Below, piece after piece: positions 1-64,000 of a stretch of DNA of 64,000 nt; within the stretch, counting starts at the first letter, position 1, and each line of letters starts with the position of its first letter. Location of the stretch: contig JBJOPW010000005.1 of NCBI GenBank assembly GCA_046050355.1, positions 2,503 to 66,502 of the forward strand, in the 5' to 3' direction. This stretch comes from Candidatus Parcubacteria bacterium. GTDB lineage: Bacteria > Patescibacteriota > Minisyncoccia > Phycocordibacterales > UBA918. The translations under genes and the position numbers were made by a program. The notes beneath the pieces were generated by a model, which was not told where the DNA came from, made no database searches, and worked only from the letters and a program-made list of their open reading frames with translations.

Positions 1-844
1 CAATCAATAACTGATTCTGAGTGATGCTTGATAGCCCCGTCCCTCCTCTTGTGGCGCCGAGGATACCAACGGTGTTGGCGAGGTCGAGGTTGAGGGTGGA
101 GGTGGCGACGGCAGAGACAAGGCCATTTGTCCCGAGCAGTAAGCCTGAAAGAGAACCAACTGATAGTGTCCCGGTAGCGGTCAAGTCCCCGCCAATGACC
201 GCGTTCCCCGCTACCGCAAAGCGACTCGAGGGTGTTGAAGTACCAACACCAACATTACCATTATTCAAAATGGTAAATACTTCAGTTACCCCACTAAAGA
301 AACTAGCAACTTTGCCCAATCCTTGTTGGATCACCGTCAGAATCGCTGACGACGAAGACGCTGACATTGTATCCGCATCATCTGAACGCAATAGTGATGA
401 AGACGCCACTCCCCCAACCGCATTGGCATCAAGTGCCTCTTTCGCCACAAAAGCAGCCGGGACCGCTCCTAAAATCTTGCGCGGGGTCATCTCACTATCT
501 GATTCAATAGTGACACCTAGGTACAATGTTTGATTAAAATCAACACCGGTCAAGGGCGAGGTCGAACCAAGCATGACCGAAAAGAGACCATCGATAACGG
601 TGACTTCATTGACACCCGATAGTGTCTCAGTCCAAATGGCACTACCACTCGTCGCTACGGTATAGAGTCTAAACGACATGGCATATGTCCCATCAACTAC
701 TGCTGACCCAGTCGCATCAAGTAATCTGCCTTGGTAATTTATTTGTTCATTAAATTGAGCTCGCGCTGGCATGGCCCACAAGAAAACCAGGGTAAGGATG
801 ACCCCGAAACAAATAAAGTATCGCTGATAATATAACTGCCTCAT
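1..844 (-). CDS. Secreted repetitive Gly/Ser/Thr/Val-rich protein, partial (C-terminus runs off the window start)
   Basis: ATG at 844-842. N-terminal signal peptide (MRQLYYQRYFICFGVILTLVFLWAMPARA). Manual reverse-complement translation stays open to position 1. Not in the ORF track because there is no stop in the window. Confidence 0.55.
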   Translation of the reverse strand, partial: MRQLYYQRYFICFGVILTLVFLWAMPARAQFNEQINYQGRLLDATGSAVVDGTYAMSFRLYTVATSGSAIWTETLSGVNEVTVIDGLFSVMLGSTSPLTGVDFNQTLYLGVTIESDSEMTPRKILGAVPAAFVAKEALDANAVGGVASSSLLRSDDADTMSASSSSAILTVIQQGLGKVASFFSGVTEVFTILNNGNVGVGTSTPSSRFAVAGNAVIGGDLTATGTLSVGSLSGLLLGTNGLVSAVATSTLNLDLANTVGILGATRGGTGLSSITQNQLLI

Positions 845-848
845 ACGA

Positions 849-1565
849 TTATGGTGATACATCACCCGATTGAGTGGGACTGACTGAATCAGTGCCAATG
901 CGAATGAAAGGCACTGCTGATGACGAAACGTTACTTTCTATGAGACCACTATTTGGACCAGTCTCGATGACCGACACTTCATCGGAGAAGAATGTTATTG
1001 GGTCCTCAGATACACCCTGAGGCAACAACAAAATTCCTACCGGATTCATCAATGATCGCTCTTCCGTAATCACCTCTCCCGTCTCGTACCAATGTGCTGT
1101 GTCTTGTTTCTCTTCAGGGAGTGTCATCAGGGAGGCGGTCTGTTGATCAATGACCAAGGACGCCAATACTGCCGGATCTCCGAGTGGTGCCAAGCGCGTC
1201 ACTAACAATCCCACAAACAGCCCGAGCAAAATAATCACTATAGATTTTTTTACCGCTTGTGTTGATCGCGTCTGTTGTCTCTCACGTTGTGCTTGCACAA
1301 AAGCTGACCACCATTCGTGGAGATCAAGCTCCTGCTTTCGTAACTCTCGCAAATAATCCCCCCGGGCCTGAATCTCAAGTTGTGCCTGTTCAAAAAAATT
1401 TTTTAATGATTCAGGATCAATGTACCACTGTCGATTTATTTGGGCGGCAGCCACTCGTCCATCACGAGCCAAACGAGCGACATACTCGCGCGAGTAAGGT
1501 ACGACTTTGGCGACATCCTTTAGTGGCAGGAGTCGACGTTTACCGATGTAAAAGTATTCAGACAT
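849..1565 (-). CDS. Membrane protein with an N-terminal excisionase/MerR-like HTH domain
   Basis: ORF track 238 aa. The N-terminus (VAKVVPYSREYVARLARDGRVAAAQINRQWYIDPESL) resembles HTH_17/excisionase-type DNA-binding domains. One central hydrophobic helix (IVIILLGLFVGLLVTRL). Confidence 0.55.
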   Translation of the reverse strand: MSEYFYIGKRRLLPLKDVAKVVPYSREYVARLARDGRVAAAQINRQWYIDPESLKNFFEQAQLEIQARGDYLRELRKQELDLHEWWSAFVQAQRERQQTRSTQAVKKSIVIILLGLFVGLLVTRLAPLGDPAVLASLVIDQQTASLMTLPEEKQDTAHWYETGEVITEERSLMNPVGILLLPQGVSEDPITFFSDEVSVIETGPNSGLIESNVSSSAVPFIRIGTDSVSPTQSGDVSP

Positions 1566-1631
1566 GAATTAAAATAGCTAATAATATTATAGCTATTGCA
1601 TGCCAGTTAACCGACAGTTACATGTTAATAA

Positions 1632-2510
1632 CTATGGCTGAAATAGGAGTTGATCAACGGTCTCAAAAATTTCCAAAATTACCGCTGAAGACACGCCCTG
1701 TGCCCGTATGGTCAAAAGAGTTGTAGCTGTAGCAATAAAGAAGAATAGAGCTAGACTGGCCAGAAGTGAACAAAGATACAAAAACCAAGGATTGATTACT
1801 CTTACTTCAGTCGAAACCGTGGTTGGACGGTAGACAATCGCTCGCGGATTAACCTTATGTAATTCTGCTGGCACAGACTTAATTGTTTGTGAAGCAGTCG
1901 GTTCGCTCAAAGCTGTCGCGGTCGGAGGAACAACTACAGACACCGGTACCGAAGGTGAATTATCCGGTTCTATGTCTTTCACTTTCAAAGAACCAGTTAA
2001 GGAAACACTAGGTATTTCAGTGAACTCAAGACTTTGCTTCGATTCCTTAGCGACCACTTTTATAGCCACCGCTTCAGCTGGTAGCACTGGTAGGACTTTG
2101 GGAATTTCTGGTTTGATCCGCTCGGCACGTTTAGTGGTCAGCGGGACTAAATCGGCTTCGTCAGCATAATACTTTGACTCGCGAGGTATGAGCCGCTCAG
2201 TAAAATGTGATTTGGGCGTAACCCTGGTAGTGGTCTTTAACAAACGTGGATAAACCGGGGTTGCCTCTTTACTAACAAATGAAATACTATTGCTTTTTAT
2301 AGTTTTCTCGTCTAGACGAGCTTCTTTATAACGAGCATCTTTGTGAGCCAAAAGAGAGGCTTCAGTGACATACCAAGACCGCCCAACAAACTGACAATCA
2401 ACTTTCTTCTGGCGACAGAGCTGGCCAATATAGTCGGTGGTATAACGAAATTCCTTGGCCAAAACGGTGGCTTTTTTGTAGAGCTTGCCATTGACGGTAA
2501 CTGAGTCCAT
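1632..2510 (-). CDS. Paralogous HTH-domain membrane protein (C-terminal TM anchor)
   Basis: ORF track 292 aa. The N-terminus (ATVLAKEFRYTTDYIGQLCRQKKVDCQFVGRSWYVTEASL) has the same HTH-like architecture as the 849-1565 product. C-terminal TM (LYLCSLLASLALFFFIATATTLL). Confidence 0.55.
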   Translation of the reverse strand: MDSVTVNGKLYKKATVLAKEFRYTTDYIGQLCRQKKVDCQFVGRSWYVTEASLLAHKDARYKEARLDEKTIKSNSISFVSKEATPVYPRLLKTTTRVTPKSHFTERLIPRESKYYADEADLVPLTTKRAERIKPEIPKVLPVLPAEAVAIKVVAKESKQSLEFTEIPSVSLTGSLKVKDIEPDNSPSVPVSVVVPPTATALSEPTASQTIKSVPAELHKVNPRAIVYRPTTVSTEVRVINPWFLYLCSLLASLALFFFIATATTLLTIRAQGVSSAVILEIFETVDQLLFQP

Positions 2511-2596
2511 ATCGTACTTCCATCAGTATACGCACAGAGCACACAAAAGGCCACAGGAATGTGGCCGAGATATGTTTATAACTATAGATTTCTCGT

Positions 2597-4009
2597 CTAC
2601 TGCCGGAGGGCGGCTTCGAGAGCTTCACGGACTGCCAGCGGGTCAGAAGCTCCCTTGGTCTGCTTCATTACTTGTCCAACGAGGAACTGCAGGACACTCA
2701 CTTTACCGGCTTGGTATTCTGCGACCACAGCTGTATGCTCCGCTATAATCGCTGCGATGATCCGCGCAAGATCTGCGCTATGGTTGGCAGCTAAAAGACC
2801 TCTCTCCTGTACTACCGCTACCAAGTCCTTATCAGCCATAGCAAACTCAATAAGGAGGTCTTTGGCGACTCGAGAGGTGATCTGCCGTGATGCCAGCAAG
2901 TGTATCATTCCGGCAAAATGTTCGGCAGATAGCTTTTCGGTTGCCAAGGTGGCATCACTCCAGAGCGGGACGAGGTCTGTGAGGAGATAATTTACAGCCA
3001 ATCCAACAGTGGCTGACACCTTGTCACCCATCACCGTAATGACAGTGGTGAGGTAACTATCAATGGCATAGTCTGCGATAATTGTTTCAATCTGTGAGTT
3101 CGTCAATCCGAGAAGACTATATTTTGAGCGTTTTTCCTCTGGTAGTTCTGGCATTATCTCGGCTAATGCTGTCTTCTGCAGGTCGTCTCTTTCGGTTAAT
3201 TCGTACTTTGGGATATCAGGATCTGGGAAGTAGCGGTAGTCCTTAGCCGTTTCTTTACTCCGCTGTACAAAGGTCTCACTTTTGTTTTCATCCCATCCAC
3301 GCGTCTCCTGACTAATCTCGCCTCCGGCTTCAAGTACTGCGATCTGGCGCTTGATTTCAAAGTTAATGGCATCCTCTACTGAACGGAATGAGTTTAAATT
3401 CTTGACTTCAACTTTAGTCCCAAACGTACTTGTCTGGCTGACCGAAATATTTGCCTCGACACGCATCTCCCCTTTCTCCATATTGGCATCACTAATGCCA
3501 ATAGTTCGCAATAAGAGTTGTAGTTCGCGAGCGAACTTACCGGCAGTTTCAGCATCATGAATGACTGGTTCGGTGACCAGTTCCATGAGGGGTACCCCGG
3601 CACGATTGTAATCAACGAGACTACCCTCCCCTTTGTCATGCTGACTACGAGCAGTGTCTTCTTCGAGGTGCACCCGAGTGAGCTCTACTCCAGCGAGCAC
3701 TCCCCCCTTCACAAAGGGAAAAGCGTACTGACTGAGTTGGTAGGCTTTTGGGATATCAGGGTAAAAATAATTTTTGCGATCAAATTCTGAGTAGGTAGCG
3801 AGGTTGCCATCAACTGCCACTCCAAACATGAGCACCGATTTTATCGCGGCCTCGTTTGGTACCGGGAGTGTGCCCGGATGCCCCATACAAACCGGACAGA
3901 TATTTGTGTTCGGTTGATCATGATGTGGGTTGTTAGCACACCCACAGAACATTTTACTTTTGGTTTTTAATTCGGCATGAACTTCAAGCCCAATTGTTGG
4001 CGTATACAT
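2597..4009 (-). CDS. gatB: Asp-tRNA(Asn)/Glu-tRNA(Gln) amidotransferase subunit B
   Basis: The 470-aa ORF begins MYTPTIGLEVHAELKTKSKMFCGC, and the GatB family is conserved along the full length. Confidence 0.93.
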   Translation of the reverse strand: MYTPTIGLEVHAELKTKSKMFCGCANNPHHDQPNTNICPVCMGHPGTLPVPNEAAIKSVLMFGVAVDGNLATYSEFDRKNYFYPDIPKAYQLSQYAFPFVKGGVLAGVELTRVHLEEDTARSQHDKGEGSLVDYNRAGVPLMELVTEPVIHDAETAGKFARELQLLLRTIGISDANMEKGEMRVEANISVSQTSTFGTKVEVKNLNSFRSVEDAINFEIKRQIAVLEAGGEISQETRGWDENKSETFVQRSKETAKDYRYFPDPDIPKYELTERDDLQKTALAEIMPELPEEKRSKYSLLGLTNSQIETIIADYAIDSYLTTVITVMGDKVSATVGLAVNYLLTDLVPLWSDATLATEKLSAEHFAGMIHLLASRQITSRVAKDLLIEFAMADKDLVAVVQERGLLAANHSADLARIIAAIIAEHTAVVAEYQAGKVSVLQFLVGQVMKQTKGASDPLAVREALEAALRQ

Positions 4010-4018
4010 GGGGGTATT

Positions 4019-4993
4019 TTACGTCGCTCGCAGGTACTCGACAAGGGTATCTTGGAGGTTTTTGACTCCTTCCCCACTTTCTGTAGAGATAATAAAGACA
4101 CGTTTCTTGGTCTTGTCAATAAACTCTTGTACTGCCTCTAATTGTTCTTTATTTGCAAGGTCTTTTTTGGTGAAAATAATCCATTCTTCCTTTTCTTCTA
4201 AGTCTTTACTGTATGAAGACAGCTCATTTCGAATGATATAATACTGCTCTATCGGGTCTGTATGCTCAAAGGAGACGAGGTGGAGGAGCATTTTGGTTTT
4301 GGTCACATGGCGAAGGAAGGTATGTCCTAGTCCCTTCCCGGTATGCGCCCCCTCAATGAGGCCAGGAATGTCAGCGAGCACATAGCCAAAAAGATCGCCG
4401 AGGTGGGGTACGAGGGTAGTGAAGGGGTATGCTCCAACCGTGCTCTTCGCGTTAGTGAAGGTATTGAGAAGCGTCGACTTACCGGCATTTGGCAAACCAA
4501 TTAACCCAACATCAACCACTAGGGTGAGTTCGATTTTAAGATCTCCAGACTCACCGGGCTTGCCCTTGGTATTTTCTTCGGGTGAGCGGTTGGTTGAGGA
4601 CTTGAAGTGCTCGTTACCCAAGCCCCCGCGACCACCTTTGAAGACCCGCTCTTTATGACCTTCGGTAAAAAACTCGTAGACTCGTTCGCGACTGACATCA
4701 GTGACAATAGAACCAACCGGAACTTTGATAATGAGATCTTCTCCGTGGCGTCCGGCTTTACTGCCGGTCTGTCCCGGTACGCCTGCGGCCGCACTAAAGC
4801 GTGGATTGCCGAGGTACTTTGAAAGCAGCCCAAGGTCACGTACGGCCTCAATATAGACATCCCCGCCGTCTCCGCCGTCTCCGCCTGATGGTCCGGCATT
4901 AGGGACAAACTTCTCGTGGCGCCAGCGTGTTACGCCGTCTCCTCCTGCTCCAGCCTCGGCATAGATAGTGATTTGATCTGTAAACATCTGCAT
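4019..4993 (-). CDS. obg: GTPase Obg/CgtA
   Basis: 324 aa. Gly-rich Obg fold N-domain (AGAGGDGVTRWRHEKFVPNAGPSGGDGGDGGDV) and G1 motif GLIGLPNAGKSTLLN. Confidence 0.93.
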   Translation of the reverse strand: MQMFTDQITIYAEAGAGGDGVTRWRHEKFVPNAGPSGGDGGDGGDVYIEAVRDLGLLSKYLGNPRFSAAAGVPGQTGSKAGRHGEDLIIKVPVGSIVTDVSRERVYEFFTEGHKERVFKGGRGGLGNEHFKSSTNRSPEENTKGKPGESGDLKIELTLVVDVGLIGLPNAGKSTLLNTFTNAKSTVGAYPFTTLVPHLGDLFGYVLADIPGLIEGAHTGKGLGHTFLRHVTKTKMLLHLVSFEHTDPIEQYYIIRNELSSYSKDLEEKEEWIIFTKKDLANKEQLEAVQEFIDKTKKRVFIISTESGEGVKNLQDTLVEYLRAT

Positions 4994-5110
4994 GTCATAC
5001 CATAAATACTTCTCTCCGTCAAAAGATAGATAGTCGTTTATACCCCTTTAAAGTTCAAAAAACGCAATAGTCGGCCTGGTCTCATCAAGAGAGTGGGTGG
5101 TAACCGAGAG

Positions 5111-5190
5111 ACGTGGACAAAGGCATTAGGGATGGCCTTTGCTCACGGAAATTCGCAATAGTCGGCGCAAGCGCCTCGTTTGCTCATTTC
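5111..5190. repeat. Copy A of an approximately 80-nt intergenic structured repeat (a partial extra core lies at 5062-5078)
   Basis: The sequence ACGTGGACAAAGGCATTAGGGATGGCCTTTGCTCACGGAAATTCGCAATAGTCGGCGCAAGCGCC is about 80% identical to copies at 32975-33036 and 33063-33145. The 7-bp stem CAAAGGC/GCCTTTG covaries between copies. Confidence 0.6.
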
Positions 5191-5199
5191 TTAGTCTGC

Positions 5200-5535
5200 C
5201 TATTTGGCTTTTCCGATAAATAAATTGACTAGACTGACCAGGAGTGTGCCGAGGGCCGCTGGGATAAATCCAGTCACGGTAAAGCCTGGTAATAACCAAG
5301 CCGCGACCATAAACAAGAGAACATTTATAACGAGGATAAATAGACCAAGAGTTAGGAGTGTAATGGGTAAGGTTAAAAACACCAATATCGGTTTAACAAA
5401 ACTATTAAGGACACCTAGAATGACAGCCGCAAACACAGCTGTTTGCCACGTATCAATTGAAAGACCGGGAACGATTTCGTTAGCAATGAGTAGGGCTACT
5501 GCACTGGTGGCAATATAGATAATGATGCGATACAT
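5200..5535 (-). CDS. DUF360 / phage-holin-4_2 (YvlD-like) family membrane protein
   Basis: 111 aa with four predicted TM helices. The sequence pattern (VPGLSIDTW...ILGVLNSFVKPILVFLTLPITLLTLGLFILVINVLL) is typical of YvlD/holin superfamily IV. Confidence 0.6.
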   Translation of the reverse strand: MYRIIIYIATSAVALLIANEIVPGLSIDTWQTAVFAAVILGVLNSFVKPILVFLTLPITLLTLGLFILVINVLLFMVAAWLLPGFTVTGFIPAALGTLLVSLVNLFIGKAK

Positions 5536-5598
5536 ACCCTCAGTATACCAAAAACAACCCTGTTTGTCGGGCTGTTCGTGGTAGTTTATGCATCAGTC

Positions 5599-8112
5599 CT
5601 ACTTTATGAGCATTTGCCAACCTTGTGCTAAAAGTGGCTCTGCCTTTTTATACTTCATCGTCTCCGTGGTAACCCCATCAGTAATAGTGACCATATCATT
5701 ACGACCTGGCAGTGCCGACACAACCCGAGGGGCAGCCTTTGCCACTTCCCCCTCACTCGCTTTAAGTGCTGCTTCGGCGGCTTTTTGGTGGCTCATTTCT
5801 TCTTTGGCAATTACGGCTGGCTGCATCATCGGCAGTACCTCAGCGATACGCTGCAGTATCGTTGCTTGCAGATCAGCAAAGGCGCCGGTCCCCTCTCGTC
5901 GATACTCAATCAGCGGATCACGCTGTCCGTACGCTCTTAAGTTCACACTGGCACGGATATGTCCCATCATCTCAAGATGATCAACCCATAAGGCATCAAT
6001 AATCTGGAGGCATAGTTGCGAAAACATAATGTTTGTTTGATCTGCCCCAAATTCTTCATCTTTCTGAATCAAGACTTGCTCGCTCGATGGCACTGTTGCT
6101 ATGACCTCAGCTTTAATAATGGCCAATTCCGCTTCATCACGATGGAGGAGCTTATGTCGGCGATTATAGATAGCAATACGCTGCAGGTTAAGCACATCGT
6201 CATACGCCAATACTTGTTTTCGTGAATCAAAGTGAAATCCCTCAATGCGGGTCTGGGCTGCCTCTAATTGGCGCGAAATAAGTTTCATCTCTATGGGTTG
6301 ATCTTCCGGAATACCAAAGGTACCCATAAGGTTTTTCACTCGCTCACCACCAAATACGCGCATAAGGGAATCTTCCATTGATACATAAAATTGGGTGGCC
6401 CCGGGGTCTCCCTGACGACCGGCTCGACCGCGGAGCTGATTATCAATCCGCCTCGCTTCATGGCGTTCAGTACCAAGCACAAAGAGACCACCGAGCGCCT
6501 TCACCGCTTCCATATCTGCGGGTGTCGCCTGTGGTCCACCAAGTTTTATATCAACACCTCGACCCGCCATATTAGTGGCGAGAGTAACCGCCCCCTTTAC
6601 TCCGGCAGCTGCTATAATTTCTCCTTCACGCTCATGATTTTTAGCATTAAGTACTTGATGGTTGACTCCAGCTTGGGTGAGCGCTTGAGATAAACGCTCA
6701 TTCACCTCAATTGAAGCCGTACCAATTAATATTGGCTGTCCCGTTGCATTAATTTCTTGTACGCGTTTAATGATGGCTTTAAATTTCCCTGCTTCATTTT
6801 GAAAGATAAGATCATTGTGATCAATACGCGCAATCGTTTTATGAGTTGGGACGGGTATGACTTCAAGTCGATAGACTGTATAAAACTCTTCTTGCGATGT
6901 CAGGGCTGTTCCAGTCATACCAGACAGCTTTTCGTACATGCGGAAATAGTTTTGGTAGGTAATCGAAGCGTAGGTACGCGACTCCCTTTGTATAGACACA
7001 CCTTCCTTGGCTTCAATTGCTTGATGAAGACCATCTGACCAACGCCGACCAGGTTGCATTCGGCCAGTAAACTCATCAACAATCACCACCTCACCGTCAC
7101 GAACAACATACTCTTTATCTCTCGTATAAAGTGATTTAGCTCGCACTGCTGTTTCGAGATGATGAACATATTTAATACCTTTGTCGGTGTAGATGTTATC
7201 AATGCCAAGCATTTTTTCGGCGGCTTCAATACCATCATTGGTAAGGGTGGCACTCCGCAGTTTCTCATCAACAGTATAGTGCTGATCTGCTTGTAGCCGC
7301 TCAGCAATGCCCGCAAACAGCGTATAGAGATTTTCCGAATCTTGCGCTGGTGCTGAAATAATCAATGGCGTTCGCGCTTCATCAATTAAGATTGAATCAA
7401 TCTCATCAATGATGGCATATTGGTGCCCACGTTGTCGTAAGCGATTGGTATCAAACTCAATATTATCCCGAAGGTAATCAAAACCAAATTCGCTATTGGT
7501 ACCATAGGTAATATCAGCGGCATAGGCTTCGTCACGAGTGCAAGGACGCAAAAATTCGTAAACAATTTTATATGATCCAACATCATCACGTTCTGCGTCT
7601 TTTTCTACATGAGAAGCATCATACACGTATGATCCCGTACTATTAATAATGCCGACTGAGAGTCCTAGGAGATCGTAGACTTGACCCATCCATGCCGCAT
7701 CACGACGAGCGAGGTAATCGTTTACCGTTACCACATGAACACCCCGATCATTAAGCGCATTAAGAAATGCCGGGAGCGTCCCGACGAGGGTTTTCCCTTC
7801 GCCGGTTCGCATTTCAGTAATTTTGCCGCGGTGCAACAGTATCCCGCCAATCAGTTGTACATCATAATGCCGCAAACCAAGTGTCCGTTTACTCGCTTCG
7901 CGTACCAGGGCAAAGGCGGTTGGTAGTGCGTCGTCAAGGGTGAGCAAGCCAGTAGAGATTTTTGTCTTCAGGTCTGCTGTTGCCAAACGCAATGCATCCA
8001 CCGACATATCAGCAAACGTGGCTTCCAAATTATTAATCTCCGCTACTACAGGAGCTACGGTTGTGAGTTCTTTTTGATAACTCGGGCCAAAAAATCTATC
8101 CAAAAATGACAT
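5599..8112 (-). CDS. secA: Preprotein translocase ATPase SecA
   Basis: 837 aa. SecA DEAD motor motifs and family-wide similarity (MSFLDRFFG...GKITEMRTGEGKTLV). Confidence 0.95.
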   Translation of the reverse strand: MSFLDRFFGPSYQKELTTVAPVVAEINNLEATFADMSVDALRLATADLKTKISTGLLTLDDALPTAFALVREASKRTLGLRHYDVQLIGGILLHRGKITEMRTGEGKTLVGTLPAFLNALNDRGVHVVTVNDYLARRDAAWMGQVYDLLGLSVGIINSTGSYVYDASHVEKDAERDDVGSYKIVYEFLRPCTRDEAYAADITYGTNSEFGFDYLRDNIEFDTNRLRQRGHQYAIIDEIDSILIDEARTPLIISAPAQDSENLYTLFAGIAERLQADQHYTVDEKLRSATLTNDGIEAAEKMLGIDNIYTDKGIKYVHHLETAVRAKSLYTRDKEYVVRDGEVVIVDEFTGRMQPGRRWSDGLHQAIEAKEGVSIQRESRTYASITYQNYFRMYEKLSGMTGTALTSQEEFYTVYRLEVIPVPTHKTIARIDHNDLIFQNEAGKFKAIIKRVQEINATGQPILIGTASIEVNERLSQALTQAGVNHQVLNAKNHEREGEIIAAAGVKGAVTLATNMAGRGVDIKLGGPQATPADMEAVKALGGLFVLGTERHEARRIDNQLRGRAGRQGDPGATQFYVSMEDSLMRVFGGERVKNLMGTFGIPEDQPIEMKLISRQLEAAQTRIEGFHFDSRKQVLAYDDVLNLQRIAIYNRRHKLLHRDEAELAIIKAEVIATVPSSEQVLIQKDEEFGADQTNIMFSQLCLQIIDALWVDHLEMMGHIRASVNLRAYGQRDPLIEYRREGTGAFADLQATILQRIAEVLPMMQPAVIAKEEMSHQKAAEAALKASEGEVAKAAPRVVSALPGRNDMVTITDGVTTETMKYKKAEPLLAQGWQMLIK

Positions 8113-8157
8113 AGTTTGCCAAGTATACCGTTTTTTACAATAAAAACAAAGACAACA

Positions 8158-8182
8158 TAAAACCGCCAGTGGCGGTTTTATG
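8158..8182 (-). terminator. Rho-independent terminator (palindrome AAAACCGCCAGTGGCGGTTTT) downstream of the small basic-protein gene
   Basis: A GC stem of 8 bp or more flanked by an A-run and a T-run. It lies just 3' of the stop at 8207-8209 on the minus strand. Confidence 0.5.
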
Positions 8183-8206
8183 CGATTAGTTCGACACGGA
8201 GGTGTC

Positions 8207-8362
8207 TTACTTCTTCTTGGCTACTTTTTTTGCGGCCTTCTTTGGGGCAGCCTTCTTAGCAACCTTCTTTACAGCTTTCTTGGCTACCTTCTTCTTTGCT
8301 GGAGCCTTCTTCACTGCTTTCTTGGCTACCTTCTTAGCGGCCTTCTTTTTTGCTACTGCCAT
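8207..8362 (-). CDS. Histone H1-like Lys/Ala-repeat basic protein (51 aa)
   Basis: Manual translation gives MAVAKKKAAKKVAKKAVKKAPAKKKVAKKAVKKVAKKAAPKKAAKKVAKKK. It is below the ORF-track length cut-off. The + strand ORF 8180-8371 is its antisense artefact. Confidence 0.55.
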   Translation of the reverse strand: MAVAKKKAAKKVAKKAVKKAPAKKKVAKKAVKKVAKKAAPKKAAKKVAKKK

Positions 8363-8558
8363 AGTATGTGATGAGAGTTAGTTGAATAAATTTCGACCGC
8401 ATGACTCTCTCGCAATAAAGAACGAACTGTTTGAGAGAATGTCTGCTTACATCTATTATCACGTGTATTTTTTTTTCACACAATTTCTTTTCAATCATTT
8501 GTGTGGATAAGAAAAAATTATAAAAAAATTTAATTAATCAAAATTTTTATCACTATCT

Positions 8559-9590
8559 TCAAGAAAGCAAAACTACTTCCCACTCAATTGAAATATGTGT
8601 GGCCAAAAAAACAGCCTCGGTAATTTTTTTTGCAAAATCTATGACCGCTTGTGCGTCCGTGTGCGGTACTACACAAAGTACTAATGCTTGGTGCTCATAC
8701 AGAGATACATTTCCCTCTTGATACCCTCTACGGTGACATATCTTATCGAGAACGAAACCAAGTGAAATTTTCTTTTTATCAATTGCATCAGTTTCATAAA
8801 TCGGCAAGTCAGCATATTGTTGTTTGAGCGATTCTGCTTCTTCCGCCGAAATAATTGGGTTTTTAAAAAACGAACCAGCCGTCCCTATCGCTCGCCAATC
8901 AGGAAATTTCTTACTTCGAATAGAAATAACAGCGTCACGAATTTCTTTTTGAGTCGGTGTCGTTGACCCAAAATAGTCAAGCAGATCCTTATACGTCAAA
9001 CGTGGGGTTGGGGTGGTCGATAGTGCAAAGGTGACAGACAGTACGATTGCCTGGCAACCAGGGATATGTTTGAAGATTGAATCACGATACGCAAACTGGC
9101 ACTGTTCACGCGACCACAGTTCAATACTATTAGTTCCCCGATTAAAAACGCGCACCGCCACAATCAGTTGACTCGCCTCAACCCCGTAAGCGCCGACGTT
9201 TTGCACCGGCACGGCGCCAATAGAACTTGGAATCGCTGAAAGATTTTCCATCCCCCACCAACCTTGTTCGATAGTATCAGCAATAACTGTATCCAAATCT
9301 TCACCAGCACCAACAGTGTATAAGATTGTGTCTCCTGATACCTTATCAATGGTCCTCGTGTTGGTTATAAGTACTCGCAGTACTACACCAGCATATTCCC
9401 CATCAGCCACCAACACATTTGAGCCAGCTCCCAGTATAAAGAGTGGCAGTTGTCGCTCATGAGCAAATTCTACCGCTGCCACCACTTCCTCTTCGGTATG
9501 GGCGTCAATCAAGTAGCGCGCTGTACCACCGACTTTAAGGGTTGTGTACGGCCTCAGTGAAATGTGCTCTCGTACAACTAAATCAGCCAT
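8559..9590 (-). CDS. murB: UDP-N-acetylenolpyruvoylglucosamine reductase
   Basis: 343 aa. FAD-binding MurB N-terminus (LKVGGTARYLIDAHTEEEVVAAVEFAHERQLPLFILGAGSNVLV). Confidence 0.9.
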   Translation of the reverse strand: MADLVVREHISLRPYTTLKVGGTARYLIDAHTEEEVVAAVEFAHERQLPLFILGAGSNVLVADGEYAGVVLRVLITNTRTIDKVSGDTILYTVGAGEDLDTVIADTIEQGWWGMENLSAIPSSIGAVPVQNVGAYGVEASQLIVAVRVFNRGTNSIELWSREQCQFAYRDSIFKHIPGCQAIVLSVTFALSTTPTPRLTYKDLLDYFGSTTPTQKEIRDAVISIRSKKFPDWRAIGTAGSFFKNPIISAEEAESLKQQYADLPIYETDAIDKKKISLGFVLDKICHRRGYQEGNVSLYEHQALVLCVVPHTDAQAVIDFAKKITEAVFLATHISIEWEVVLLS

Positions 9591-9604
9591 GACATAAAAG
9601 GTAA

Positions 9605-11824
9605 CTACTGGCAGCCTACCTCAGGCGCACGACCGGCTTTGAGGTTGCCCGCGACACACTCGGCAGTAGGAGCAAAACTTGGTACCGCCTTTGCCCCTCT
9701 CGCCAATGTCTCAATTGCCTTATCATTCATGATTCGACGTCGTTCGGTATTAGTAGTTGATGCTTGTTGACTCAGTTGGTAGTACAAGTATGCCAAACTT
9801 GCCCACTGTTGCGCATTATCGGGAGTCTTAAGCACACGTTGTTCGTAGAGTGCAGCAAGTTGTTCGTATTGTTTTGCCTGGTTCAGTGCTGAAAAAACAA
9901 AATCACTGTTTATGAGACGATCTTTAAATTCGGGTGTTGTCGATGCAATAAGGGTCTCAGCTTGAGTTGATTCACCAGTAAACAACAACGCAGCATAATA
10001 ATATTCACGAGCTTCGTCATTTGTCTCATCAAGCTCAAAGGCGGTCTTGAAAAAATCACGAGCAGCCGCTGTATTACCAAGCGCGATTTCAACTGCGCCT
10101 TGCTGCAGGATTATTGCCTGTTTCTGTGGAGACAACGAACGAGCTATCGCCAGCTCAGCTTGTGCCTTATTTTGGTCTCCCGTAGCACGATAATAACTTG
10201 ATAAAAAGACATGGAGCCGAGCGTCACCTGGCTTTTTTACCACCATCTCCTTAAGTTCTCTTTCAGTAGTAGCAAGAAACTTGTCGCGCACGGCTGGATC
10301 AATCGATCCAGGATTCTGCGCAATGCCCATTGCTTGTTGCGCCAGCTGTTCGACAATCTCTTGTTCCGCAAAGGAATTGAGCGCTAGGATTTTTTCAAAG
10401 GTCGCCAAACGCTCAGCAATATCCTGGGTACGAAACGCATCAATAATACCTGAAGCTGCACGCATGCCGGGTACATTGACAACGTACACAACAACAATTG
10501 TCAGTACGAGCATCATCGGTGCGGCAATTTGTAGCACGAGTGGTTTTGGTATTGAACGCTTCATAAAGCCTCCCCAATCAACGCTATAGTAACTATGTAC
10601 AAGAGCTAAGAGGACCGCAAAGAAGATATAACTGATAATGTTGTCAAACACCACCAGGTTGTGCGTTAAGTACCCTACGGTGAGTCCAACCAGAATGCCT
10701 CGTTCGAGGACCGGAATCGTACTTTCTTGGCGCCAGGCGACAATAACCAGGTAATAAAAGAGTGCAGCAAAAATACTCCCATAGGCCAGAAGACCAATCA
10801 CCCCTCCCGCAATGAGCCAATCAAAGACAATATTGTGGACTCGATCAAACCACTGTTCTTGCCCATAGAGACGAGGATCATATTGTTCATTGAACACATA
10901 ATTAAAGTTACCGTTCCCCCACCCAAAGAATGGTCGCTCCTTTACTCCTTCGACTGACATTCCCCAAATGATTGAACGCACTCGGAGGTCATTACCAAGG
11001 TCAATATTCGCAATACGAGCTAGCGCTGGTGTGCTTTGGATATACGCTGAATCACGCACCGCAAAAAATCCAGCAAACACCGTGACCAGAACTACTGTCG
11101 CCATCACCGCATAACGACGAATCTGCGGGTTTTTGGTCGCAAAAAGCACCATATACGCTACCATCGACAAGGAACCGGTAGCTAACCCAATAGCTGTACC
11201 ACGCGTACCGGTCTGTAAGAGTACAAACACAAACAAAACGAGGAGTAGACCGTAAATAATACGGTACGGGAGTACTTTCGTACGAGCAAATAAGAGAGCG
11301 GTAATGAAGATATGAAAGAGCATATAGACAGCCATATATGCCGCGTTGCCGAGTGTACTATCAACACGGGTTGTCGTTCCCGATAGTTGCGACACCCCTT
11401 GCAGAGCTACCAAAGCGGCCACACCAACCGTCGTATTTAAGAAGTAGGTCCACACCGTACGACTCTTAAACATACCCGCCAACACAAAGAAATATAAGAA
11501 TACGTGCACGAGGGTTACGTATCCATCCATCCGTTCAAAATTACTCCATAGAGCCGTCGTTATATGTTCTGCTTGCAACGTAGCGATCAACATTACCCCG
11601 AGTAATCCGGCAAAAGTCGCAAGCAACCAAGAGAATCGTGGTCGGAAGGTTGTATCAAGGAGCGCTAATAGTACATACGCGCCTAACACAATTTCGACAA
11701 TGATACGAAACCAGAAATTTTTACCCGTAATGTATGGGAAAAAATTTTCGTTTGCGACATAGAGTGTTAAAAAAGGAACCGCAAACAAACCAATATAAAT
11801 AATGCCTTGCAAAATATCTTTCAT
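9605..11824 (-). CDS. O-antigen ligase (Wzy_C)-like polytopic membrane protein with C-terminal TPR repeats
   Basis: 739 aa. The N-terminal approximately 450 aa has 10 or more TM helices. The C-terminal approximately 280 aa is TPR-like (AIARSLSPQKQAIILQQGAVEIALGNTAAARDFFKTAFELDETNDEAREYYY). Confidence 0.75.
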   Translation of the reverse strand: MKDILQGIIYIGLFAVPFLTLYVANENFFPYITGKNFWFRIIVEIVLGAYVLLALLDTTFRPRFSWLLATFAGLLGVMLIATLQAEHITTALWSNFERMDGYVTLVHVFLYFFVLAGMFKSRTVWTYFLNTTVGVAALVALQGVSQLSGTTTRVDSTLGNAAYMAVYMLFHIFITALLFARTKVLPYRIIYGLLLVLFVFVLLQTGTRGTAIGLATGSLSMVAYMVLFATKNPQIRRYAVMATVVLVTVFAGFFAVRDSAYIQSTPALARIANIDLGNDLRVRSIIWGMSVEGVKERPFFGWGNGNFNYVFNEQYDPRLYGQEQWFDRVHNIVFDWLIAGGVIGLLAYGSIFAALFYYLVIVAWRQESTIPVLERGILVGLTVGYLTHNLVVFDNIISYIFFAVLLALVHSYYSVDWGGFMKRSIPKPLVLQIAAPMMLVLTIVVVYVVNVPGMRAASGIIDAFRTQDIAERLATFEKILALNSFAEQEIVEQLAQQAMGIAQNPGSIDPAVRDKFLATTERELKEMVVKKPGDARLHVFLSSYYRATGDQNKAQAELAIARSLSPQKQAIILQQGAVEIALGNTAAARDFFKTAFELDETNDEAREYYYAALLFTGESTQAETLIASTTPEFKDRLINSDFVFSALNQAKQYEQLAALYEQRVLKTPDNAQQWASLAYLYYQLSQQASTTNTERRRIMNDKAIETLARGAKAVPSFAPTAECVAGNLKAGRAPEVGCQ

Positions 11825-11982
11825 ATGGCTATTACTATACCATAGGCAAAATTGGGCCGGTCTCTAGACGAAATACCATTCCTAATGTGTTGCATCAGCC
11901 TCCCTGAGCCGATATCGGAACACAGGACTCATTGTAGTCTTTATAGACTCTACTAAGAAACTTGCTGTTTCAGTGGTAATCA

Positions 11983-12810
11983 CTAGCGCAATTCCCAAAA
12001 TGCCACCATATCGCGTCCCAGCAGATGGGACAAGCGATCAGTAGCTGGGTACATACTTTGTAAGAACAGCGTACGCTCCGCTTCGGTAAGTAATGTCGAG
12101 AGATCGGGGTCATCATCAAACAATGGACCAACTGGACGCACGGTTAATTTTTTGTAGATTTTTTTGCTCCGCATGATGGCGCGCTTGATAAGCCCTGGAT
12201 GCTTCGGGGGTTCTGGTGGAGGTGCCAGATGTCGCAGACTTTTTGGTATAAAGTTTTTATCAACTTCTAGATAGGCGTACAGTTCTGATATGGTTTTAAG
12301 TGGGTCAGCTACCAAATCTTCATAAACAACTACATGTAGATTAACGGGTGCATAATACTCATAATAGTGAGCAAGGTGGTCGGCATAACAACTTTCAAGC
12401 TGTAGCGCTGGCTCTGCCGATAAGTAGGCAGCCGCATTCAGTGTTTGGGCTTTTTTGTCAATTTTTTGCCGTGCGATATAGGCTGCTAAAGCACGCTTGA
12501 GTGGGTGTCGCACCACTACAAACAGTTTAGTGTTACTGTAACTCGAAGCAATCCGATTTGGTGTCTCACTACTCACCAAGTAGCCAGCCGAGACATCACC
12601 ACAAAGACGGCCAGATTGACTGTGTCCATGACTGACGGTAGCTTCATACCAATCTAGTCCTTTCTTCGTATACACTTCAGTGTTAAAGAAATTAACCGCT
12701 GGTATAGTATCGGCAACGGCTTCATGTTCAGAGAGCCACTTGGTAATCTGTGTCAGTCCAGCGTGTGATGCACCAATCCCAATAAAAGATGGTCCTTGTC
12801 GCATTTTCAT
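11983..12810 (-). CDS. Sulfotransferase-family protein
   Basis: 275 aa. 5'-PSB-like motif FIGIGASHAGLTQI and 3'-PB-like motif VVVRHPLKRALAAYIA. Confidence 0.65.
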   Translation of the reverse strand: MKMRQGPSFIGIGASHAGLTQITKWLSEHEAVADTIPAVNFFNTEVYTKKGLDWYEATVSHGHSQSGRLCGDVSAGYLVSSETPNRIASSYSNTKLFVVVRHPLKRALAAYIARQKIDKKAQTLNAAAYLSAEPALQLESCYADHLAHYYEYYAPVNLHVVVYEDLVADPLKTISELYAYLEVDKNFIPKSLRHLAPPPEPPKHPGLIKRAIMRSKKIYKKLTVRPVGPLFDDDPDLSTLLTEAERTLFLQSMYPATDRLSHLLGRDMVAFWELR

Positions 12811-12836
12811 AATGATATATCTAGTGTAGCACGAAT

Positions 12837-14222
12837 TTAATTGGCTTCGTAAAATAGTGCCCGCTCAATACTCCCACGATATTCATCCACATAAGATCGT
12901 TCACTTTGTTCTAAGTTTTTCATGAGCGCAGTGCGACTCCGTTCTCGTAATTGCAGACGACCACCGTTATCATTAAGCAAACGGCCAAGGAGTTCACTAA
13001 TCCGTGGTGAATGAGCTTCCGAAACAAGATATGCCGATTCTCCATCAACAAAAATGTCTTCACGGAGTGGTGTCGTGCTCATAATAGTGGGGACACCAGC
13101 CGCTGCGCCATACAGCACAATCTCATCAGCAAGACTATTAGTATCGATTACCAACAATGCATCAGCGCTGCCCATGTATGCTTGAATATCAATCGCACGT
13201 CGCTCAATAATCACCTGATCTTTGATCCCCAGCAGCGCCGCCCGTCGCTCACACTCTATTACTCCCCGTCCGCTACCGATCATCAAAAACCCAACTCGTG
13301 GATTTCGTAAAATGGACCGAGCAGCATCAATAGCACTAAAAGCATTTGTGGTGGTTTGCAAATCCCCCACGTACAAAATTATGAAATTAAATTGCGGATA
13401 CTTCGTTTTTAAAAAGGTACTCTGTTGCCCAGTAAAATCACTGAGGTACCCACGATACCGGGGTAATACAGCAATATCATAACCATCACCCAATCGCTGG
13501 TTATAAGCTGACGCTGCTTCGTCAGTAGTTACCCGAATACTTGGAAACTGTCTTATTAACCAGGAATCAAACCACCGCTCCCACCGAGCACTTGATTGAT
13601 AATAGCGCTCAGGGATATGCAGCTGGATCGATCGCCTATAAAACCTACCTACTCCGTAAGCACAAAAGGCACTGACGCCAACCTCGCGCGCAATCACAAT
13701 ATCAGGACGAAAACCATCAGCAAAAGTTAACTCTTTGGCCATCATTGACCACGCGACAAAAGGCAACTGCCAGCGGTGTTTGGCGGTGACTGTATACAAC
13801 CAGGTGTTCGTGTCAACCCGTAAAATTGGATGCCTCGCTGCGATACCAGTGCGCAACACGATAATATGCACCTCATGGAACAAACGAGCTATCGCCGTAA
13901 ATCCATCAAGAGATTTGGTGGCTTGATTTAGCATATTCGTATCTGTCGTAATAAAGAGCACTCGCGTTTTTGTTCGAGCACTGTCAGTTTCAACAATCGG
14001 AGTACTCCTCGCTTCGGCGACTGAGACCAGTGGTTCGGTAGCAGTCGCACGCTTTTCCTTACTCGTACGGAGAATCGATTCAAGTGATTGTTGCGCGTCT
14101 TCTATATAATTACCGTCGGCCATACTGCCATTAGTATACGTTGTTTGTAGGAGAATAATGCTCATGACTGTGGAGCAACCACAATATTGATGTCTCAAAA
14201 TACCGGTACCTTCACTAGGCAA
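12837..14222 (-). CDS. Glycosyltransferase (GT4-like C-terminal domain); true start may be an internal Met
   Basis: 461 aa. The C-terminal GT-B donor-binding region (LLVIDTNSLADEIVLYGAAAGVPTIMSTTPLREDIFVDGESAYLV) is present. Confidence 0.7.
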   Translation of the reverse strand: MPSEGTGILRHQYCGCSTVMSIILLQTTYTNGSMADGNYIEDAQQSLESILRTSKEKRATATEPLVSVAEARSTPIVETDSARTKTRVLFITTDTNMLNQATKSLDGFTAIARLFHEVHIIVLRTGIAARHPILRVDTNTWLYTVTAKHRWQLPFVAWSMMAKELTFADGFRPDIVIAREVGVSAFCAYGVGRFYRRSIQLHIPERYYQSSARWERWFDSWLIRQFPSIRVTTDEAASAYNQRLGDGYDIAVLPRYRGYLSDFTGQQSTFLKTKYPQFNFIILYVGDLQTTTNAFSAIDAARSILRNPRVGFLMIGSGRGVIECERRAALLGIKDQVIIERRAIDIQAYMGSADALLVIDTNSLADEIVLYGAAAGVPTIMSTTPLREDIFVDGESAYLVSEAHSPRISELLGRLLNDNGGRLQLRERSRTALMKNLEQSERSYVDEYRGSIERALFYEAN

Positions 14223-14272
14223 ACTAATAGTTGCCCGTGACGGGTGTTATGAGAGTAACGAGCAATAATTGA

Positions 14273-15136
14273 CTATGCGCCGTATATACCAGCTACTAGA
14301 TCAAGATCTTTTTTACTCGCTCGTAACAGCGTGGTGTTTTTTGTCTCAATCGCCGTCAGCATCGCCTGACCAGAAATATCATGTGGTACCGTAGACTCAT
14401 ACCAGTCGGCAAAGGCGGCCCAGTCTTTCGGAAAACAATGACCACCTGCACCACGTCCTGGCAAACTACCGGCATGTCCACTTTGACTGACCACCTCCAT
14501 ATGACTGGAGCCAATACGCGGATCAGCCTTCATAGCATTAACTATCGTTGCGTAGTCGGCCTCGACCGCTTGCGCAGCATCAAAGATGATATTCATGAAC
14601 ACCACTTTAAGCGCCAAGAAATTATTCCCCGCATACTTAATCAGTTCCGCTTCATTGGAACCAGTGATGCATGTATACGGACTTTTTGGCAACAGCGCGA
14701 CCACTCGTTGTGCAGCAGCTTCATGGGCGTTGTCTTGAACCGGTAGACCAATGATCGTCCGTGGTGGCATTACCGTATCTTCGCGTGCACTTTTTTCTCG
14801 CAAAAACTCAGGGCTATGCAGCACGATGATTTGTGGGAACAGCGCTTGCAGCCGCTTGGTCGTACCTGGCAGAATTGTCGATTTGATCACTGCCACCCGT
14901 CCCACCCCTACCAAAGGGAGCACTGATTCCAAAATCGAAACATCAAATCCACTGGGAGTGGTAGGTGTTGGTACCGCAATAAAGACGACATCACAAGTAG
15001 CGATACTATCTTTATGCTGAGCATACTCTGGCTCAAGCGCATAGCGCACTACAAAAAAGCCTCGACTCTCAAAGTCATCAGCTAGATGACGTCCAATAAA
15101 ACCTTGACCAATAAAGCCGATTCGTGTTGTTTGCAT
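14273..15136 (-). CDS. UDP-glucose/GDP-mannose dehydrogenase-family protein, short form lacking the C-terminal UDP-binding domain
   Basis: 287 aa. Rossmann N-terminus GFIGQGFIGRHLA and catalytic-Cys region GHCFPKDW. It is about 100-150 aa shorter than canonical UGDH. Confidence 0.7.
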   Translation of the reverse strand: MQTTRIGFIGQGFIGRHLADDFESRGFFVVRYALEPEYAQHKDSIATCDVVFIAVPTPTTPSGFDVSILESVLPLVGVGRVAVIKSTILPGTTKRLQALFPQIIVLHSPEFLREKSAREDTVMPPRTIIGLPVQDNAHEAAAQRVVALLPKSPYTCITGSNEAELIKYAGNNFLALKVVFMNIIFDAAQAVEADYATIVNAMKADPRIGSSHMEVVSQSGHAGSLPGRGAGGHCFPKDWAAFADWYESTVPHDISGQAMLTAIETKNTTLLRASKKDLDLVAGIYGA

Positions 15137-15175
15137 ATTTGTGTAACCACTACAACTACGAATCGCCGGACTTGG

Positions 15176-16036
15176 TTATTTTTTCTTAAAGATAGCGATG
15201 AATTCTGGATACAAGTTAAGACCGAGTAGCGCATTGACCTGATACCCAAGCCATCGCCACCAATGCTGCTTTTTGAATTGTTGCTTGTATGGATATACGT
15301 ACTCAAATGACTCTAGCGTAAAACCGGCTTTTTCTAGGGTTTTGATTGAACGGTAATTCCAATAGTTTAAGTGTCCACCAGGTTCTTGGTAGATATAACG
15401 TGGCACTTTATGATTCCACCCGAGCATCAGGGCTACTTTATATTTGAGGTAGGCCCAGCGAGCATTCGGCAACTTGAGGAGTAAGCGTCCATCTGGAGTT
15501 AAGGCATTATGGATATGTGCTAACGCATCCCAAAACTTATGTACATGCTCAAGTACATCAAACATACAAATGAGATTGAATTGCCGACCAGGTTTGTAGG
15601 TCTCAATATTTTCGATATCTCCACCATACCCAAAATACTCTTCGGTCATAGCCTGATACATCTTATCTACTTCAAGAATACGTAGATTTTCGGCTTTGGC
15701 ACCGCGCTTCTCTAACTCATTAAGAAAGAAACCACCACTGGCACCCACATCAAGGGCACTCATAGCTTGACCATACCAAACCATCGCTCGATCAGCATAC
15801 TGCTCGTAGAGCTTCTTTTTGACGTGATTATCTTTAGGATACTTTATTTTTAATTTTGCAAGCGCTGCTGGATCAACCGAAGCATGAGTAATCAGTTGAA
15901 AACTGGCTTGTTGTCGTTCGCGCTCAGGCACGGCGACAAAAAAATAACCACAAGCCTGACATTTATTCATATTGTGTGTCAATACCGACACGCGAGGTGA
16001 CTGGCAAGACAGACAGGTGACTGTTTGATTTTCCAT
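15176..16036 (-). CDS. Class I SAM-dependent methyltransferase with N-terminal Zn-ribbon
   Basis: 286 aa. CxxC...CxxC N-terminus and motif I LDVGASGGFFLNEL, then ICMFDVLEHV. Confidence 0.7.
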   Translation of the reverse strand: MENQTVTCLSCQSPRVSVLTHNMNKCQACGYFFVAVPERERQQASFQLITHASVDPAALAKLKIKYPKDNHVKKKLYEQYADRAMVWYGQAMSALDVGASGGFFLNELEKRGAKAENLRILEVDKMYQAMTEEYFGYGGDIENIETYKPGRQFNLICMFDVLEHVHKFWDALAHIHNALTPDGRLLLKLPNARWAYLKYKVALMLGWNHKVPRYIYQEPGGHLNYWNYRSIKTLEKAGFTLESFEYVYPYKQQFKKQHWWRWLGYQVNALLGLNLYPEFIAIFKKK

Positions 16037-17392
16037 ACTGCACTAGTATACACCCCCAAAATCAAAAAAGAACAGCTGGTACCATATCGGCTTTTATCGG
16101 AGTTTGATACTATATACCAGTTATCTATGTGGTCATCGTTTATTTCTGCCATTGAACAACGCAGTCGTCTCTCACTACGCTCTCATCTTCCGAGTACGCT
16201 CTGGCTATTTGGTGGTCAGATCATTGGCAGTGTTGGTAGCCTGGTGCTTACCGTACTATTAGCCAATTATCTGACAGAAAATGACTTTGGTACCTACAAA
16301 TACCTCCTTACTATTTTTGGTTTTATTAGTGTGATTGCCCTCACTGGCTTTGCTACCTCGATCACTCGATCGGTTGCTCATGGGTTTGAGGGGGAGCTCA
16401 AGGCCGGCATCAAAACCTCGCTCCGTTATAGCGTTGGCATGATTGCCTTAGGGCTAGTCATCAGTGGCTATTACGTATGGCAAGGGAACCTCATTATTGG
16501 TCTCGGGAGTCTAGTGGCTACACTCACTGCCCCACTCCTAAACGCACTGCCCTTGTATACCGCCCTCATCAATGGTCGCCACGACCACAAAAACTACAGT
16601 ATCGTGGGTGTGCTCATTAATGTGGTGCCGGTACTTGCGTCGCTGGTCGCTCTCTATTTCACCACCGCTATACTTGCCCTCTTTACTGTCTATATGGTCA
16701 GCCAAGTAGTGCTTCATATCGTGCTTTATTATGTGGTGATATATCACTACCAACCAAACGACAAACGCGACCATCATTCAACGAGTTACGGCAAGCATTT
16801 AAGTCTTATGAACATCCTTGGCGGTATCTCATATCAGCTCGATAAGGTAGTAATCTGGCATGTGCTTGGCCCAGTGCAACTGGCGGTATACACGATAGCC
16901 ATTGCTCCCGCTCAACAGTTACGGTATCTCAACAAGATCCTGACTACCATTACCCTCCCCCGCTTTAGTCAACGAACGCTCGCGCACCTGCAAGCCACCA
17001 TGATCCCAAAGCTCCTGGCGCTCCTCGTCGTCTCAGCTGGCATTGTCCTTGGCTACGTCCTTATTGCCCCATACCTCTTCACCTATTTTGTCCCGACCTA
17101 CACCGAAGCCATTATCTACTCACAGGTATTCGCCTTTTTGATTCTCTTCTTCCCCGCTGGTCTCTTGCAGGAGGCCATCAAAGCACACGCTGATACCAAA
17201 GCGCTCTATATTATCCAAACAGTTATCCCTAGCCTCAAGATTATCCTCCTCCTCGTACTGACCCCGCTCTTTGGCATCTTCGGCGTACTGGCGGCTATGT
17301 TCATCTGCGAAATAACCCGGCTAGTCATTGTCCTCTGGTATTTCTACCGGCCACTAGGCGGCACCGGTGTAAAGGCGGAGCACATAGCCTGA
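16025..17392 (+). CDS. Oligosaccharide flippase (Wzx/MOP superfamily) membrane protein; an alternative start lies near 16127
   Basis: 455 aa with 12 or more TM segments and the polysaccharide-biosynthesis (MATE-like) fold. It is the only + strand gene in the glycan locus. Confidence 0.75.
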   Translation: MIFHTALVYTPKIKKEQLVPYRLLSEFDTIYQLSMWSSFISAIEQRSRLSLRSHLPSTLWLFGGQIIGSVGSLVLTVLLANYLTENDFGTYKYLLTIFGFISVIALTGFATSITRSVAHGFEGELKAGIKTSLRYSVGMIALGLVISGYYVWQGNLIIGLGSLVATLTAPLLNALPLYTALINGRHDHKNYSIVGVLINVVPVLASLVALYFTTAILALFTVYMVSQVVLHIVLYYVVIYHYQPNDKRDHHSTSYGKHLSLMNILGGISYQLDKVVIWHVLGPVQLAVYTIAIAPAQQLRYLNKILTTITLPRFSQRTLAHLQATMIPKLLALLVVSAGIVLGYVLIAPYLFTYFVPTYTEAIIYSQVFAFLILFFPAGLLQEAIKAHADTKALYIIQTVIPSLKIILLLVLTPLFGIFGVLAAMFICEITRLVIVLWYFYRPLGGTGVKAEHIA

Positions 17393-18262
17393 ACCGGGAA
17401 GCAACACAAAGAAAAACCATAAGGCATGCTTGAGCGACCAGTCGTACTGCATGGCCTGCCACGCATAGACGATCGCCTCTCGTTTTTTCCGCATTAATAA
17501 TAGTCCGATTGAAACACCATAGGACAATGCCCCAAACCGGTACGGTGCATTTTGTTTGAGATCTACCGCAAAATCAGCAAGGTAGCGTATCAAGTGAGGC
17601 ACCCGTTCAATCGAACGATTTGGCTTAAAAACCTTGCGATCTAACGTCAGCGAGACACCGTCTGATTCTAAATATACATCACCGAGTTCCTCCGATAGAT
17701 GGTACCAACATGTTTGTTTGGCTAGGTACCCATTAACCATAAAATCAATATTGCGGGCTTGGTAGCGCACAGTCGCAAAAAATTCCCGACGCACAACACG
17801 CACTTTTTCGTTATTGGGGACGTACTTAGAGATAATCTGCCCGAGTGTTAGATAACCAGCTGCTCGACTCGGATACGGCACAATCTCACCTCGCAGTAAT
17901 TGCCGACATGGTGCGGACACAACTCCCACGTCACTATGCTCTTGAAATATTTTCATCGCGACAGCTATAGCCTGCGGATAGAGCACATCGTCACTATCCC
18001 ACACCATAATAAAATCGCCCGTCGCGGCATCGAGACCCTTATTACGGGCAACGGTAGCACCTGCATTTTTTTTGAGCACTATGACATGTACTCGCTTGTC
18101 ACTACTGTTAATACCTGCTACTACTCGGTGTGTCTCGTCCGTAGACCCATCGTCAACGATGATTACTTCTAGATCACTCCAGGTTTGCGTCAGAACACTT
18201 TCTACAGAACGCAGCAGTGTTGATGCGCGATTATAGGTAGCAATAACAACACTAACTTTCAT
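17354..18262 (-). CDS. Family 2 glycosyltransferase
   Basis: 302 aa. N-terminal GT-A signature VSVVIATYNRASTLLRSVESVLTQTWSDLEVIIVDDGSTD and DxD motif WDSDD. Confidence 0.85.
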   Translation of the reverse strand: MKVSVVIATYNRASTLLRSVESVLTQTWSDLEVIIVDDGSTDETHRVVAGINSSDKRVHVIVLKKNAGATVARNKGLDAATGDFIMVWDSDDVLYPQAIAVAMKIFQEHSDVGVVSAPCRQLLRGEIVPYPSRAAGYLTLGQIISKYVPNNEKVRVVRREFFATVRYQARNIDFMVNGYLAKQTCWYHLSEELGDVYLESDGVSLTLDRKVFKPNRSIERVPHLIRYLADFAVDLKQNAPYRFGALSYGVSIGLLLMRKKREAIVYAWQAMQYDWSLKHALWFFFVLLPGSGYVLRLYTGAA

Positions 18263-18263
18263 G

Positions 18264-18926
18264 CTATTTTACCCGCAGTAGTACAAATACACTACTGGAG
18301 TGACGCTTCAAACCAAAACCGGTGACCATCGCTGCAATAAACGCCTGCTTCAGTTTCTTTACTAATCGAGTCTCCCCTCGGTATTGAATTGGATATTGGT
18401 AAATGACACGTTCAATTTCGTAAGTTCCCGCCTTTTCATGTCCGGTGAAGAAATCTACGATTTCAAGATACGAGAAATACCACTTATGGCGATCAACTGG
18501 TTTCTCGAGTGGCAGACCATAAAATTTGCCCGTACGATGGGTCTTATAAATCTTGTTCAAACGGTGGTACGAAATTGAGTTAGGAATAGAGATAATCATA
18601 TATTTCTTCGTCACTCGTTGAATATCATGAAATACCTCGTGGAGATTATCGATATGTTCGAGCACCTCGGTACAGATTGAAAGTTCATAACTCTTATCAG
18701 GTAAAAAACGCAGACTCTCTTTTTCAAGGTCAACCATTCTATCCGGCTTCCCACCAATATCAATACCAAAAACTTTGTCACCGTACACTTGTTTTAAGAA
18801 ATTATCATCACACCCGACATCAAGAATCGAGGTGGACTCGCGAATCTCCTTGTCGAAATGTCGTTTAAGAAATTCATACCGGTCAGCTCGGTTTTTGATG
18901 GCAGTAGTATCGTGGACAATGTTCAT
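18264..18926 (-). CDS. Class I SAM-dependent methyltransferase
   Basis: 220 aa. Motif I ILDVGCDDNF and post-I motif ICTEVLEHIDN. Confidence 0.75.
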   Translation of the reverse strand: MNIVHDTTAIKNRADRYEFLKRHFDKEIRESTSILDVGCDDNFLKQVYGDKVFGIDIGGKPDRMVDLEKESLRFLPDKSYELSICTEVLEHIDNLHEVFHDIQRVTKKYMIISIPNSISYHRLNKIYKTHRTGKFYGLPLEKPVDRHKWYFSYLEIVDFFTGHEKAGTYEIERVIYQYPIQYRGETRLVKKLKQAFIAAMVTGFGLKRHSSSVFVLLRVK

Positions 18927-18936
18927 AGGAATAAAA

Positions 18937-19752
18937 TTATTTGTTGCGCTTCACAATAATATAGGCCGTGGCCAGAAAAGGCAAAAACCAATCAACTTTA
19001 AAACTCACAAAGAGCGACAAACGATACAACGTTGGTAAACGCTGGCGAATCGTCCCAATACCTAAAATTCGTTCAGGTAAAGTTATCCAGCACCAATGTG
19101 TAAGAAAGCTAGCCAATCCCCCCACCCGATAATACAGAGTCTCCTCATTGGCCTTGCCAAACAACTGCTTGAGGCGACGTTTATTATACTGTCGGAATCC
19201 ATGCCAAAAATACAAAAACAGGGTTGGAAACATCGGCACCACATGGATTTGTACACCTCCGCGTGTAACCAGTTGGTGCGCTACCGCTACGGCCGCCCTA
19301 TCATCAACGACATGCTCAAGTACTGTCATACTAATAACAAGATCGTATTTTTTGTCAGTGATCATGGTCGTCACATCACCTACAATCAACGTCGAATTGA
19401 AAGCCGGATGCGCAGCGTTGTACGCTGCCTCCTGCACCATATCAATACCCGTATAAGAACCACTGTATCCGTGTGAGGCTAGCACATCACGCACATACCC
19501 AGTGCCACAACCAATATCGAATACCTCGATTGTCTTCTGCGGGAGAGCCTGTACTAAAACCCGAGAGAATACCCGATCTAGGAGCTGTCTCGTCGGTGAT
19601 TCAGTATTGACCTCAGCCAACGTGAAGCGTGGTGCGACATGGGTACTTTTAAGTGACGTCGTATAGCCCCAAATACCGCGAGGGATATTTAATGCTAGAT
19701 ACTGCAATTTTTGGGTAAAGGTGAGACGAACATCACCACAAATTTCCTTCAT
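18937..19752 (-). CDS. Class I SAM-dependent methyltransferase with C-terminal hydrophobic tail
   Basis: 271 aa. Motif I VFDIGCGTGYV, then ISMTVLEHVVD. Confidence 0.7.
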   Translation of the reverse strand: MKEICGDVRLTFTQKLQYLALNIPRGIWGYTTSLKSTHVAPRFTLAEVNTESPTRQLLDRVFSRVLVQALPQKTIEVFDIGCGTGYVRDVLASHGYSGSYTGIDMVQEAAYNAAHPAFNSTLIVGDVTTMITDKKYDLVISMTVLEHVVDDRAAVAVAHQLVTRGGVQIHVVPMFPTLFLYFWHGFRQYNKRRLKQLFGKANEETLYYRVGGLASFLTHWCWITLPERILGIGTIRQRLPTLYRLSLFVSFKVDWFLPFLATAYIIVKRNK

Positions 19753-19753
19753 A

Positions 19754-20905
19754 TCATTTTCTCGCTATTAGTTCTTGAAACAAATCTTCGTACTCTTTAA
19801 CAATCCGTGTAATATCAAATTGGGCGGCCGTTGCCTTGGCATGAGTGGATACATCTTCCCATGCATCATCTGACAATCCAAAAAACCACTCAATTGTAGC
19901 ACACACCGATTCTGGCGTACGTTCGATGAGTCTCCCCTGTTGCCCGTCAACCACGATCTCATCAATTCCTGACACTAACGTCGAAGCAACCGGCACCCCA
20001 AAGGCAAAGGCTTCTATCGCTACGTTTGGAAACCCTTCGATATCAGAGGTAAGGAAAAATACCTTAGCCGTCGCAAAGAAGGTGTACACATCATTACGAT
20101 AACCCGTCAGAATCACACGATCCTCAAGACCGAGAGCTGACACATACGCCCGCAGATTCGCCTCTTCACTTCCAGCACTGACGATACATAAGACCACATC
20201 TGCGGTGGGATAAGCTTTACAGTAGAGCGCAAAACCATCAATAAGGAGACGGTGATTTTTGTGCTTTTTGAGACGAGCGACATTAAGGATAATCTTTGTC
20301 TCAGGTCGCCATCCGAATTCCGCTCGCAGTGCCGCTACTTTTGCCTCAGCATCGGTCGCCAAAAAGTCCTCCACCCGCTTGGTATCAATACCATTGTAGA
20401 TTACCGTGAACCACGACCGCGGAATCAGTGATTGTCGTGACGAAAAATCCGCCACTGTTTTGGATACGGCGACAATGCGGCTCGAAAAATAGGCGCCGAT
20501 ATGGTCACGGATTTTGTGGCGGAGACTCTTGTCTTCGTAGGTATTATGCTCACGCGCAATCACCTTGTACCCAACAAAGGGCCGTAGGTAGCGTACAAGC
20601 GTGTTGGCCGTCACCATACTTGATACCACAACCGCTGGTCGCAAACGACGCAGGAGTTGATAGAGACTCCAGATTGTCTTTATATCAAATCCGCCACGCC
20701 ATGATAACTCATGGACAGTGACGTACGACGGTAGTTGTTCATAGAGTGATTCCCTACCCGCATAGGTACAGAGTGTCACCACATGCACCATGAACTTGGT
20801 CGTATCAATCACTTTCATCTGCGCCAGAAATTGCCGTTCAATACCACCCGAGGCCACGAGACTCGGAAGTACATACACAATGACGCTACGGGTATCGGTG
20901 GTCAT
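19754..20905 (-). CDS. Family 4 (GT-B) glycosyltransferase
   Basis: 383 aa. GT4 C-terminal motif region (FFLTSDIEGFPNVAIEAFAFGVPVAST). Confidence 0.85.
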   Translation of the reverse strand: MTTDTRSVIVYVLPSLVASGGIERQFLAQMKVIDTTKFMVHVVTLCTYAGRESLYEQLPSYVTVHELSWRGGFDIKTIWSLYQLLRRLRPAVVVSSMVTANTLVRYLRPFVGYKVIAREHNTYEDKSLRHKIRDHIGAYFSSRIVAVSKTVADFSSRQSLIPRSWFTVIYNGIDTKRVEDFLATDAEAKVAALRAEFGWRPETKIILNVARLKKHKNHRLLIDGFALYCKAYPTADVVLCIVSAGSEEANLRAYVSALGLEDRVILTGYRNDVYTFFATAKVFFLTSDIEGFPNVAIEAFAFGVPVASTLVSGIDEIVVDGQQGRLIERTPESVCATIEWFFGLSDDAWEDVSTHAKATAAQFDITRIVKEYEDLFQELIARK

Positions 20906-20909
20906 ACTA

Positions 20910-21749
20910 CTAAGAAGATCGCTTCAAATACAGGAGCACATCTTGAAATTGTGGCGTGTGATTATACGGCAATGACTTCGTGTTCATTTGGTAAAGGTAT
21001 CCCGTTTCCTCAAAAGCTTTAAGGAATTCACCAAATTTTGATTCGTGGGTACCCATGAGGTGATGGTACTCAATCACGTACTGCTCCACTTTAGTCAGCC
21101 AGCCACTCTGCGTCAGGTCATGAAGGACTTGCCATTCTGCCCCTTCGATATCAATCTTAGCCAAATCAATCTGTGACCAGCCTGCCTGGTGTAGCAGTGT
21201 CGACAATCGCTCGGCTGGTACTTCTACTGCGACCGTCATCCCTTTGCGAGCATAGGTACTCATCTTGAGTGAGCCTTTTTTAGTTGGGTGCACGTAGAGG
21301 GTTAATTCACCTGGCTGGTCACCAATGGCGCCATGAAAGACAGTTACATCGGTGAGTTTATTTCGCTCAATATTTTTGCGCAGGAGTTCGACTGTGGCCG
21401 GATCGGGTTCGATAGCGAGTACCTGTGCCTCTGGATAGAGCCATTTGATAAACAAAGTCGCAATACCAATATTGGCACCAGCATCAACACAGTACGGAGT
21501 AGTACCTAGCTTCACGTTGTATTCCTGACGCAGAAATGTCTCTTCATAGAGAAATCGCAAGGTCGAGAGATCAAAGCCCTCAATCACAAATCCAGCACAG
21601 TAAATCCGACGCTGGCGCGTCAATGGCGAAAACGGTAAAGCGACCAGGATACAGAGATACCACCACAAAATGAGGATTTTTTGCCTCCTTGAAAGCGGTG
21701 CTTTAAAAAGGCTCGAAATAGAAATAAACGCATTAAAAAGAATACTCAT
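20910..21749 (-). CDS. FkbM-family methyltransferase
   Basis: 279 aa. CVDAGANIGIATLFI...LAIEPDP...IDLAKIDIEGAEWQVL is characteristic of Methyltransf_21 (FkbM). Confidence 0.8.
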   Translation of the reverse strand: MSILFNAFISISSLFKAPLSRRQKILILWWYLCILVALPFSPLTRQRRIYCAGFVIEGFDLSTLRFLYEETFLRQEYNVKLGTTPYCVDAGANIGIATLFIKWLYPEAQVLAIEPDPATVELLRKNIERNKLTDVTVFHGAIGDQPGELTLYVHPTKKGSLKMSTYARKGMTVAVEVPAERLSTLLHQAGWSQIDLAKIDIEGAEWQVLHDLTQSGWLTKVEQYVIEYHHLMGTHESKFGEFLKAFEETGYLYQMNTKSLPYNHTPQFQDVLLYLKRSS

Positions 21750-22774
21750 AGGGTGGCAAATAAATCGGTAAAAAAACGATCAGCGCGAAGTTTCGTTGTA
21801 AACGCCTGCCGGGCCTTTTGCTGCATACTCAGGAACTGCTCAGGAGAACATATATCCCAAAAATCACCAACAATTTTGTCTAACTGTGAAAGCTTATCGT
21901 GTGGCACTCGAATCATAAACGAATCATACTCAATCTCGGTGGCCCGTGGCAAGGGTGTGTCAGTATCGACAAATACTGGTATCCGACCAAGGGAGAGCAC
22001 TTCAAAGAATCGTAGCGAAAAATTTCCATCACCACGTACAACAAGCGAGAGGTCAGCCTCGGTAATTGATTCAACAAATTGCTGGCGAATCACGATTGGA
22101 TCTGCTTCCACTGTTTTGACGCTCCCGGAGTAGGATCCGCGCATGATAAAGCGTCCAGTTACGCGTTTGGCTTGATTTACATAATTTATTGCTTGTCGTC
22201 GGTAGTAGAGACCCTGCAGTGATGGCTGTGGTGCGCCCAGAAACCAGATGGCCAGTTTTGAGCACCAAATCTTTACTTGGTACTTGTATTCCTGCTTCCA
22301 ATCATTGAACCGCACCCAGCCAGCGAAGCCAATGGTTGGTACTGTCGCTACCTTCTCACGGTAGTGCACGCCAAACTGCTCACCAATATCCTCAACAAAA
22401 GCCGGCATAATGATTTCGTTTGATCGCAACTGTGACGAATAGGCTGACGAACGGATGATGATGGCATTATCAATTACAATCGGTTCTGCGCTATCCCCAT
22501 AGGCAAACACAAAGAGCTTGGCGCCAATCTGCTTGGCATAGGTCGCTGCTTCAGCTAGATAGGCAGCATCATGTTCAATCGCAAAATAATTATGCGGGAT
22601 CATTACGTATTTGGCTGACTCCCCTTCCTCCACAAAAGTAGCGAGTGCTTTAAATGGTGCTGTTTTGATCTGCTGAAAGAGACCGCCTTCGTACTCCTGT
22701 GTACTCTCCATCAATGTCAGCAGAATAGAATCTTTAATGCCGTCCTTGCGTCTAAAGATGTAAATGGGGACCAT
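21746..22774 (-). CDS. Exostosin-like (GT47-type) putative glycosyltransferase
   Basis: 342 aa. The C-terminal VVRGDGNFSLRFFEVLSLGRIPVFV resembles the exostosin RGD..S.R.FEA..GCIPV motif. Otherwise it has no recognisable family. Confidence 0.45.
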   Translation of the reverse strand: MVPIYIFRRKDGIKDSILLTLMESTQEYEGGLFQQIKTAPFKALATFVEEGESAKYVMIPHNYFAIEHDAAYLAEAATYAKQIGAKLFVFAYGDSAEPIVIDNAIIIRSSAYSSQLRSNEIIMPAFVEDIGEQFGVHYREKVATVPTIGFAGWVRFNDWKQEYKYQVKIWCSKLAIWFLGAPQPSLQGLYYRRQAINYVNQAKRVTGRFIMRGSYSGSVKTVEADPIVIRQQFVESITEADLSLVVRGDGNFSLRFFEVLSLGRIPVFVDTDTPLPRATEIEYDSFMIRVPHDKLSQLDKIVGDFWDICSPEQFLSMQQKARQAFTTKLRADRFFTDLFATL

Positions 22775-22776
22775 GT

Positions 22777-23430
22777 CTATTTTTTTACCGCCACCACCAT
22801 GTAGCCAAGCGGAAATTGTCGTGGGTAGAGCGGTCGATATTTGATCAACACACCATCAAGGACATAGGCTGGAACAAAAAACAGTGGTCGAATGATTTTT
22901 GGCATTGATAAGATGCACATATTGAGGGCGGCAATACAGACGCCACGACTGACTTCTTTGACTTCGGCCTCAAGTCCTAGCTCAACACACATTCGTTCAA
23001 GGGCGTCACGCGTATAGCGGTGGCAGTCTAAGAGTCCATCACTATGCCCCGGGTGATACATGTACAAAAATGGGACAAACATCACAAACTTTCCTTGTGG
23101 CTTTAGGATACGGACGAGTTCACCGAAGTGCCATTTGTAGTTGTAGATATGCTCAAGCACGTTCATCGAGAGTACCGTATCAAAACTCGCCGTCTCGTAC
23201 GGCAACGCATCGGTTTCAAAGTTGGTCGAGTCACCGGTGAGACGATCCATACTCACAAACTCGGCCCCTGGTTCTTTCACCATGAGCGCCTGGTAGTGTG
23301 GACTACTGCCAGCGCCAATATCAATCACCTTCCCCCGTACCGAAATCTTACGAACGGCGTTGTTAAAGAATGATCGTAGCACCGAGCGACCTTTAGTAAT
23401 TTCTTTGAGTAAAAACGTAAAATCTGACAT
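22777..23430 (-). CDS. Class I SAM-dependent methyltransferase
   Basis: 217 aa. Motif I VIDIGAGSSPH, then LSMNVLEHIYN. Confidence 0.75.
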   Translation of the reverse strand: MSDFTFLLKEITKGRSVLRSFFNNAVRKISVRGKVIDIGAGSSPHYQALMVKEPGAEFVSMDRLTGDSTNFETDALPYETASFDTVLSMNVLEHIYNYKWHFGELVRILKPQGKFVMFVPFLYMYHPGHSDGLLDCHRYTRDALERMCVELGLEAEVKEVSRGVCIAALNMCILSMPKIIRPLFFVPAYVLDGVLIKYRPLYPRQFPLGYMVVAVKK

Positions 23431-23543
23431 GGCACTATAGTAGCATAGCTAAGAAAGTAAATGTATGTTGTCAGGAATCCTCACAAACAAGTCAAAAGCT
23501 ATTGCTATACAAGGGTTAAACTACGATCGAGATAAAAAGGTAA

Positions 23544-24182
23544 CTACTTCTTTTTTATCACCACAATGTATCCAAGTGGTAAAGTTTCAACCATCTTGAG
23601 ATAACGCTTTGAAAGAGCCGAAAAGAAACGGTCCAAACCTACGGCAATTTTTTTGCCGATATACCGGAGGGTTTTGGTAGGAATACCAGTAAATATTGAT
23701 TGGTACATGACCGAAAATAGGCCTTGCCCAGTAGCTTCAATAGAAACGAGGTCACAATCATAACGCTCAGCTAGGCGCTTATACACTGATGGGGTGTATC
23801 GCAGATAATCGTCTGGAGAACCGTGGATGTGGTGCATGAACGGTGTAGTAATGACAATGGTACCCCTTTGTTTCGTCACCCGTACCATTTCACTAAATGC
23901 GTTTTCATACAGCCATACATGCTCAAGTACATTCAGACAGACACAGTGATCATAAGAGCTGTCCTCAAACGGAAATGGTTTTTCTATATCAACAATAAAA
24001 TCCGGTTGGCAGCTTTCGTCGAAATTAATGACTGTAAAGGTATGTTCTCCAGAAATGATGTGGTGGTAGGCTGTGTTCTTGCCTCCACCAACATCTAATA
24101 TCTTCCCGTTCATGGTAAGCCGTTCCAGTGCCTTGTATTCTGCAGTACGGATAATTGAGTAATGGGGGGATATTTTATGCAT
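23544..24182 (-). CDS. Class I SAM-dependent methyltransferase
   Basis: 212 aa. Motif I ILDVGGGKNT, then CLNVLEHVW. Confidence 0.75.
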   Translation of the reverse strand: MHKISPHYSIIRTAEYKALERLTMNGKILDVGGGKNTAYHHIISGEHTFTVINFDESCQPDFIVDIEKPFPFEDSSYDHCVCLNVLEHVWLYENAFSEMVRVTKQRGTIVITTPFMHHIHGSPDDYLRYTPSVYKRLAERYDCDLVSIEATGQGLFSVMYQSIFTGIPTKTLRYIGKKIAVGLDRFFSALSKRYLKMVETLPLGYIVVIKKK

Positions 24183-25005
24183 AGATGGCTCTCATTATAT
24201 ATCGTTTTGGGTGTTTTGTTTGCGAAAATGAGACAGTCGATTCTTTAAATGTATTTTTATAGCTATCGAGTGTAATTCCCTGCAAAAGGTCAAGATGAAT
24301 CTCACCTACATATGTTTGTCCAAATAGCTTCGGGTCAATATCCAAAAGTGCATCCTCTCCTCCTTCAATATCAAATTTTATAATATCAAATCTATCAACT
24401 TGAGATAGTCGGCAGATATCAGCCAATGAGAATGTTTGTATATTCTCTGTATCAATTTGTGAAGTTCTCACTTTTAATGAGTGTCCCATCGGATTCTTAG
24501 TAAGCTGCAATTCCATCTCACCGGCTTCGGTAGCGAGTGCTCCTTGAATAATCTGTACATTGATATCTGCACTAAAATTTTTGCGCAAGTATTCTAGTGT
24601 TTTTGATGACGGCTCAACAACTACAATTTTTGCGTCTGGATAACGCTTGCGCCAGTAGAGTGCAGTATCTCCGATATGCCCCCCCAAATCTAAGATACTG
24701 GTAATGTCTTTACTTGTTTTGATTTCATAATCTTTATCAACAAATGCCTCAGCTAAACCAGCCACATCAAGTACATGCTTTAGTGTGAACAATTTCCGCT
24801 TACCAGAGACAGGTATATTTAGTGTGAAATCACCAAGATTCGATACATAAAACCTTGATATATAGAAATAACAAAGCTGACTGCTAAGTATTAGTGACTT
24901 AAAAATAGAGTGGTCTGATAACTCCCATGCTAGTTTCGGTATTGTGCTGATGATTGTCTTCATGATGTAATTTATCCTTTGTATAGTAGCAATTTTTAAA
25001 GTCAC
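24175..25005 (-). CDS. FkbM-family methyltransferase
   Basis: 276 aa. ILDLGGHIGDTALYW...VVVEPS...IIKFDIEGGEDALL. Confidence 0.8.
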   Translation of the reverse strand: MTLKIATIQRINYIMKTIISTIPKLAWELSDHSIFKSLILSSQLCYFYISRFYVSNLGDFTLNIPVSGKRKLFTLKHVLDVAGLAEAFVDKDYEIKTSKDITSILDLGGHIGDTALYWRKRYPDAKIVVVEPSSKTLEYLRKNFSADINVQIIQGALATEAGEMELQLTKNPMGHSLKVRTSQIDTENIQTFSLADICRLSQVDRFDIIKFDIEGGEDALLDIDPKLFGQTYVGEIHLDLLQGITLDSYKNTFKESTVSFSQTKHPKRYIMRAIYA

Positions 25006-25035
25006 CGGCTAGGTTTTGCGTAGCAGGTGACGTGA

Positions 25036-25081
25036 AATTATAATTAAAACACCCCTATGAAAGGGTGTTTTAATTATAATT
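25036..25081 (-). terminator. Terminator-like 19-bp inverted repeat (AATTATAATTAAAACACCC...GGGTGTTTTAATTATAATT) downstream of the 25090-26751 gene
   Basis: A perfect long stem with a 7-nt loop lies immediately 3' of the stop codon on the minus strand. The flanking sequence is AT-rich. Confidence 0.5.
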
Positions 25082-25089
25082 TTCTTTAT

Positions 25090-26751
25090 CTACGGAAGTA
25101 TATACTCAATCTTCATATACGGATCAGTACTGGTTCCAGAAGCCTCGGATGATCTGAATCTAAAACCCGAATAGGTATACTGGCCGCCAGATATTTGATC
25201 ATTGCCAGCATCATGACCTTCTCGGAAACAAAGTTTTGTGTGTCCAATTTTGTCTATCCAACTTTTTCCGCTTGAATTAAGGCCGAAATTGACGTAGGCA
25301 TTGGCTGATATATTGTCTATATCAATTGTTGCAGCACCTGCGGTTGGATTATTTAAGGAATCTGAACACTGATCTATATCACCTACTACTATACTGCTCG
25401 CTGAACTCTGCATACCTTGATACAAGCCGATGTACCCAAAAGCATCATTGTCGCCGTTGTGAACTACGTTAGTATATACACTCGTTGACGCGTTGAGGAT
25501 TTCTGCATTGTCTGGAAGAGTCGACGTATCAAACACTAGAAATCCACGATAGATTGAAGTCCAAGAAGTTGGACTGCCAATGAATGAGAGCACCTCGACT
25601 TGAGAACCGGTGTAATCAACGTCTCTACCGGTTGTTGCCATCCGCTGACCGGCCCAATTATTTACTCCCCAAGGAGTGCCAAGGTGTCCGTCACCCGACG
25701 AGCCATAAATGACCGTCTGACTAGGTTGAATTCTAAATGTAGCAGTTGAGGTACTCCAATCACCTTCCACACCAAGCTGATCCCAAAACTTGATACGCCA
25801 ATAGTAATCATGACCAAAGCCAAGTGGACTGCCTGAGTAACTTATTTCTGAAGATTTGGTACCAGCTGATGTACTAGCCATAGTGGTTTTACCACTATCC
25901 CACAATAAAGCACCCGAAAAATTGGTAGATGAACTAACTTGAATTTGATAGTTTACAGCTTGATCAGATGGACTGTCACCGTAGTAAGCACTAAATTCGG
26001 GAGTCTTTTCATTTATTGTTGGATTCGTTTGATTTTCAACCTGAAGATTGTAAGCGGTTGGTTTTAAGGAATACTCAATTGTCATGTATGGATCAGTACT
26101 CGTCCCAGCGGCATCAGCTGATTTGAATCTAATACCTGAAAATGTAAATTGGCCCCCAGAGATTTGATCATTACTGACATCATGTCCTTCCCGTAGGCAA
26201 AGTTTTGTATACCCTGTTTTGTCAATCCAATTTTTTCCAGTTGAATTCAAATTGAAAGTGCCGTAAGTATTAACCGAGAAATTGTCTATATCAATGGTTG
26301 CAGCACCTGCGGTTGGGCTGTTTAGAGAATCTGAGCATTGATCAATGTCACCAACATCGATACTGCTCGCAGAGTTTTGCATTCCCTGATACAAGCCCAT
26401 ATATGCATTAGCATCATTGTCATCGTTATGGACAACATTAGTGTATACGCTTGTTGAAGCATTTAAGATTATAGCGTTGTCTGGTATCACGGAAGTATCA
26501 AACACTAGAAATCCTCGATAAATTGAGGTCCAGGATGATGGGCTGCCGATGAATGAGAGTACCTCGACTTGAGAACCGGTATAATCCACGTCTCTACCGG
26601 TTGTTGCCATCCGCTGCCCCACCCAATCATTGACACCCCAAGGAGTGCCGAGGTGACCATCGCCGGTTGAACCGTAGATGGTTATAGTCTCTGCGCTTAC
26701 ATGATTTATGAATAGAAAGAAAAAACAAAATATTATTAATATATTCTTCAT
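25090..26751 (-). CDS. Secreted protein with two tandem approximately 230-aa homologous domains separated by an FN3-like segment
   Basis: 553 aa. Signal peptide MKNILIIFCFFFLFINHVSA. The domains at about aa 20-230 and 335-553 are about 75-80% identical (TIYGSTGDGHLGTPWGVNDW... twice). The underlying DNA repeats are 26062-26694 and 25093-25749. Confidence 0.7.
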   Translation of the reverse strand: MKNILIIFCFFFLFINHVSAETITIYGSTGDGHLGTPWGVNDWVGQRMATTGRDVDYTGSQVEVLSFIGSPSSWTSIYRGFLVFDTSVIPDNAIILNASTSVYTNVVHNDDNDANAYMGLYQGMQNSASSIDVGDIDQCSDSLNSPTAGAATIDIDNFSVNTYGTFNLNSTGKNWIDKTGYTKLCLREGHDVSNDQISGGQFTFSGIRFKSADAAGTSTDPYMTIEYSLKPTAYNLQVENQTNPTINEKTPEFSAYYGDSPSDQAVNYQIQVSSSTNFSGALLWDSGKTTMASTSAGTKSSEISYSGSPLGFGHDYYWRIKFWDQLGVEGDWSTSTATFRIQPSQTVIYGSSGDGHLGTPWGVNNWAGQRMATTGRDVDYTGSQVEVLSFIGSPTSWTSIYRGFLVFDTSTLPDNAEILNASTSVYTNVVHNGDNDAFGYIGLYQGMQSSASSIVVGDIDQCSDSLNNPTAGAATIDIDNISANAYVNFGLNSSGKSWIDKIGHTKLCFREGHDAGNDQISGGQYTYSGFRFRSSEASGTSTDPYMKIEYILP

Positions 26752-26862
26752 AGGGTAAAGATAATCTAATAACTTTTACATCATTATAATAATCCTATTC
26801 TACCCCCCCCTACATAAATTCCACAATGAATACATCTGTATAGTCAATGAAATCAATATGCA

Positions 26863-27915
26863 TTAATAACTCCGCAAAATCTTTGCAATCAAATTTAAAA
26901 GGCTATGCTTCTGTTGCACCCTATCAGCAGCAACACGGGTAAAATTATTCTTGTCAAACAATGGTCGTTTGGTGAGCTCGAGGATATTGGCAACCAGTGC
27001 CTCACTGTCACCAGGGGCAAAAAAGAGTGGCCAATCGGTCTCTGTACCCATGATGTAGCGGTAGGAAGGGTTTGAGGAAACCACCGGCACCCCACAAGCC
27101 ACCGCTTCGACCAATACTTTATCAAGACTGTTAGTAACACCATCGTGAATAAATATATCGGTGCTAGCCAACAGTGCTGGTAATTCTGCCTGTGACGCTG
27201 GTCCATACCAGACTATATGACCAGAAAGACCAGAAGCAATCACCTGTTGTCGGAGCATTGCCTCGTACTGCTTTTCGCTTGGCGTGGTCGCTGCGCCCAC
27301 AATACGAAATGTAAATGGCACCCGTGCCTCTGCGAGCTTCGCGCAGGCGGCGATGAGTGTCTCAATTTGTTTTGACTGTGCAATGCGACCAACGATACAA
27401 AGGCGCAGGACCGGAGATGCAGTGCGTGGCGTATACACAAAGCGGCTCATATCAATTCCCTGCCCGGTCACCACCACTTTTTTTGACGGTAAACGAAAGC
27501 CTTGTGGCGTCGAGGTAAAGACAATATGCGTCAACTGTGTCGCGACCCGGAGTGATAGGGGCACCGCACCATGTGCATACCACAGACCAATACGCTTGCC
27601 CCAGAGTCGCCAAAGGAGGCCCCCAAGGACAACGTACAGCTGGTTCATATGGACAAACACCCCATCGTATTCGTGTCGAAGCGCAAAGATAGAGCGGTAG
27701 AACCGCCAGAGGTATTTGAGGCGGTTCTCACCGGCTTCTTTACCGAGTGAATGCACAGTGACATTCGCGGGCAGCTGGTACTCGCCTACTGACAGCGCGA
27801 TGACATGTACCTGTTCGCAGTTTTTGGCGAACTCCTCTATCCAACGATGAAAGAAACCAAGAATCGGATGATTGGTGTCGACCACCTGCGTGATAATGAG
27901 AAGTCTTTTTTGCAT
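26863..27915 (-). CDS. Family 4 glycosyltransferase
   Basis: 350 aa with a GT4/GT-B architecture. A -10-like TATAAT sits about 40 nt upstream on the minus strand. Confidence 0.85.
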   Translation of the reverse strand: MQKRLLIITQVVDTNHPILGFFHRWIEEFAKNCEQVHVIALSVGEYQLPANVTVHSLGKEAGENRLKYLWRFYRSIFALRHEYDGVFVHMNQLYVVLGGLLWRLWGKRIGLWYAHGAVPLSLRVATQLTHIVFTSTPQGFRLPSKKVVVTGQGIDMSRFVYTPRTASPVLRLCIVGRIAQSKQIETLIAACAKLAEARVPFTFRIVGAATTPSEKQYEAMLRQQVIASGLSGHIVWYGPASQAELPALLASTDIFIHDGVTNSLDKVLVEAVACGVPVVSSNPSYRYIMGTETDWPLFFAPGDSEALVANILELTKRPLFDKNNFTRVAADRVQQKHSLLNLIAKILRSY

Positions 27916-27968
27916 ACATTAATGTTGACAATGAGTGGCTTTTTGCTATTATATAGATATCACAACAA

Positions 27969-28012
27969 AAAGTCCCCTGCCGGGTTCCGTCCCGTCAGGG
28001 TCCTTTTTATTT
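27969..28012 (-). terminator. Intrinsic terminator (GGACCCTGACGGGACGGAACCCGGCAGGGGAC + TTTTTGTTG) overlapping the NYN gene stop
   Basis: An approximately 10-bp GC stem is followed by a T-run on the minus strand. It is also flanked by an A-run, so it is potentially bidirectional. Confidence 0.6.
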
Positions 28013-28498
28013 TCTCCCAATTTTATTTCGTAAACCATTCATAAACATAATATGTTTCTGTGCAAATCTTTTTAAAAGCGCAGAGTAGCGATGTTGATTA
28101 GGTACCAAAACCGCCAGCAATTTTGATTGAGAAAGCAAGTGTTGTACTAAGCAGTAAAAGTCTCCATCACCCGTAACAATGATTGCCTGATCAAAATTGT
28201 TATATTGCAGCATAGTATGGAGTACTAATTCTGCATCACAATTTCCTTTTGTGGTGCCATTTTTGTACTGAAGCGTGGGTTTAAAAATGCAAACAAACCC
28301 AGCTTCTTGTAATCTGGTATAGACAGCATTGTTACCTTCTATATACCCGATGAACAAAAAGGCTTTTTCTATATTGTATTTTTCTTTGAGGTACACTCTG
28401 AACCTCGCCCAGTCAAGAGACCATCCTTGGGCAGTAATGGCCAAATGTACATTCTGTGCATCAATGAACGCATAGTTATTTTTTGTAACTGATTGCAT
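28007..28498 (-). CDS. NYN-domain (LabA/PIN-like) putative ribonuclease
   Basis: 163 aa. NYN motifs FIDAQNV, GNCDAELVL and IIVTGDGDF. Confidence 0.8.
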   Translation of the reverse strand: MQSVTKNNYAFIDAQNVHLAITAQGWSLDWARFRVYLKEKYNIEKAFLFIGYIEGNNAVYTRLQEAGFVCIFKPTLQYKNGTTKGNCDAELVLHTMLQYNNFDQAIIVTGDGDFYCLVQHLLSQSKLLAVLVPNQHRYSALLKRFAQKHIMFMNGLRNKIGRK

Positions 28499-28511
28499 AT
28501 TCTATATACTA

Positions 28512-29642
28512 TCACTTTGAAGTGGTGATAAGTCGCCAAAGCTCGACAATACGATTGGCGTACGCTTCGTCACTGGTAGCGAGGGTGGAGGCCGTAGTGA
28601 GTCCAGCCGTACTGAGGCGCTGCCGTAGGTCAGCATCGGCCACGAGCCTCGTGAGCGCTGCGACGAGGGCGGCTTCGTCTCGTGGCGGCACCACGAGCGC
28701 TTCTTTATCAGGCAGACAGAGTTCTCCGACACATCCTACGTCAGTCGTCACAATGGCGAGTCCCGCCGCCATCGCTTCGCCGAGGACCATCGCATACCCT
28801 TCGTAGTCGGAAGTGAGGGCAAAGATATCAGCGGCTTTCATCACCGAAGCAATATCGGCCTGCCAGGGATAAAATAGTACCGGAGCAGCGCTTGGCCAAA
28901 GTCTTGCCACTTGTGCACGCAGCGAGGTTTCTTCACTCCCCTCACCGACGAGGATCAACTGACTCTGCGGCTGCTGTTGGTGGACTTGCTTAAAAGCATT
29001 AATAAGCAGGGGGAGATTTTTCTCGCGAGAAAAGCGAGCGACCGCGATAATCGTGACCTTATTCTGGTCAGGCCAAAGTGGTCGGGGGCTCGCGGTTTGA
29101 AAGGCCTCAAGCGACGTCACAATCGGCAGTACCGTGAGACGATGACGAGACACACCACGCGTAATGAGCGAACTAGCGATACGCTTTGAGACCACCCGCA
29201 CACCCGTCGCTCGACGGAGAACAAACAGTCCCAGTCCCGCTCGTAATCGATTCCCCCAGGATTCGAGTCGCCAATAATCTCGACTATAAAAATCGCCGTG
29301 TACTTGGACTTCAAGTGGGACACCCGTGAGTAATCGGACCACGAGTCCAATGAGCCCAAACTCAAACGGGCTCTGGACGGTGAGCAGGGTCGGTCCAGCT
29401 TTTTGGCTCTGCTTGACTTGCCGGAGCGTCGCCAAGAATAGACGCCAGAATCGCAGGAGCGGGCTCGTCGCAGAGATCGGTAGTACCGAGAGTCCAGACA
29501 CTTGTACCGGCACCAATGGTTCTTTGACTGGTATCAGAATCGTGAGCTGCTGTATCATTGTGGCATACGAAAGTTGCCGCGCGTACGGGCGCGAGGTGGT
29601 ATCAAGTATCTTTGTATCGTGACCGAGGGAGACAACGTACAT
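28512..29642 (-). CDS. Family 4 glycosyltransferase
   Basis: 376 aa. GT4 C-terminal region (IFALTSDYEGYAMVLGEAMAAGLAIVTTDVG). Confidence 0.85.
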   Translation of the reverse strand: MYVVSLGHDTKILDTTSRPYARQLSYATMIQQLTILIPVKEPLVPVQVSGLSVLPISATSPLLRFWRLFLATLRQVKQSQKAGPTLLTVQSPFEFGLIGLVVRLLTGVPLEVQVHGDFYSRDYWRLESWGNRLRAGLGLFVLRRATGVRVVSKRIASSLITRGVSRHRLTVLPIVTSLEAFQTASPRPLWPDQNKVTIIAVARFSREKNLPLLINAFKQVHQQQPQSQLILVGEGSEETSLRAQVARLWPSAAPVLFYPWQADIASVMKAADIFALTSDYEGYAMVLGEAMAAGLAIVTTDVGCVGELCLPDKEALVVPPRDEAALVAALTRLVADADLRQRLSTAGLTTASTLATSDEAYANRIVELWRLITTSK

Positions 29643-29647
29643 ACTGG

Positions 29648-30775
29648 TTATGCCTTAGTACTAACGACCGCTTCTAAAAGTTGTTTGATGGATGGAATGG
29701 CGTCCGCGGCCCCGAACTGCGCCGCTTTGGCTTTGCCGGCCGTGACGAGTTGTTCCCGTAGTGTACGGTCGGTCAGTATGCGAGTGATGGTCTGATCGAG
29801 TGCCAAGGTATCATCAACCGGCACGAGGAGTCCTTCGACGCCATCCGTGATCAGTTCGGGGTTGCCGCCGACCGGTGTCGTGACGACCGGAGCCCCGAGC
29901 GCCAGCGCTTCAATGAGGTGGTGCGAGAGTCCTTCGTACGCTGTATTAAGCACAAAGACATCGGCGGCAGTAACATAGCGAAAGACATCATGAAATGACA
30001 ATGCCCCCACCATCGTCACCGACGACTCGAGTCCGAGGGTTTTAATTTTTGCTTCAAGCGGTACTCGCTCCGGCCCATCACCACCAATCACGAGTCTGGT
30101 CGCTTCGCCTCGTGCTTTGCGCAGAAGCATCACGTCAAGGAGCGCACTCATACCTTTCCATGGTGTTAGGCGACTAATACTGACGATGGTTTGATCGGCA
30201 AAACCTAATTGAGCTCGCAGGTCATTGCGACTGTCTGTCAGCGGCGCTACCGTGTGTGCACTATAGATGACATGGAGTCGCTCTCCGGACACTCCCCAGG
30301 TTGCGACAATTTCTTTGAGGTACTGACTTGGAACCACAACTGCAGCGGCTCGCTTCACAACCGTTTGTTGGATACCAGCGAGCAAGCGCACCGGTAGTCG
30401 CTCTGCACGCGGATCTTTGGTGTACGCATCAAGAGTCTTTTCTACACCAAAGCGTTGTACCCCCTGCTCCCAAGCGTAGTCACCACCGAGGCGGACCACC
30501 AGTGGTAGCCCGCGGAGAAATGACACTATCGCAGCTGGTACACCGACACTGACGGGATCAAGGGCATAGACCAAAGATACTCCCCGACTAGCTCGCCAGA
30601 GCCGCCAGGTATAAGCGAGGTGCCGAAAGACTTTTGGGACAGTCCTGACCTCTCGGTACGGCACCACCGTGACCGCCATTCCTTCCGCTGGTAGTCTTGT
30701 GGCGATCATCTCCGCATAGCGAGCCGGCCCACCAATATCAGGAGGATATAAGCCCGCAGCCAAAAGTACCTTCAT
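29648..30775 (-). CDS. Family 4 glycosyltransferase
   Basis: 375 aa. GT4 motifs (VFVLNTAYEGLSHHLIEALALGAPVVTTPVGG). Confidence 0.85.
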   Translation of the reverse strand: MKVLLAAGLYPPDIGGPARYAEMIATRLPAEGMAVTVVPYREVRTVPKVFRHLAYTWRLWRASRGVSLVYALDPVSVGVPAAIVSFLRGLPLVVRLGGDYAWEQGVQRFGVEKTLDAYTKDPRAERLPVRLLAGIQQTVVKRAAAVVVPSQYLKEIVATWGVSGERLHVIYSAHTVAPLTDSRNDLRAQLGFADQTIVSISRLTPWKGMSALLDVMLLRKARGEATRLVIGGDGPERVPLEAKIKTLGLESSVTMVGALSFHDVFRYVTAADVFVLNTAYEGLSHHLIEALALGAPVVTTPVGGNPELITDGVEGLLVPVDDTLALDQTITRILTDRTLREQLVTAGKAKAAQFGAADAIPSIKQLLEAVVSTKA

Positions 30776-30790
30776 AATAATCTGAGTATA

Positions 30791-32032
30791 CTAGTCAGCC
30801 CACAGAGGCGCAAACACCTCATCATGCATGCGTTTCGTGATTAGATTCCAGTCATAATCACGCACTGCCATCGCTTTGGCGGTCGCGACGACGTTAGCGA
30901 CGAACTCCGGGTTCGCCATAATCTCGCGCACAACAGTAGCAATATCCTCAGGACTATCTTTACGCACCACAAAGCCAGTTGTTTCTTTATCTGGATTGAG
31001 ATGGCGATCAAACAGAAAATCGGCAATCCCACCCTCCCTCGTCGCGATAACCGGTAGCTCAGCGGCCATGGCCTCCACAAATGAGTTCCCCATCCCCTCA
31101 CTCCGTGACGGACGGATAAAGATATCGCAGGCTTTGAGGTAACTTGGCATCACGTCATGCCCAATCTGGCCGCGGAGCAAGACCCGGTCGCTAAGCTTCA
31201 ATTCGGCAATAAGCGCTTTGAGTTTCTCCTCGTCTGGCCCAAGCCCGAACACCACAAACTTCACGTTTTTCGGCAGGCTCGGTAGTGCCTTAATGACATC
31301 ATCCACGGCGTTTTTGTGCACGAGTCGTGAGGTAGTCACCAGCGCCACGTCACCCGTAACAAGACCAAGTTCCGCACGTATCACCGACCGCTTCTCCGGT
31401 GAGAGTGGTACCATAAACTTCTTCGTATCGACGGCATTTGGGATCACCACTGACTTACCTGTAAAACCCATCCTGGTCGCCCAGGCCTGGAGAAATGTGG
31501 AAATTGATTGAATGACATCAGCTCGGGAGAAAGCTTCCGGGAAGCGCTTACCAAACACCCGCATTTTTTGTTCAATGTACTCTGGCGGATCGCCTTCTTG
31601 GAGCGTCAGTACATACGGTACATGAGGGAACCGTTTTTTGAACATACCGGCCGGCACGCCACAGCTATGGGCCATCATCGCCCAAATGGCATCAAAGTGA
31701 TACTGCTTATGAAGCCGCTGCGCGGCGTAGTAAGCCGAGTACTGGTAGATAATTTTATTGAGATGGAGCGGGAACTTCCGCAAATCACCCATAGTAGGAT
31801 TCTTCTTCACGAGCCCAATACGGTGCACCACCACCTTCCCAATCATCTCCGTTTTTGGCAAGGTACTATCGTAGCGGTTACAAAGCACATGAAACTCATA
31901 CTCCTCATCCGGCAGTCTATCGGTGATTTCTTTGATGGCGACCTCCGCTCCGCCAATATGTTTGGGATAATACCCCAGACTAAAGATGAGTATGCGCTTC
32001 ATGTTGATCAACAATAGTTTTAATATAATCAC
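30791..32032 (-). CDS. Family 4 glycosyltransferase (likely start at internal Met near 32002)
   Basis: 413 aa. KRILIFSLGYYPKHIGGAEV, and the C-terminal IRPSRSEGMGNSFVEAMAAELPVIATREGG. Confidence 0.85.
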   Translation of the reverse strand: MIILKLLLINMKRILIFSLGYYPKHIGGAEVAIKEITDRLPDEEYEFHVLCNRYDSTLPKTEMIGKVVVHRIGLVKKNPTMGDLRKFPLHLNKIIYQYSAYYAAQRLHKQYHFDAIWAMMAHSCGVPAGMFKKRFPHVPYVLTLQEGDPPEYIEQKMRVFGKRFPEAFSRADVIQSISTFLQAWATRMGFTGKSVVIPNAVDTKKFMVPLSPEKRSVIRAELGLVTGDVALVTTSRLVHKNAVDDVIKALPSLPKNVKFVVFGLGPDEEKLKALIAELKLSDRVLLRGQIGHDVMPSYLKACDIFIRPSRSEGMGNSFVEAMAAELPVIATREGGIADFLFDRHLNPDKETTGFVVRKDSPEDIATVVREIMANPEFVANVVATAKAMAVRDYDWNLITKRMHDEVFAPLWAD

Positions 32033-32858
32033 TGAGCAGATGGGTAGCCTGCCATCCCAACTCTAAACGACTGCGTCGAGTATCAGCTTCTGAATACATG
32101 CGATTGCCCGGTCTTTCTTCTAGCCATTCTATCGGTGCACCAAACAGCTGTGCCACCGCTTCAATCGAGTAGGATAGTTCGTGACCGAGACCATACTCGT
32201 CACCCTCGCCGTGCTCGCCCACTCGTACCAACCCTTCAATGATATCAAAAACATGGGTAAAGTTGCGTTTTTGGGTACCTGGTCGCCTGACTGGCAGTGA
32301 CAAGCCGTGAATATACCGGTCTTTAAAAATACCAATGACGGTACCTGAATTCGCATCCGAGCGCTCTCGAGGACCATACACATTATAGAAATAAGTGATG
32401 GCGTAGGAAATACCAAACCACTCACCATACCGTCGGACCAAATCAGTGTTTGAGGCTTTCGTCCACGCATACGGACTCTGGTCACGACCCATACCACCAT
32501 CAGCAAATTTCGTTGATGAACCAGCGTAAATAAGTTTTGGGTTTTTTTGACGCACGAACTCAAGGACCGCTGCGGTTCCTTGTTGATTAAAATCAAGTAC
32601 GGTAGCCACGTCAGCAAAACTCTGTTCTACCCGGGCATATTCACCGAGATGGAAGACCATATCGGGTGCCTCTGGTATATGTTTCGCAATATCTTTTGTG
32701 TGACCTGTTCGGTATGTCACACCAGCCACATGATTACTCACTGAACCGGTAAAATAGTTATCGAGAGAAATTACCTGGTGACCTTCCTGTACCAAACGTT
32801 CACACAGATGTGAACCAACAAAGCCTGCCCCGCCAGTAACCACAATGAGCTTTGACAT
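31980..32858 (-). CDS. NAD-dependent epimerase/dehydratase (UDP-sugar 4-epimerase/decarboxylase-like SDR)
   Basis: 292 aa. Rossmann motif VVTGGAGFVGSHLCERL. Catalytic YxxxK within YAWTKASNTDLVRRY. Confidence 0.85.
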   Translation of the reverse strand: MSKLIVVTGGAGFVGSHLCERLVQEGHQVISLDNYFTGSVSNHVAGVTYRTGHTKDIAKHIPEAPDMVFHLGEYARVEQSFADVATVLDFNQQGTAAVLEFVRQKNPKLIYAGSSTKFADGGMGRDQSPYAWTKASNTDLVRRYGEWFGISYAITYFYNVYGPRERSDANSGTVIGIFKDRYIHGLSLPVRRPGTQKRNFTHVFDIIEGLVRVGEHGEGDEYGLGHELSYSIEAVAQLFGAPIEWLEERPGNRMYSEADTRRSRLELGWQATHLLSDYIKTIVDQHEAHTHL

Positions 32859-32974
32859 ATGCGCTATAGTACCAGAAATTGAACAGAATAGTTACAGCGA
32901 AACAGGTAGAATTCCTAAATGAATTCCGCCCGTTTTATTAACTGTAAGAGTAAAACTAAAAAGAAAGTGAGTCG

Positions 32975-33145
32975 GCGTGGACAAAGCCATTATAAATAGG
33001 CTTTGCTCGCGAAAATTCGCCATAGTCGGCCTGCGGAAAAGTGATTCAAGAAACAGAATGGTCGTGCGCGGATGAGGGCATTAAGGATAGCCCTCACTCG
33101 CGAAAATTCGCCATAGTCGGCCTGCGGCCTCGTTGGCTCATTTTA
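32975..33145. repeat. Copies B (32975-33036) and C (33063-33145) of the approximately 80-nt structured repeat, in tandem
   Basis: They share the conserved core GCTCRCGRAAATTCGCMATAGTCGGC with copy A at 5111-5190. The hairpin stems differ but remain fully paired (CAAAGCC/GGCTTTG and TGAGGGC/GCCCTCA). Confidence 0.6.
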
Positions 33146-33394
33146 CCCTTCGCAAGCGACGCAGACGTTCCCACCGATGTGTACCCGTGGTGCCGCTGGT
33201 GCGTTACTCACGACAGTTGGTAAATCGAAGTCAAAATTTTGTTCGTTGTTTCCCATATGAGTCTATTGTAACGCGTCAAAAATCCGCACAAACTCACTAT
33301 CGCGCAAACCTGTGTATAGCTGAGTGTCACACATTGATTTCACCCACAAAAGAACCTAGGTTGCGCTCTTTGGCAAGGGTGAAGCAACTCACCC

Positions 33395-35230
33395 TCAAAA
33401 AGGCGACTTTACTTTTGCGTCATTGTTTAAGATTTTTTTGAGTACTTTAATATCTGGATCAGCGAGGTCAGTACCGTACGCACCGTCAGATGTCTTTGGA
33501 ACTGTTGGTGTCGGCGCACTTACAGCCGAAACCTCTGTTGGTATGGTTGTTTTAGTATCAAGAACACTACCGAGGGCTGACCGCAAGGCCGTGCGATGAT
33601 CACCGGTTGAAACTGGGGTTGATTCATGCTTTGTAGCCTGAGACGGTTCTTCGCTCTTTTTTGTGTCTTCCACTTTGGCGGTGGCGGCAATTCGAGCCAG
33701 TACCGCTTTGAGTCCATCGGTAGTTGGAGCTGGTGGAATCGCTGGGGGTTTTGGTTTGGGCGTGGTGTTTGGTTGTGTTGAACGGTTAACTGCCTTTGTC
33801 TTGGTAGCAGATTTATGCTCGGTTCGGGTCGGGGGAGCTATTTCATTACTCTTTGGTACTGCTGGTGTCACTACTACCACTGGTTTATTATCTGCTTTTT
33901 GTCCTTCGGCCTTCGGTGGCTTGGGTGGTGGCTCAACCGGCGCATGGAGATCAACCACCAATTGCTCAATCTGAGCACGTGGTTTGGTATAGTTCGCCCG
34001 ACTCGCGGCGAGCACCATGTCTCGGCAAGACACACGCGGTGGCGCAATTGGTGGTAATGTAATCGCCGAAAACGGTTGCGAGCCGATACCGTCAATCATT
34101 AGTGTAAGATAAATTTGAGCAAAGCCAAGATTAACAAGATCAGCCGCTAAAAAACGTGGCGTGAAGATGGTCTCAAGCACTTCAGCATCAAACGGGCCCA
34201 CGCGAAAGGCTACCGTTGTCCCTACGTTACCAAACACCGCGTTACGTACATCCTCTTCCATTTGTTCGATATACTGGTGCGCAATAATGAGGTTGAGGTG
34301 ATATTTGCGTGCTTCAGAGAGGATATTCGCAAAGGTGGCATTGGCAAAACTCTGAAACTCATCAACATAAAAGTAGAAGTTCGGCATCTGCTTCATTTGT
34401 TCTACTGGCAAATCGGCACGACTCATCGCCGCCAAGTAGATACGGGTTGTCAACATAGAACCAAGGAGATTTGCATTACTCTCTCCCACCAACCCTTTCG
34501 AGAGGTTCATGATGAGAATTTTTTTCTCATCCATAATTTTTCGAATATCAAAACTGGAATGCGGCTGCCCGATAATATTACGAATGAGAGGATTCCCCGT
34601 GAACTGTCCAATCTTGTTTTGAATAGCGGGCAAAGCTTCCGCTGCAAAACGGTCAGTATAGGCAGCAAACTCTTCAGTCCAGAAGGCTTTAACAGCAGGA
34701 TCTTTCACATAATCAACCACGCGATTACGGAAGTGTTTGTCTGAGAACAAGCGATTGACCGACAGCAGTGTCGTGTCAGGGTACTCAATGAGAGCGAGAA
34801 GAGCATTCGTGAGAATATACTCCATACGAGCACTCCACGCATCAACCCAAATCTTCTTGAAGGTAGACATGAGTCCTGAGACGACCAAGTGCCGTTTGTC
34901 CGGCCCGACATCTTCCATGACGTTAAATGAGACAGGATGATCAAGGTCAAATGGCGCGAAGTAAACCACATCATTGACACGATGCTCGGGTACGTATTGA
35001 AGCAGTGTCTCAGCGGCCGATCCATGTGGGTCAATAAAAGCCATACCTTCACCGTTTTGGATGTCTTGCACCGCCATATTCTCTAAGAGCGTCGACTTCC
35101 CCATACCAGTCTTACCAATGACATACATGTGTCGTTGTCGGTCTTTGGCCTTGATACCAAACGGTATTTCTCGACCACGAGCATCGGTCTTGGCAAAGAA
35201 AGTAATTTTTTCTGGGTCGAACTGCGTCAT
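33395..35230 (-). CDS. Soluble TraG/VirD4/TrwB-like P-loop ATPase with long Pro/Thr/Lys-rich disordered C-terminal tail
   Basis: 611 aa. Walker A YVIGKTGMGKSTLLEN and Walker B FYVDEF. The coupling-protein-like block LNLIIAHQYIEQ...VFGNVGTTVAFRVGPFDAEVL is present. There is no N-terminal TM. Confidence 0.55.
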   Translation of the reverse strand: MTQFDPEKITFFAKTDARGREIPFGIKAKDRQRHMYVIGKTGMGKSTLLENMAVQDIQNGEGMAFIDPHGSAAETLLQYVPEHRVNDVVYFAPFDLDHPVSFNVMEDVGPDKRHLVVSGLMSTFKKIWVDAWSARMEYILTNALLALIEYPDTTLLSVNRLFSDKHFRNRVVDYVKDPAVKAFWTEEFAAYTDRFAAEALPAIQNKIGQFTGNPLIRNIIGQPHSSFDIRKIMDEKKILIMNLSKGLVGESNANLLGSMLTTRIYLAAMSRADLPVEQMKQMPNFYFYVDEFQSFANATFANILSEARKYHLNLIIAHQYIEQMEEDVRNAVFGNVGTTVAFRVGPFDAEVLETIFTPRFLAADLVNLGFAQIYLTLMIDGIGSQPFSAITLPPIAPPRVSCRDMVLAASRANYTKPRAQIEQLVVDLHAPVEPPPKPPKAEGQKADNKPVVVVTPAVPKSNEIAPPTRTEHKSATKTKAVNRSTQPNTTPKPKPPAIPPAPTTDGLKAVLARIAATAKVEDTKKSEEPSQATKHESTPVSTGDHRTALRSALGSVLDTKTTIPTEVSAVSAPTPTVPKTSDGAYGTDLADPDIKVLKKILNNDAKVKSPF

Positions 35231-35311
35231 AATGCCATCATTATACTATATTAGCTGCTTCATTTCTGGTCCGCACCAACGCTCGTAACACGAATCGCCA
35301 CTAGGCACCAA

Positions 35312-36862
35312 TTACTCGGCGTCTGATTCTTCTCCAAAGCGCTCCTTGGCATACTGCAAGAGTGCCGTCACATCCGCATCACGACTTTTTGATCCGAGAA
35401 TAATAATAGCGACAACTCGTTCTTCTCCTTTAACGCTGAGCTGATGAAGCGTGACTGATGTCTGACCAGCGGCGGTAGTTTCACCAATCTTACCTCCCAT
35501 GAAGTTATCGAGACCGTCAACGGTATTAAAGTTGGAAAGCCCACTAAATTCACCCGTTATGTAGATATCCGGCAGCTTGGCGCCAGTACTCATATCAATT
35601 ATAAAGTGCCGTTTTTTGTATATGTATTGTATCAGGCGCAGAAGATCGCCAACCGAAGAAACATTGCCGTTATCGAGCCCGGAAGGATCCGTAAAATGAG
35701 TTTGTGTCATCCCGAGCGATTTGGCCCGGTCATTCATATAGTGAATAAATTGTGTTCTGCCCACTTCCGCCGCAATCACCTCCGCTGCTTCATTTGAGGA
35801 CTCAAGCAATAATAACTCCAGGAGTGAATAAAATGATACTGAGCTGCGCTCACCAAGACGTGGGATGAGTGACTGTACAAACGTCGGTTCACTAATAGCA
35901 ACACGGGTATCAAGGTTGATATACTCAGCCGCCACCACCGCTGTCATCAGTTTTGTTAACGACGCGATCGGTACTGCGTCATCAAGATCACGCGCAGCCA
36001 AGACAGTACTCGATTCAACATCCGCGATCAGATAGTGCGGTGTTGCTAGTTCAGGTACTTTTGGCTCATACAGGAAGCTGTCTCGATCCACTGCCCGCTC
36101 ATAGACCAAAACCGGTGTATTGCGTGTGACGGTGGTATACAATGTCTCGGCATCAGCAGTACTCAGTTCTATGCCACCTTGGGCTGTACTGGTGGGAACA
36201 TCACCCGTTTCATAATACGGAGTACCATGGATATAAAAGTTGCCTTGGAAAGCCATGCTAAATGGCAAGTATACTTGTCCAAATGAAGCAAAGTGGGATC
36301 GTTGTTTTTGTTCAATTTCATAGAGACCAGCCGGAGTCTCCCAGAAAGTACCTTCTTCGCCTTTTTTTACAATCGGGAACTCAAAACGAAGTACTCCTGC
36401 TTCAAAATACCGCAGGCGCATTGCTGCCAAATCAGCTTCGATAAATGTTCGTTCATCTTCAATAAACGCATCCCTGGCCGCCGCAAAAAAATCCGGCTCA
36501 GAGAATGCCACCTCAATACCATAAGAAAGTGGTGTTGTTGCTTTAGTGTACGGATGCTCAATCACCACGGGCGCAGTTCCTATCTTGATACTAGAAAAAG
36601 CGTTGGCAAGGAGTGTCTGCCCACGATCCACCGCCAAAGGAGCAACGAAGACCGCCCCATAGACACAGAGAACCAGTGTGGCGATAAGCACAAACGTTCG
36701 TGAAGCAATCAGCAGCCGAGTCGGTCGAGGTGGCAATCCCACCGTTGACGGATGAAACGTGAGGGTTTTACGCGGAATAAGCGTGCCCTTCGTAACGGTC
36801 GGCTCATCATCAGCAAATGAAATCGCATAAAAACGGCGAGGTGTTTCCTCTTCGTTGTACAT
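35312..36862 (-). CDS. Fusion of an L,D-transpeptidase-like domain and a D-alanyl-D-alanine carboxypeptidase (S11)
   Basis: 516 aa. N-terminal TM. A YkuD-like segment FYIHGTPYYE...AQGGIEL has Gly where the catalytic Cys is expected. The C-terminal domain has S11 motifs ASLTKLMTA (SxxK), SSN and KIGET. Confidence 0.65.
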   Translation of the reverse strand: MYNEEETPRRFYAISFADDEPTVTKGTLIPRKTLTFHPSTVGLPPRPTRLLIASRTFVLIATLVLCVYGAVFVAPLAVDRGQTLLANAFSSIKIGTAPVVIEHPYTKATTPLSYGIEVAFSEPDFFAAARDAFIEDERTFIEADLAAMRLRYFEAGVLRFEFPIVKKGEEGTFWETPAGLYEIEQKQRSHFASFGQVYLPFSMAFQGNFYIHGTPYYETGDVPTSTAQGGIELSTADAETLYTTVTRNTPVLVYERAVDRDSFLYEPKVPELATPHYLIADVESSTVLAARDLDDAVPIASLTKLMTAVVAAEYINLDTRVAISEPTFVQSLIPRLGERSSVSFYSLLELLLLESSNEAAEVIAAEVGRTQFIHYMNDRAKSLGMTQTHFTDPSGLDNGNVSSVGDLLRLIQYIYKKRHFIIDMSTGAKLPDIYITGEFSGLSNFNTVDGLDNFMGGKIGETTAAGQTSVTLHQLSVKGEERVVAIIILGSKSRDADVTALLQYAKERFGEESDAE

Positions 36863-36910
36863 ACCATTATTGTACCGTATCGAACTACACTATGGCGGGT
36901 TTTCTATCCC

Positions 36911-38215
36911 CTATTCTGGCTGCAGGGCGGCTTCGGTATACCGATTACTTGGTGCCCAGATCATCCACGAGTCGACCCCAGCATCATAGCTGGCTTGGAT
37001 TTGGGCTCGAACGTCAGCCGCATCGTAGTCTCCCCCATAATCAAAGTCTTGAATCCAGGTACGAAGCCGATTGCCATCGTAGGCTGGCTTTTGGTACAGC
37101 GCTGGAGTACTCGTGCCGAGGCGAGTATGAAGAAATCCAGCCATCGGTGTGGTAGACGCCCGCATGCGATCGGCACCACTTTTCATGGCGTGATAGACCA
37201 CTTTGTAGGGATAGTCATTTGGATTACCGAGTCCTAAAAAACTCTTTGGGTAGTGGGATGGATACACCATTGGTGCAATGGCGTCAAAGTATGGTGCCGC
37301 CCGCTCTTGCACTTGACCAATGGAAAGATCGTCGTAGTTAGTTGTTGTCATGCCAAAGAGATCGGCTGAGGTATACGGTGTACTCGTCGCTCGTCCGGTA
37401 TGTTCATGACGTACCGCCACAAACTTTTCCGGTTTATCAAGTTCAGCATTAAGGTAGCGGAAGAAGGCTTCGAGATTTGCTTGTTTATCGTGTGGCCAGT
37501 CACTAACCGCTGTATGTTCAAAATATGTATCGACCATGTTGCCATCGGACGGATACCGCACGTAGTCATAATTAAGTTCATCAAAGCCCAGGTTGTACGC
37601 ATCAACCGACAGGTCAACGACCATATCCCAATATTCTTTAGCTGCGACATCAATAAAGGCCAACCCTTTATGGTCATGCCACACACTCGTCCTATCAGCC
37701 CGCTTCACCGCCAAATGTGGTGATTGTTCAGCCCGAAACGGATCTTGAAAGACCGTCACGCGCCCAATGACGTATATGTTCGCATCATGGAGCGTCGTAA
37801 TAAACTCCTTCATATCACGAGCCCCACAACGCGAGGCCTCCCACGCCGGTTTCCAAACCGGTGCCGTCGGTGGAAACGATAACGTACCTGAATAATCCTT
37901 GATATCAATAACAATCGCATTAACTTCAGTTCGCTTTGCGAGCGCCAAGAGTTCGTTACGAAACGAGGGGGTTCCCGCTACACACGAACTCATATAAATT
38001 GCCTTGAGCGACTCGGGGAGTGGTACGTGTTTCACTACGGGTCGGGTATCGGCAATGGTCGTACCTCTAACATCTGCTTTGGCGGTACTTGAGGCCACCA
38101 GTGTACTTGAGGCTGCCGACTGATACGAAACGGCAAATAGGTTTGGTAACAGTAACATCCATCCAGCCGTCACGAGTAGGAAGGCAGATGCTATGGCCGT
38201 ATACCAGTAGTGCAT
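36911..38215 (-). CDS. Putative glycoside hydrolase-like TIM-barrel protein (GHL/DUF4015-like), secreted or membrane-anchored
   Basis: 434 aa with an N-terminal TM/signal. The sequence has no recognisable catalytic motifs, so the family assignment is tentative. Confidence 0.45.
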   Translation of the reverse strand: MHYWYTAIASAFLLVTAGWMLLLPNLFAVSYQSAASSTLVASSTAKADVRGTTIADTRPVVKHVPLPESLKAIYMSSCVAGTPSFRNELLALAKRTEVNAIVIDIKDYSGTLSFPPTAPVWKPAWEASRCGARDMKEFITTLHDANIYVIGRVTVFQDPFRAEQSPHLAVKRADRTSVWHDHKGLAFIDVAAKEYWDMVVDLSVDAYNLGFDELNYDYVRYPSDGNMVDTYFEHTAVSDWPHDKQANLEAFFRYLNAELDKPEKFVAVRHEHTGRATSTPYTSADLFGMTTTNYDDLSIGQVQERAAPYFDAIAPMVYPSHYPKSFLGLGNPNDYPYKVVYHAMKSGADRMRASTTPMAGFLHTRLGTSTPALYQKPAYDGNRLRTWIQDFDYGGDYDAADVRAQIQASYDAGVDSWMIWAPSNRYTEAALQPE

Positions 38216-38227
38216 TATGTATATAGT

Positions 38228-38464
38228 TTACCGCGTTGTATCAAAAAGTGGTTCAGTGGTCTCCACAAAGGTCTCAGCAGTGCGCACCACGCCATCGTGC
38301 TCGAGAGTAGCAAGGTACTGCGATCGGCGGATACTATACCCAATCCCGACAAATATCACACCCATCACCGCAAAAAGAATTTGTTTCCATACCATCGGTA
38401 TCCCGAGTGATGGCAAAACAATCGTTACTAACCCTAACAGAAATACCAGTGTGCCTTTAGTCAT
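38228..38464 (-). CDS. Small two-TM membrane protein (78 aa)
   Basis: ORF track. There are two clear hydrophobic helices, and the gene is co-directional and tightly spaced with the upstream gene. Confidence 0.4.
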   Translation of the reverse strand: MTKGTLVFLLGLVTIVLPSLGIPMVWKQILFAVMGVIFVGIGYSIRRSQYLATLEHDGVVRTAETFVETTEPLFDTTR

Positions 38465-38526
38465 TACAGAAGAGTATACCGTAGAGTCAGCTACGATACA
38501 AAAATAACCCTAAACTGTGGAAAACT

Positions 38527-39213
38527 TTAGTTGGCTGACTGAGTCAAGATAAGTACAAACTCCCCTTTTTGCTTGACTGGGGTATTGGTGAGTGTGGCCA
38601 AAATCTCACCCGGTGTCCCAACGAGCATTTCTTCATGGAACTTTGTCAGTTCTCGCCCAAGGTGGAGCGTGGCGTGCGGGTACGCGGTCGTGAGGGTTTC
38701 AAGTGTCTTGACGATACGATGTGTCGCTTCGAGAAACACGACCGGATGATCGTAGAGTTCGAGGTCGGCAAAAAATGTATCGCGTCCTTTTTTACTCGGC
38801 ACAAAACCCAAAAAACTAAATTGATTACCATTGATACCCGCAATCGAGATAGCAGCCGTAATCGCCGACGCTCCCGGTATCGCATCAATGCGGCAGCCAG
38901 CGGCCCTGGTCAGCCGCACGAGGATCACCCCCGGGTCTGAGACGCCCGGGGTGCCAGCGTCTGAAACAAGGGCAATTGACTGTCCAGCTATCAGGTCAGC
39001 CACAATTGCCTCGTGGGCGGCGACACTCGCATGCGCATCGTAGCGCTTGAGTTTGGCCTTGACGCCATGATGCTTCAGGAGATTCCCCGTCGTCCGGGTA
39101 TCCTCACAAAGGATATAGTCCGCCTCACGAAAGATCCGCAGAGCGCGCAGGGTAATATCCTCCATATTCCCAATGGGGGTAGCGACCACTGATAATGTAC
39201 CAGTTTTTTGCAT
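38527..39213 (-). CDS. rsmI: 16S rRNA (cytidine1402-2'-O)-methyltransferase
   Basis: RsmI N-terminus LSVVATPIGNMEDITLRALRIFREADYILCEDTR. The start is assigned to the internal Met (MQKTG) rather than the ORF-track start at 39294. Confidence 0.85.
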   Translation of the reverse strand: MQKTGTLSVVATPIGNMEDITLRALRIFREADYILCEDTRTTGNLLKHHGVKAKLKRYDAHASVAAHEAIVADLIAGQSIALVSDAGTPGVSDPGVILVRLTRAAGCRIDAIPGASAITAAISIAGINGNQFSFLGFVPSKKGRDTFFADLELYDHPVVFLEATHRIVKTLETLTTAYPHATLHLGRELTKFHEEMLVGTPGEILATLTNTPVKQKGEFVLILTQSAN

Positions 39214-39296
39214 AGGTAGTTGCCATACCGTACCACGATTCACAAAAAAGGAAAGTGGCAACAACAAGGGGCAGGCATTCTCAGCCTGCCCCACTT

Positions 39297-39797
39297 TTAT
39301 TTCTGCAAAGGGTCTTTGTACCGCTCCGTATCGACTCCCTGCCTCTGCAAGGCTACTTCCCCATAAAGGTCAAGGAGATACCACGCGCCTGCAAGAACTT
39401 GCCTCAGTCTCACGATCACACTCGAGAACCACGTACCTTCAGCCGTAAATAGCGGCTCAGGGTAGTATTCTATAGAACAGTATTTACAATCGTGGAACTC
39501 CAGCACAGTGCCGCCACGATACCACTGACCATAGTACCAATCGCAAGCCAGCATGAGAGCTAACTTGTGACGGGCAATAAAATGAATATGGAGATTGGTA
39601 AAATCGTTATCAAAAAACAGTTTACCCCCATGGTTTTTTACATACCATGCCTTGATTTCATTTATGATATGCCACATCGATCGCAAAGACCACTGAGCAA
39701 TCGGCAAATTCACTACTTCATCGTGTACAGTGACAGACCGTGTGATGAAGTTCACCGTCACCAGCACGTTCGAGGTATTGGTATCAACCTTGCTCAT
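39297..39797 (-). CDS. Hypothetical protein (possible degenerate HIT-like motif LHIHFIARH)
   Basis: 166 aa ORF; no confident family. Confidence 0.45.
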   Translation of the reverse strand: MSKVDTNTSNVLVTVNFITRSVTVHDEVVNLPIAQWSLRSMWHIINEIKAWYVKNHGGKLFFDNDFTNLHIHFIARHKLALMLACDWYYGQWYRGGTVLEFHDCKYCSIEYYPEPLFTAEGTWFSSVIVRLRQVLAGAWYLLDLYGEVALQRQGVDTERYKDPLQK

Positions 39798-39854
39798 TTT
39801 CCGCCCCTTTACAAAAACCGCCTGCTGGCGCCCATCTAAAAATACCGAGAAATA

Positions 39855-41156
39855 CTATTGTGTCAAGAGTGTTGCCACTTCTGTTACTGCTCCGGCCCCT
39901 ATGACTAAAACCACTTCTTTCTTCTCGTACGAGAGAGAATCTTTGACTGCTTGGGCACAGGCGGGGATAGTTTGATAGACAGTACAAGGGATACCCTTGG
40001 TCACTATTGCAGCGGCAAGTTTTTCGCTCGTCACTCCCCAGGTGTTTTCTTCGCGGGCCGCATAAATTGGTAGTAGTGATACCTCATCAGCGGTCGCGAG
40101 CACGGTCACAAAATCATCAAATAATTCAGCGGTGCGAGAGTACGTATGTGATTGAAAAACCACCTTAAGTCGATGATCTGGGTAGAGCTCACGCACACCG
40201 GCAAAGGTAGCCCGAAGCTCAGTTGGGTGGTGTCCGTAGTCATCGTACACGGGAGCGCCATTCACTTCCCCTTTGTATTCAAAGCGGCGCCAGGTTCCCG
40301 CAAACCACTCGAGCGCCTCGTTCACCTTCGCGGTCTCTACTCCCACGAACTCAGCGGCCGTACGCGCTGCGGCTGCATTCATACGATTATGCATGCCCGG
40401 GTGACGGAGTTTAAGACCGAGGTCTATCTGTGGACGGTAATCGATAATGTTGGTCTGAAGCCCGGCGAGTACCGGCGCAATATTCGGATCAGTCACGTTC
40501 GCTACAATCGCTCCATTTTCGGGAACCTTGAGCGCGAGCTCGCGAAAGGCACTCTGCACATCAGCGAGGTCCTTGTAGTAATCAACATGCTCATACTCGA
40601 TGTTGGTGATGATGAGCACATCCGGCTCGAGGTGGAGATAATCTCGTTTGTACTCACACGCTTCGACCACCGCATACTTACTCTTCCCTGCTCTAAAGTT
40701 ACTCTTCGTTTTACTCCGGAGTGAACCAACAATCCCTGTTGGATCAAGTCCAGCCTCTTCGAGGATATCAATGGTCATCGCCGTTGTGGTGGTCTTACCA
40801 TGACTCCCCGCTATCGCAATGAGGTAGTATTCGTTTGCTACCTGACCAAGCGCCTCGAAATAATTCATCATTGGCACCCCAAGCGCCCGCGCTGCCACCA
40901 TCTCTGGATGGTCATGCGGCATCGCTTCAGTATATACAACAATATCAATCGGATACTCAGAATCTAAATTACTACTATATATCGTAGTATTTTCCTGATT
41001 GTAATTAATCACAATACCGAGCTCCTCAAGACCATGTGTAATAAGACTGGCTTCCCGATCACTGCCGGTCACGACCGCACCCTCATGGTGCCAAAACCGA
41101 GCCAAGGCACTCATGCCAATCCCGCCAATACCGATAAAGTGAATATGTTTACTCAT
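39855..41156 (-). CDS. murC: UDP-N-acetylmuramate--L-alanine ligase
   Basis: 433 aa. HFIGIGGIGMSALA and IAIAGSHGKTTTTAM. Confidence 0.9.
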   Translation of the reverse strand: MSKHIHFIGIGGIGMSALARFWHHEGAVVTGSDREASLITHGLEELGIVINYNQENTTIYSSNLDSEYPIDIVVYTEAMPHDHPEMVAARALGVPMMNYFEALGQVANEYYLIAIAGSHGKTTTTAMTIDILEEAGLDPTGIVGSLRSKTKSNFRAGKSKYAVVEACEYKRDYLHLEPDVLIITNIEYEHVDYYKDLADVQSAFRELALKVPENGAIVANVTDPNIAPVLAGLQTNIIDYRPQIDLGLKLRHPGMHNRMNAAAARTAAEFVGVETAKVNEALEWFAGTWRRFEYKGEVNGAPVYDDYGHHPTELRATFAGVRELYPDHRLKVVFQSHTYSRTAELFDDFVTVLATADEVSLLPIYAAREENTWGVTSEKLAAAIVTKGIPCTVYQTIPACAQAVKDSLSYEKKEVVLVIGAGAVTEVATLLTQ

Positions 41157-41179
41157 AGTGTCATATTATAGCATATATG

Positions 41180-41518
41180 CTATATATCATCATATACCTT
41201 CTTAATATAGAAACGTAAGGTGCGTTCTTTTAATAATTCTTCGTTGGTCAGTTCAGGATCATCCATGATAACCCAAGCGAGCGCTTCCGCTTTAGTATAA
41301 CCAGCGCATTTCAATAACAAAAAAGTTTCTATAGCCCAAGATTCTGAGCCGTATTCCGCTTTTATCATTGCTGCAACACGCTTGTCATTTACTTCGATGT
41401 CTTCGTTACATATTACCTCTTCAAGCTCCCCAATCATTGCCATTGCTTGCTGACAAATAGTTTGCTCATCAAAACCATCAGCTTGTAATTCTGTCCGGTA
41501 GTCGGTTAAAACCCCCAC
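41180..41518 (-). CDS. Small acidic hypothetical protein inserted between murC and murD
   Basis: 112 aa ORF; no recognisable domain. Confidence 0.45.
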   Translation of the reverse strand: MGVLTDYRTELQADGFDEQTICQQAMAMIGELEEVICNEDIEVNDKRVAAMIKAEYGSESWAIETFLLLKCAGYTKAEALAWVIMDDPELTNEELLKERTLRFYIKKVYDDI

Positions 41519-41611
41519 TGGATTACTAGCAAATTCTAATGCAAAAAAATACCCTGACTCACGGTCGATAAGAAATTTTTGCTCAGCACTTACAAAGTTG
41601 ATTTGAAGTAT

Positions 41612-43006
41612 TCATTCATACCATTTTTTAATCAACTGCATAAACTCATCATTCCGTTCATATTCATTTTTATACTGTGAGAACGAAGCGAAAGCTGGAC
41701 TAAATAGGATGATGTCGCCGTTTTGCGCAAGACGGGTCGCTTCAGCAAACGCGGTCTTGAGGTCAGGCAGTACTGAGACGCCAACTTCCCCGCCATCGAG
41801 GTACGAGAGGAGGTTATCGGTACCAGAGCCGGGAATCAATAAGACAATTTTGCAGTGCTGAGTAACTGCGTACGCCAGATTGGTCACGTCGATATTTTTG
41901 TCGGCACCACCAGCAATCAGGATGATATTGCGGTTTCCGAGATCAAGCGCCTCAAGCGCTGCAGTCGTCGCCTGCGGTGTGGTCGCATTATTATCGTTGT
42001 AGATACGAACATTGTCTTTGGTCGCAACGAGTTGTAAGCGTCCTTCAACCCCCGGGAAGGTAGCGAGGCCGTCGAATATTGCTTCGTCATCGAGTCCTAC
42101 CGCTTTAAGGGCTTCATACGCGAGCGCCGCATTGAGACGATTATGTTCACCCGGCATTGAGAGGAGCATGTCCTCGGGCAATACTGAGGTATCCGCGAGC
42201 ACGAGCTCCTGACCAATCGTTTCGTTTGGCAAGACCTGCTTCACCCATTCAAAGACCTCGGGTGTGGTCACAAAGGTTCCACTCTCCTCCTGGTGCAAAA
42301 ATATCTGCGCCTTATCGGTGAAATAGGCGGCCATCGCTCGATCTCTCTTCTCCCCCTCACTCATACCTAGGACATCGGATGTCCTAGGTAGGTAGTAGTT
42401 GAGGTGATCTTCCATAAAGCTCGTGAAGACAGCGATTTGCGGGCTGATACCGGCCCACCCCCAGCCCTGGAGCTGCCAAGAGTCGAGCTCCATCACACAA
42501 AGTGAATCTTCTTTGACTTCATTGAGGAGCTGTAGGTTTGATACACCCCGGATGTTGCCACCAAGCAAAATCTTTTCGCCCGTGACATACGTGAGTACGT
42601 GGTGAATCATCATCGTGACCGTACTCTTCCCCCGCGTACCGGTGACGCCAATCACCGGCACGCCGGAGAGTTCGGCGAACAACGCCGCACTTTGTACCAA
42701 ACGTACGCCCGCTTTCTGGCACTCAAGCAGTACCGGTTCATCAAGTGGTGCCCCGGCACCAACGAGCACGAAGTCCGCATCTTTAAAATCAGCAAAATCA
42801 TACGGGCCAAATTTCCAGGAAATATTTGGATACCGGCTCAGCTGATCAACCGCTGGCTGCATTACCTCCTGAGTGGCTGCGTCCACGACGAGCACCTCAG
42901 CCCCAGCTTCCGCCAGGTACGCCGTGTCCCCAATCCCTCGCCCGAGCAAACCGATACGCATCACGGTCACCCGTTTACCCTTGAAGTAATCACTGAAACT
43001 TTTCAT
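41612..43006 (-). CDS. murD: UDP-N-acetylmuramoylalanine--D-glutamate ligase
   Basis: The ORF track gives a start at 43060. The start is moved to the internal Met MKSFSDYFKGKRVTVMRIGLLGRGIG. GVTGTRGKSTV P-loop. Confidence 0.9.
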   Translation of the reverse strand: MKSFSDYFKGKRVTVMRIGLLGRGIGDTAYLAEAGAEVLVVDAATQEVMQPAVDQLSRYPNISWKFGPYDFADFKDADFVLVGAGAPLDEPVLLECQKAGVRLVQSAALFAELSGVPVIGVTGTRGKSTVTMMIHHVLTYVTGEKILLGGNIRGVSNLQLLNEVKEDSLCVMELDSWQLQGWGWAGISPQIAVFTSFMEDHLNYYLPRTSDVLGMSEGEKRDRAMAAYFTDKAQIFLHQEESGTFVTTPEVFEWVKQVLPNETIGQELVLADTSVLPEDMLLSMPGEHNRLNAALAYEALKAVGLDDEAIFDGLATFPGVEGRLQLVATKDNVRIYNDNNATTPQATTAALEALDLGNRNIILIAGGADKNIDVTNLAYAVTQHCKIVLLIPGSGTDNLLSYLDGGEVGVSVLPDLKTAFAEATRLAQNGDIILFSPAFASFSQYKNEYERNDEFMQLIKKWYE

Positions 43007-43078
43007 ACGAATATCCACTAGAGTACTCAAAAAAATGAAGGGTGTCGAGCATGTGCTCAACCCCTTCAGTAGCGCTTA

Positions 43079-43372
43079 TCACGGAGTAACTCCCAAATGC
43101 GCCAGAGCGATCTCATGTCTTGACACAAACGAGACGCGGTCGAGCATTTGCTCCAATAGCATGCGCATGGTCGATTGCACGGTAGTAGCTCCACAATCGT
43201 GGAGAACAACCGCACTCCGTCCTTTAATTGCTGCACTCAACTGTTCGAGCGCACAAGACAAGTCCTTATCTACTTCCCATATCGCCGCCACGATGAGATA
43301 CTCAGCGAGACTCACTTGACGATGTGCGATACAAATCAGCATCTCTCCCTCCTGCGTGACATCAACCTGCAT
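43079..43372 (-). CDS. Hypothetical protein (possibly STAS-like)
   Basis: 97 aa ORF with only weak resemblance to anti-sigma antagonists. Confidence 0.4.
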   Translation of the reverse strand: MQVDVTQEGEMLICIAHRQVSLAEYLIVAAIWEVDKDLSCALEQLSAAIKGRSAVVLHDCGATTVQSTMRMLLEQMLDRVSFVSRHEIALAHLGVTP

Positions 43373-43420
43373 GTAAGAACTTCCAAATAGACAAAAAAGT
43401 AACTATGATACACTAGGAGT

Positions 43421-43615
43421 ATGGCAAAACGTTCACTCGAACAATACCGCGTCTTCCCATATATTGCTTGGACACTCGTAGGAGCGTTCGCTTTTTTTGT
43501 GTATACGCTCACCCTTGAACTCACGACTACGACGAGTAATCTGGCTACTACCCAAAATCACCTTGAAGCAAGAGCTAATCAAGATCCTGCTACTATTACC
43601 GACTTCTCACGGTAG
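43421..43615 (+). CDS. Small single-TM protein (64 aa)
   Basis: ORF with one hydrophobic helix. GGAG lies 4 nt upstream of the ATG. Confidence 0.35.
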   Translation: MAKRSLEQYRVFPYIAWTLVGAFAFFVYTLTLELTTTTSNLATTQNHLEARANQDPATITDFSR

Positions 43616-43635
43616 CACATGGTACACTACCAATA

Positions 43636-44211
43636 ATGGCCAAACGACAGAGACAAGTCTTCTCCCTCGTCGCACTACTCACCGTGCTTATGAGTGTCGG
43701 CATCGGTGCGCTTTTTTTTGCCGAATATTTACTCCGTCACCCTGATCTCCAAGCACAGATCGCCTCGCTCGGGTACGCAGGCGTGGTTGTCATCGCCACC
43801 ATCGCTGGTCTCAATATTATTCTCCCTATCCCCGCGGTAACCTTTACTCCTATTTTTGTAGCGGCTGGCCTCAGCCTCCCAGGAATCATTTTTGCATTGA
43901 CTATTGGCACATTACTCGCTGACTTTCTCGGGTACTTATTTGGTCGCATTAGTCGTGATACCCTTACGACAAAATATCCAAAAATAATTCACCGCCTGAG
44001 AGACATACACAAACACCATCGCCAGTGGCTACTCCCAATAATTTTTTTGTTTGCCGCTTTTGTGCCACTACCAAATGAAGCGCTCATATTGCCACTGGCA
44101 GTACTTGGCATCTCGTGGAAAAAAATGGCACTGCCGCTATTTCTTGGTAACCTAGTCAACCAAACTATTTACGCGTACGGCATGCACACTGTCTTTCGAC
44201 TGTTGTTTTAA
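43636..44211 (+). CDS. DedA/VTT (SNARE-associated) family membrane protein
   Basis: 191 aa. NIILPIPAVTFTPIFVAAG is typical of the VTT domain. Confidence 0.65.
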   Translation: MAKRQRQVFSLVALLTVLMSVGIGALFFAEYLLRHPDLQAQIASLGYAGVVVIATIAGLNIILPIPAVTFTPIFVAAGLSLPGIIFALTIGTLLADFLGYLFGRISRDTLTTKYPKIIHRLRDIHKHHRQWLLPIIFLFAAFVPLPNEALILPLAVLGISWKKMALPLFLGNLVNQTIYAYGMHTVFRLLF

Positions 44212-44233
44212 TAATAGGCACTGTAAAAGCCCC

Positions 44234-44248
44234 TGTCCGCGCTCTAGG
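44234..44248. repeat. 15-bp direct repeat (TGTCCGCGCTCTAGG) of the tRNA-Ile 3' end; partner copy at 44589-44603 lies inside the tRNA
   Basis: The exact 15/15 match lies 355 bp from the tRNA copy. The geometry is att-site-like. Confidence 0.7.
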
Positions 44249-44590
44249 TTAAAACAGTTTGGGAAACTGTTTCAAAACCTTGACTACCGTTTCAGGAATA
44301 CTTGAACTGAAACGGTGACAAGGTGTACTGCGACTGTAAGTCGGCGAACCTATCTCCTTACAGGAGCAGTACACCATTTGGACTTTTCTGTTCGCACTCT
44401 CCAGAAAATTCTCAAATGGTCCTAAAACAGTTTCCCAAACTGTTTTAGCCTTTCGAGTGAGCCAGTTTGGGAAACTGGCGCAAGACTCGTCTAGTATCTT
44501 TTGAGCCGAGCGAAAAAAGAGACAGACGAGTAGACAGCTCCTGTAAGGAGTCAGTCGAATGCTCTTGAAAATGTTCTTTTGCGTTTTTTG

Positions 44591-44664
44591 TCCGCGCTCT
44601 AGGATTCGAACCTAGGACCTTTCGAGTATCAGTCGAATGCTCTAGCCAACTGAGCTAAGCGCGG
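44591..44664 (-). tRNA. tRNA-Ile (anticodon GAT)
   Basis: Manual fold. Acceptor CCGCGCT/AGCGCGG. D-arm GCTC-AGTTGGCTA-GAGC. Anticodon stem TTCGA/TCGAA with loop CTGATAC. T-arm CTAGG-TTCGAAT-CCTAG. Discriminator A. Confidence 0.85.
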
Positions 44665-44847
44665 ACAAAAGAAACAAAAAGAACATTTTAGCCAACCCTA
44701 TCATCTCATAAATATCGATGATTCGCTTCGCGACCGGAAAAATTGCTATCCGCAATTTTTAGCTCGCACATACAGGGGCTTCTAATTCCCTCTGTTTGTG
44801 TGCGGTACTATAGCAGATAATAATAAAAAATGTAAGGGTGCTGAGGC

Positions 44848-45170
44848 GCGGACTTGGTCACGAATAATTTTCTGGTAGAAAATTTTCTCGACCCCGCCTC
44901 ATAGTCGCAGAGCGACATATTCCGGCTTTCAAGTCCTCACGAAAGCAAAGCAGTTTGCTTTCTTCCTCGTCCCAACTTTCGCTTTGCTCAATTTGTGCCC
45001 AGGAGAGGACTTGGTCACGAATAATTTTCTGGTAGAAAATTTTCTCGACTCCGCCTCATAGTCGCAGAGCGACATATTCCGGCTTTCAAGTCCTCACGAA
45101 AGCAAAGCAGTTTGCTTTCTTCCTCGTCCCAACTTTCGCTTTGCTCAATTTGTGCCCAGGAGAGGACTTG
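44848..45170. repeat. Two tandem 158-bp direct repeats, each beginning with a tRNA-Leu 3'-end fragment (GAGAGGACTTG) and containing three hairpins
   Basis: The units (approximately 44848-45006 and 45007-45164) are about 99% identical. A third partial unit merges into the tRNA-Leu 3' end. Confidence 0.8.
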
Positions 45171-45218
45171 AACATTACATGTTCAGTACAGGTTACTGGT
45201 ATTTTATTGAATACATAG

Positions 45219-45300
45219 TGCTGGAGAGAGGACTTGAACCTCCACACCTTGCGGCATACGCACCTGAAGCGCACGTGGCTACCAATTACACCACTCCAGC
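45219..45300 (-). tRNA. tRNA-Leu (anticodon CAG), long variable arm
   Basis: Manual fold. Acceptor GCTGGAG/CTCCAGC. D-arm GGTG...CCAC. Anticodon loop TTCAGGT. Long variable arm TGCCGCAAGGTGTGG. T-loop TTCAAGT. Confidence 0.8.
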
Positions 45301-45339
45301 ACTATATCTTCAATTTATAAAATACCGATTAACCTCCTG

Positions 45340-45450
45340 CCATAATCTCCCAGATTATGGCAGCCTCCACACCTTGCGGTATACGCACCTGAAGCGCCGT
45401 TCGACAATATCCCATACTGTCTCACCTACCAATTACACCACCTAGGCAAT
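45340..45450 (-). pseudogene. Degenerate tRNA-Leu copy with two insertions
   Basis: The D-arm, anticodon arm and variable arm are near-identical to tRNA-Leu(CAG). The acceptor no longer pairs. An approximately 22-nt insert lies after the D-arm, and a 27-nt palindrome (CTGCCATAATC...GATTATGGCAG) replaces the T-arm. Confidence 0.5.
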
Positions 45451-45788
45451 GTCCGAGATTGTACAATAAAGATGTAATAAAACAAAGTACACCATAGAAA
45501 ATTCGCTTGAACGCCAGCTTTTTAATGCGATATATCGCACTAAAAAGCTGGCAATAGTAGGTGATTTAGTAACAAAAAAGCTGCCGGGACCAGATATCCA
45601 GGCAGCGGGAAGCGGCAGATTCCGCCTCCTTACATCAATGTGTATGTACCCCATACTAGACACATGAGCACAAAAGCCCAAAAGCCCAAGTGTGCCAGGG
45701 ATAGTGGCGGGCGAGATCAATCACCCGCCAGTGGAGAGGTTCGCGGTTCAACCGCTCCCTCCCCTCCACCAAACTCCCACGCTCTGGT

Positions 45789-46060
45789 CTACCTTTCGGC
45801 AAGGTAGACCTCCTCGCTGATCGCAAAGCGCGTCGGGAGGGAACCGCAGGGCAGTACCTCCTCCCCGTTCAAGCCGGTCGGCTGGATTTCGTAGAGGCAC
45901 TCCCCACGATGCATGACCGCGTAAGGCTGCATCACCAAGAAATAGAACCCGCCAAACGGCAGAACGGCGCACAGAGCGCTCCAGGCCAGTGCCGAGCGGA
46001 TGCGTCCACGCTGCGACCGAGGGATGTTCAACCTGTACGGGCCATTATCAAACTTTTCCA
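45789..46060 (-). CDS. Small single-TM protein (about 90 aa) on a GC-rich (about 60%) island; start at MEKFDNG preceded by GAGGAG
   Basis: ORF track 45789-46076. The start is trimmed to the Met that has a strong SD 8 nt upstream. A minus-strand terminator lies at 45578-45604 plus a T-run. Confidence 0.5.
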
Positions 46061-46159
46061 TACTCTGTCTCCTCAATACTGCTCACTCTTTGGTGAGTCA
46101 GTGTTGTGCGACACCATGTCACACCTGGTAAAATTATACACAAAAATGGCTAAAAGTCA

Positions 46160-46675
46160 ATGATTCCCCAATTCGCACGTGAAAAAAGCCCGAAAATGCG
46201 CTATAGTATGCGCATGTCAATGGGACTTGCATTACTCACGGTTTTGGTGATTGTTATCGGCATCAGTATGGCGTCGAGCCCAAGCGGTCTACAGGATGTC
46301 TTGCCGGCCTTGCTTGGCTTTTTTAACTCATACCTCATACCATTCCTCCTTGGTATAGCATTTCTCGTTTTTATCTGGAATGCGATTCGCTTCTTTGTCA
46401 TTAATGGCGCCACGGACGAAGGTCGCGAGAATGCCAAAAACCTTGCCCTCTATAGTCTTGGTGCTTTTATTTTTGTACTTTCGTTTTGGGGTATCATCAA
46501 TATTTTCACAAACGGTCTCGGCCTCGATAATTGTAGTAATGATGTCGTACCGGACTATCTGAGCGACGATTATAAGAGCCTAGCCCCCTGTACTTCTCCA
46601 CGCCCACAGCCAAACCCAAACAATACCAATAACTCAGGTTCTTCCGGTGGTCTTCCACCGCTCATTGATACATAA
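46160..46675 (+). CDS. Small membrane protein with TrbC/VirB2-pilin-like topology and Pro/Asn/Gly-rich tail
   Basis: 171 aa with a signal-like TM and two further hydrophobic helices. Family assignment is tentative. Confidence 0.45.
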   Translation: MIPQFAREKSPKMRYSMRMSMGLALLTVLVIVIGISMASSPSGLQDVLPALLGFFNSYLIPFLLGIAFLVFIWNAIRFFVINGATDEGRENAKNLALYSLGAFIFVLSFWGIINIFTNGLGLDNCSNDVVPDYLSDDYKSLAPCTSPRPQPNPNNTNNSGSSGGLPPLIDT

Positions 46676-46919
46676 TCAGCCAGACACAACAAAACCACCA
46701 AATGATCTTGTCCTTTGGTGGTTTTGTATCATCACAGCACATATTTATATGTATACAAAAAGCAATCGCTTCGTCTGCTCTTTTGTCTTATCCTTTGGCC
46801 TAGGTCTTTCCCTAGTTGTCTGATACCACTTCAGAGTGTTCTGTATCGTCTACTCATTAGGTAGTCAATTGAGCTACCTAATATCGACCAATTAGCCGTT
46901 ATGTGCAATCTTGTTACCA

Positions 46920-48396
46920 AGATGCAACGACGTGTCCAATTGGAATTAATCCACGACCAGCTTCCGCTAGCCGTGCCTTGTTACGACTTACTCCCTGTCA
47001 TCGAGCTTACCGTAGGACCAGATAAACTGGCACTTCGGGCACTCCCGACTCCCTTGAGTTGACGGGCGGTGAGTACAAGGCTCGGGAACGTATTCACCGT
47101 GACGATGCTGATTCACGATTACTAGCGATTCCGACTTCATGAGGTCGAGTTGCAGACCTCAATCCGAATTGAGGATGGTTTTGGGGATTTGCTCCACCTT
47201 ACGGTATTGCGTCCCATTGTACCACCCATTGTATCACGTGTGCAGCCCAAGGCATCAAGGGACATGCTGACCTGGCGTCATCCTCACCTTCCTCTCCCGT
47301 GAGGGAGCAGTCTCGCCTGACACTTGTAACAGGCAACGAGGGTTGCGTTCGTTTCCCCACTTAAGGGAACAGCTCAAGCCACGAACTGACGACGGCCATG
47401 CATCACCTGCTATACACCCTCGAAGGCTTCCCGAGTTTCCCCGGGCGTGCAGTATAGTTTCTAGCCTTGGTAAGGTTTTTCGCTTAGCTACGAATTAAGC
47501 CACATGATCCACCGCTTGTGCGAGCCCCCGTCTATTCCTTTGAGTTTTAAGCTTGCGCTCGTACTACCCAGGCGGTCTGTTTAACGTGTTAACTTCGCCA
47601 CAGAGAGGGTCGATACTCCCTATAGCCAACAGACAGCGTTTAGGGCGTGGACTACGCGGGTATCTAATCCGCTTCGCTACCCACGCTTTCGTGCCTCAGC
47701 GTCAATAGAGTCCCAGCAAGCTGCCTTCGCATTTGGTATTCCCCTCGATATCAACGGATTTCACCCCTACACCGAGAGTTCTGCTTGCCTCTGACTTATT
47801 CTAGTTATACCGTTTCGGATGCGATTCCGGGGTTGAGCCCCGGGATTTAACACCCGACTAATATAACCGCCTACGCACCCTTTACGCCCAGTAAATCCGG
47901 ATAATGCTTGGGGCCTCTGTATTACCGCTCCTGCTGGCACAGAGTTGGGAGCCCCTTATTCATGAGGTAACGTCAATAAACTTCCTCCCTCATAAAAGGT
48001 GTTTACGTCCCGAGGGACTTCATCCACCACGCGGCGTCGCTCCGTCAGACTTTCGTCCATTGCGGAAGATTCTCGACTGCAGCCTCCCGTAGGAGTATGG
48101 ACCGTGTCGCAGTTCCATCGGTGGGGGTCAGGCTCTCACCTCCCCTAGCCGTCGTAGCCTTGGTAAGCCGTTACCTTACCAACAAGCTGATAGCCCGCAG
48201 GCCGTTCCAAGAGCGATAAATCTTTACCCCGAAGGGACCATCAAGTATTATTCGACCTTTCGGCCGGTTATCCCTGACTCTTGGGTACGTACCTACGTGT
48301 TCCTACCTCGTCTGCCATGAATCTAAATTCATTCGACTTGCATGCCTCATCCACGCCGCCAGCATTCATCCTGAGCTAGGATCAAACTCTAATTAA
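46920..48396 (-). rRNA. rrs: 16S ribosomal RNA (complete, about 1.47 kb), not followed by 23S within the window
   Basis: 5' end TTAATTAGAGTTTGATCCTAGCTCAGGATGAATGCTGGCGGCGTG (reverse complement of 48350-48396). 3' region AAGTCGTAACAAGG...GGATTAATTCC near 46920. Confidence 0.9.
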
Positions 48397-48932
48397 AGAC
48401 AGGTACTAGATGTAAACATCTATGTATCTGCGCCGGAGAATATAGTGTCGCGTGTACTTATGTCGCGACGATTCAACCGACTATTTACCTAAGGATAAGA
48501 CAAAAGAATATTCGATATTCGATTGCCTTATTGTGCTGACCCCGTTAGAAGATAATGTCGAAAGTAACTAAGTTACCAGATAACCACGCAATGATGCGTA
48601 TGCCCTTCTAACGGGGCTGATGCATACCATTGTTCACATTTTAAAAAACATGAAAAATAATATACGTACCTACTACTGTTTGGGACAGTAGTAAGTGATA
48701 TTGACCAACCGTATTTCAGACTGATGCTCACAAACAAATCCCCGAACCAGAGGTTCAGATGCTTCTTCGTGAGGTTGTCAACAAACAGTGTCCCCTTTGA
48801 AAGCGCTAGCCTTCAAAGAAGGCTTAGAATTACTTCCAACGAACAGTGCGAGCATTATACAGATATTGAAAATAAATGCAAGCGTTTCATGGGCAATACC
48901 CTAACTAGCCACAAGGACTAGCGTATCTCCAG

Positions 48933-48966
48933 ACAAAAAATCCCCCCGAGTGGTGTTTCGGGGGAA
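48933..48966 (-). terminator. Intrinsic terminator (CCCCCGAAACACCACTCGGGGGG + ATTTTTTGT) for the GC-rich lipoprotein gene
   Basis: A 7-bp GC stem plus a T-run on the minus strand, 45 nt 3' of the stop at 49012. Confidence 0.6.
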
Positions 48967-49011
48967 TCTCATTATTATCCGGAGTGCGAATTATTCGCGC
49001 CGCTGAATAGA

Positions 49012-49533
49012 TCAGTAACCGCCGCAGCCCGGGAACCAGACCTTCTTGCCACCATGCCGCACGCCGGCCTGGCAGTTCTTGATCTGCGTCCACTGGTTGA
49101 CGTCCACCGACTGCTCGATCTCGTTCCAGTTGATCGCGGTGGCGTCGCCACCTTCGGCAATCGCCACACCTCCCTGACCGCCCTCGGCCACATTGGTGTT
49201 GTTGATATTGGTGACGGCAGGCTTCGTCGCCTTGGCCGCGCTGATCATGCCGCTGGCGGTCACACCCGCTTCACCGAGCGGCACCAGTTGCTCGACCGGC
49301 GTTGCCCCTGCCGCATAGGCCACGATCTCCACTTCTCCGGTCTGCGGGTTGTAGTTGAAGACCATCGTCGACGAAGGCGCCATCGGATTTGACGCATCAG
49401 TGACAATCGTAGCCCTGTCGACAGTCTGGCCGCTGTTCGGGTCCTCGAAATCGATCGTATGTGCCTGTGGTCCGCAGGCGCTGAGACCTGCGACCAGCAT
49501 CAGGCCCAAAACCCACTTGAAAACTTTCATCAT
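49012..49533 (-). CDS. Lipoprotein (lipobox LSAC) on a GC-rich (about 60%) island
   Basis: 173 aa. MKVFKWVLGLMLVAGLSACG signal. GGAGAAG SD 8 nt upstream. Confidence 0.65.
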   Translation of the reverse strand: MMKVFKWVLGLMLVAGLSACGPQAHTIDFEDPNSGQTVDRATIVTDASNPMAPSSTMVFNYNPQTGEVEIVAYAAGATPVEQLVPLGEAGVTASGMISAAKATKPAVTNINNTNVAEGGQGGVAIAEGGDATAINWNEIEQSVDVNQWTQIKNCQAGVRHGGKKVWFPGCGGY

Positions 49534-49732
49534 TGTACTTCTCCATGTTTGAGCCCCGGTGGGGCTCGGTTTATGCCCCCAGGCTCGCCGACCAGCGTCA
49601 GTGCGGGTCGGGAACTGTCTTGTATTTTACATAAAATATTATAAATGTCAATACCACATGATACAATGCTTATACACCCCAATCGACTGCGAGAGCCTTG
49701 GTATGACCTAGTACTGTTTGACCTGATTTGGC

Positions 49733-50344
49733 ATGTGGTACGATAGATACCGTATGGTACAAACCTCCCTCCTCTTTTTGCTCGAGTGCTTACCGATGGT
49801 TGTTTTTTATCTTGCTAGCTATGCTTATGATTTCATCACCTCCACTCTCTTGTACGTCTGCGCTACCATCCTCGTAACCGCCATAATGATTTTTTACCAC
49901 CGCCGGTTACCTGCCTTATCCCTCATTTTTGGCTTTTTTGTGATTGTTGCCGGTATCTTGACGTACCTGACCGACAATCCAGACATCATTATTCTATCCG
50001 ATACAATTTACTTCTTTTTTGGAGCGTGGCTCTTCTACCGGAGTTTAGGCTGGTCACGACCACTTCTTCACCGCCTCTTTGGGCACACCTTTGATCTGCT
50101 GCCCGCTGGTTGGCGCCTCCTTACGTGGTGTTGGATTACGATTTTTTTGGTCGCTGGTATCTCAAATGAGATCGTCCGTCACACCATGACCCCAGAGTGG
50201 TGGATTGGCTTCCAGTTTTGGCGGTCAGTACTCATTACGCTATTTGCCTTTTGTCTCTTCCCAATTTGTCGACGCTTCCGCAATCCGCACACAACTAGCG
50301 ACTGGGGTATTCTCGTCACGCCAGATACGGCCAAGAATAATTAA
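49733..50344 (+). CDS. YciB/IspZ-family inner-membrane (septation-associated) protein
   Basis: 203 aa with five TM helices. The arrangement resembles YciB (LPMVVFYLASYAYD...). Confidence 0.6.
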   Translation: MWYDRYRMVQTSLLFLLECLPMVVFYLASYAYDFITSTLLYVCATILVTAIMIFYHRRLPALSLIFGFFVIVAGILTYLTDNPDIIILSDTIYFFFGAWLFYRSLGWSRPLLHRLFGHTFDLLPAGWRLLTWCWITIFLVAGISNEIVRHTMTPEWWIGFQFWRSVLITLFAFCLFPICRRFRNPHTTSDWGILVTPDTAKNN

Positions 50345-50542
50345 TGGTGGTCAAGCACACCAGACAACCAGCGACTATAACCAAACCGTCTCTTAAGTAT
50401 GAGTCTTTTTGGTTTATCCGGCCCGGTATAGTCATTAAGAATGACTACTGTGCCTATGATATTGAATTTATTTGGGTAGACCTGTTCCCACAAACAGTGG
50501 CTGGGTTTACAAGCCCCATCAGTCCCGTACAATAGGAGAGTT

Positions 50543-51241
50543 ATGATCACAACCGAAACTGTAGTTATGTCTGTGGGCGGATCATTAATTGTTCCAGAGA
50601 CCATCGACACCAAGTTCCTCACTGAACTCAAATCCCTTATTACTAATGAAGCGGCCCAGAGTGGTCGTCGTTTTATTATCATTGCTGGCGGTGGCAAGAC
50701 GGCTCGGCGCTACCAAGAGGCGGCAGCTGAAGTGACCGACCTCACTCGCGACGACCTTGATTGGCTCGGTATTCACTCGACTCACCTCAATGGTCACCTC
50801 CTGCGTACTATCTTCCGTGATATTGCCTACCACATCATGATTAAGAACCCAGACGAAGTCCTTGATGTGCCCGAGCAGTACCGGGTGATTATTGCCGCTG
50901 GCTACCGCCCGGGCTGCTCGACCGACCTCCGGGCGGTGCAGATCGCCGAGAAGATTGGCGCCAAGACCGTCATCAACCTTTCAAATACTGACTACGTCTA
51001 CACCGACAACCCACACACAAACCCAGACGCCAAGAAGATCGAGGACATCACCTGGGCCGAATTCCGCCAGATTATTCCTGAAGAATGGGCACCAGGCTTA
51101 TCGACCCCGTTTGACCCAGTCGCTGCCAAAGTCGCCGAACGTGATGGGATTGAGGTCGCGCAGCTCAATGGCCTTTCGCTCGACTGTCTCAGTGATTATC
51201 TCGCCGGCCGACCATTCATCGGCACCCGGATTCACAATTAG
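50543..51241 (+). CDS. pyrH: Amino-acid-kinase family protein, probable UMP kinase (short/archaeal type)
   Basis: 232 aa. VMSVGGSLIVPE...FIIIAGGGKTARRY. Confidence 0.6.
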   Translation: MITTETVVMSVGGSLIVPETIDTKFLTELKSLITNEAAQSGRRFIIIAGGGKTARRYQEAAAEVTDLTRDDLDWLGIHSTHLNGHLLRTIFRDIAYHIMIKNPDEVLDVPEQYRVIIAAGYRPGCSTDLRAVQIAEKIGAKTVINLSNTDYVYTDNPHTNPDAKKIEDITWAEFRQIIPEEWAPGLSTPFDPVAAKVAERDGIEVAQLNGLSLDCLSDYLAGRPFIGTRIHN

Positions 51242-51295
51242 AGATTGTAAAACAAAAGACCGGCGCCAAAGGCGCCGGTCTTTTGTATCTTCGTA

Positions 51296-51778
51296 TTAGT
51301 TACTACTACCGTCTGCTGAACTTCCGTCAGTTGATGCAGCGTCAGGAGTCTTCTCTGCAGCAGGCGCGGTATCAGTCGCAACTGGTGCCGCAGCAGCCGC
51401 TGCTGGTGCAGTAGCAGCTGGAGCTGTTGGAGCTACACCAACCACCTTTGGTACAGCAGGAACACCATACTGATTGACGACAGGATCAGTCTTTGTCGCG
51501 AGCCAGACAATCAAGATAATCCACCCAACGATTGGAATAAAGCCGAGGAGCAACCACCAACCACTCTTCCCCGTATCATGCAGTCGACGAGCGCCCAAGC
51601 CAAGACTCGGCAACAAGAGACCAAGGGACACGAGCATCGAAATCATATCAAGACGCACGATATCAAGCGCTATTTGAATCAAGACTGAAATAAGCACAAA
51701 CATCCAGTACTCCTGCCGTCCCACTCGTCCTTCAAAATCAGCATAGTGCTTTGTAATTGGATCTAAAAACCAGTGCAT
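51296..51778 (-). CDS. DUF805 (YhaH-like) membrane protein with Ala/Pro-rich tail
   Basis: 160 aa. GRVGRQEYWMFVL motif and three TM helices. Confidence 0.7.
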   Translation of the reverse strand: MHWFLDPITKHYADFEGRVGRQEYWMFVLISVLIQIALDIVRLDMISMLVSLGLLLPSLGLGARRLHDTGKSGWWLLLGFIPIVGWIILIVWLATKTDPVVNQYGVPAVPKVVGVAPTAPAATAPAAAAAAPVATDTAPAAEKTPDAASTDGSSADGSSN

Positions 51779-51782
51779 ATCA

Positions 51783-52334
51783 CTAAATATATTTTTGTAT
51801 AAATACGTCCACCGCTGCCTCTAATTCCTCTATTGTACCATCGTTCATGATGGTGTAATCGGCCGTTGCCATGACTTTGGCTTTTTGTTGTGCGCCAGGA
51901 TCTGTATTCTCCATTTCAGCCGCTTCTTGCACTTTAAACTGCTCAAAGGTGACATAATCACTGACCGAACGACGGGCTTGTACTCGCTCATATCGCACAA
52001 GTACATCAGCATCGACTGCCAGGAGTATACCCCCAACACTTCGCAAATAGTCTGCTTCTGCTGGTACACGAACCGATTCAATGACAATTTTGTTTTTGTT
52101 TTCATCACAGGCACGTTCGTAGGCAATCCGAACCATAGCTTCATTTCCATATTGCGCTCGGAGCGCATTGCCAGTTAAACGCATTTGATTACGATCGACT
52201 GGTAGCCCAAGTCGTTCTATTTCTCTAACTATTGAATCCCTGACTGAATAATGTGTGAAGCCGTGTTTTTCAACCAGACAGGTTACTACCGAACCCTTTC
52301 CTGACCCATCAGTACCCGTGATACCAATAATCAT
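51783..52334 (-). CDS. P-loop nucleotide/nucleoside kinase (dephospho-CoA kinase/dNMP kinase-like)
   Basis: 183 aa. IIGITGTDGSGKGSV Walker A. Confidence 0.5.
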   Translation of the reverse strand: MIIGITGTDGSGKGSVVTCLVEKHGFTHYSVRDSIVREIERLGLPVDRNQMRLTGNALRAQYGNEAMVRIAYERACDENKNKIVIESVRVPAEADYLRSVGGILLAVDADVLVRYERVQARRSVSDYVTFEQFKVQEAAEMENTDPGAQQKAKVMATADYTIMNDGTIEELEAAVDVFIQKYI

Positions 52335-52337
52335 AAA

Positions 52338-53318
52338 CTATTTTGGATTAACTACTTCCCGCTTCGCCTGCCAATCAGCGTAGGCGACCAAGAGTGGACT
52401 CGCAATAAAGATTGACGAGTAGGCACCGGCAAACACACCCGCAATAAGGACGAGGGCAAAGGTCTGCGTCACCACACTCCCAAAGAAGTAGAGTGCAAGC
52501 AATGCAAAGAGTACCGTCAGTGACGTATTGATAGAACGAGGCATGGTCTCAGACACCGCTTCACCCACCAAGTCGGCAAACGGTCGATTGAGGGTGTAGG
52601 TCACCTCATCATGTTCAATCCCGCCCGGCTCGACAATCTTCTTACGATACTCGGTACGGTTACCGACCAGTTTTTCTCGGACGCGGTCAAAGATCACAAT
52701 CGTATCATTCACCGAGTACCCTAGAATCGTGAGGAGTGCGGTCACAAACAGTACATCGACCTCGAGCCCCATAAAGTGCCCAAGAAGAGACATCACCGCA
52801 ATTGGGACGAGGATGTCGTGAAAAAGTACCAAAACTGTCATCGTCCCGTAAATCCAAGAACTAACCGGCATCCCAATTCCCACAAACGCAAAGGCCACAT
52901 ACACAATAGTCACTATAAGGACCGCACCAATCGCCCAATACGCCTTACTCTTCATTTCTTCACCGATCACTGGACCAACTGAGGTGGTACGGATGACTGA
53001 AGCATCGCTACCAATCTTTGTTAGCTTTTCGCTTAGGTCTTTTTGCTCCGCTACCGAAAGTGTCCGAGTAGTCACAATGTAGCTACTACCAAACTCCCCT
53101 GCTGATTCACGGATAGCACTATTTGGTAGTCCAGTTTCACCAAGCACCCCTTCAACCGCGCTCTTCTCCGGCATGGTACCGTAGCGAACTTCAGTCAAGG
53201 TACCGCCGGTAAAGTCGATACTCGGTTTGAGTCCAAAAGTAGCAACGATGAGACCCGCGGTCAGCACAATGAGCGCCCCAATAGCGAGGAACAACTTTCG
53301 ATTTCGAATGATTGGCAT
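52338..53318 (-). CDS. secF: Protein translocase subunit SecF
   Basis: 326 aa. SecF TM topology and conserved C-terminal half. Confidence 0.9.
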   Translation of the reverse strand: MPIIRNRKLFLAIGALIVLTAGLIVATFGLKPSIDFTGGTLTEVRYGTMPEKSAVEGVLGETGLPNSAIRESAGEFGSSYIVTTRTLSVAEQKDLSEKLTKIGSDASVIRTTSVGPVIGEEMKSKAYWAIGAVLIVTIVYVAFAFVGIGMPVSSWIYGTMTVLVLFHDILVPIAVMSLLGHFMGLEVDVLFVTALLTILGYSVNDTIVIFDRVREKLVGNRTEYRKKIVEPGGIEHDEVTYTLNRPFADLVGEAVSETMPRSINTSLTVLFALLALYFFGSVVTQTFALVLIAGVFAGAYSSIFIASPLLVAYADWQAKREVVNPK

Positions 53319-53319
53319 A

Positions 53320-54771
53320 TTATTTTTTGATTAAACCAGTACCGAGTAATAATGGCCAGATACCTTTGTCTGCTCGCTTCACATCAGGGAGTGCGATGAG
53401 AAAGGTACGCGTAAGGACAATCGCAGACATCACTGAGATGATGATACCGATACCAAGTACCAAGGCAAAACCTTTGATCATCGCTGTACCAAACCAAAAC
53501 AGAATCACGGCTGAAATGAGCCCAGTGACGTTACCATCACGAATCGCTCCCCACGCCCGAGTGAAGCCTTCAGTCGCCGCTTCGCGACTACCCTTACCGC
53601 TGCGGAATTCTTCTTTCATACGTTCAAACACGAGCACGTTCGCATCCACCGCCATACCAAGTGAAAGTACAAAGCCGGCGAGACCAGCCGCCGTGAGGGT
53701 GACGGGGATGAGCTGGAAGATAGCGAGGTTCATAAGGATATAGAGGAGAAGGGCGACCGCTGCAATTAACCCTGGCACGCGATACCAGGCCACCAAGAAG
53801 AGAGCAATGATAGCAAAGCCGGCGAGACCAGCGGTAATACTCTGATTAATGACCCCAGCGCCAAGAGTAGCGTCGATAGTCTGTGTGCTCTCAAGATTAA
53901 TCGGGACAGGTAAAGCACCAAAATTAAGATTCTGAGCCAATTCCCGAGCTTCATCTGGAGTAAATCCACCAGAGATTGTTGCTCGTCCACCAGAGATGGC
54001 TTCATTAATACGCGGAGCGGAAATAATTTCCCCATCGAGGAAAATCGCCAATTGTTCACCAACATTATCGCGGGTGATTTCTTCAAAGAGCTTGCCTCCC
54101 TCATCAGTAAAAGTAATAGCGACAAGCGGTTCATTCGCGAGCTGGCCCGACTGACCACCAGCAAATTCAAGAGCGGCACTCGCAAGGTAGCGTCCAGTCA
54201 AGCCTGTATCCGTGTACGGATTCATCGCATCAACCGATTCACCATTGAGTTTTACATTATCAATCATGACACCAGTACCAGAAGCATTCTGCCGCAAAGT
54301 CTCCGCCTGTTCGGCTGCAATGACCGCTTTGGCATCCATAAGCTTAAATTCCAGGAGTGGTGTACGACCGATTTCCGCTACGGCCGCCTCGACATCAGTC
54401 ACCCCAGGGAGTTCAACCACCAGTCGATGACTCTTTTCTTCGGCAGCAAAACTACTCTCTTCAACCTGAATAATTGGTTCTGATACACCAAAGACGTTGA
54501 TACGACGCTCAATCACATCGCGGAGAACCGCCATGAGCTCTGGCACTTCAGCGGGATCAATTTTGCTCACGTCTGCCTCGTAGACGAGATGACTACCTCC
54601 GGCCAGATCAAGCCCGAGTTTGAATGGAAACTTAGCCTCTGGTGCGGTGGCATTGTGCCATACGAAGTAGCCAATGAGTGCACCAAGCACCAGCACAATC
54701 ACTGCTCGAAATACCCGAATGAAGGCTTCAACTTGGGGTGAAGTCTCTTTTGTTTCTGTCTGTGAAGCCAT
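53320..54771 (-). CDS. secD: Protein translocase subunit SecD
   Basis: 483 aa. LGLDLAGGSHLVYEAD and the SecD periplasmic domain. A 2-bp gap separates it from secF. Confidence 0.9.
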   Translation of the reverse strand: MASQTETKETSPQVEAFIRVFRAVIVLVLGALIGYFVWHNATAPEAKFPFKLGLDLAGGSHLVYEADVSKIDPAEVPELMAVLRDVIERRINVFGVSEPIIQVEESSFAAEEKSHRLVVELPGVTDVEAAVAEIGRTPLLEFKLMDAKAVIAAEQAETLRQNASGTGVMIDNVKLNGESVDAMNPYTDTGLTGRYLASAALEFAGGQSGQLANEPLVAITFTDEGGKLFEEITRDNVGEQLAIFLDGEIISAPRINEAISGGRATISGGFTPDEARELAQNLNFGALPVPINLESTQTIDATLGAGVINQSITAGLAGFAIIALFLVAWYRVPGLIAAVALLLYILMNLAIFQLIPVTLTAAGLAGFVLSLGMAVDANVLVFERMKEEFRSGKGSREAATEGFTRAWGAIRDGNVTGLISAVILFWFGTAMIKGFALVLGIGIIISVMSAIVLTRTFLIALPDVKRADKGIWPLLLGTGLIKK

Positions 54772-54815
54772 AAATCAACCTTACAAAATAATAGATGTTA
54801 TAGCACGAAATTACC

Positions 54816-55613
54816 TTAACTTCTATGCTGTTTGGCTAAATAGAGCACGTTTTTAAGGAGTATGGCAATAGTAAGTGGTCCAATGCCACCTGGGACCGGA
54901 GTAAAAATAGCAGCTTTATCGGCGACACCCTGATCAGCATCCCCAACGAGCATGCCCCCTTCTTCTGAAGTCCCCCCATCAAATACTACCACTCCCGTTT
55001 TCACCATCGCTGGTGTCAACAGCCCGGGCGAGCCAGCGCCCAGTACGATAATATCGGCGTCTTTAGTAGCATCAAGATTATTCGACTCCTTAGTCACAAC
55101 TGTAACCGTAGCACCGAGTGCTTCTGCATACATCGCTACCGGCGCTCCCACCAGACGTCCTTTGCCAATGATGACAACTGATTTTCCTTTCCAATCAATA
55201 TCATGAACACGACTGATTTCGGCAATAGCTCCAACTACCGGTGGCAACATGCCATCAACATGACCGTCGTAATGCGTCACATCAACATCCAAATCAGCTG
55301 GAATCAATGGGATTAAGTCGGCAGTGGCGAGATGAGGGAACGGGAACTGAATAATAATCCCGTCACTCTCGTTCGCATATTGGTTGATAGCCGCTGCCAC
55401 CTGATCGAGCGTTACCTCACGTGACAGCTCAATTACGCGGATTGAGACACCGGCTTCTTTCGCTCGCTTCACCTTGAGATCAAGAAACTTCTTAGTTTCA
55501 AAATTGGGGGCACAGGTAAAAACGGTCAAAAGTGGCATTTCTGACATGGTTGCTGTGTGTCGTTTGATGTCAGCTACAATCGAGGTTGCGAGTGCCCGGC
55601 CGTCTACATACAT
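54816..55613 (-). CDS. folD: Bifunctional methylenetetrahydrofolate dehydrogenase/cyclohydrolase
   Basis: The start is trimmed to MYVDGRALA (the ORF-track N-terminal extension is implausible). GKSVVIIGKGRLVGAPVA Rossmann and PVPGGIGPLT. Confidence 0.88.
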   Translation of the reverse strand: MYVDGRALATSIVADIKRHTATMSEMPLLTVFTCAPNFETKKFLDLKVKRAKEAGVSIRVIELSREVTLDQVAAAINQYANESDGIIIQFPFPHLATADLIPLIPADLDVDVTHYDGHVDGMLPPVVGAIAEISRVHDIDWKGKSVVIIGKGRLVGAPVAMYAEALGATVTVVTKESNNLDATKDADIIVLGAGSPGLLTPAMVKTGVVVFDGGTSEEGGMLVGDADQGVADKAAIFTPVPGGIGPLTIAILLKNVLYLAKQHRS

Positions 55614-55637
55614 ATGCCGGTGAGTATACCACAAAAT

Positions 55638-55670
55638 CAAAACCGACCAGCTGGTCGGTTTTGATTTTTT
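55638..55670 (-). terminator. Intrinsic terminator (AAAACCGACCAGCTGGTCGGTTTT + GATTTTGT) after the 55669-56742 gene
   Basis: A 9-bp stem plus a T-rich tail on the minus strand. It overlaps the stop codon. Confidence 0.6.
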
Positions 55671-56742
55671 ATTGGGGTTTAGAACGTCGCAACGTCTCTG
55701 GCACATACGACTCGTAACGACCGTCAGTGTACTGAAAGGCATCTTTGCTCGTGTACTTACATTCATACACAGTTGCCAGTTTCGCCCCACTCATGACAAC
55801 TGGATACGAGTAGAAACGCCATGAACCAGGACAAGTTGGGACCTTACCACGCGTCGTATGCCAGAAAAAGAAGAAAGCAATGCGCGCCATCCATGGGTGG
55901 ATAGGTAAGATACGCTTCCCTACCGCTGCGGCCATATCTCGAGCAAACACGGGTTCACTTTCTGGCGTAATGTTGAACACCACATAATCCTGACTAAACG
56001 GCTCAAAGGTGAACTTGGTGACGATATCATTCACATCGTCTTCGTGAATAAATTGACGGACCCAGAGCTTCGTCGCTGGTACAAAAGCGGTGAGCGAGGT
56101 TACAAGCCGGTACGCAAAACCACCCTTAAGGTTGCCCTGAAGCGCAGACTGGAGACCGAAGCGATTACGCATGTAGCGACCGCGCGGTCCGGTTATGGCC
56201 GCCGGCCTGACCACAAATACTTGCGGCACTGGCTTCCCTCCTGCTTTACGTTCATCAAATAAGGTCTTAAGGCGTTCTTCGGTAACCTTCTTTTCTTTGG
56301 CATAGATGTAGTCGTCATCACGGAAGCCTTCGAGCTCAGTGAAGCGATGCTCGGTGGTGTTGTTCGATCGAGCACTGTACGAAGAAGCGGTTGAAAAATA
56401 GATGAGTTTTTCCACCGAATCAGTATTCATCGCAAATTGAAAGATTTTGTCTGATCCTTCGACGTTCCAACGCCATTCTTCTTTGGCCTGGCCATACATG
56501 GCGCGAATCTGCCAAGCAGTATGTATAACCGTAGTTGGCTTCATGGCCGCCACTTGTTCTTGCCAACCATCATCGGCCATGTTGTGTTGAATATAGGTGA
56601 CTTTGGGAATTGATTTTGAAAACTCTGACTGTGGTTCTTTGTCCAAAGTGACAATCGCCGCGACATCGTCGCGCTTACTCATCTGATCACAGAGCATCTC
56701 GCCGACATATCCGGCACCGCCAACAATAAAAATGGTTTGCAT
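55669..56742 (-). CDS. NAD-dependent epimerase/dehydratase-family SDR
   Basis: 357 aa. IFIVGGAGYVGEML Rossmann and YAKEK catalytic dyad. Confidence 0.75.
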   Translation of the reverse strand: MQTIFIVGGAGYVGEMLCDQMSKRDDVAAIVTLDKEPQSEFSKSIPKVTYIQHNMADDGWQEQVAAMKPTTVIHTAWQIRAMYGQAKEEWRWNVEGSDKIFQFAMNTDSVEKLIYFSTASSYSARSNNTTEHRFTELEGFRDDDYIYAKEKKVTEERLKTLFDERKAGGKPVPQVFVVRPAAITGPRGRYMRNRFGLQSALQGNLKGGFAYRLVTSLTAFVPATKLWVRQFIHEDDVNDIVTKFTFEPFSQDYVVFNITPESEPVFARDMAAAVGKRILPIHPWMARIAFFFFWHTTRGKVPTCPGSWRFYSYPVVMSGAKLATVYECKYTSKDAFQYTDGRYESYVPETLRRSKPQ

Positions 56743-56791
56743 ACGTATGAGCTACAGTATAGCAAACTACCGGAAGAACTGAATAGTTACA

Positions 56792-58060
56792 TCAGTCTGT
56801 GAATGATTTATTAAATATCCCTTTATCTGCGCCTAGTGACAAAGCAGCCCGAATACCGCTCCACACTCCATCTTCATGGAATCCATGACGCCAATAGGCG
56901 CCACAATAGTAAAAATTCTGCACTCCATTAATCTGCTTCCAGACTGACTGGAGCGTCAGCATATGTTTGTCGTACTGTGGGTGCAGATACTGAGTCTCAA
57001 ATAATACCTTCGTAGAATCAATATATGACTGACCATCGAGAGTAACTAAAAAATTTACCGGGGCGGTAATATGTTGAAGTTTATTCATATGATACGAAAA
57101 AACAGGTTCGCTATCGGTGCTTTTTTGGTAAATATTCCACGCTTCGGTCACGTATGTTTCTTTAGGAAGAATATTTTCATCAACATGTAATTGGATTACA
57201 TGGTCAGTAAATTGTACTGGTTTCATATAATCAAACACCGCTTCAGGGAGATCAGCGATTTTAAGAATCTCTGGCACTGGAATAGCAAATAAAACTTTAT
57301 CAAAAACCTCTTCCTTACCATTAACCTGTATTAATACATTATTTCCCTGAGCCACAACACGTTTAATCTCAGCACCAGTCCTAACCCTATCAGTAAATGT
57401 CTCAGTCAATGGTTTGAGATACGCTGATGAAAATGGTGCTACCACATACCACTGTAAGATATCTGACTTACTCAATAATCCATGATTCTTAAAAAAGCCA
57501 ATGAAGAAATGCAATGGTATATCAAGCACGGAGTCTTTTGGTTGTGACCAAATTATAGCTGCGAGCGGTATTAAATAGACTTCTACAAAAAAATTGGAAA
57601 AATTGAAGCGTCGTACAAAATCGCCGAGCGTCTCTCTATCGTCGGCTATCAGCGCATACCGTTTCACTTTGTAGTTAAAACGAAGAATCTCATACATAAG
57701 CTTCCATCGTTTGTAAGAAAAAACCTGACGGAAAGACACGAAGAATCCCTGTAAAGTTGATATATTATAGGCGATATTCATTTCGTCATTACGAACACTA
57801 AAGCCCATATCAGTCTTGACTTTATTAATGCCAAGTTTTTCTAGTAACGTAATAAAATTAGGGTACGTTACCTCGTTAAAAACAATAAATGCCGTATCTA
57901 TAGCATACTTCTTTTCTCGATAAGATATTGATACGGTTGCGGTATGGCCACCTATCTGATCGGCTTTTTCATAGACAATAACATCATATGTATCTTTAAG
58001 AAGATAGGCTGCTGTTAACCCCGATACGCCCGAACCAATCACCGCCAAACGCTCTCTCAT
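56792..58060 (-). CDS. FAD-dependent oxidoreductase (amine-oxidase-like)
   Basis: 422 aa. LAVIGSGVSGLTAAYLL dinucleotide fold. Confidence 0.7.
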   Translation of the reverse strand: MRERLAVIGSGVSGLTAAYLLKDTYDVIVYEKADQIGGHTATVSISYREKKYAIDTAFIVFNEVTYPNFITLLEKLGINKVKTDMGFSVRNDEMNIAYNISTLQGFFVSFRQVFSYKRWKLMYEILRFNYKVKRYALIADDRETLGDFVRRFNFSNFFVEVYLIPLAAIIWSQPKDSVLDIPLHFFIGFFKNHGLLSKSDILQWYVVAPFSSAYLKPLTETFTDRVRTGAEIKRVVAQGNNVLIQVNGKEEVFDKVLFAIPVPEILKIADLPEAVFDYMKPVQFTDHVIQLHVDENILPKETYVTEAWNIYQKSTDSEPVFSYHMNKLQHITAPVNFLVTLDGQSYIDSTKVLFETQYLHPQYDKHMLTLQSVWKQINGVQNFYYCGAYWRHGFHEDGVWSGIRAALSLGADKGIFNKSFTD

Positions 58061-58065
58061 GTTGC

Positions 58066-59457
58066 TTAATAAGGAAAATGAATCGATACCCCAAACCGTG
58101 ACAGTACCGTCTTAATAGTGCGCAGGAAAATCGCCATATCAAGCCAAAACGACCGATTTTTGACATAGTACAAATCGTAAGAAAAGCGAATTCTCGATTC
58201 TTCAATTGATTGTGGGCTAATATTACCCGGAATATACCGTTGGTTTGTCTGCGCCCAACCAGTCACTCCCGGCTTTACAAAGTAGCGGATCTTATAGTAC
58301 GGGATTTCATTGGCTAATCGTTCACCTAATCCTGCAATATCATTCCGTGGCCCAATGAGAGACATATCGCCTTTGAGGATTGACCAGATCTGGGGAATCT
58401 CGTCGATACTGAGTTTGCGTAAGATAGCACCCACTTTGGTGACGACGTTATTTTGCTTCGCATCTTCACCGGTCCAAGTACTACTCGCAGCGAGATTTTT
58501 AGTCATGGTCCGAATTTTATACACCTTCACCGACCGATTGAATTGGCCGATGCGATCTTGAGTGATAAAGATTGGTCCCGGCCCCTCTAGCCGCATGGCT
58601 AGGTAAATGAATGGTAATAGCAAGAGGAAGCCAATACCCAGTCCGATACTCGTTATGATGTCAATGAGTCGTTTTGAGACGTCGTAGACGAGACTCCGTG
58701 ATTGTGAGACATGCGCTAAAAACCAATCGTACCGCAAAGCGGAAAGTGGCACCCGATCAAACGTATCTTCGTACACTTTATAAAAATCAAGAAAAGTAAA
58801 ATGAAAATCAATAAACGCTTTATCAAAGAGCGCTGGCATCACTTGCTCGAGGTACGGATTGTGGGCGTCAGCCACGATAATATCAATCCGTTCTTTCTCG
58901 ATAAGGGTTAACAATTTCTCTTTAAAATCGGTAGTAGTGGTTGCTACCTTACTGTCAATAATCCGGACAAATGAATATGAGTAACGATCGTTGTTATTGA
59001 TTTCATCAACCAATTCAATCGCCTCTTCCCCATCTGCGAGGAGAATCGCCCGTTTGTGTACCACTGGCGCAAAGCGTGGGTACAGGTACATACGCCAGTA
59101 CGTAATTAATGCCACCGATACAAAGAGATAAATAATGAGGTTGGTTTTTGGTGTAATCCCGAAGGGAACAATCAAAAAGACAAAAAAGGCTACAACAATA
59201 TTGACGACTTGAGTGTTAAGAATCCGACTAAACAAAAAAGTTTTTAGTATTGTCGTGTGTTTATCATACAAACCACCGATATAAAAAATAAATAGCCATA
59301 AACCAGACAACAGTAAAAATGGTCCAAAATGACTTGCCAATAAATCACTACTTGGCCAAGCCATATAACGCACCAACAACGTCAACCAAAGTGCACTCAA
59401 AAAAGCGATACTATCGCCGATAACGAGTATGGTTAATTCTCGGGTTCGTTCTCCCAT
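58066..59457 (-). CDS. Undecaprenyl-phosphate sugar phosphotransferase (WbaP/EPS initiating transferase family)
   Basis: 463 aa. N-terminal TMs. The C-terminal bacterial sugar-transferase domain (LIGPRNDI...KPGVTGWAQ) is present. Confidence 0.85.
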   Translation of the reverse strand: MGERTRELTILVIGDSIAFLSALWLTLLVRYMAWPSSDLLASHFGPFLLLSGLWLFIFYIGGLYDKHTTILKTFLFSRILNTQVVNIVVAFFVFLIVPFGITPKTNLIIYLFVSVALITYWRMYLYPRFAPVVHKRAILLADGEEAIELVDEINNNDRYSYSFVRIIDSKVATTTTDFKEKLLTLIEKERIDIIVADAHNPYLEQVMPALFDKAFIDFHFTFLDFYKVYEDTFDRVPLSALRYDWFLAHVSQSRSLVYDVSKRLIDIITSIGLGIGFLLLLPFIYLAMRLEGPGPIFITQDRIGQFNRSVKVYKIRTMTKNLAASSTWTGEDAKQNNVVTKVGAILRKLSIDEIPQIWSILKGDMSLIGPRNDIAGLGERLANEIPYYKIRYFVKPGVTGWAQTNQRYIPGNISPQSIEESRIRFSYDLYYVKNRSFWLDMAIFLRTIKTVLSRFGVSIHFPY

Positions 59458-59616
59458 AAATAATGTTCTTATCGTACCAGAGCTAAAAACCCTGGCAAGG
59501 CTTTGTGATCGCTATTATAACTAAAGTACGGTATGCTTAGTTGTATTGAGTGCAACATGATCAAAATAGCCATATTTTTGAACCTATAATTATACTTTAC
59601 GACCTATCTGATTGTA

Positions 59617-59700
59617 TGACACATCTACCACCAAAGAAGGTTTTATTTTTGATCACGAGGAGCTACTGGGGTGAGAAATGGGGTGGGGTAAAGAATAATG
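59617..59700 (+). pseudogene. Relic N-terminal fragment of a GT4 gene
   Basis: It encodes MTHLPPKKVLFLITRSYWG, matching MENKPPKKVLFLITKSNWGG of the downstream GT4. The reading frame then decays. Confidence 0.4.
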
Positions 59701-59961
59701 GGTATTATTCTTTACGAGGTTGCCAGCTACTTTTGAAAAAAGTAGCGACAACCTGTACTGGTCCTGTAAGGACCCATTTCGCAAGACTTGCCCAGCTATC
59801 TTGTAAATACTTGAAACAAAATAGCGAGCGAGTGAACAGCGTCTGTAAACAAGTTTGCTTTTACTGCACTCGTTCGATATCTGTATGCCAGCATCCAGAT
59901 ACGAACATCGTTTGTAAAAGTAAGACGGGGAAAGCCGCCCCACAACTAAACTCTCTATCGT

Positions 59962-61107
59962 ATGGAAAATAAACCACCTAAAAAAGTACTTTTTCTCATC
60001 ACTAAAAGTAACTGGGGCGGGGCGCAACGTTACGTCTACGACCTTGCGACGAGCCTTGATCGTAGACAGTTTGAGCCGGTAGTAGCGCTAGGTGGTACTG
60101 GCACACTTGTCGATATGCTCCATCACGCCGGTATTCGCACGATTACAATCACGAGTCTAGAACGAGATGTGAACGCCAAAAAAGAACTGGCGTTGGCACG
60201 CGAGCTATATCATATCTACCGTACCGAACAACCCGATATACTTCATCTCAATAGCTCAAAAGCTGGCGCGATGGGGGCTCTTATCGGTCGCCTCGCTCGT
60301 GTACCGCGAATTATTTTTACCGCACATGGCTGGGCTTTCAATGAAGATCGACCATATTGGCAACGACTGATCATTAAGGTAATACATTACCTTACCGTAT
60401 TCCTCGCACACCACACTATCGCTGTCTCTTCCGGAATGAAGGCAGAAATGGGCTGGTTTGGGATACAGTCGAAAATGTCGGTTATCAATCCCGGCCGATC
60501 AATCGGCGCCATGTTTACACACACTGAAGCGCGGGACAAAATTGTCGAACTCTTCCCAGTCCTATCGCCGTATCGCCATGACCCGTGGATAGTGTGTGTA
60601 GCAGAGCTTCACCCAATCAAACGACACCAGGGTTTATTTGAGGCAATTCGTAGTCTTACTGCCATCAATCCACATATTCGACTCCTCTGTTTTGGTGACG
60701 GTCAATTGCGTGAATCACTCTCAGCGTGGGTTACTGCTCATGGCATGTCTGAACATATATTTATACTCGGCAGTCTCCATGAGGCGGCCCGCTTCCTCAA
60801 AGCATTTGATATGTTTGTGCTCGCCTCCAAATCTGAATCATATGGTTATGTGCTTCATGAAGCTGGATTAGCTGGCATACCAATAGTAGCCACCAATGTG
60901 GGCGGTATTACAGACATTATTACACCCCATAAAACTGGCTTGTTGGTACCCGTTGATGATGCCCGCGCACTGGCACAAGCCGTAGCAACGTTACTGAGCG
61001 ATCAGACACTAGCCCAAGCTTTACGTGCAGCCAGTTATACCGCACTGGCAGAACGAACTGTTGCCAATATGACTGCGGCCACGACACGACTCTATCTCCA
61101 GCACTAG
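59962..61107 (+). CDS. Family 4 glycosyltransferase
   Basis: 381 aa. FVLASKSESYGYVLHEAGLAGIPIVATNVGG. Confidence 0.85.
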   Translation: MENKPPKKVLFLITKSNWGGAQRYVYDLATSLDRRQFEPVVALGGTGTLVDMLHHAGIRTITITSLERDVNAKKELALARELYHIYRTEQPDILHLNSSKAGAMGALIGRLARVPRIIFTAHGWAFNEDRPYWQRLIIKVIHYLTVFLAHHTIAVSSGMKAEMGWFGIQSKMSVINPGRSIGAMFTHTEARDKIVELFPVLSPYRHDPWIVCVAELHPIKRHQGLFEAIRSLTAINPHIRLLCFGDGQLRESLSAWVTAHGMSEHIFILGSLHEAARFLKAFDMFVLASKSESYGYVLHEAGLAGIPIVATNVGGITDIITPHKTGLLVPVDDARALAQAVATLLSDQTLAQALRAASYTALAERTVANMTAATTRLYLQH

Positions 61108-61637
61108 ACTCCGGACACCGGACAGGCATTATAACTATAGGCCACATGCCCGGCTCCCACATTAATTTCACAGTACGTATTTTGTCTTTCCAAAAATACC
61201 ACAATCGTGTACGAAGTCAGGTCAGTATTATTATTACTATTGCCGCTATTACTACGGAGCCGATACCGAATTGCGGTTGCATTAGTTCGATCAACCCCTG
61301 GTCGAAAGTTGAGGGCTGTATGTAAGGCGGACTCGTGCGCGGTGTACGTACCCGACATATTCTTAAGCACTGCTTCCGTAGCACCGCCAGCAGCCCCTGC
61401 TGGACACGCAACGGCCGTACCTGAACACGGATAGCGACCATTCTGATTGCGATAGTACTCTAAAGTAGTCACCAATTGTCTGGCCTCCTGAATACGCTGT
61501 GCATCTTGAGCTGCTACACGCGAATTTTGCATCGAGGCCAATAGAGATGAAGCGAGAAGTCCAACAATAGTAATAACAACCATGAGCTCAATGAGCGTGA
61601 ACCCTCGGTTACGACTTGATCGGTCGGTCATACGCAT
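61104..61637 (-). CDS. Type IV pilin / pseudopilin (prepilin N-terminal cleavage/methylation domain)
   Basis: RGFTLIELMVVITIVGLLA class III signal. The start is set at MRMTDRSS (ORF-track start is 61652). Confidence 0.8.
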   Translation of the reverse strand: MRMTDRSSRNRGFTLIELMVVITIVGLLASSLLASMQNSRVAAQDAQRIQEARQLVTTLEYYRNQNGRYPCSGTAVACPAGAAGGATEAVLKNMSGTYTAHESALHTALNFRPGVDRTNATAIRYRLRSNSGNSNNNTDLTSYTIVVFLERQNTYCEINVGAGHVAYSYNACPVSGV

Positions 61638-61682
61638 AAGTATACAAAACAAACCCCGTCCTCCACAACAGAGCCATTACGA

Positions 61683-61973
61683 ATGTGGATAAAAATACCA
61701 ACCTCAACGGATGTTTCTCAGTACAATACAGTAATAATACGTATGGGTCAGATTAAATTTCACGATGAATCAACCGCTCGGAGAAATGTTCAAGGGACTT
61801 CCTCTGGTTTTACGCGCAGACTGGTCGCTTGGGGAGTTGTCAAAAATGAGCGCCAAGCTAACGCCGTCTTACTACTTCTTATTTTTCTTGCTGGTCTTAT
61901 AACTGCCTATAACGTGATGCAGGTAGTGGAGACACCCCCACCGCCAATACTTAACGAAATACCAACCCCTTAA
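61683..61973 (+). CDS. Small hypothetical single-TM protein
   Basis: 96 aa ORF with one hydrophobic helix (AVLLLLIFLAGLITAY). Confidence 0.3.
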   Translation: MWIKIPTSTDVSQYNTVIIRMGQIKFHDESTARRNVQGTSSGFTRRLVAWGVVKNERQANAVLLLLIFLAGLITAYNVMQVVETPPPPILNEIPTP

Positions 61974-61974
61974 A

Positions 61975-63117
61975 TTACGAACGGTCGTGGACCAAAAAAG
62001 CAGCTTCAGGGCTTATTGTTGAAGCGTTTTTATTGGAGGCATTACGGCGCATCGCCATCACCATCGCCACAGCCACAAATTCAGTAAGGAGATGAGAACC
62101 ACCGTATGACAAAAACGGTACGGTGGTACCCGTCACTGGCAAAAGTCCAATATTCATACCAATATGGACGAAGAAGTGAGCGGTAAACAACACTGCCACC
62201 CCGGTAGCAAACAACGTCTCAAAGTTCGTCGCCCCCGAGACCGCATGCACCATCAACCGCCAAATCACTACTCCGAATGATCCAAACAGCATGAGCACCC
62301 CTAAGAGTCCCCACTCCTCAGCGAAGGCAGCGAAGATAAAATCAGTCTCGTACTCAGGCAAGAACTGGAGCTTTGATTGCGTGCCGTAACCAATGCCCTT
62401 GCCTAATAATTGTCCCGAGCCAACTGCAACGGTGGACTGGTACGCATTGTAGCCAGCGCCCTGGATATCAGCGAGCGGATTAAGGAATGTCATAATACGC
62501 GCCTTTTGGTAGTCCATAAATACGAACTGCCACATGACGAGAAACGCGAGTGCACCTAAGGTACCTACCACGAGGAGATGACGAAACTTAATCCCAGCCA
62601 CCAAAATCATACCGGCCCAGATAAAAAAGAGAATGATGGCAGACCCAAAGTCAGGCTGAATGAATACCAGACCAAAAATCACAAAAGCATAAATGGCAGA
62701 GATAATAATATGGCGAACATCACTGATATGTTCATGGCGCTTCGCAAAATATTTGGCCAGTACAATAATGAGCACGAGCTTAGCTGGGTCAGCTGGTTGT
62801 AGCGAAAAGAAGCCGAGATTAAAACGACTCTGTGCCCCTAATGTGATCTCACCAATAAAGAGGACGAGGACGAGTAGTGCCACAATAGTGAGATACAGAA
62901 AAAAGGTGGTATTACCGGTGCGTAAAAAGCGGTAATCGGGTATAAGCGCTACAAGAAAGGCGCCGCAGGCGACGGCAATCCATAAGATTTGCCGATTAAA
63001 ATAGAGATTCTCCCCTTGGTAGGAGTACATGGTGACGAGACCGAGGGCGGTCAAAAACAGCATCGCTCCAAACAAAAGCGTGTCAAACGACCGAAAAAAG
63101 ACCCGCAACCCATGCAT
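61975..63117 (-). CDS. ftsW: SEDS-family peptidoglycan glycosyltransferase FtsW/RodA
   Basis: 380 aa with 10 TMs. Conserved GYGTQSKLQFLPE and LPVTGTTVPFLSYGGS. Confidence 0.88.
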   Translation of the reverse strand: MHGLRVFFRSFDTLLFGAMLFLTALGLVTMYSYQGENLYFNRQILWIAVACGAFLVALIPDYRFLRTGNTTFFLYLTIVALLVLVLFIGEITLGAQSRFNLGFFSLQPADPAKLVLIIVLAKYFAKRHEHISDVRHIIISAIYAFVIFGLVFIQPDFGSAIILFFIWAGMILVAGIKFRHLLVVGTLGALAFLVMWQFVFMDYQKARIMTFLNPLADIQGAGYNAYQSTVAVGSGQLLGKGIGYGTQSKLQFLPEYETDFIFAAFAEEWGLLGVLMLFGSFGVVIWRLMVHAVSGATNFETLFATGVAVLFTAHFFVHIGMNIGLLPVTGTTVPFLSYGGSHLLTEFVAVAMVMAMRRNASNKNASTISPEAAFLVHDRS

Positions 63118-63282
63118 AATGGTATCAGTCTACCAGCTACGGTCGTAGTGGCAAGTCAAAGATTCCTGGAAGTGAATCAGTTTTGTAGTCTGGCAATTTC
63201 GAGGCGTCAAGACAAAGAAATGTGAGGCGTACTGGTTGTACGTTGAGCTTTTCTTTGTTGAAGACAACAAAGAAATTGGCGA

Positions 63283-63978
63283 CTACAGAGCTGATTCCAG
63301 TGGGGCGAAGTTGTTTTTGGTTTTGGGAATAACATCGATACGAGCCGCCCCATCTTCACAAATTGCCTCAGTGATCGAGCTATAGATACTCGATAACGTT
63401 CCGGTATTAGGTGCCGCATACGCTTGTTCAGGGACAGTCGCTAGTTGGCGCAAAAAGTCCATATTAACCGAGGAGCCAAGACCAATAGTAAAGACTGTTA
63501 CATCATCAGTACGAAGCTTACCAGCTGCCTCTAGTGCAAAGGCTTCGGGTTCTTCGTCCGGTGCGGTAGCAAGGCCGTCAGTGAGGAGTACCACCACGCT
63601 GCGAGCATCGGGATTATGTCGTAATGAATTCAGTTCCGCTTGAGCTTTTATCAGCCCGTCACCCGTGTTGGTGCTTCCCTGCTCTTCTTTAGGATTAATC
63701 TCGAGACTGTTGATCTCACCTTTAGCGACAGCGGTATCAATAGTGAGCGGCAAATCAACACGGGCATCAGTCGCAAATGTCACCACACTCACCTGGTCTT
63801 GACTGCGTAACTGTCCTACAAATGACTCAGCAGCTTTGAGCACTGAACTAATCGGTTCTGGCGGATTTGTACTGTCATTATTCATACTACCGGAGAGGTC
63901 GATAGCGACCACCACATCAGTAGGCACCTCACAACTCCGGAGCGTCTTCGCGATTGGACGGGGCCAGGTAAAAGTCAC
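63283..63978 (-). CDS. von Willebrand factor type A (vWA) domain protein
   Basis: 231 aa. MIDAS motif VVAIDLSGSM and VVVLLTDG. Confidence 0.8.
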   Translation of the reverse strand: MTFTWPRPIAKTLRSCEVPTDVVVAIDLSGSMNNDSTNPPEPISSVLKAAESFVGQLRSQDQVSVVTFATDARVDLPLTIDTAVAKGEINSLEINPKEEQGSTNTGDGLIKAQAELNSLRHNPDARSVVVLLTDGLATAPDEEPEAFALEAAGKLRTDDVTVFTIGLGSSVNMDFLRQLATVPEQAYAAPNTGTLSSIYSSITEAICEDGAARIDVIPKTKNNFAPLESAL

Positions 63979-64000
63979 GTCTTTACTACTTCGTCCCTCG

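Follow-up and report, generated by a model that had tools for sequence, protein, structure and literature searches.

What product is assembled by a locus that holds almost as many methyltransferase genes as glycosyltransferase genes? We address this question for positions 11983-32858 of the window (the whole 64,000-nucleotide stretch analysed here), where an ultrasmall Paceibacteria (Patescibacteria) bacterium encodes 21 genes in ~21 kb: seven SAM methyltransferases, eight glycosyltransferases, one Wzx flippase, two sugar-nucleotide enzymes, and a secreted lectin-like protein, an NYN protein and a sulfotransferase-fold protein. An earlier note had named 21 ORFs; each is present where the note placed it, and searches against Pfam and NCBIfam confirm nearly all of its family names. 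The locus is indeed a surface-glycan assembly locus, and its methyltransferase to glycosyltransferase ratio of 7:8 is unusually high. Methyltransferases account for 7 of the 21 genes inside it but only 1 of ~32 outside (Fisher p ~0.004), the latter being an RsmI-type TP_methylase, and the locus is, as proposed, the window's principal accessory and variable region. The observation therefore stands; the interpretation placed on it is only partly supported, as detailed below.

The seven methyltransferases are as follows.

15176-16036, minus strand: MT1, class I SAM methyltransferase (Methyltransf_23, 64.6 bits, 1.2e-17)
18264-18926, minus strand: MT2, ~215-aa class I family (Methyltransf_23, 31.7 bits, 1.6e-7)
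18937-19752, minus strand: MT3, 271-aa class I enzyme (Methyltransf_11/25, 51.9 bits, 1.3e-13)
20910-21749, minus strand: MT4, FkbM (Methyltransf_21, 69.1 bits, 6.6e-19; TIGR01444, 3.3e-32)
22777-23430, minus strand: MT5, ~215-aa class I family (Methyltransf_11, 37 bits, 5.4e-9)
23544-24182, minus strand: MT6, ~215-aa class I family (Methyltransf_11, 37.3 bits, 4.3e-9)
24175-25005, minus strand: MT7, FkbM (Methyltransf_21, 35.4 bits, 1.5e-8; TIGR01444, 2.9e-20)

All seven exceed the Pfam gathering thresholds, which bears out the earlier count; they do belong to several distinct groups, but we find four sequence groups and not three. MT1 carries a four-cysteine zinc ribbon (CxxC...CxxC) at its N-terminus and has orthologues of 70-79% identity in the related loci L004, L010 and L029. 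MT2 is the most divergent of the three members of the ~215-aa family, with LDVGCDDN as its motif I, and agrees with the family alignment at each of its ten invariant columns (dN/dS 0.03). MT5 is 82-97% identical to its orthologues in L007, L026, L028 and L029 (dN/dS 0.02), while MT6 has the complete LDVGG / NVLEH / HGSPDDYLRYT signature (family alignment A3) and 75 homologues of ~205-215 aa, the few named or contig-traced ones being from Patescibacteria. MT3 has a canonical DIGCGTG motif and a hydrophobic C-terminus (dN/dS 0.06). MT4 matches V. cholerae RfbT weakly in a Pfam profile search and contains a single N-terminal hydrophobic helix at residues 25-43 (dN/dS 0.04), the only such helix in the set; none of the seven has a signal peptide. 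Their PDB neighbours are uninformative, and the sequence reveals neither substrate nor regiochemistry.

Could these ORFs be remnants of pseudogenes, products of chimeric assembly or open frames that arose by chance? In one independent assembly, L001, two GT4 genes are split or shortened. However, the methyltransferases are full-length, they share at most 31% pairwise identity, and the gene order recurs in independent assemblies, on one contig from JGI, two from Logan and four more from a metagenome-contig scan. Compared with orthologues in related populations their dN/dS is 0.02-0.09, values that are approximate given that dS is near saturation, and all seven are under strong purifying selection. 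From the low mutual identity and the selection, we conclude that they are neither fragments, of a single disrupted gene or otherwise, nor recent duplicates, and an artefact is so improbable that we regard it as refuted by the data.

The enzymes that would build and export a glycan are the following.

16025-17392, plus strand: Wzx-type flippase (Polysacc_synt, 1.4e-15)
17354-18262, minus strand: GT2 (Glycos_transf_2, 2.7e-36)
19754-20905, minus strand: GT4 (Glycos_transf_1, 1.8e-30)
21746-22774, minus strand: exostosin/GT47-like glycosyltransferase (PF03016, 8.7e-10, 38.8 bits against a cut-off of 33.4)
26863-27915, minus strand: GT4 (Glycos_transf_1, 5.7e-20)
28512-29642, minus strand: GT4 (Glycos_transf_1, 3e-32)
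29648-30775, minus strand: GT4 (Glycos_transf_1, 2.2e-34)
30791-32032, minus strand: GT4 (Glycos_transf_1, 8.8e-33)
31980-32858, minus strand: SDR sugar-nucleotide enzyme (Epimerase, 7.4e-39)
14273-15136, minus strand: short UDP-glucose/GDP-mannose dehydrogenase-family protein, 287 aa (Pfam PF03721 and PF00984 only)
58066-59457, minus strand: candidate initiating phosphoglycosyl transferase (Bac_transf, PF02397, 6.5e-50)

Glycosyltransferases are many, as had been noted, but number eight and not about nine: five GT4, one GT2, one whose exostosin/GT47 match is confined to the C-terminal ~70 aa (orthologues in L026-L029 are 80-87% identical) and one divergent GT4-like protein, described below. 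The last GT4 (30791-32032) likely starts at 32002, giving 403 aa, the length also found in L001 and L002, and is 82% identical to its counterpart in L004. The single Wzx, encoded by the only plus-strand gene of the locus, has at least nine hydrophobic segments and is 88-90% identical in L010 and L029; its true start is likely 16127, giving the 421 aa also called in L001 and L002. The SDR protein is nearest to UDP-glucuronate decarboxylase (UDP-xylose synthase), its best PDB matches being UXS1 (4lk3, 2b69, ~1e-24), ahead of 4-epimerases. The short dehydrogenase, which aligns to residues 92-299 of UGDH 3vtf, has the N-terminal and central domains and the cysteine motif GGHCFPKD but no C-terminal UDP-binding domain. 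It had been called truncated; we find that it is no pseudogene but a conserved short form, with orthologues of 283-294 aa in L004, L007, L010, L012, L015 and L029. No initiating transferase is found inside the locus. The nearest, and the only Bac_transf protein in the window, lies 25 kb away in a small cluster of its own and has at least five hydrophobic segments. A scan of all but five of the window ORFs of at least 120 aa turned up no ABC transporter, no Wzz and no LCP protein.

Comparing synteny in relatives, as the earlier note had proposed, we observed conserved flanks around a variable, methyltransferase-rich island. On one side lie TP_methylase, DUF4015, S11 and TrwB genes and on the other (CofD), GT4-like, sulfotransferase-like, Wzy_C/TPR, MurB, SecA, Obg and GatB genes, so that the island sits between the TrwB-like gene and the block that runs from (CofD) through SecA. 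The glycan block between the flanks is a mosaic, its different genes being nearest to L010, L004 or L007. A hypervariable glycan island occurs across Paceibacteria, the locus described here being one allele of it, and most sampled members carry the island at this same site. Methyltransferase-rich forms are common there and are seen in most of the relatives sampled, contrary to the uniqueness that had been implied: 5-6 methyltransferases are visible in close relatives with the same core and 0-5 in 15 more distant relatives, seen in partial views, which places seven at the upper end of the range and makes it no oddity.

Three further features interrupt the array of sugar and methyl transferases.

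25035-25082, no strand assigned: perfect 20-bp inverted repeat, or hairpin (repeat search and terminator-like scan)
25090-26751, minus strand: secreted protein, 553 aa (signal peptide; Ig_Rha78A_N, 2.1e-13)
28007-28498, minus strand: NYN-domain protein (PF01936, 1.3e-13)

The secreted protein has its Ig/FN3-like Rha78A_N domain between two DNRLRE-like halves, each ~210 aa long and, judged by eye, ~85% identical to the other; the protein's match to NF033679 (DNRLRE, 2.6e-7) falls under the NCBIfam cut-off (30.9 against 34 bits). Its gene contains an internal repeat of 300 nt at 78% identity and has a GC content of 0.40, the window minimum. A Laminin_G_3 lectin-fold protein occupies the equivalent position in L028, and another is found in L025. 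The NYN protein has no homologue in related loci, is missing from the orthologous position in L028, and is probably a passenger. The hairpin lies directly downstream of the secreted-protein gene and is likely a terminator that divides the minus-strand array. GC content is heterogeneous across the locus (0.40 to 0.53), and this, together with the strong hairpin, shows that the array cannot be read as one simple operon.

These features raise the question of whether the locus is a composite of at least two independent pathways, with some methyltransferases acting on lipids, proteins or small molecules. The hairpin, the step in GC from 0.40-0.47 to 0.51-0.53 at 28-32 kb, the mosaic ancestry and the generic class I domains, which carry no diagnostic substrate signature, all speak for such an arrangement. 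We nevertheless consider it improbable, since there is only one flippase and since in relatives the same methyltransferase families always lie between glycosyltransferases and Wzx, alternating with the former and adjoining the latter, even in the compact 8-kb locus of L024 (four GT4, three methyltransferases and Wzx); in L028 the GT4 block abuts the methyltransferase block without the secreted-protein or NYN genes. Moreover, FkbM and small class I methyltransferases, such as NoeI and RfbT, are established sugar O-methyltransferases of other glycan clusters. Further examples are WsaE (PMC2943079) and T. forsythia MtfJOY (PMC6120980).

The earlier note had also suggested that the glycan is possibly sulfated, a suggestion that rests on the first of two neighbouring genes.

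11983-12810, minus strand: sulfotransferase-fold protein, 275 aa (Pfam Sulfotransfer_1, 4.2e-9; Sulfotransfer_3, 1.9e-8)
12837-14222, minus strand: divergent GT4-like GT-B protein, 428-461 aa depending on the start (Glycos_transf_1, 4.4e-11)

The fold is upheld: both Pfam matches are above threshold, and the nearest solved structures are heparan sulfate 3-O-sulfotransferases (top match 3bd9, 3.6e-14). The 3'-PB arginine is kept in 39 of the 41 members of the orthologous clade, and the catalytic-base position is Asp or Glu. The canonical PAPS residues are not upheld. The PSB loop reads GASHAGL against the family GxxK/RxGT(T/S), and the 3'-PB segment reads RHPLKRALA against RNPxxRAxS. The 5'-PSB K/R, the S/T that follows it and the 3'-PB serine are each present in 0/41 of the clade, whereas the wider sulfotransferase family keeps them in 117/128, 119/128 and 113/128 (~90%), respectively; the position equivalent to the catalytic lysine is H, Y, F or G. 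The clade has thus lost the PAPS-binding signature, and sulfation is unsupported. Furthermore, no PAPS-synthesis gene is present in the window, and across related loci the gene belongs to the conserved backbone, not to the variable tailoring set. A glycan both heavily O-methylated and sulfated by a PAPS-dependent enzyme is therefore quite unlikely. The GT4-like gene lies immediately upstream and adjoins the sulfotransferase-like gene in all related loci with a visible upstream flank, including L029; the 17 GT4-like family members aligned all lack both Glu residues of the GT4 EX7E motif. The two form a conserved backbone pair whose chemistry is probably not PAPS-dependent sulfation.

How would the glycan reach its acceptor? 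The candidate is encoded next to this pair.

9605-11824, minus strand: Wzy_C membrane protein with C-terminal TPR, 739 aa (Pfam Wzy_C, 4.2e-17, and TPR)

Given that PF04932 takes in many true Wzy polymerases and that Wzx with glycosyltransferases is the layout of Wzx/Wzy-dependent clusters, the locus could specify a capsule or exopolysaccharide, with this protein polymerizing a long methylated repeat-unit chain. Wzy polymerases co-vary with repeat-unit structure in O-antigen clusters. In contrast, this protein is conserved like housekeeping genes: among related loci whose glycan genes differ entirely it is 57-88% identical, exceeding MurB and near SecA, and the best 120 of its more than 1877 homologues are 50-100% identical over essentially the full length. 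The AF2 model (pLDDT 86 overall and 84.6 in the TM domain) places the TM domain closest to the ligase WaaL, its only significant PDB match (7tpg_B, E 1.7e-7, TMt 0.64). R208, R283 and H330 are invariant, as is an H-N-X9-G-XX-G motif, and the three residues are spaced like R215, R288 and H338 of E. coli WaaL, the triad shared by WaaL and PglL (PMC3643930). The O-oligosaccharyltransferases PglL and WsfB have the same Wzy_C and C-terminal TPR architecture (PMC2943079), although a Pfam scan did not detect the PglL_A signature (PF15864). The window has no other visible ligase candidate, which would suit a polymerase, but neither does it have a Wzz/PCP chain-length regulator among the scanned ORFs. 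On the strength of the WaaL fold, the Arg/Arg/His triad and the housekeeping-level conservation, we infer a ligase or O-oligosaccharyltransferase; a polymerase is unlikely, if somewhat less so than sulfation or a composite locus. The protein had been described as a Wzy-like ligase just outside the locus. The ligase type agrees with its fold; its outsider status does not hold, as the gene is a conserved partner of the island, part of its system and probably essential.

From these observations, we hypothesize, as the reading that the evidence favours on balance, that the locus specifies a heavily O-methylated oligosaccharide whose assembly depends on Wzx and which is transferred en bloc to a surface acceptor. 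The oligosaccharide would grow on a polyprenyl-phosphate carrier on the cytoplasmic side of the membrane, initiated probably by the distant Bac_transf enzyme, whose link to the locus is presumptive, and extended by up to eight glycosyltransferases using sugar nucleotides that would include the products of the UXS-like and short UGDH-like enzymes. The seven methyltransferases, soluble or membrane-peripheral, would decorate its sugars with roughly one methyl group each, the single Wzx would move it across the membrane, and the WaaL-fold protein would transfer it to Ser/Thr of a pilin or other surface protein, or to a wall or lipid anchor. A characterised analogue is the protein O-glycosylation cluster of T. 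forsythia, which has wzx, five Gtf and three Mtf genes in 27 kb (PMC6120980), compared with Wzx, eight glycosyltransferases and seven methyltransferases in 21 kb here. A heavily O-methylated glycan, as predicted from the genes alone, is the most reasonable product of the locus.

From the ORF listing and searches against Pfam and NCBIfam, we recovered 21 genes between positions 11983 and 32858, and these reproduce almost exactly the gene list that had been read earlier from the sequence alone. Glycosyltransferases (GTs) are abundant, as had been claimed, with eight GT-domain proteins by Pfam profiles where about nine had been counted. Beyond the locus, the window carries a 16S rRNA gene, Mur ligases, SecA/SecDF, a T4SS-type pilin and a TrwB-like ATPase.

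Genes of the locus, in order from 32858 down to 11983 (assignments by profile searches unless stated)
31980-32858, minus, SDR sugar-nucleotide enzyme (ORF listing and Pfam/NCBIfam)
30791-32032, minus, GT4
29648-30775, minus, GT4
28512-29642, minus, GT4
28007-28498, minus, NYN protein
26863-27915, minus, GT4
25090-26751, minus, secreted tandem-domain protein
24175-25005, minus, FkbM methyltransferase
23544-24182, minus, small class I methyltransferase
22777-23430, minus, small class I methyltransferase
21746-22774, minus, exostosin/GT47-like GT
20910-21749, minus, FkbM methyltransferase
19754-20905, minus, GT4
18937-19752, minus, class I methyltransferase
18264-18926, minus, class I methyltransferase
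17354-18262, minus, GT2
16025-17392, plus, Wzx (Polysacc_synt 1.4e-15; at least 9 hydrophobic segments)
15176-16036, minus, zinc-ribbon Methyltransf_23 methyltransferase
14273-15136, minus, short UGDH-family protein
12837-14222, minus, GT4-like protein
11983-12810, minus, sulfotransferase-fold protein

All seven SAM methyltransferases (MTs) score above the Pfam gathering scores, both FkbM proteins exceed the TIGR01444 cut-off, and motif I, an acidic residue followed by a Gly-rich loop, is intact in each (LDVGASGG, LDVGCDDN, FDIGCGTG, VDAGANIG, IDIGAGSS, LDVGGGKN and LDLGGHIG). In the alignment of the small-MT family, D30 and G32 are invariant, the divergent 18264-18926 product included. The earlier note had counted seven MTs from three sub-families; the number stands, and by sequence they fall into four groups: the two FkbM proteins, three members of a family of ~215 aa with the signature LDVGG / NVLEH / HGSPDDYLRYT, one 271-aa Methyltransf_11/25 protein and one zinc-ribbon Methyltransf_23 protein. 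MTs make up 7 of the 21 genes inside the locus against 1 of ~32 elsewhere in the window (Fisher p ~0.004). That these ORFs are pieces of a single disrupted gene, which would have undone the earlier claim, or recent duplicates, is ruled out by their pairwise identity of at most 31%. The identical locus is recovered in independent assemblies, and versions 80-90% identical lie on four further contigs; measured against the latter, dN/dS of the MT and GT genes is 0.02-0.09, values that are approximate given a dS near saturation. Pseudogenes or an assembly artefact are ruled out by the same gene order in independent assemblies together with these ratios: the genes of the locus are real, intact and under selection.

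The MTs have no signal peptides, and so are of cytoplasmic type, and they are interleaved with GTs and adjoin Wzx both in the window and in relatives. PDB sequence searches with a small MT, an FkbM MT and the GT47-like protein returned nothing informative on substrate. The 22777-23430 small MT is 82-97% identical to its counterparts in three related loci (L007, L028 and L029), and 82% identical in L007 although the backbone proteins of that locus, encoded by its conserved flank genes, are only 47-61% identical; within L028 and L029 the counterpart of this MT is also more conserved than the neighbouring genes. This suggests either cassette exchange or unusually strong constraint.

We compared gene neighbourhoods across about twenty related contigs. 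All related loci from the genome collection belong to Patescibacteria/Paceibacteria, and the site has a fixed backbone, with TP_methylase, DUF4015, a YkuD/S11 peptidase and TrwB on one side, and (CofD), the GT4-like protein, the sulfotransferase-fold protein, a Wzy_C/TPR protein, MurB, SecA, Obg and GatB on the other. In GCA_041389045.1, a distant genome, these sides almost meet, with only a PKD-domain gene between them, and the variable glycan genes are found beyond the sulfotransferase-fold gene, on its far side. Elsewhere among the relatives examined, the backbone sides enclose a glycan block, the content of which is very different.

MTs in the variable blocks of related loci (counts mostly from 10-kb flanks and thus lower bounds)
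L028, core same as the window's: 6 visible
L023, ~20 kb view: 5
L012 and L021: 4-5
L004, 10-kb view: 4
L010, 10-kb view: at least 4
L025, ADP-heptose-like pathway and GT9: 4
L024, compact, with 4 GT4, 3 MT and Wzx: 3
L020: 3
L009: 2-3, one a fragment
L013, L014 and L017: 2
L016: 1
L006 and L008, GDP-fucose/GT11-type: 0

A high ratio of MTs to GTs is common in the lineage, and the seven MTs of the window are at the upper end of the range. The block is also a mosaic. Genes g03-g06 and g08-g10 of the locus track L010, the closest relative, at 41-88% identity (83-88% for g09, g10 and Wzx), and g20 and g18 track L004. Counterparts of the GT47-like protein and of the 26863-27915 GT4 occur only in the close relatives L026-L029, and the secreted-protein and NYN genes have none in any related locus compared. 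Its mosaic make-up and its variability between conserved flanks mark the locus as an exchangeable cassette of serotype-like character. We rejected an origin from a mobile element: around the locus we found no integrase, tRNA or flanking long direct repeats, and the tRNAs of the window lie only at 44.6-45.3 kb. We found no prior description of such an island from Patescibacteria in the searchable literature. An asparagine-synthase (AsnB-like) gene lies inside the variable glycan block of L012 (1846-3597 of that contig); AsnB homologues are also present in the protein-glycosylation clusters of T. forsythia and P. alvei (PMC6120980, PMC2943079).

The Wzy_C/TPR protein (9605-11824) matches PF04932 at 4.2e-17 (62.8 bits against a cut-off of 31.7) and has ~11-12 hydrophobic segments. 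It has more than 1877 homologues, of which the best 120 are 50-100% identical over essentially the full length, including an NCBI protein from a 'Candidatus Parcubacteria' MAG (P0104) that is 100% identical. Across the related loci it is 57-88% identical, above MurB (45-68%) and near SecA. A protein that stays this conserved beside unrelated glycan genes behaves as expected for a ligase of relaxed donor specificity and unlike a serotype-specific Wzy. Structure modelling agrees with a ligase. The AlphaFold models are of high confidence, with a pLDDT of 86 over the full length and 84.6 over residues 1-470, a segment modelled alone because the whole-protein fold search was dominated by TPR matches. 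The only significant PDB match of this TM-domain model is WaaL (7tpg_B, E 1.7e-7, TM 0.56/0.64 over 443 columns), the next being FtsW at E 0.013. Residues R208, R283 and H330 do not vary among 42 homologues, and the protein has an H-N-X9-G-XX-G motif; by spacing and motif, not by residue-level structural superposition, these three match the catalytic Arg/Arg/His of E. coli WaaL (R215/R288/H338) and PglL (R224/R298/H349) (PMC3643930). A Wzy_C domain with C-terminal TPRs is moreover the reported architecture of the O-oligosaccharyltransferases PglL and WsfB (PMC2943079), and a position of the TPR domain outside the cytoplasm is suggested by two C-terminal cysteines that do not vary. PglL_A (PF15864) gave no Pfam match at E <= 0.001, which is weak evidence because the motif is defined on proteobacterial PglL and the phylum is distant. 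We found no Wzz/PCP, ABC transporter or LCP protein among the window ORFs scanned and no serotype-specific Wzy: the sole Wzy_C protein is conserved across differing glycan loci and WaaL-like.

The earlier note had also proposed that the glycan is possibly sulfated. The 11983-12810 product does have the sulfotransferase fold (PF00685 36.6 bits, cut-off 22; PF13469 35.3 bits, cut-off 27), with heparan sulfate 3-O-sulfotransferases (3bd9, 3.6e-14) as its best PDB relatives. The residues that bind PAPS are another matter. The canonical 5'-phosphosulfate (PSB) loop, GVRKGGT or GxxK/RxGT(T/S), reads GASHAGL(T) in the window, the 3'-phosphate (3'-PB) motif RxxxxRxxS reads RHPLKRALA, and the catalytic Glu is Asp. 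Among the 41 members of the orthologous clade, none has K/R in the PSB loop, the S/T that follows it or the 3'-PB Ser, against 117, 119 and 113, respectively, of the 128 members of the wider family; Asp replaces the catalytic Glu in 24/41, while the 3'-PB Arg is kept in 39/41 and the C-terminal GR..W motif is also kept. A full-library search gave 11,208 relatives, with only 18 representatives at E <= 1e-30. As judged from these alignments, the PAPS signature is lost clade-wide. The GT4-like gene accompanies it in every case, and both belong to the conserved backbone and not to the variable tailoring set. This gene gives no warrant for predicting a sulfated glycan; its product may use another donor or be non-catalytic. 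Neither ATP sulfurylase nor APS kinase, the PAPS supply genes, is encoded within the 64-kb window, and we found no paper in the searchable literature that settles whether these organisms synthesize PAPS. We stress that this clade should not be annotated as sulfotransferase, a point that matters for the automated inference of 'sulfated glycans' from metagenomes.

A second subgroup of the fold among its relatives (P0026, P0242-P0244, P0248, P0265, P0269 and P0273; FFGLG-S..A..LL / IENPLVSVRV) has lost even the 3'-PB arginine; P0026, from Paceibacteria, is its only member traced to a genome. With motifs lost in both groups, there are therefore at least two degenerate lineages of the fold among these relatives.

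The GT4-like partner (12837-14222) is similarly unusual. None of the 17 aligned members of its family keeps both Glu of the EX7E motif: the first position is variable (S in the window), as is the second, which is Glu in one relative (L014). A (D/E)(D/E) pair near the EX7E site is conserved in the orthologues (L004-L021), and the five bona fide GT4s of the locus and the GT4 at 59962-61107 keep at least the second EX7E Glu. Both members of the backbone pair therefore lack canonical catalytic signatures, EX7E in one and the PAPS residues in the other. In nearly all relatives a CofD-family gene (PF01933, ~1e-75; for example L010 7610-8620 and L029 8925-9944) lies between the short UGDH gene or the variable block and the GT4-like gene, a position equivalent to 14222-14273 here; tblastn found no CofD anywhere in the 64-kb window. 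A cytidylyltransferase-like gene accompanies CofD in L006 and L008, a hint of a phospho-linked substituent. The UGDH-family protein (14273-15136) matches PF03721 (4.7e-17) and PF00984 (2e-17), and its GGHCFPKD, the catalytic Cys motif, aligns to GGSCFPKD of 3vtf; the C-terminal UDP-sugar-binding domain PF03720 gave no match, the protein ending at residue 287. It had been described as truncated, but decay of the gene is ruled out by conservation of a 283-294 aa form in at least six relatives.

No initiating phosphoglycosyl transferase is encoded within 11983-32858; the only Bac_transf protein of the window is at 58066-59457, 25 kb away, and we propose that it would initiate the glycan on polyprenyl phosphate. 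Up to eight GTs would then extend it with sugars that may include xylose or uronic-acid derivatives, since the 31980-32858 enzyme comes nearest to UDP-glucuronate decarboxylase and the catalytic Cys motif is retained in the short UGDH. The chain would be methylated, with about one methyl per sugar, flipped by the single Wzx and transferred en bloc to a surface acceptor. This proposed route builds on the domain inventory, the single Wzx, the cytoplasmic-type MTs, the WaaL-fold ligase and the patterns of conservation and variability. The Bac_transf gene is part of a second small glycan cluster (55669-61652; GC 0.42) that also encodes an SDR epimerase-like protein, an FAD amine-oxidase-like protein and a GT4. 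A type IV pilin gene (61104-61652; N_methyl motif RGFTLIELMVV) is convergent with this cluster. The type IV pilin and the lectin-fold secreted proteins are candidate acceptors or partners.

Secreted lectin-fold proteins recur inside the glycan islands, at 25090-26751 in the window, at 3229-3942 in L028 and at 8309-9112 in L025. In the window's protein, of 553 aa, an Ig/FN3-like domain is flanked by two DNRLRE-like halves (~85% identical by eye); its gene has the lowest GC of the window (0.40) and its own perfect 20-bp hairpin. The L028 and L025 counterparts are Laminin_G_3/pentaxin-like proteins of ~240-270 aa, in L028 at the same position. A promoter and terminator scan gave counts not above shuffled expectation, with only the 25035-25082 hairpin standing out, so we drew no operon map. 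The NYN-domain (PIN-like nuclease) gene at 28007-28498, which sits between GT4 genes, occurs in the assemblies of this population, but neither at the orthologous position in L028 nor in any other related locus, and was probably inserted as a passenger.

At 32946-33256 (minus strand), in the gap that separates the TrwB-like gene from the locus's first gene, there is a 37-codon ORF (MGNNEQNFDFDLPTVVSNAPAAPRVHIGGNVCVACEG*) followed by two tandem 91-nt units, each with a conserved 31-nt head (CCGCAGGCCGACTATGGCGAATTTTCGCGAG) and an 8-bp hairpin whose stem sequences differ between the copies yet stay complementary. Folding z-scores of the units are only -1.2 and -2.4, and the tandem repeat has no match in Rfam. 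Elsewhere, in the region 44590-48397, the 16S rRNA gene (46939-48397, minus strand) is followed by a 2.2-kb spacer, which contains a T4SS-pilin-like ORF (46160-46675, plus strand), and then by tRNA-Leu and tRNA-Ile. There is no 23S rRNA gene in the window, so the rRNA genes appear unlinked.

The closest characterised analogue is the protein O-glycosylation cluster of Tannerella forsythia, one of the Wzx-dependent general protein O-glycosylation loci of Bacteroidota, which in 27 kb holds wzx, five Gtf genes (gtfSMILE) and three Mtf genes (mtfJOY) (PMC6120980); Gram-positive S-layer glycosylation clusters come next. In both T. forsythia and the window, one wzx, several Gtf and several SAM MTs share a locus that encodes the strain- or species-specific part of a surface oligosaccharide and varies in content between conserved flanks (PMC6120980). 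Three MTs serve a decasaccharide there, whereas seven MTs accompany eight GTs here; the nonulosonic-acid pathway is absent from the window's locus; and the oligosaccharyltransferase is unidentified in Bacteroidota, whereas a WaaL-fold/TPR protein adjoins the locus here. The host, too, is different, a Patescibacterium, and Patescibacteria are generally described as being without an outer membrane.

The S-layer glycosylation (slg) clusters resemble the route proposed here in a transferase that combines Wzy_C with C-terminal TPRs (WsfB of Paenibacillus alvei), in an O-methylated glycan (2-O-methyl-rhamnose made by WsaE in Geobacillus stearothermophilus WsaB/WsaE), in initiation of the Bac_transf type (WsaP) and in transfer to a surface protein of cells without an outer membrane (PMC2943079). 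The G. stearothermophilus system is ABC-transporter dependent and adds a single capping methyl, whereas a Wzx and many MTs are found here, and no S-layer gene was identified in the window. With enterobacterial rfb loci and WaaL, ours shares a hypervariable, horizontally exchanged Wzx/GT block between conserved flanks and a conserved ligase with relaxed glycan specificity, WaaL 7tpg being the closest solved structure. It differs in showing no evident Wzy or Wzz and in the large TPR domain of its ligase; nor would lipid A-core be expected in the lineage. Typical rfb/O-antigen loci carry 0-2 MTs, a range drawn from general background and one literature example, not a census. Several dedicated sugar O-MTs per cluster are found in mycobacteria, for glycopeptidolipids (rmt2/rmt3/rmt4/fmt) and for methylmannose and methylglucose polysaccharides, and these polymethylated glycans have about one methyl per sugar and increased hydrophobicity. 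The mycobacterial MTs are, however, of other families (TylF/MycF-type and others), and their products are cytoplasmic polysaccharides or lipid-linked glycopeptides made with no Wzx/WaaL route. Heparan sulfate 3-O-sulfotransferases and bacterial Sulfotransfer_1/3 proteins share with the sulfotransferase-fold clade the fold and overall alignment, the 3'-PB Arg and GR..W, whereas the PSB Lys/Arg and Thr/Ser and the 3'-PB Ser are replaced across the clade. What sets the locus apart from these systems is the MT:GT ratio near one, the fixed island site across a class of Patescibacteria and the non-canonical conserved partners, namely the Lys-less sulfotransferase fold, the EX7E-less GT-B protein and the CofD-like protein.

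A wider reading, which we offer tentatively and think unlikely to hold as a whole, is that Paceibacteria as a group would be coated with short, strain-variable, almost fully O-methylated oligosaccharides, and that a WaaL-fold/TPR O-oligosaccharyltransferase, near-universal and highly conserved, would attach them. Its partners would be the lineage-specific CofD-like, EX7E-less GT-B and PAPS-binding-less sulfotransferase-fold proteins, which would either perform new chemistry (non-sulfate transfer from a nucleotide donor) or act as a pseudoenzyme scaffold for a conserved linkage unit. To our knowledge, almost nothing is known of the surface chemistry of Patescibacteria. They are generally thought to be attached to other microbes, as all cultivated ones are (PMC12206443), and if the wider reading is true, a hydrophobic, hypervariable coat could determine how these epibionts attach to hosts and evade recognition by phages or hosts.

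These observations overturn no known principle of glycan assembly, and their relevance is mostly lineage-specific. They point to one fixed place on the chromosome of Paceibacteria where exchangeable glycan cassettes with about one MT per GT are housed, and to a single, highly conserved WaaL-like/TPR enzyme that reads such cassettes out. Should the product be a polymethylated, strain-variable surface oligosaccharide, it would offer a concrete way to test ideas on host specificity, phage receptors and serotype-like diversity in an uncultured lineage.

Follow-up and report, generated by a model that had tools for sequence, protein, structure and literature searches.

The first description of the DNRLRE domain, by Adindla et al. 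(2004, PMC2447325), was in cell-surface proteins of archaea and bacteria, and disaggregatase and S-layer proteins are named among surface proteins of this type in the work on the carbohydrate-binding module family CBM96 (PMC9971899). The founder of that family is TM6-N4 of the alginate lyase Dp0100 (PDB 7VBO), which binds alginate in a positively charged groove with Lys10, Lys22, Lys25, Lys27, Lys31, Arg36 and Tyr159 (PMC9971899). [quoted passage not shown] S-layer structural genes, for their part, are monocistronic and can adjoin slg clusters of low GC content (PMC2943079).

The Patescibacteria (CPR) are mostly uncultured and presumed to be episymbionts, and little is known about the biology of their envelope and of their attachment. 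Here we compare with the above systems a gene for an exported protein of a Patescibacteria (Paceibacteria-type) bacterium, which lies in a stretch of DNA of 64,000 nucleotides, hereafter the window. The protein carries two copies of a domain, here called D, on either side of an Ig-like linker, of which annotation pipelines annotate the linker only; the present analysis adds a family and a fold.

Architecture of the gene and protein

An earlier note, made from the letters of the DNA alone, had described a secreted protein of 553 aa with a signal peptide and an FN3-like linker, and the open reading frame listing, the leader and a Pfam match all bear this out (Table 1). The leader, which is followed by ET, appears to have the n-, h- and c-regions and the V-S-A site of a Sec signal peptide, and it is the sole hydrophobic segment of the protein. 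It is kept in the ortholog of the sister genome (L009), and a similar leader directly precedes the D domain in relatives. A lipoprotein was considered and rejected, as the sequence has no lipobox before the leader Cys. The linker matches PF25788 at E 2.1e-13 with 50.9 bits (cutoff 27.4) over profile positions 2-96 of 105, given which FN3-like was a fair description, and an Ig_Rha78A_N domain follows D directly in many relatives too. The protein terminates with the C-terminal D domain (E 8e-82 with a local HMM), and each D copy has a net charge of -11 to -14 and a pI of 4.2-4.45.

Table 1. Positions in the window of the gene, its parts and its surroundings
Feature	Position	Strand	Basis
Whole gene, D-Ig-D protein with signal peptide	25090..26751	-	ORF listing; 553 aa, ATG start
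Signal peptide, aa 1-20, MKNILIIFCFFFLFINHVSA, predicted cleavage after VSA	26692..26751	-	Read from sequence
N-terminal DNRLRE/CBM96-like beta-sandwich D, aa 21-232, pI 4.2	26056..26691	-	DNRLRE_dom E 1.1e-5 and AF2/Foldseek
Ig/FN3-like linker, aa 234-335, Ig_Rha78A_N	25747..26052	-	Pfam PF25788 match
C-terminal DNRLRE/CBM96-like D, aa 343-553, pI 4.45	25093..25725	-	DNRLRE_dom and identity to N copy
DNA repeat copy 1	26071..26680	-	Local alignment
DNA repeat copy 2	25102..25711	-	Local alignment
Terminator-like hairpin, 20-bp perfect stem, 8 nt past stop codon	25035..25082	-	Scan and fold energy
Conserved upstream region	26752..26830	-	Comparison with sister genome L009
Surrounding surface-glycan locus	9605..32858	-	Pfam scans
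Wzy_C-TPR gene, 739 aa	9605-11824	-	Pfam scans
Wzx flippase gene	16025-17392	+	Pfam scans

Two homologous domains of about 230 aa had been claimed; the two copies stand, with a size of about 205-212 aa each. Over 205 residues (aa 25-229 and 348-552) they align gap-free with 82.4% identity, within a few percent of the 75-80% first estimated. The DNA copies are 78.9% identical over 610 nt by local alignment, close to the earlier figure of about 80% for repeats at 26062-26694 and 25093-25749, coordinates that agree within a few bases; a separate repeat search gave 78% over 300 nt. The repeat pair is not due to chance. Differences between the copies are distributed over codon positions 1, 2 and 3 as 21, 22 and 91, and the dS of about 1.4 together with the dN/dS of about 0.07 indicates that the duplication is old and that both copies have been kept under constraint. 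A recent duplication or an assembly artefact was thus rejected on account of this dS and of the identical 553-aa protein found on three contigs from independent assemblies. Within the 64-kb window there are no paralogs of the D domain.

Family and fold of the D domain

The NCBIfam profile DNRLRE_dom (NF033679) matched the whole protein at E 2.6e-7 with 30.9 bits, in one stretch per copy, and a single D copy with 25.6 bits, both scores lying under the curated cutoff of 34 bits; the best stretch aligned aa 390-548 with profile positions 21-163 of 164, and in both copies the match takes in nearly the entire profile. The same profile matches 25 of the 26 aligned relatives (best E 2.9e-12), which supports the homology of the sub-cutoff window copies transitively. 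D is therefore a divergent DNRLRE/CBM96-like beta-sandwich, and the view that it had no obvious family has to be given up: the domain belongs to a very large known superfamily, and the protein is a divergent member of a large and already named one. With described DNRLRE proteins, which are secreted or sit at the cell surface, the window protein shares an extracellular, beta-rich domain some 160-200 aa long in one or more copies, here two behind a signal peptide, and the motifs FDxS...A.I.SA.L, LRE and DP.L.V.Y. Unlike theirs, its D domain extends at the N-terminus by about 45 residues past the profile, besides scoring under the cutoff. Pfam CBM96 (PF24517) did not match the window copies at E <= 0.1, for which reason we do not file the protein as CBM96 proper; it matched 3 of the 26 relatives weakly (best 4.7e-4). 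A search of PDB sequences with the D profile returned a single, chance-level match (7qdv, E 0.36).

An AF2 model of D (pLDDT 94.4, pTM 0.91) was compared with solved and viral structures by Foldseek. The best solved match was 8wab, a chondroitin-sulfate-binding CBM of a chondroitinase (E 1.7e-6, TM 0.67-0.71 on target), with just 10-11% identity over 213-214 aligned columns and an rmsd of about 5 A. It was accompanied by the pro-BMP9 prodomain 4ycg (E 1.7e-5), by the alginate-binding CBM96 7vbo (E 4.7e-4, TM 0.51 query and 0.58 target, 13% identity) and, among the solved matches, by 1gny (CBM15). The pair of 7VBO and BMP9 is also returned by other DNRLRE domains (PMC9971899, PMC12278694). Viral matches went up to a TM of 0.87; they comprised a CBM96-annotated protein of a phage at 6.4e-8 and a pectate lyase of a phage, besides tail or tail-fiber proteins. 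The predicted D thus shares with the CBM96 founder its beta-sandwich fold, the resemblance to the pro-BMP9 prodomain and the character of a non-catalytic module. On the other hand, the founder has a Lys/Arg groove for polyanionic alginate and is appended to a lyase, whereas window D is acidic, which argues against a basic groove of the CBM96 type, and has no attached enzyme. Owing to this acidity we also rejected an alginate or chondroitin specificity by analogy.

Among 222 copies of D the residues D11, R59, D65, T66, S67, D115, N149, R167, D171 and D200 are near-invariant. Such a constellation of Asp, Arg, His and Asn could act as a catalytic or metal site for modifying or cutting the glycan of the locus, given that a processing hydrolase or lyase is often encoded in EPS operons. 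For a family whose members share 30-40% identity, the conservation of the polar residues is unusually high, and D also exists as stand-alone single-domain proteins (P0096, P0105, P0169), which points to an autonomous function. However, where acidic clusters are conserved in CBMs of the beta-sandwich type, they commonly serve as structural Ca2+ sites, and multidomain relatives pair D with separate effector domains. The earlier note had proposed structure prediction with a fold search and had held that a catalytic carbohydrate-active enzyme fold would make the protein an enzyme; neither the Pfam, NCBIfam and PDB sequence searches nor the fold search turned up a catalytic domain, and the significant structural neighbours of the model were non-catalytic CBMs and prodomains, with phage tail and CBM96-annotated proteins among the closest. 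We consider a cryptic enzyme very improbable. As this secreted, non-enzymatic protein carries two copies of a divergent member of a known family of surface and carbohydrate-binding domains, a sugar-binding surface protein, and not a new kind of molecule, is the most likely reading.

Relatives and domain copy number

The D family comprises 15,277 cluster representatives. Relatives carry one to four D copies, with at least two in about 42% of those examined, and duplications within a protein have arisen independently in the window protein, P0008 and P0066. The subfamily of the window protein is found mostly in Patescibacteria and has its own Cys119-Cys165 pair. The ortholog in the sister genome is a protein of 230 aa (21 kDa) with a single D, and dN/dS against it is 0.06. 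It is a mosaic of the front of the N copy and the rear of the C copy, which indicates, as far as the aligned sequences can tell, that one unequal crossover between the repeats links the two-domain and one-domain forms. This makes the pair a clean example of domain copy number altered by recombination between intragenic repeats. In a search for population variants, a protein scan yielded nothing closer than 42%, and no metagenome contig was recovered with the conserved promoter flanks.

In relatives D is fused to Ig arrays, RHS/Ntox44 toxins, a borderline C39-like peptidase and a GH32-like region. The peptidase-like payload of the syntenic relatives scored 23.8 bits with Pfam Peptidase_C39_2 (cutoff 24) and its profile met a C39-like peptidase in the PDB at E 0.084; modelled with AF2 from 6 sequences, it reached only a poor pLDDT of 64, with less than 50 in the catalytic-Cys region, and Foldseek gave nothing significant. 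The payload is at most a candidate C39-like peptidase. Two CPR relatives (P0005, P0033) have D, Ig and RHS, with or without Ntox44, and can be set beside S. suis WapA, which is likewise Sec-exported and has its DNRLRE domain in the part that retains the protein at the surface, before the Rhs toxin; the window protein, unlike WapA, has no LysM, Rhs or toxin.

The occurrence of D and of the D-Ig cassette in giant surface proteins and in RHS/Ntox44 polymorphic toxins that contact other cells would suit an adhesin, in which both modules would recognise a surface glycan of the bacterial host and so mediate the attachment of this presumed episymbiont, the glycan-locus setting being incidental. Phage tail-associated proteins that recognise host surfaces contain D as well, and on a viral contig (L033) a D-domain ORF adjoins a tail-fiber gene. 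D moreover diverges fast between lineages, the nearest non-ortholog being 44-46% identical. But the protein lacks an anchor to the producer cell, so that, as a free secreted protein, it could not join two cells. Its position in the locus, kept across several Patescibacteria lineages, is a reason to connect it with the glycan of the cell itself, and the dN/dS values of 0.06-0.07 speak of strong purifying selection with no sign of diversifying selection. An adhesin for a host or partner cell is, in our judgement, unlikely.

The surface-glycan locus

The gene had been placed between methyltransferases and glycosyltransferases, and Pfam scans agree: it is flanked by methyltransferases of the FkbM type and of class I and, on its other side, by GT4 glycosyltransferases, and these neighbours share its strand. 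The locus as a whole contains, besides Wzy_C-TPR and Wzx, a sulfotransferase, GT4, a truncated UDP-glucose dehydrogenase, GT2, several methyltransferases, a GT47-like gene, four GT4 genes, an NYN gene and an epimerase. The position of D between Wzx and Wzy_C-TPR-MurB-SecA is kept in at least seven other Patescibacteria loci, and L003-L006, L013 and L014 have in common the backbone Wzx ... D ... Wzy_C-TPR-MurB-SecA-Obg. Three of them (L004, L005 and L013) have D immediately upstream of Wzy_C-TPR, an adjacency that resembles the pilA-tfpO arrangement; in the window 13 kb separate the two genes.

The gene itself looks monocistronic from its flanks. The hairpin behind it has a GC core (CACCC/GGGTG), which is kept in the sister genome, a T-rich 3' side and a dG of about -26 kcal/mol. 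The upstream region holds a perfect TATAAT (26783-26788) and a G8 tract (26803-26810), and about 74 nt of it are identical to the sister genome except for G8 vs G9, while the flanking coding DNA is merely 78-84% identical.

These features would also suit the other option of the earlier note, an acceptor glycoprotein, S-layer-like or another surface protein, which is exported, O-glycosylated by Wzy_C-TPR as an O-oligosaccharyltransferase and displays the glycan; D would then be an acceptor or scaffold and not a lectin, and this role is compatible with glycan binding too. Besides a conserved promoter-like region and a terminator hairpin of its own and the adjacency to Wzy_C-TPR in three loci, the gene has a GC content of 42% against 47% for the window, and the protein is acidic with 22% Ser+Thr. 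S-layer lattice proteins, however, have a cell-wall anchoring module (SLH, CWB2 and similar) and are usually of 40-200 kDa, and Pfam and NCBIfam showed in the protein neither SLH nor CWB nor any further domain for anchoring or self-assembly. The low GC recalls the slg clusters, the Wzy_C protein with its C-terminal TPR shares the architecture of the O-OTases WsfB/PglL (PMC2943079), and DNRLRE was itself first met in cell-surface proteins (PMC2447325). With SgsE/SgtA of Geobacillus (PMC2943079) the window protein has in common that it is secreted and acidic and is encoded by a monocistronic-looking gene beside a low-GC glycan cluster with Wzy_C(-TPR). It differs from these S-layer glycoproteins in its small size and lack of an anchoring or self-assembly domain, and its ortholog is reduced to one domain. 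Furthermore, the syntenic relatives freely swap their C-terminal part, unlike S-layer proteins, the distance between the two genes in the window speaks against a pairing, and sequence does not tell ligase, polymerase and O-OTase apart for Wzy_C-TPR, as searches of PDB sequences and NCBIfam also showed. Taken together, we find an acceptor glycoprotein doubtful. Its stricter form, in which D is the dedicated acceptor and display protein of a CPR O-glycosylation system with Wzy_C-TPR as its O-oligosaccharyltransferase and a valency varied by recombination, strikes us as quite improbable. If true, it would give the first identifiable surface-layer glycoprotein family of Patescibacteria, with dose or valency varied via repeat recombination (D-Ig-D to D and back), as the mosaic ortholog suggests, and possibly also via slippage of the G8/G9 tract in the highly conserved promoter. 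A literature search for work on CPR S-layers or glycosylation gave nothing useful.

Proposed function and its meaning

We tentatively favour the reading that the protein is a Sec-secreted, non-catalytic and bivalent glycan-binding surface protein. The analysis shows its architecture, homology and predicted fold, the purifying selection on both copies, the kept place in the locus and the lack of a catalytic domain; that it binds carbohydrate, which ligand it binds and by what mechanism is what we infer. A glycan-binding lectin was one of the options of the earlier note, and the DNRLRE/CBM96-like homology and the CBM-like model lend it support at the level of prediction. Two acidic modules would be kept apart by the Ig-like spacer, each most likely binding polysaccharide through the conserved polar, possibly Ca2+-assisted, site, and the presence of two modules in one protein would provide avidity or cross-linking. 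Since the gene has a conserved place inside a Wzx/Wzy-type glycan locus, the most likely ligand would be the cell's own surface glycan, the product of the same locus, and the protein may coat, cross-link or organise this glycan layer. In relatives the N-terminal D module would tether other payloads, peptidase-like or a helical tail, to the same layer.

Non-catalytic surface or matrix proteins with tandem glycan binding are known in SusE/SusF of Bacteroides and in RbmA/RbmC/Bap1 of Vibrio cholerae, the latter encoded between the vps polysaccharide clusters. The window protein resembles them in joining Ig/FN3-like with tandem CBM-like domains, in being non-enzymatic and glycan-locus encoded and in its putative multivalent avidity, a likeness which is functional only and concerns the mode of working, not the family; SusE/SusF differ in being lipoproteins of degradative loci.

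The result overturns nothing. It makes the DNRLRE/CBM96-like module a conserved part of an otherwise variable surface-glycan locus in several Patescibacteria lineages, and if D binds the cell's own glycan, it would offer a handle to purify or label these cells and to define their surface polysaccharide.

Architecture and age of the repeat

The gene at 25090-26751 (-) starts with ATG and encodes a protein of 553 amino acids, in which residues 25-229 (copy N) align without gaps to residues 348-552 (copy C) at 82.4% identity. The underlying DNA copies, about 26071-26680 and 25102-25711, are 78.9% identical over 610 nt, and a repeat search returned 78% over 300 nt. The N-terminus is a predicted Sec signal peptide (MKNILIIFCFFFLFINHVSA followed by ET), the sole hydrophobic segment of the protein, while the linker (residues 234-335) matches Pfam Ig_Rha78A_N (E 2.1e-13). 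Thus the secreted tandem-domain protein with an FN3-like linker described in the earlier note stands, as does its setting between methyltransferases (FkbM and class-I) and glycosyltransferases (GT4), all on the same strand. Since the copies differ at 21, 22 and 91 nucleotides in codon positions 1, 2 and 3, with dS about 1.4 and dN/dS 0.07, the duplication is old and strong purifying selection acts on both copies; the same values rule out an assembly artefact. An identical protein with 7.6 kb of identical flanking DNA was found in two further assemblies.

A hairpin begins 8 nt past the stop codon (20-bp perfect stem, GC core, T-rich 3' side, dG about -26 kcal/mol), and its core is kept in the sister genome, a Candidatus Paceibacteria MAG (L009). 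Upstream, a stretch including a perfect TATAAT (26783-26788) is nearly identical in the two genomes, where the coding flanks reach only 78-84%. On account of this conserved region and the hairpin, the gene appears to be transcribed as a separate unit whose promoter and 5'UTR are constrained; the basis is conservation and not a consensus scan, which gave no enrichment over shuffled sequence. A G8 tract (26803-26810), 14 nt upstream of TATAAT, is G8 in the window and both other assemblies and G9 in L009; it is a candidate slipped-strand tract, and we speculate that phase variation may operate through it.

Identity of the repeated domain

Pfam recognized only the linker, and NCBIfam DNRLRE_dom (NF033679) scored 30.9 bits, slightly short of the 34 required; each copy contributed one stretch (profile positions 21-163 of 164). 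In an alignment of 26 domain copies taken from database matches (A1), however, DNRLRE_dom was matched by 25 (best E 2.9e-12), Pfam CBM96 by three and, weakly, TGFb_propeptide by nine. The AlphaFold2 model of the repeated domain (hereafter D), made from A1, is mostly beta and confident (pLDDT 94.4, pTM 0.91). Foldseek against PDB matched it to 8wab, a chondroitin-sulfate-binding CBM (E 1.7e-6, TM 0.67-0.71 on target), to 4ycg (pro-BMP9 prodomain), to 1gny (CBM15) and to 7vbo, the alginate-binding CBM96 founder (E 4.7e-4). The CBM96 paper and a later one on a PHB-hydrolase DNRLRE domain likewise pair 7VBO with the BMP9 prodomain (PMC9971899, PMC12278694), which explains the weak TGFb_propeptide matches. 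Predicted viral structures gave stronger matches than PDB, namely two uncharacterised proteins (TM 0.87, 20-25% identity) and, lower, a Brevibacillus phage "CBM96 domain-containing protein", a Bacillus phage pectate lyase and several tail or tail-fiber proteins; D relatives of 25-34% identity are also encoded on viral contigs. These results place D in the DNRLRE/CBM96-like beta-sandwich superfamily, as a divergent branch, and the earlier view that it has no obvious family was wrong. This superfamily was originally recognised in cell-surface proteins of archaea and bacteria (PMC2447325), a group that includes disaggregatase and S-layer proteins (PMC9971899).

The structure prediction and Foldseek search proposed earlier thus returned CBMs and a prodomain, and no catalytic domain was found in the protein by Pfam, NCBIfam, PDB sequence or Foldseek fold searches; a cryptic enzyme is a less likely reading. 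The CBM96 founder has a Lys/Arg groove (PMC9971899), whereas D is acidic (pI 4.2-4.45; family 4.05-4.96), so the founder's ligand specificity cannot be transferred to it. Across 222 D copies, D11, W23, R59, F64, D65, T66, S67, D115, N149, R167, D171, D200 and P201 are near-invariant, and a Cys119-Cys165 pair is confined to the subfamily of this protein.

Copy number and fusion partners

An exhaustive A1 profile search of 1.84 billion cluster representatives returned 15,277 proteins at E <= 1e-3 and 2,813 at E <= 1e-30. At least two D copies occur in 71 of the 170 domain-bearing proteins examined, and since copies within one protein are mutual nearest relatives in our protein (80%), P0008 (58%) and P0066 (51%), duplication recurred independently. 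The same Ig domain very often directly follows D (as D-Ig, D-Ig-Ig or D-Ig-D), and contiguous D-Ig-D cassettes lie inside the giant proteins P0125, P0133, L043 and L044. D is also fused to RHS repeats with an Ntox44 toxin (P0005), to RHS (P0033), to a GH32-like region (P0066) and to a borderline C39-like peptidase (P0040, P0043). The RHS fusions parallel S. suis WapA, in which Sec signal-DNRLRE-LysM is the cell-wall-binding fragment (PMC12704120). Such fusions are the behaviour expected of a targeting or binding module. Stand-alone single-D proteins show that D can function autonomously, which somewhat weakens a pure anchor model.

A conserved place in glycan loci

Named homologs are all from Patescibacteria. 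A genome scan found the subfamily (at least 34% identity) only in Paceibacteria, Kaiserbacteria, Nomurabacteria, Minisyncoccia, Parcubacteria and one bin labelled Saccharibacteria, with weaker partial matches in other phyla. The window encodes Obg, SecA and MurB together with a 739-aa Wzy_C-TPR protein; next in order come a sulfotransferase, GT4, a truncated UDP-glucose dehydrogenase, a methyltransferase, a Wzx flippase (+ strand) and GT2, then more methyltransferases, GT4, a GT47-like gene, our gene, four further GT4, an NYN gene and an epimerase. In the related loci L003-L006, L013 and L014, a protein with a signal peptide and an N-terminal D lies between the Wzx flippase and Wzy_C-TPR-MurB-SecA, surrounded by varying glycan genes (PAPS synthesis, NeuB/CMP-sugar, methyltransferase, GT4, GT47). 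The position of D is therefore kept across lineages, but what follows D in the protein varies: it is absent (230-aa forms), a helical tail of ~100 aa, a peptidase-like module with beta-sandwich and tail or, here, Ig and a second D.

The peptidase-like module, in P0038-P0041, P0043 and P0047 (L003, L004, L006), has invariant CGC...GH motifs with borderline matches to Peptidase_C39_2 and 3erv (a C39-like peptidase); structure prediction from six sequences was too poor to confirm this. The module sits after the N-terminal D and ahead of a confident beta-sandwich and a helical tail. More distant D copies lie in unrelated gene contexts. Two of them, from different samples (L007, L008), share a ~204-aa class-I methyltransferase and unknown genes of ~200 and ~160 aa beside D.

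The sulfotransferase, together with ATP-sulfurylase/APS-kinase genes in relatives' loci, suggests that these Patescibacteria commonly carry sulfated surface glycans. The dehydrogenase appears truncated at both ends and may be a pseudogene or split gene, and the NYN gene may have been inserted recently, since L009 lacks it although the locus is otherwise syntenic. Elsewhere, the 64-kb window has a 16S rRNA gene and lacks 23S and 5S genes, an unlinked rRNA arrangement.

Features in the window and in related loci
Feature	Location	Remarks
Single-D ortholog	L009 7941-8633	230 aa; signal peptide and one D
Promoter/5'UTR region	window 26752-26830 (-); L009 7860-7940	~74 nt identical, one difference
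Wzy_C + C-terminal TPR protein	window 9605-11824 (-); homologs in L003-L006, L013, L014	730-745 aa; immediately upstream of MurB, SecA
Sulfotransferase	window 11983-12810 (-)	adjoins Wzy_C-TPR
Bifunctional ATP-sulfurylase/APS-kinase	L005 6281-7918; L006 6357-8018	equivalent loci of relatives
UDP-glucose/nucleotide-sugar dehydrogenase	window 14273-15136 (-)	287 aa; profile positions ~70-279 of 413
NYN-domain (RNase-like) gene	window 28007-28498 (-)	GC 36%; amid GT4 genes
YkuD L,D-transpeptidase/Peptidase_S11 D-Ala-D-Ala carboxypeptidase fusion; TrwB/VirD4-like coupling-protein ATPase	window 35312-36862 (-); 33395-35230 (-)	just outside glycan locus
16S rRNA	window 46939-48397 (-)	complete, bacterial
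tRNA-Leu(CAG), then tRNA-Ile(GAT)	window 45218-45300 (-); 44590-44664 (-)	about 1.6 kb downstream of 16S
Second conserved D neighbourhood	L007 6273-6887, 10351-11639; L008 8458-9072, 9631-10832	different samples
Viral D ORF; tail-fiber gene	L033 5995-6822; 6824-8086	42.7-kb viral contig; D ORF directly upstream
Phage/viral proteins with D	BFVD A0A1B1INI7, A0A5Q2WAR1	TM up to 0.87

A mosaic ortholog in the sister genome

L009 is syntenic with the window at 78-84% DNA identity, and the 5' flank of its ortholog leads into copy N, the 3' flank into copy C. Its D is closer to copy N over the first ~157 residues (85.6% versus 79.2% nucleotide identity) and to copy C over the remainder (87.5% versus 73.6%). 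Informative sites around the best breakpoint, near domain residue 157, divide 59/5 versus 29/25 (Fisher p 1.7e-6), and the maximum chi-square was reached in none of 2,000 permutations (p < 0.0005). The single D is thus a mosaic that bears the mark of a single unequal crossover between the intragenic repeats. Deletion is the simpler direction: the rear of N, Ig and the front of C would have been lost from a D-Ig-D ancestor in the L009 lineage, which fits because N-C divergence (dS 1.4) exceeds the orthologous divergences. The alternative is insertion from a D-Ig donor, of which no close example was found in the databases (best Ig match 57%, best non-orthologous D match 46% identity).

Proposed function

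The reading with most support is that of a secreted, bivalent polysaccharide-binding protein with no catalytic role. Its D modules would recognise a polysaccharide, for which the conserved locus position makes the cell's own surface glycan the likeliest candidate, and might so keep the protein on the cell; a host adhesin appears less likely. Ig would be a spacer, and the second D would add avidity or cross-linking. The chief alternative is that our protein serves as an acceptor which is glycosylated by the Wzy_C-TPR protein. The latter, conserved in several Patescibacteria lineages, has the architecture of the O-oligosaccharyltransferases WsfB and PglL, and genes for S-layer proteins are monocistronic, some of them adjoining their own glycosylation clusters (PMC2943079). 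However, our protein has no anchoring or assembly domain, its L009 ortholog is only a 21-kDa single domain, and the Wzy_C-TPR protein may, from its sequence, be a ligase, polymerase or O-OTase.

The binding protein proposed here belongs, as a divergent member, to a very large superfamily that already has a name, and its D-Ig-D cassette recurs elsewhere. What is modestly new is a family and fold for a protein so far annotated through its Ig linker alone, the conserved place of the D module in Patescibacteria glycan loci, and a domain number altered by recombination.

Follow-up and report, generated by a model that had tools for sequence, protein, structure and literature searches.

A small two-hairpin repeat of CPR/Patescibacteria that carries its own base-paired stop codon

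The CPR/Patescibacteria have tiny, dense genomes from which very few non-coding elements have been described. What, then, is the intergenic element that recurs in a 64,000-nt stretch of one such genome (the window), whose Obg protein is filed by NCBI under a 'Candidatus Parcubacteria' MAG? An earlier note had described three copies, A, B and C, each with a hairpin beside a conserved core that it took to be single-stranded, and had proposed a structured motif, with a DNA-level repeat or MITE as the fallback. Intergenic stretches of 100-400 nt with about 40 invariant nucleotides and 24 compensated pairs would mark either a lineage-specific RNA device or a successful selfish element, and the latter would be notable because CPR genomes are thought to be nearly free of selfish elements.

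Anatomy, relatives and strand

The three copies lie where the earlier note had placed them, with stems and loops exactly as it quoted them (Table 1). The 18-mer AAATTCGCMATAGTCGGC has three exact occurrences in the window and one with two mismatches at 5058-5075, against a chance expectation of 0.11, and four matches were reached in 0 of 100 shuffles. The fourth occurrence lies in a remnant (5057-5078) that is the rest of a second unit, 91 nt from A; as this matches the 91-nt period from B to C, both window loci are short tandem arrays. Copy B had been counted as one of the three copies, and its sequence and 7-bp stem are indeed present, but it is the 5'-truncated second unit of its array and lacks the plus-strand 3' half of the second hairpin. 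With filters off, a covariance model run over the whole 64 kb gave no other match in the window above about 18 bits.

Table 1. Features of the two element-bearing loci in the window (CM, covariance model; H1 and H2, first and second hairpin)
Feature	Position	Strand	Basis	Details
obg promoter	4994..5022	minus		TTGACG 5022-5017, 17 nt, TATGAC 4999-4994
Spacer (UCUCUCGGUUACC...CUCUCUUGAU) and decayed second unit after A	5026..5111	minus	boundary by L079 alignment	contains remnant GGCCGACUAUUGCG and UUUUUU at 5057-5078
Copy A	5112-5166, tail to about 5190		sequence	
Unit A, H2	5112..5147	minus	fold and covariation	the earlier note's hairpin, on the opposite strand; CGUG/CACG, A.C and G.U, 7-bp covarying stem, 10-nt loop CAUCCCUAAU
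Unit A, H1	5148..5190	minus	RNA fold, consensus structure, CM match 5102-5193 at 100.9 bits	in order: (G)AAAU, tandem GA.GA, GCAA-UUGC, internal loop ACGA-GACUA, GGCGC-UU-GCGCC tip
Phage_holin_4_2 family membrane protein, upstream of unit A	5200..5535	minus	Pfam	ancestral stop TAA at 5197-5199, directly before GAAAUGAGC (L079 alignment)
NAD-dependent epimerase, downstream of B/C array	31980..32858	minus		own -10 box TACTAT, 7 nt before ATG
Copy B	32976-33030		sequence	
Unit B, degenerate second unit	32966..33036	minus	CM, 43 bits	keeps only 3' two-thirds of H1 (33012-33036) and an intact H2 (32976-33011, loop UAUUUAUAAU)
Class II spacer CACGACCAUUCUGUUUCUUGAAUCACUUUU	33037..33066	minus		diverged homologue of H1 5' strand; conserved in L050, L057, L068, L073
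Copy C	33067-33121, tail to about 33147		sequence	
Unit C, H2	33067..33102	minus		stem UGAGGGC/GCCCUCA, loop UAUCCUUAAU
Unit C, H1	33103..33145	minus	fold, consensus; CM match 33057-33147 at 105 bits	holds the UAA stop (33143-33145) of the 37-aa ORF, whose bases 2 and 3 pair with AUUUU
37-aa ORF upstream of C, MGNNEQNFDFDLPTVVSNAPAAPRVHIGGNVCVACEG	33143-33256	minus		between the VirD4-like gene and C

On the minus strand of the window, a unit is about 83-91 nt long and consists of two adjacent hairpins, H1 and then H2 without a linker, followed by a pyrimidine-rich spacer. H1 reads 5'-U-R-A-A-A-U-G-A-G-C-M-A-A-C-G-A-G-G-C(C), a tip loop, and (G)G-C-C-G-A-C-U-A-U-K-G-C-G-A-A-U-U-U-Y; it is built from AAAAU/AUUUU, tandem G.A/A.G, GCMA/UKGC, a 4x5 internal loop (ACGA/GACUA) and a GC tip, and the first unit of every array begins at URAAAUGAGC. 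H2 is made of CGYG, A, G, one strand of a 7-10-bp stem, a loop of about 10 nt (UAUYCCUAAU), the other strand, U, C and CRCG. The roughly 40 invariant positions (20-22 first units) fall nearly all in H1, whose sequence is almost invariant, and H2 conserves only its pairing and the pyrimidine-rich loop. The earlier anatomy thus needs partial revision: the conserved stretch is real, but rather than a single-stranded core it is the 3' strand of H1 plus the foot of H2. Its CRCG pairs with the CGYG upstream of the 7-bp stem, and GAAAU..GCMA pairs with UKGC..AUUUC past the GC tip hairpin, with M and K covarying.

Two variants of this plan were seen. An H2 with an expanded loop, in which UUCCU pairs with an inserted AGGAA (UUCCU-UAC-AGGAA), occurs at two different loci, L039 2400-2643 and L072 2740-2800 (sense on the minus strand). 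A 56-nt insertion between H1 and H2 (AAUGACCUAAUUUUUAACGACUGYAAGGAGUAUAAAAAUGGAAAUACCCUUGUGGUG) is found in L051 3899-4045, L081 1-100 and L031 1-60; it accompanies H1 at the obg locus in other MAGs and is therefore itself a repeated piece.

How widespread is the element? A scan with the 18-mer, one genome per species, gave 49 matches, of which 41 are chance matches and 8 have the surrounding element; the latter genomes are CPR/Patescibacteria MAGs labelled Saccharibacteria, Parcubacteria or Paceibacteria, and such MAG taxonomy labels are unreliable. Freeing two covarying positions gave a refined pattern that found 25 metagenome loci, all genuine, and no copies in viral contigs (IMG/VR). Exact-core matches number one or two per MAG. 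A covariance model built from 20 units, as the earlier note had proposed, matched 56 times in the collected loci, including many weaker tandem units, and the added units keep the stem pairing, with covariation; first units scored 83-110 bits, scores that are secure even though the E-values of this short-calibrated model are rough. The family collected here numbers 43 units; its 29 sources all belong to the CPR/Patescibacteria and bear Saccharibacteria or Parcubacteria labels. At gathering thresholds, Rfam 15 found only the 16S and two tRNAs in the whole window, and an E-value scan of 32900-33300 gave only chance-level matches (Pistol at 17.5 bits where 34.5 are needed, sca_ncR26 at 19.5 bits where 37 are needed). 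Literature searches by organism, repeat terms and core sequence found no description of the element. The family is thus a previously undescribed CPR two-hairpin repeat of about 90 nt, with no match in Rfam, IMG/VR or the searchable literature.

The covariance model can be used for annotating the element, whose AUG and stop codons can mislead gene callers. The element also lies at the contig end in L002, L023, L031 and L081 and so seems to interrupt metagenome assemblies; a fifth contig, L084, in which no element was found, begins 20 nt upstream of obg.

Base pairing is supported by covariation. RNAalifold, run on 22 first units, gave 24 pairs, 10 of them with compensatory double changes, and across 43 model-aligned units standard pairs fill 95.8% of cells, with double-sided changes in 19 of the 24 pairs. 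The alignment was fitted to the model and the copies are related, but the signal is still far outside both controls: 0 of 500 column shuffles reached the observed values, and sliding the partners by 1-3 columns left 30-48% pairing. For the 7-bp stem, whose covariation the earlier note had read from three copies, double-sided changes occur in every pair among the 43 related units, which supports selection for pairing. The proposal of a structured RNA or DNA motif is likewise supported, the element being a structured motif of single-stranded nucleic acid.

On which strand does it act? Read on the minus strand, the units contain 30 G.U against 9 A.C cells, a count that excludes one invariant G.U mirrored by an A.C, and further G.U pairs occur in the tip helices of L031, L039, L061 and L070 and inside H2 of L059. 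Moreover, the upstream gene is co-directional with the element in 27 of 36 matches, across at least 16 distinct genomic contexts. Because G.U exceeds A.C and orientation follows the upstream gene, the minus strand is favoured, and the plus strand of the window, on which the element had been read, is probably its antisense. The excess of G.U over A.C is, however, equally expected for single-stranded DNA, and the fold is significant with RNA and, equally, with DNA parameters, so that sequence does not decide between RNA and single-stranded DNA as the selected form.

Stop codons and gene context

Long co-directional upstream ORFs all have their stop within -11 to +1 of AUGAGC (as far as the UGA inside AUGAGC), and most of these stops are the URA at -4. 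Bases 2 and 3 of the stop codon are paired to the end of H1, whose sequence changes along with them: a stop end UAA goes with the partner end AUUUU, UGA with AUUUC, UAG with AUUCU, and GUAAUG with AUUAC. The stop codon belongs to the element, because the aligned units of L069, after uvrD, and of L072, after the gene of an ABC ATPase, match at 100% and their identity begins exactly at TGAAATGAGCC. In L054, the TGA of the element ends a DacB-like ORF after ...ERFGS; the 80%-identical DacB orthologue of the window has no element and ends in ...ERFGEESDAE. Where a long ORF is absent, mini-ORFs (AUG AAR stop, or AUG UAA) stand ahead of the element (L031, L050, L059). We also considered and rejected a coding element, as the ORF from the invariant AUGAGC shifts frame with the length of the tip loop (11, 12 or 9 nt) and runs for anything between 2 and more than 60 codons.

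The genes upstream are unrelated to one another (RecG, UvrD, SMC, class I aldolase, glutamate dehydrogenase, PilC, an ABC ATPase and permease, DacB/YkuD, a dockerin-repeat surface protein, the holin-family protein, the 37-aa peptide), and the downstream genes are equally diverse (obg, epimerase, pilin, NusG, others). Shine-Dalgarno motifs are almost absent upstream of about 54 long window ORFs (e.g., 35231-35260, 4994-5022, 32859-32880), and a -10 box (TGGTATAAT-like; TACAAT, TATACT, TAGACT) stands 6-9 nt before the ATG in window genes; this gives most genes the look of leaderless ones with individual promoters. The obg promoter, the box of which is also conserved in L031, L079, L081 and L075, would feed a leaderless start at the second ATG (4987), which is probably the true start of obg. 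According to the L079 alignment, the array of A ends at about 5026, immediately ahead of this promoter, and therefore lies outside the obg transcript. Since arrays in general sit between a stop codon and the next promoter, they are not 5' leaders, and their sense strand can only be the 3' UTR of the upstream gene. Co-transcription as this 3' UTR would be the best reading.

Two observations touch these features. The 3' tail of the 16S rRNA (46939-46990, minus strand) reads ...GGAUUAAUUCCAAU and not the canonical ...GGAUCACCUCCUUA or ...CCUCCUUA, the anti-Shine-Dalgarno core CCUCC being replaced by AUUCC. The 37-aa ORF upstream of C has a -10 box of its own (TACAAT) and a GG motif followed by a Cys-rich tail, and its product may be a small secreted or modified peptide; its C-terminus, VCTACEG*, also precedes the element in L063.

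Several familiar classes of RNA fit poorly. A riboswitch or 5' leader of the downstream gene was rejected, as the downstream genes are unrelated and each is preceded, 6-9 nt ahead of its ATG, by its own -10 box. A self-cleaving ribozyme was likewise rejected, the Pistol match being at chance level and the hammerhead and hairpin cores misfitting by eye. For a kink-turn, loop E or 11-nt receptor in the internal loops of H1, the tandem G.A pairs are plausible, but there are additional nucleotides in the strands, and UAUGG, with its variable K, is not kept. Mimicry of the 16S tail by the H2 loop (UAAUUCCAAU vs UAUUCCUAAU) comes down to a common 5-mer and is not significant. As for intrinsic terminators, H1 abuts H2, and H2 is followed by UCUCUC or CACGACC, with no U-tract; a terminator scan of 25000-44000, a range that leaves unit A outside, listed neither H1 nor H2 of B and C. 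The order in L051 is stop, H1, 56-nt insertion, H2, spacer, canonical intrinsic terminator and secE promoter, and a strong intrinsic terminator precedes the element in three Parcubacteria-type loci (L019, L036, L070), and a canonical one in L050. The element itself is thus not a terminator, because in L051 the terminator follows it and in L019, L036 and L070 precedes it.

Arrays and turnover between loci

Arrays of two to four units are common (L066, L067, L061, L073, L057, L059, L056, L072), with all units of one array in direct orientation. Only the unit adjoining the stop codon is intact. Later units retain GACUAUKGCGAAUUUYCGYGAG and an H2, with the 5' strand of H1 replaced by a diverged spacer, and gather mismatches and insertions. 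Between L069 and L072, the full identity of unit 1 falls to about 85% in the spacer and to about 60% in unit 2, which argues that renewal acts on the first unit.

The nearest relative of a unit is usually found at a non-orthologous locus: window C, at the peptide locus, is 96% identical to L050 at the obg locus, and window A, at the obg locus, is 94% identical to L041 at the recG locus. The SecA-holin-obg-gatB block is syntenic in all relatives fetched. Its holin-obg spacer is occupied in the window by a sense array, in L031, L039, L061, L050, L059 and L081 by inverted arrays belonging to several subtypes, and in L075-L080, L082, L083 and L085 by no element. Among the empty sites is that of a relative with 87% Obg identity, one of the closest two, whose spacer is unrelated in sequence; L081, the other of the pair, has an inverted copy. 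About 130 kb of close relatives gave a single match. L054 has the element at a second site, between DacB and VirD4, which is vacant in the window. Polymorphism in presence or absence at orthologous sites, together with greater similarity among paralogous than orthologous copies, is the pattern of a mobile repeat. In this respect the DNA-level repeat or MITE that the earlier note kept in reserve matches the data, in presence, orientation and non-orthologous similarity alike, but the pairing of the stem is under selection as well.

The ends are less clear-cut. At the 5' side the unit has a fixed edge, TGAAATGAGCC, but decayed units obscure where it stops on the 3' side, and the sole inverted match, a weak one, links the 5' end with the class II spacer. 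A candidate TGA duplication between L054 and the window is not robust, and comparison of filled with empty sites yielded no clean target-site duplication, the flanks being too diverged; at the obg site, intergenic DNA was replaced rather than simply interrupted. Neither a transposase nor terminal inverted repeats were found, and the neighbours examined (the 64-kb window and loci up to 21 kb) included no Y1 transposase or integrase.

What kind of element

It is, in our judgement, an evenly balanced question whether the family should be regarded as a small, dispersed, structured repeat, specific to CPR/Patescibacteria and of the same general kind as REP/BIME, BOX, ERIC, Correia and bcr1. With the REP/BIME elements of Enterobacteria and Pseudomonas, which are associated with RAYT, it shares an extragenic, structured and clustered nature, a patchy distribution between strains, compensatory upkeep of hairpins and transcription in 3' UTRs; REPs there stabilise the upstream mRNA and, within about 15 nt of the stop codon, reportedly affect translation. 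However, REPs are single palindromes of 20-40 nt with a 5' GTAG, present in hundreds of copies and in alternating orientation within BIMEs, whereas here a 90-nt unit of two dissimilar hairpins with a built-in stop forms direct tandem arrays at only two loci in 64 kb, GUAG is sporadic in some tip loops and second units, and no RAYT was seen. The BOX elements of Streptococcus pneumoniae (boxA-boxB(n)-boxC) are likewise modular, with a unique 5' module and variable tandem internal modules, intergenic, predicted to fold stably and co-transcribed with their neighbours; they differ in sequence and host phylum, have a distinct 3' module and show no tie to stop codons. Elements such as bcr1 (Bacillus cereus group), ERIC/IRU and Correia (Neisseria), of about 100-155 nt, share compensatory RNA structure, a location in 3' UTRs or between cistrons and presence/absence polymorphism between strains, but are bounded by terminal inverted repeats and duplicate defined targets (TTTAT, TA), features not demonstrable here, and lack stop-codon anchoring and polar arrays. 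What is new in the present family is its sequence and host range, the built-in base-paired stop, the direct tandem arrays with polar decay, and an invariant H1 beside a structure-only H2. Anchoring on a paired, covarying stop codon is unusual among bacterial repeats, and it ties the end of translation to the structure of the 3' UTR in a concrete way that experiments can address, in a lineage whose mRNAs appear to be translated leaderless. Against the repeat reading count the low copy number, unlike that of classical REP/MITE families, and the conservation of H1 across MAGs of different class labels, which is greater than usual for a purely selfish repeat.

Read together, these sequence comparisons most likely describe a mobile or converting element that is at the same time a tolerated or useful 3'-UTR structure bringing its own stop. 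Such an element would land at a gene's stop codon or a few nucleotides past it, and its own URA would usually serve as the stop, paired at the foot of H1. It would then be transcribed as the 3' UTR of upstream genes that are mostly leaderless and have their own promoters. Arrays would grow by the addition or renewal of a unit at the stop-codon end, older downstream units decaying, and copies would move or homogenise between loci, being gained, lost and inverted among close relatives. The element would be tolerated and perhaps even useful, an effect on the host that we infer from its supplying a stop and a stable 3' structure that may buffer the mRNA end and separate the next promoter. The sequence of H1 would be kept because some machinery, as we presume, recognises it, either for propagation or as an RNA-binding target. 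Intact inverted copies and homogenisation across loci favour a constraint intrinsic to propagation, and strict stop-codon anchoring and the gene-sense bias favour relevance at the RNA level. Mobility we infer from the distribution, and gene conversion could give the same pattern. Against a pure 3'-UTR role, first units at the obg site are intact when inverted, with no upstream ORF feeding them, and the strong intrinsic terminators ahead of the element in the three Parcubacteria-type loci count against such a role as well.

Two alternatives are less probable. A purely DNA-level mobile element, whose single-stranded hairpins would serve a recombinase (HUH/Y1 as in IS200/IS605-PATE or REP/RAYT, tyrosine as in attC) with no role for RNA, is a possible but doubtful explanation. 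It would accommodate the equally significant folds with DNA parameters, the turnover, inversion and cross-locus identity, and the integrity of inverted copies without an upstream ORF; the sense strand of co-directional genes is the lagging-strand template, which fits both the orientation and the bias of G.T over A.C. Integron attC sites, too, are imperfect hairpins directly after, and often overlapping, the stop of the preceding cassette ORF, with a covarying variable stem and one functional strand. Yet H1 and H2 are dissimilar, unlike the similar hairpins at the ends of IS200/IS605; GTAG is not conserved, and the consensus holds no R''/R' core sites (RYYYAAC/GTTRRRY), the nearest, GTTGGCT, being antisense and partnerless. 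Tandem units have no ORFs between them, the flanking genes, housekeeping genes with their own promoters, are not cassettes, and those scanned or read include no Y1 transposase or integrase. A host-functional, cis-acting RNA that works through translation termination seems unlikely, slightly more so than the DNA-level element. With the stop and AUG locked in H1, the ribosome would melt H1 and free the GACUAUKGCGAAUUU strand, and the element would set termination and re-initiation behaviour or the fate of the mRNA in a mostly leaderless lineage with an altered anti-Shine-Dalgarno tail. The covarying stop codon inside a helix, the invariant AUGAGC, a stop-plus-AUG spacing like that of coupled genes, the mini-ORFs where a long ORF is absent, the leaderless look of the genome with AUUCC instead of CCUCC in its 16S tail, and conservation of H1 beyond structural need all speak for it. 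However, the ORF that starts at the AUG conserves neither frame nor length nor peptide, the upstream genes have no common function, terminators precede the element in L019, L036 and L070, and the element is dispensable, given its absence across some 130 kb of close relatives and at the corresponding site of a relative with 87% Obg identity.

The remaining readings are less probable still. One, which we regard as improbable, is a self-renewing module homing to stop codons by polar addition through H1-recognising machinery, possibly with an RNA or single-stranded DNA intermediate, that is also a termination-coupled RNA device. The proposed addition of units on the stop-codon side may be likened to the polar addition side at a CRISPR leader, and, if true, the module would place a termination-coupled device in a lineage without Shine-Dalgarno initiation. 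CRISPR or ToxI-like arrays themselves would consist of near-identical repeats with unique spacers, or of 34-49-nt repeats upstream of a toxin gene; here, the units of 83-91 nt diverge along the array, their variable part is self-complementary, and the genes downstream are obg, epimerase, pilin, NusG and others. A transcription terminator or Rho-loading module peculiar to the lineage and placed where transcription units end is very unlikely. It would suit the location between stop codon and next promoter, the intrinsic terminator that element-less relatives have at the holin-obg site, and spacers that are C-rich and G-poor with U-rich runs, but no U-tract abuts either hairpin, canonical terminators stand after the element in L051 and before it in L019, L036, L070 and L050, only two loci occur in 64 kb, and a terminator does not need an invariant 40-nt sequence. 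To a small RNA from the plus strand, with GGA/AGGA hairpin loops acting as a CsrB/RsmZ-like sponge for a CsrA-type protein or as a Shine-Dalgarno mimic, we give hardly any credence. Its attraction lies in the tandem hairpins, in the bidirectional terminator that follows in that orientation in L036, and in the loops AUUAGGGAUG, AUUAAGGAUA and AUUAGGAAUA, which we take to resemble the CsrA consensus. GGA is, however, missing from several loops (AUUAUAAAUA in B, AUUAUGAAUA in L053), no plus-strand promoter for the element was found, G.U vs A.C favours the other strand, orientation follows the upstream ORF and its stop codon, and the organism appears not to use Shine-Dalgarno pairing.

Some minor observations concern other parts of the window. 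Between 44590 and 48397, the 16S gene has no 23S gene following it in the window; downstream of it lie tRNA-Leu(CAG), a tandem repeat of 157 nt x 2 (44838-45151, 97% identical) and tRNA-Ile(GAU), and a 34-nt piece overlapping tRNA-Leu is duplicated at 45364-45397. At 8212-8347, just downstream of a 343-aa ORF (8559-9590), there are CCTTCTT-type repeats with a 12-nt period, which on the minus strand would encode a lysine-rich low-complexity peptide. Finally, a 553-aa ORF (25090-26751) contains a 300-nt internal direct repeat (25102-25401 and 26071-26370, 78% identity), which suggests a duplicated domain.
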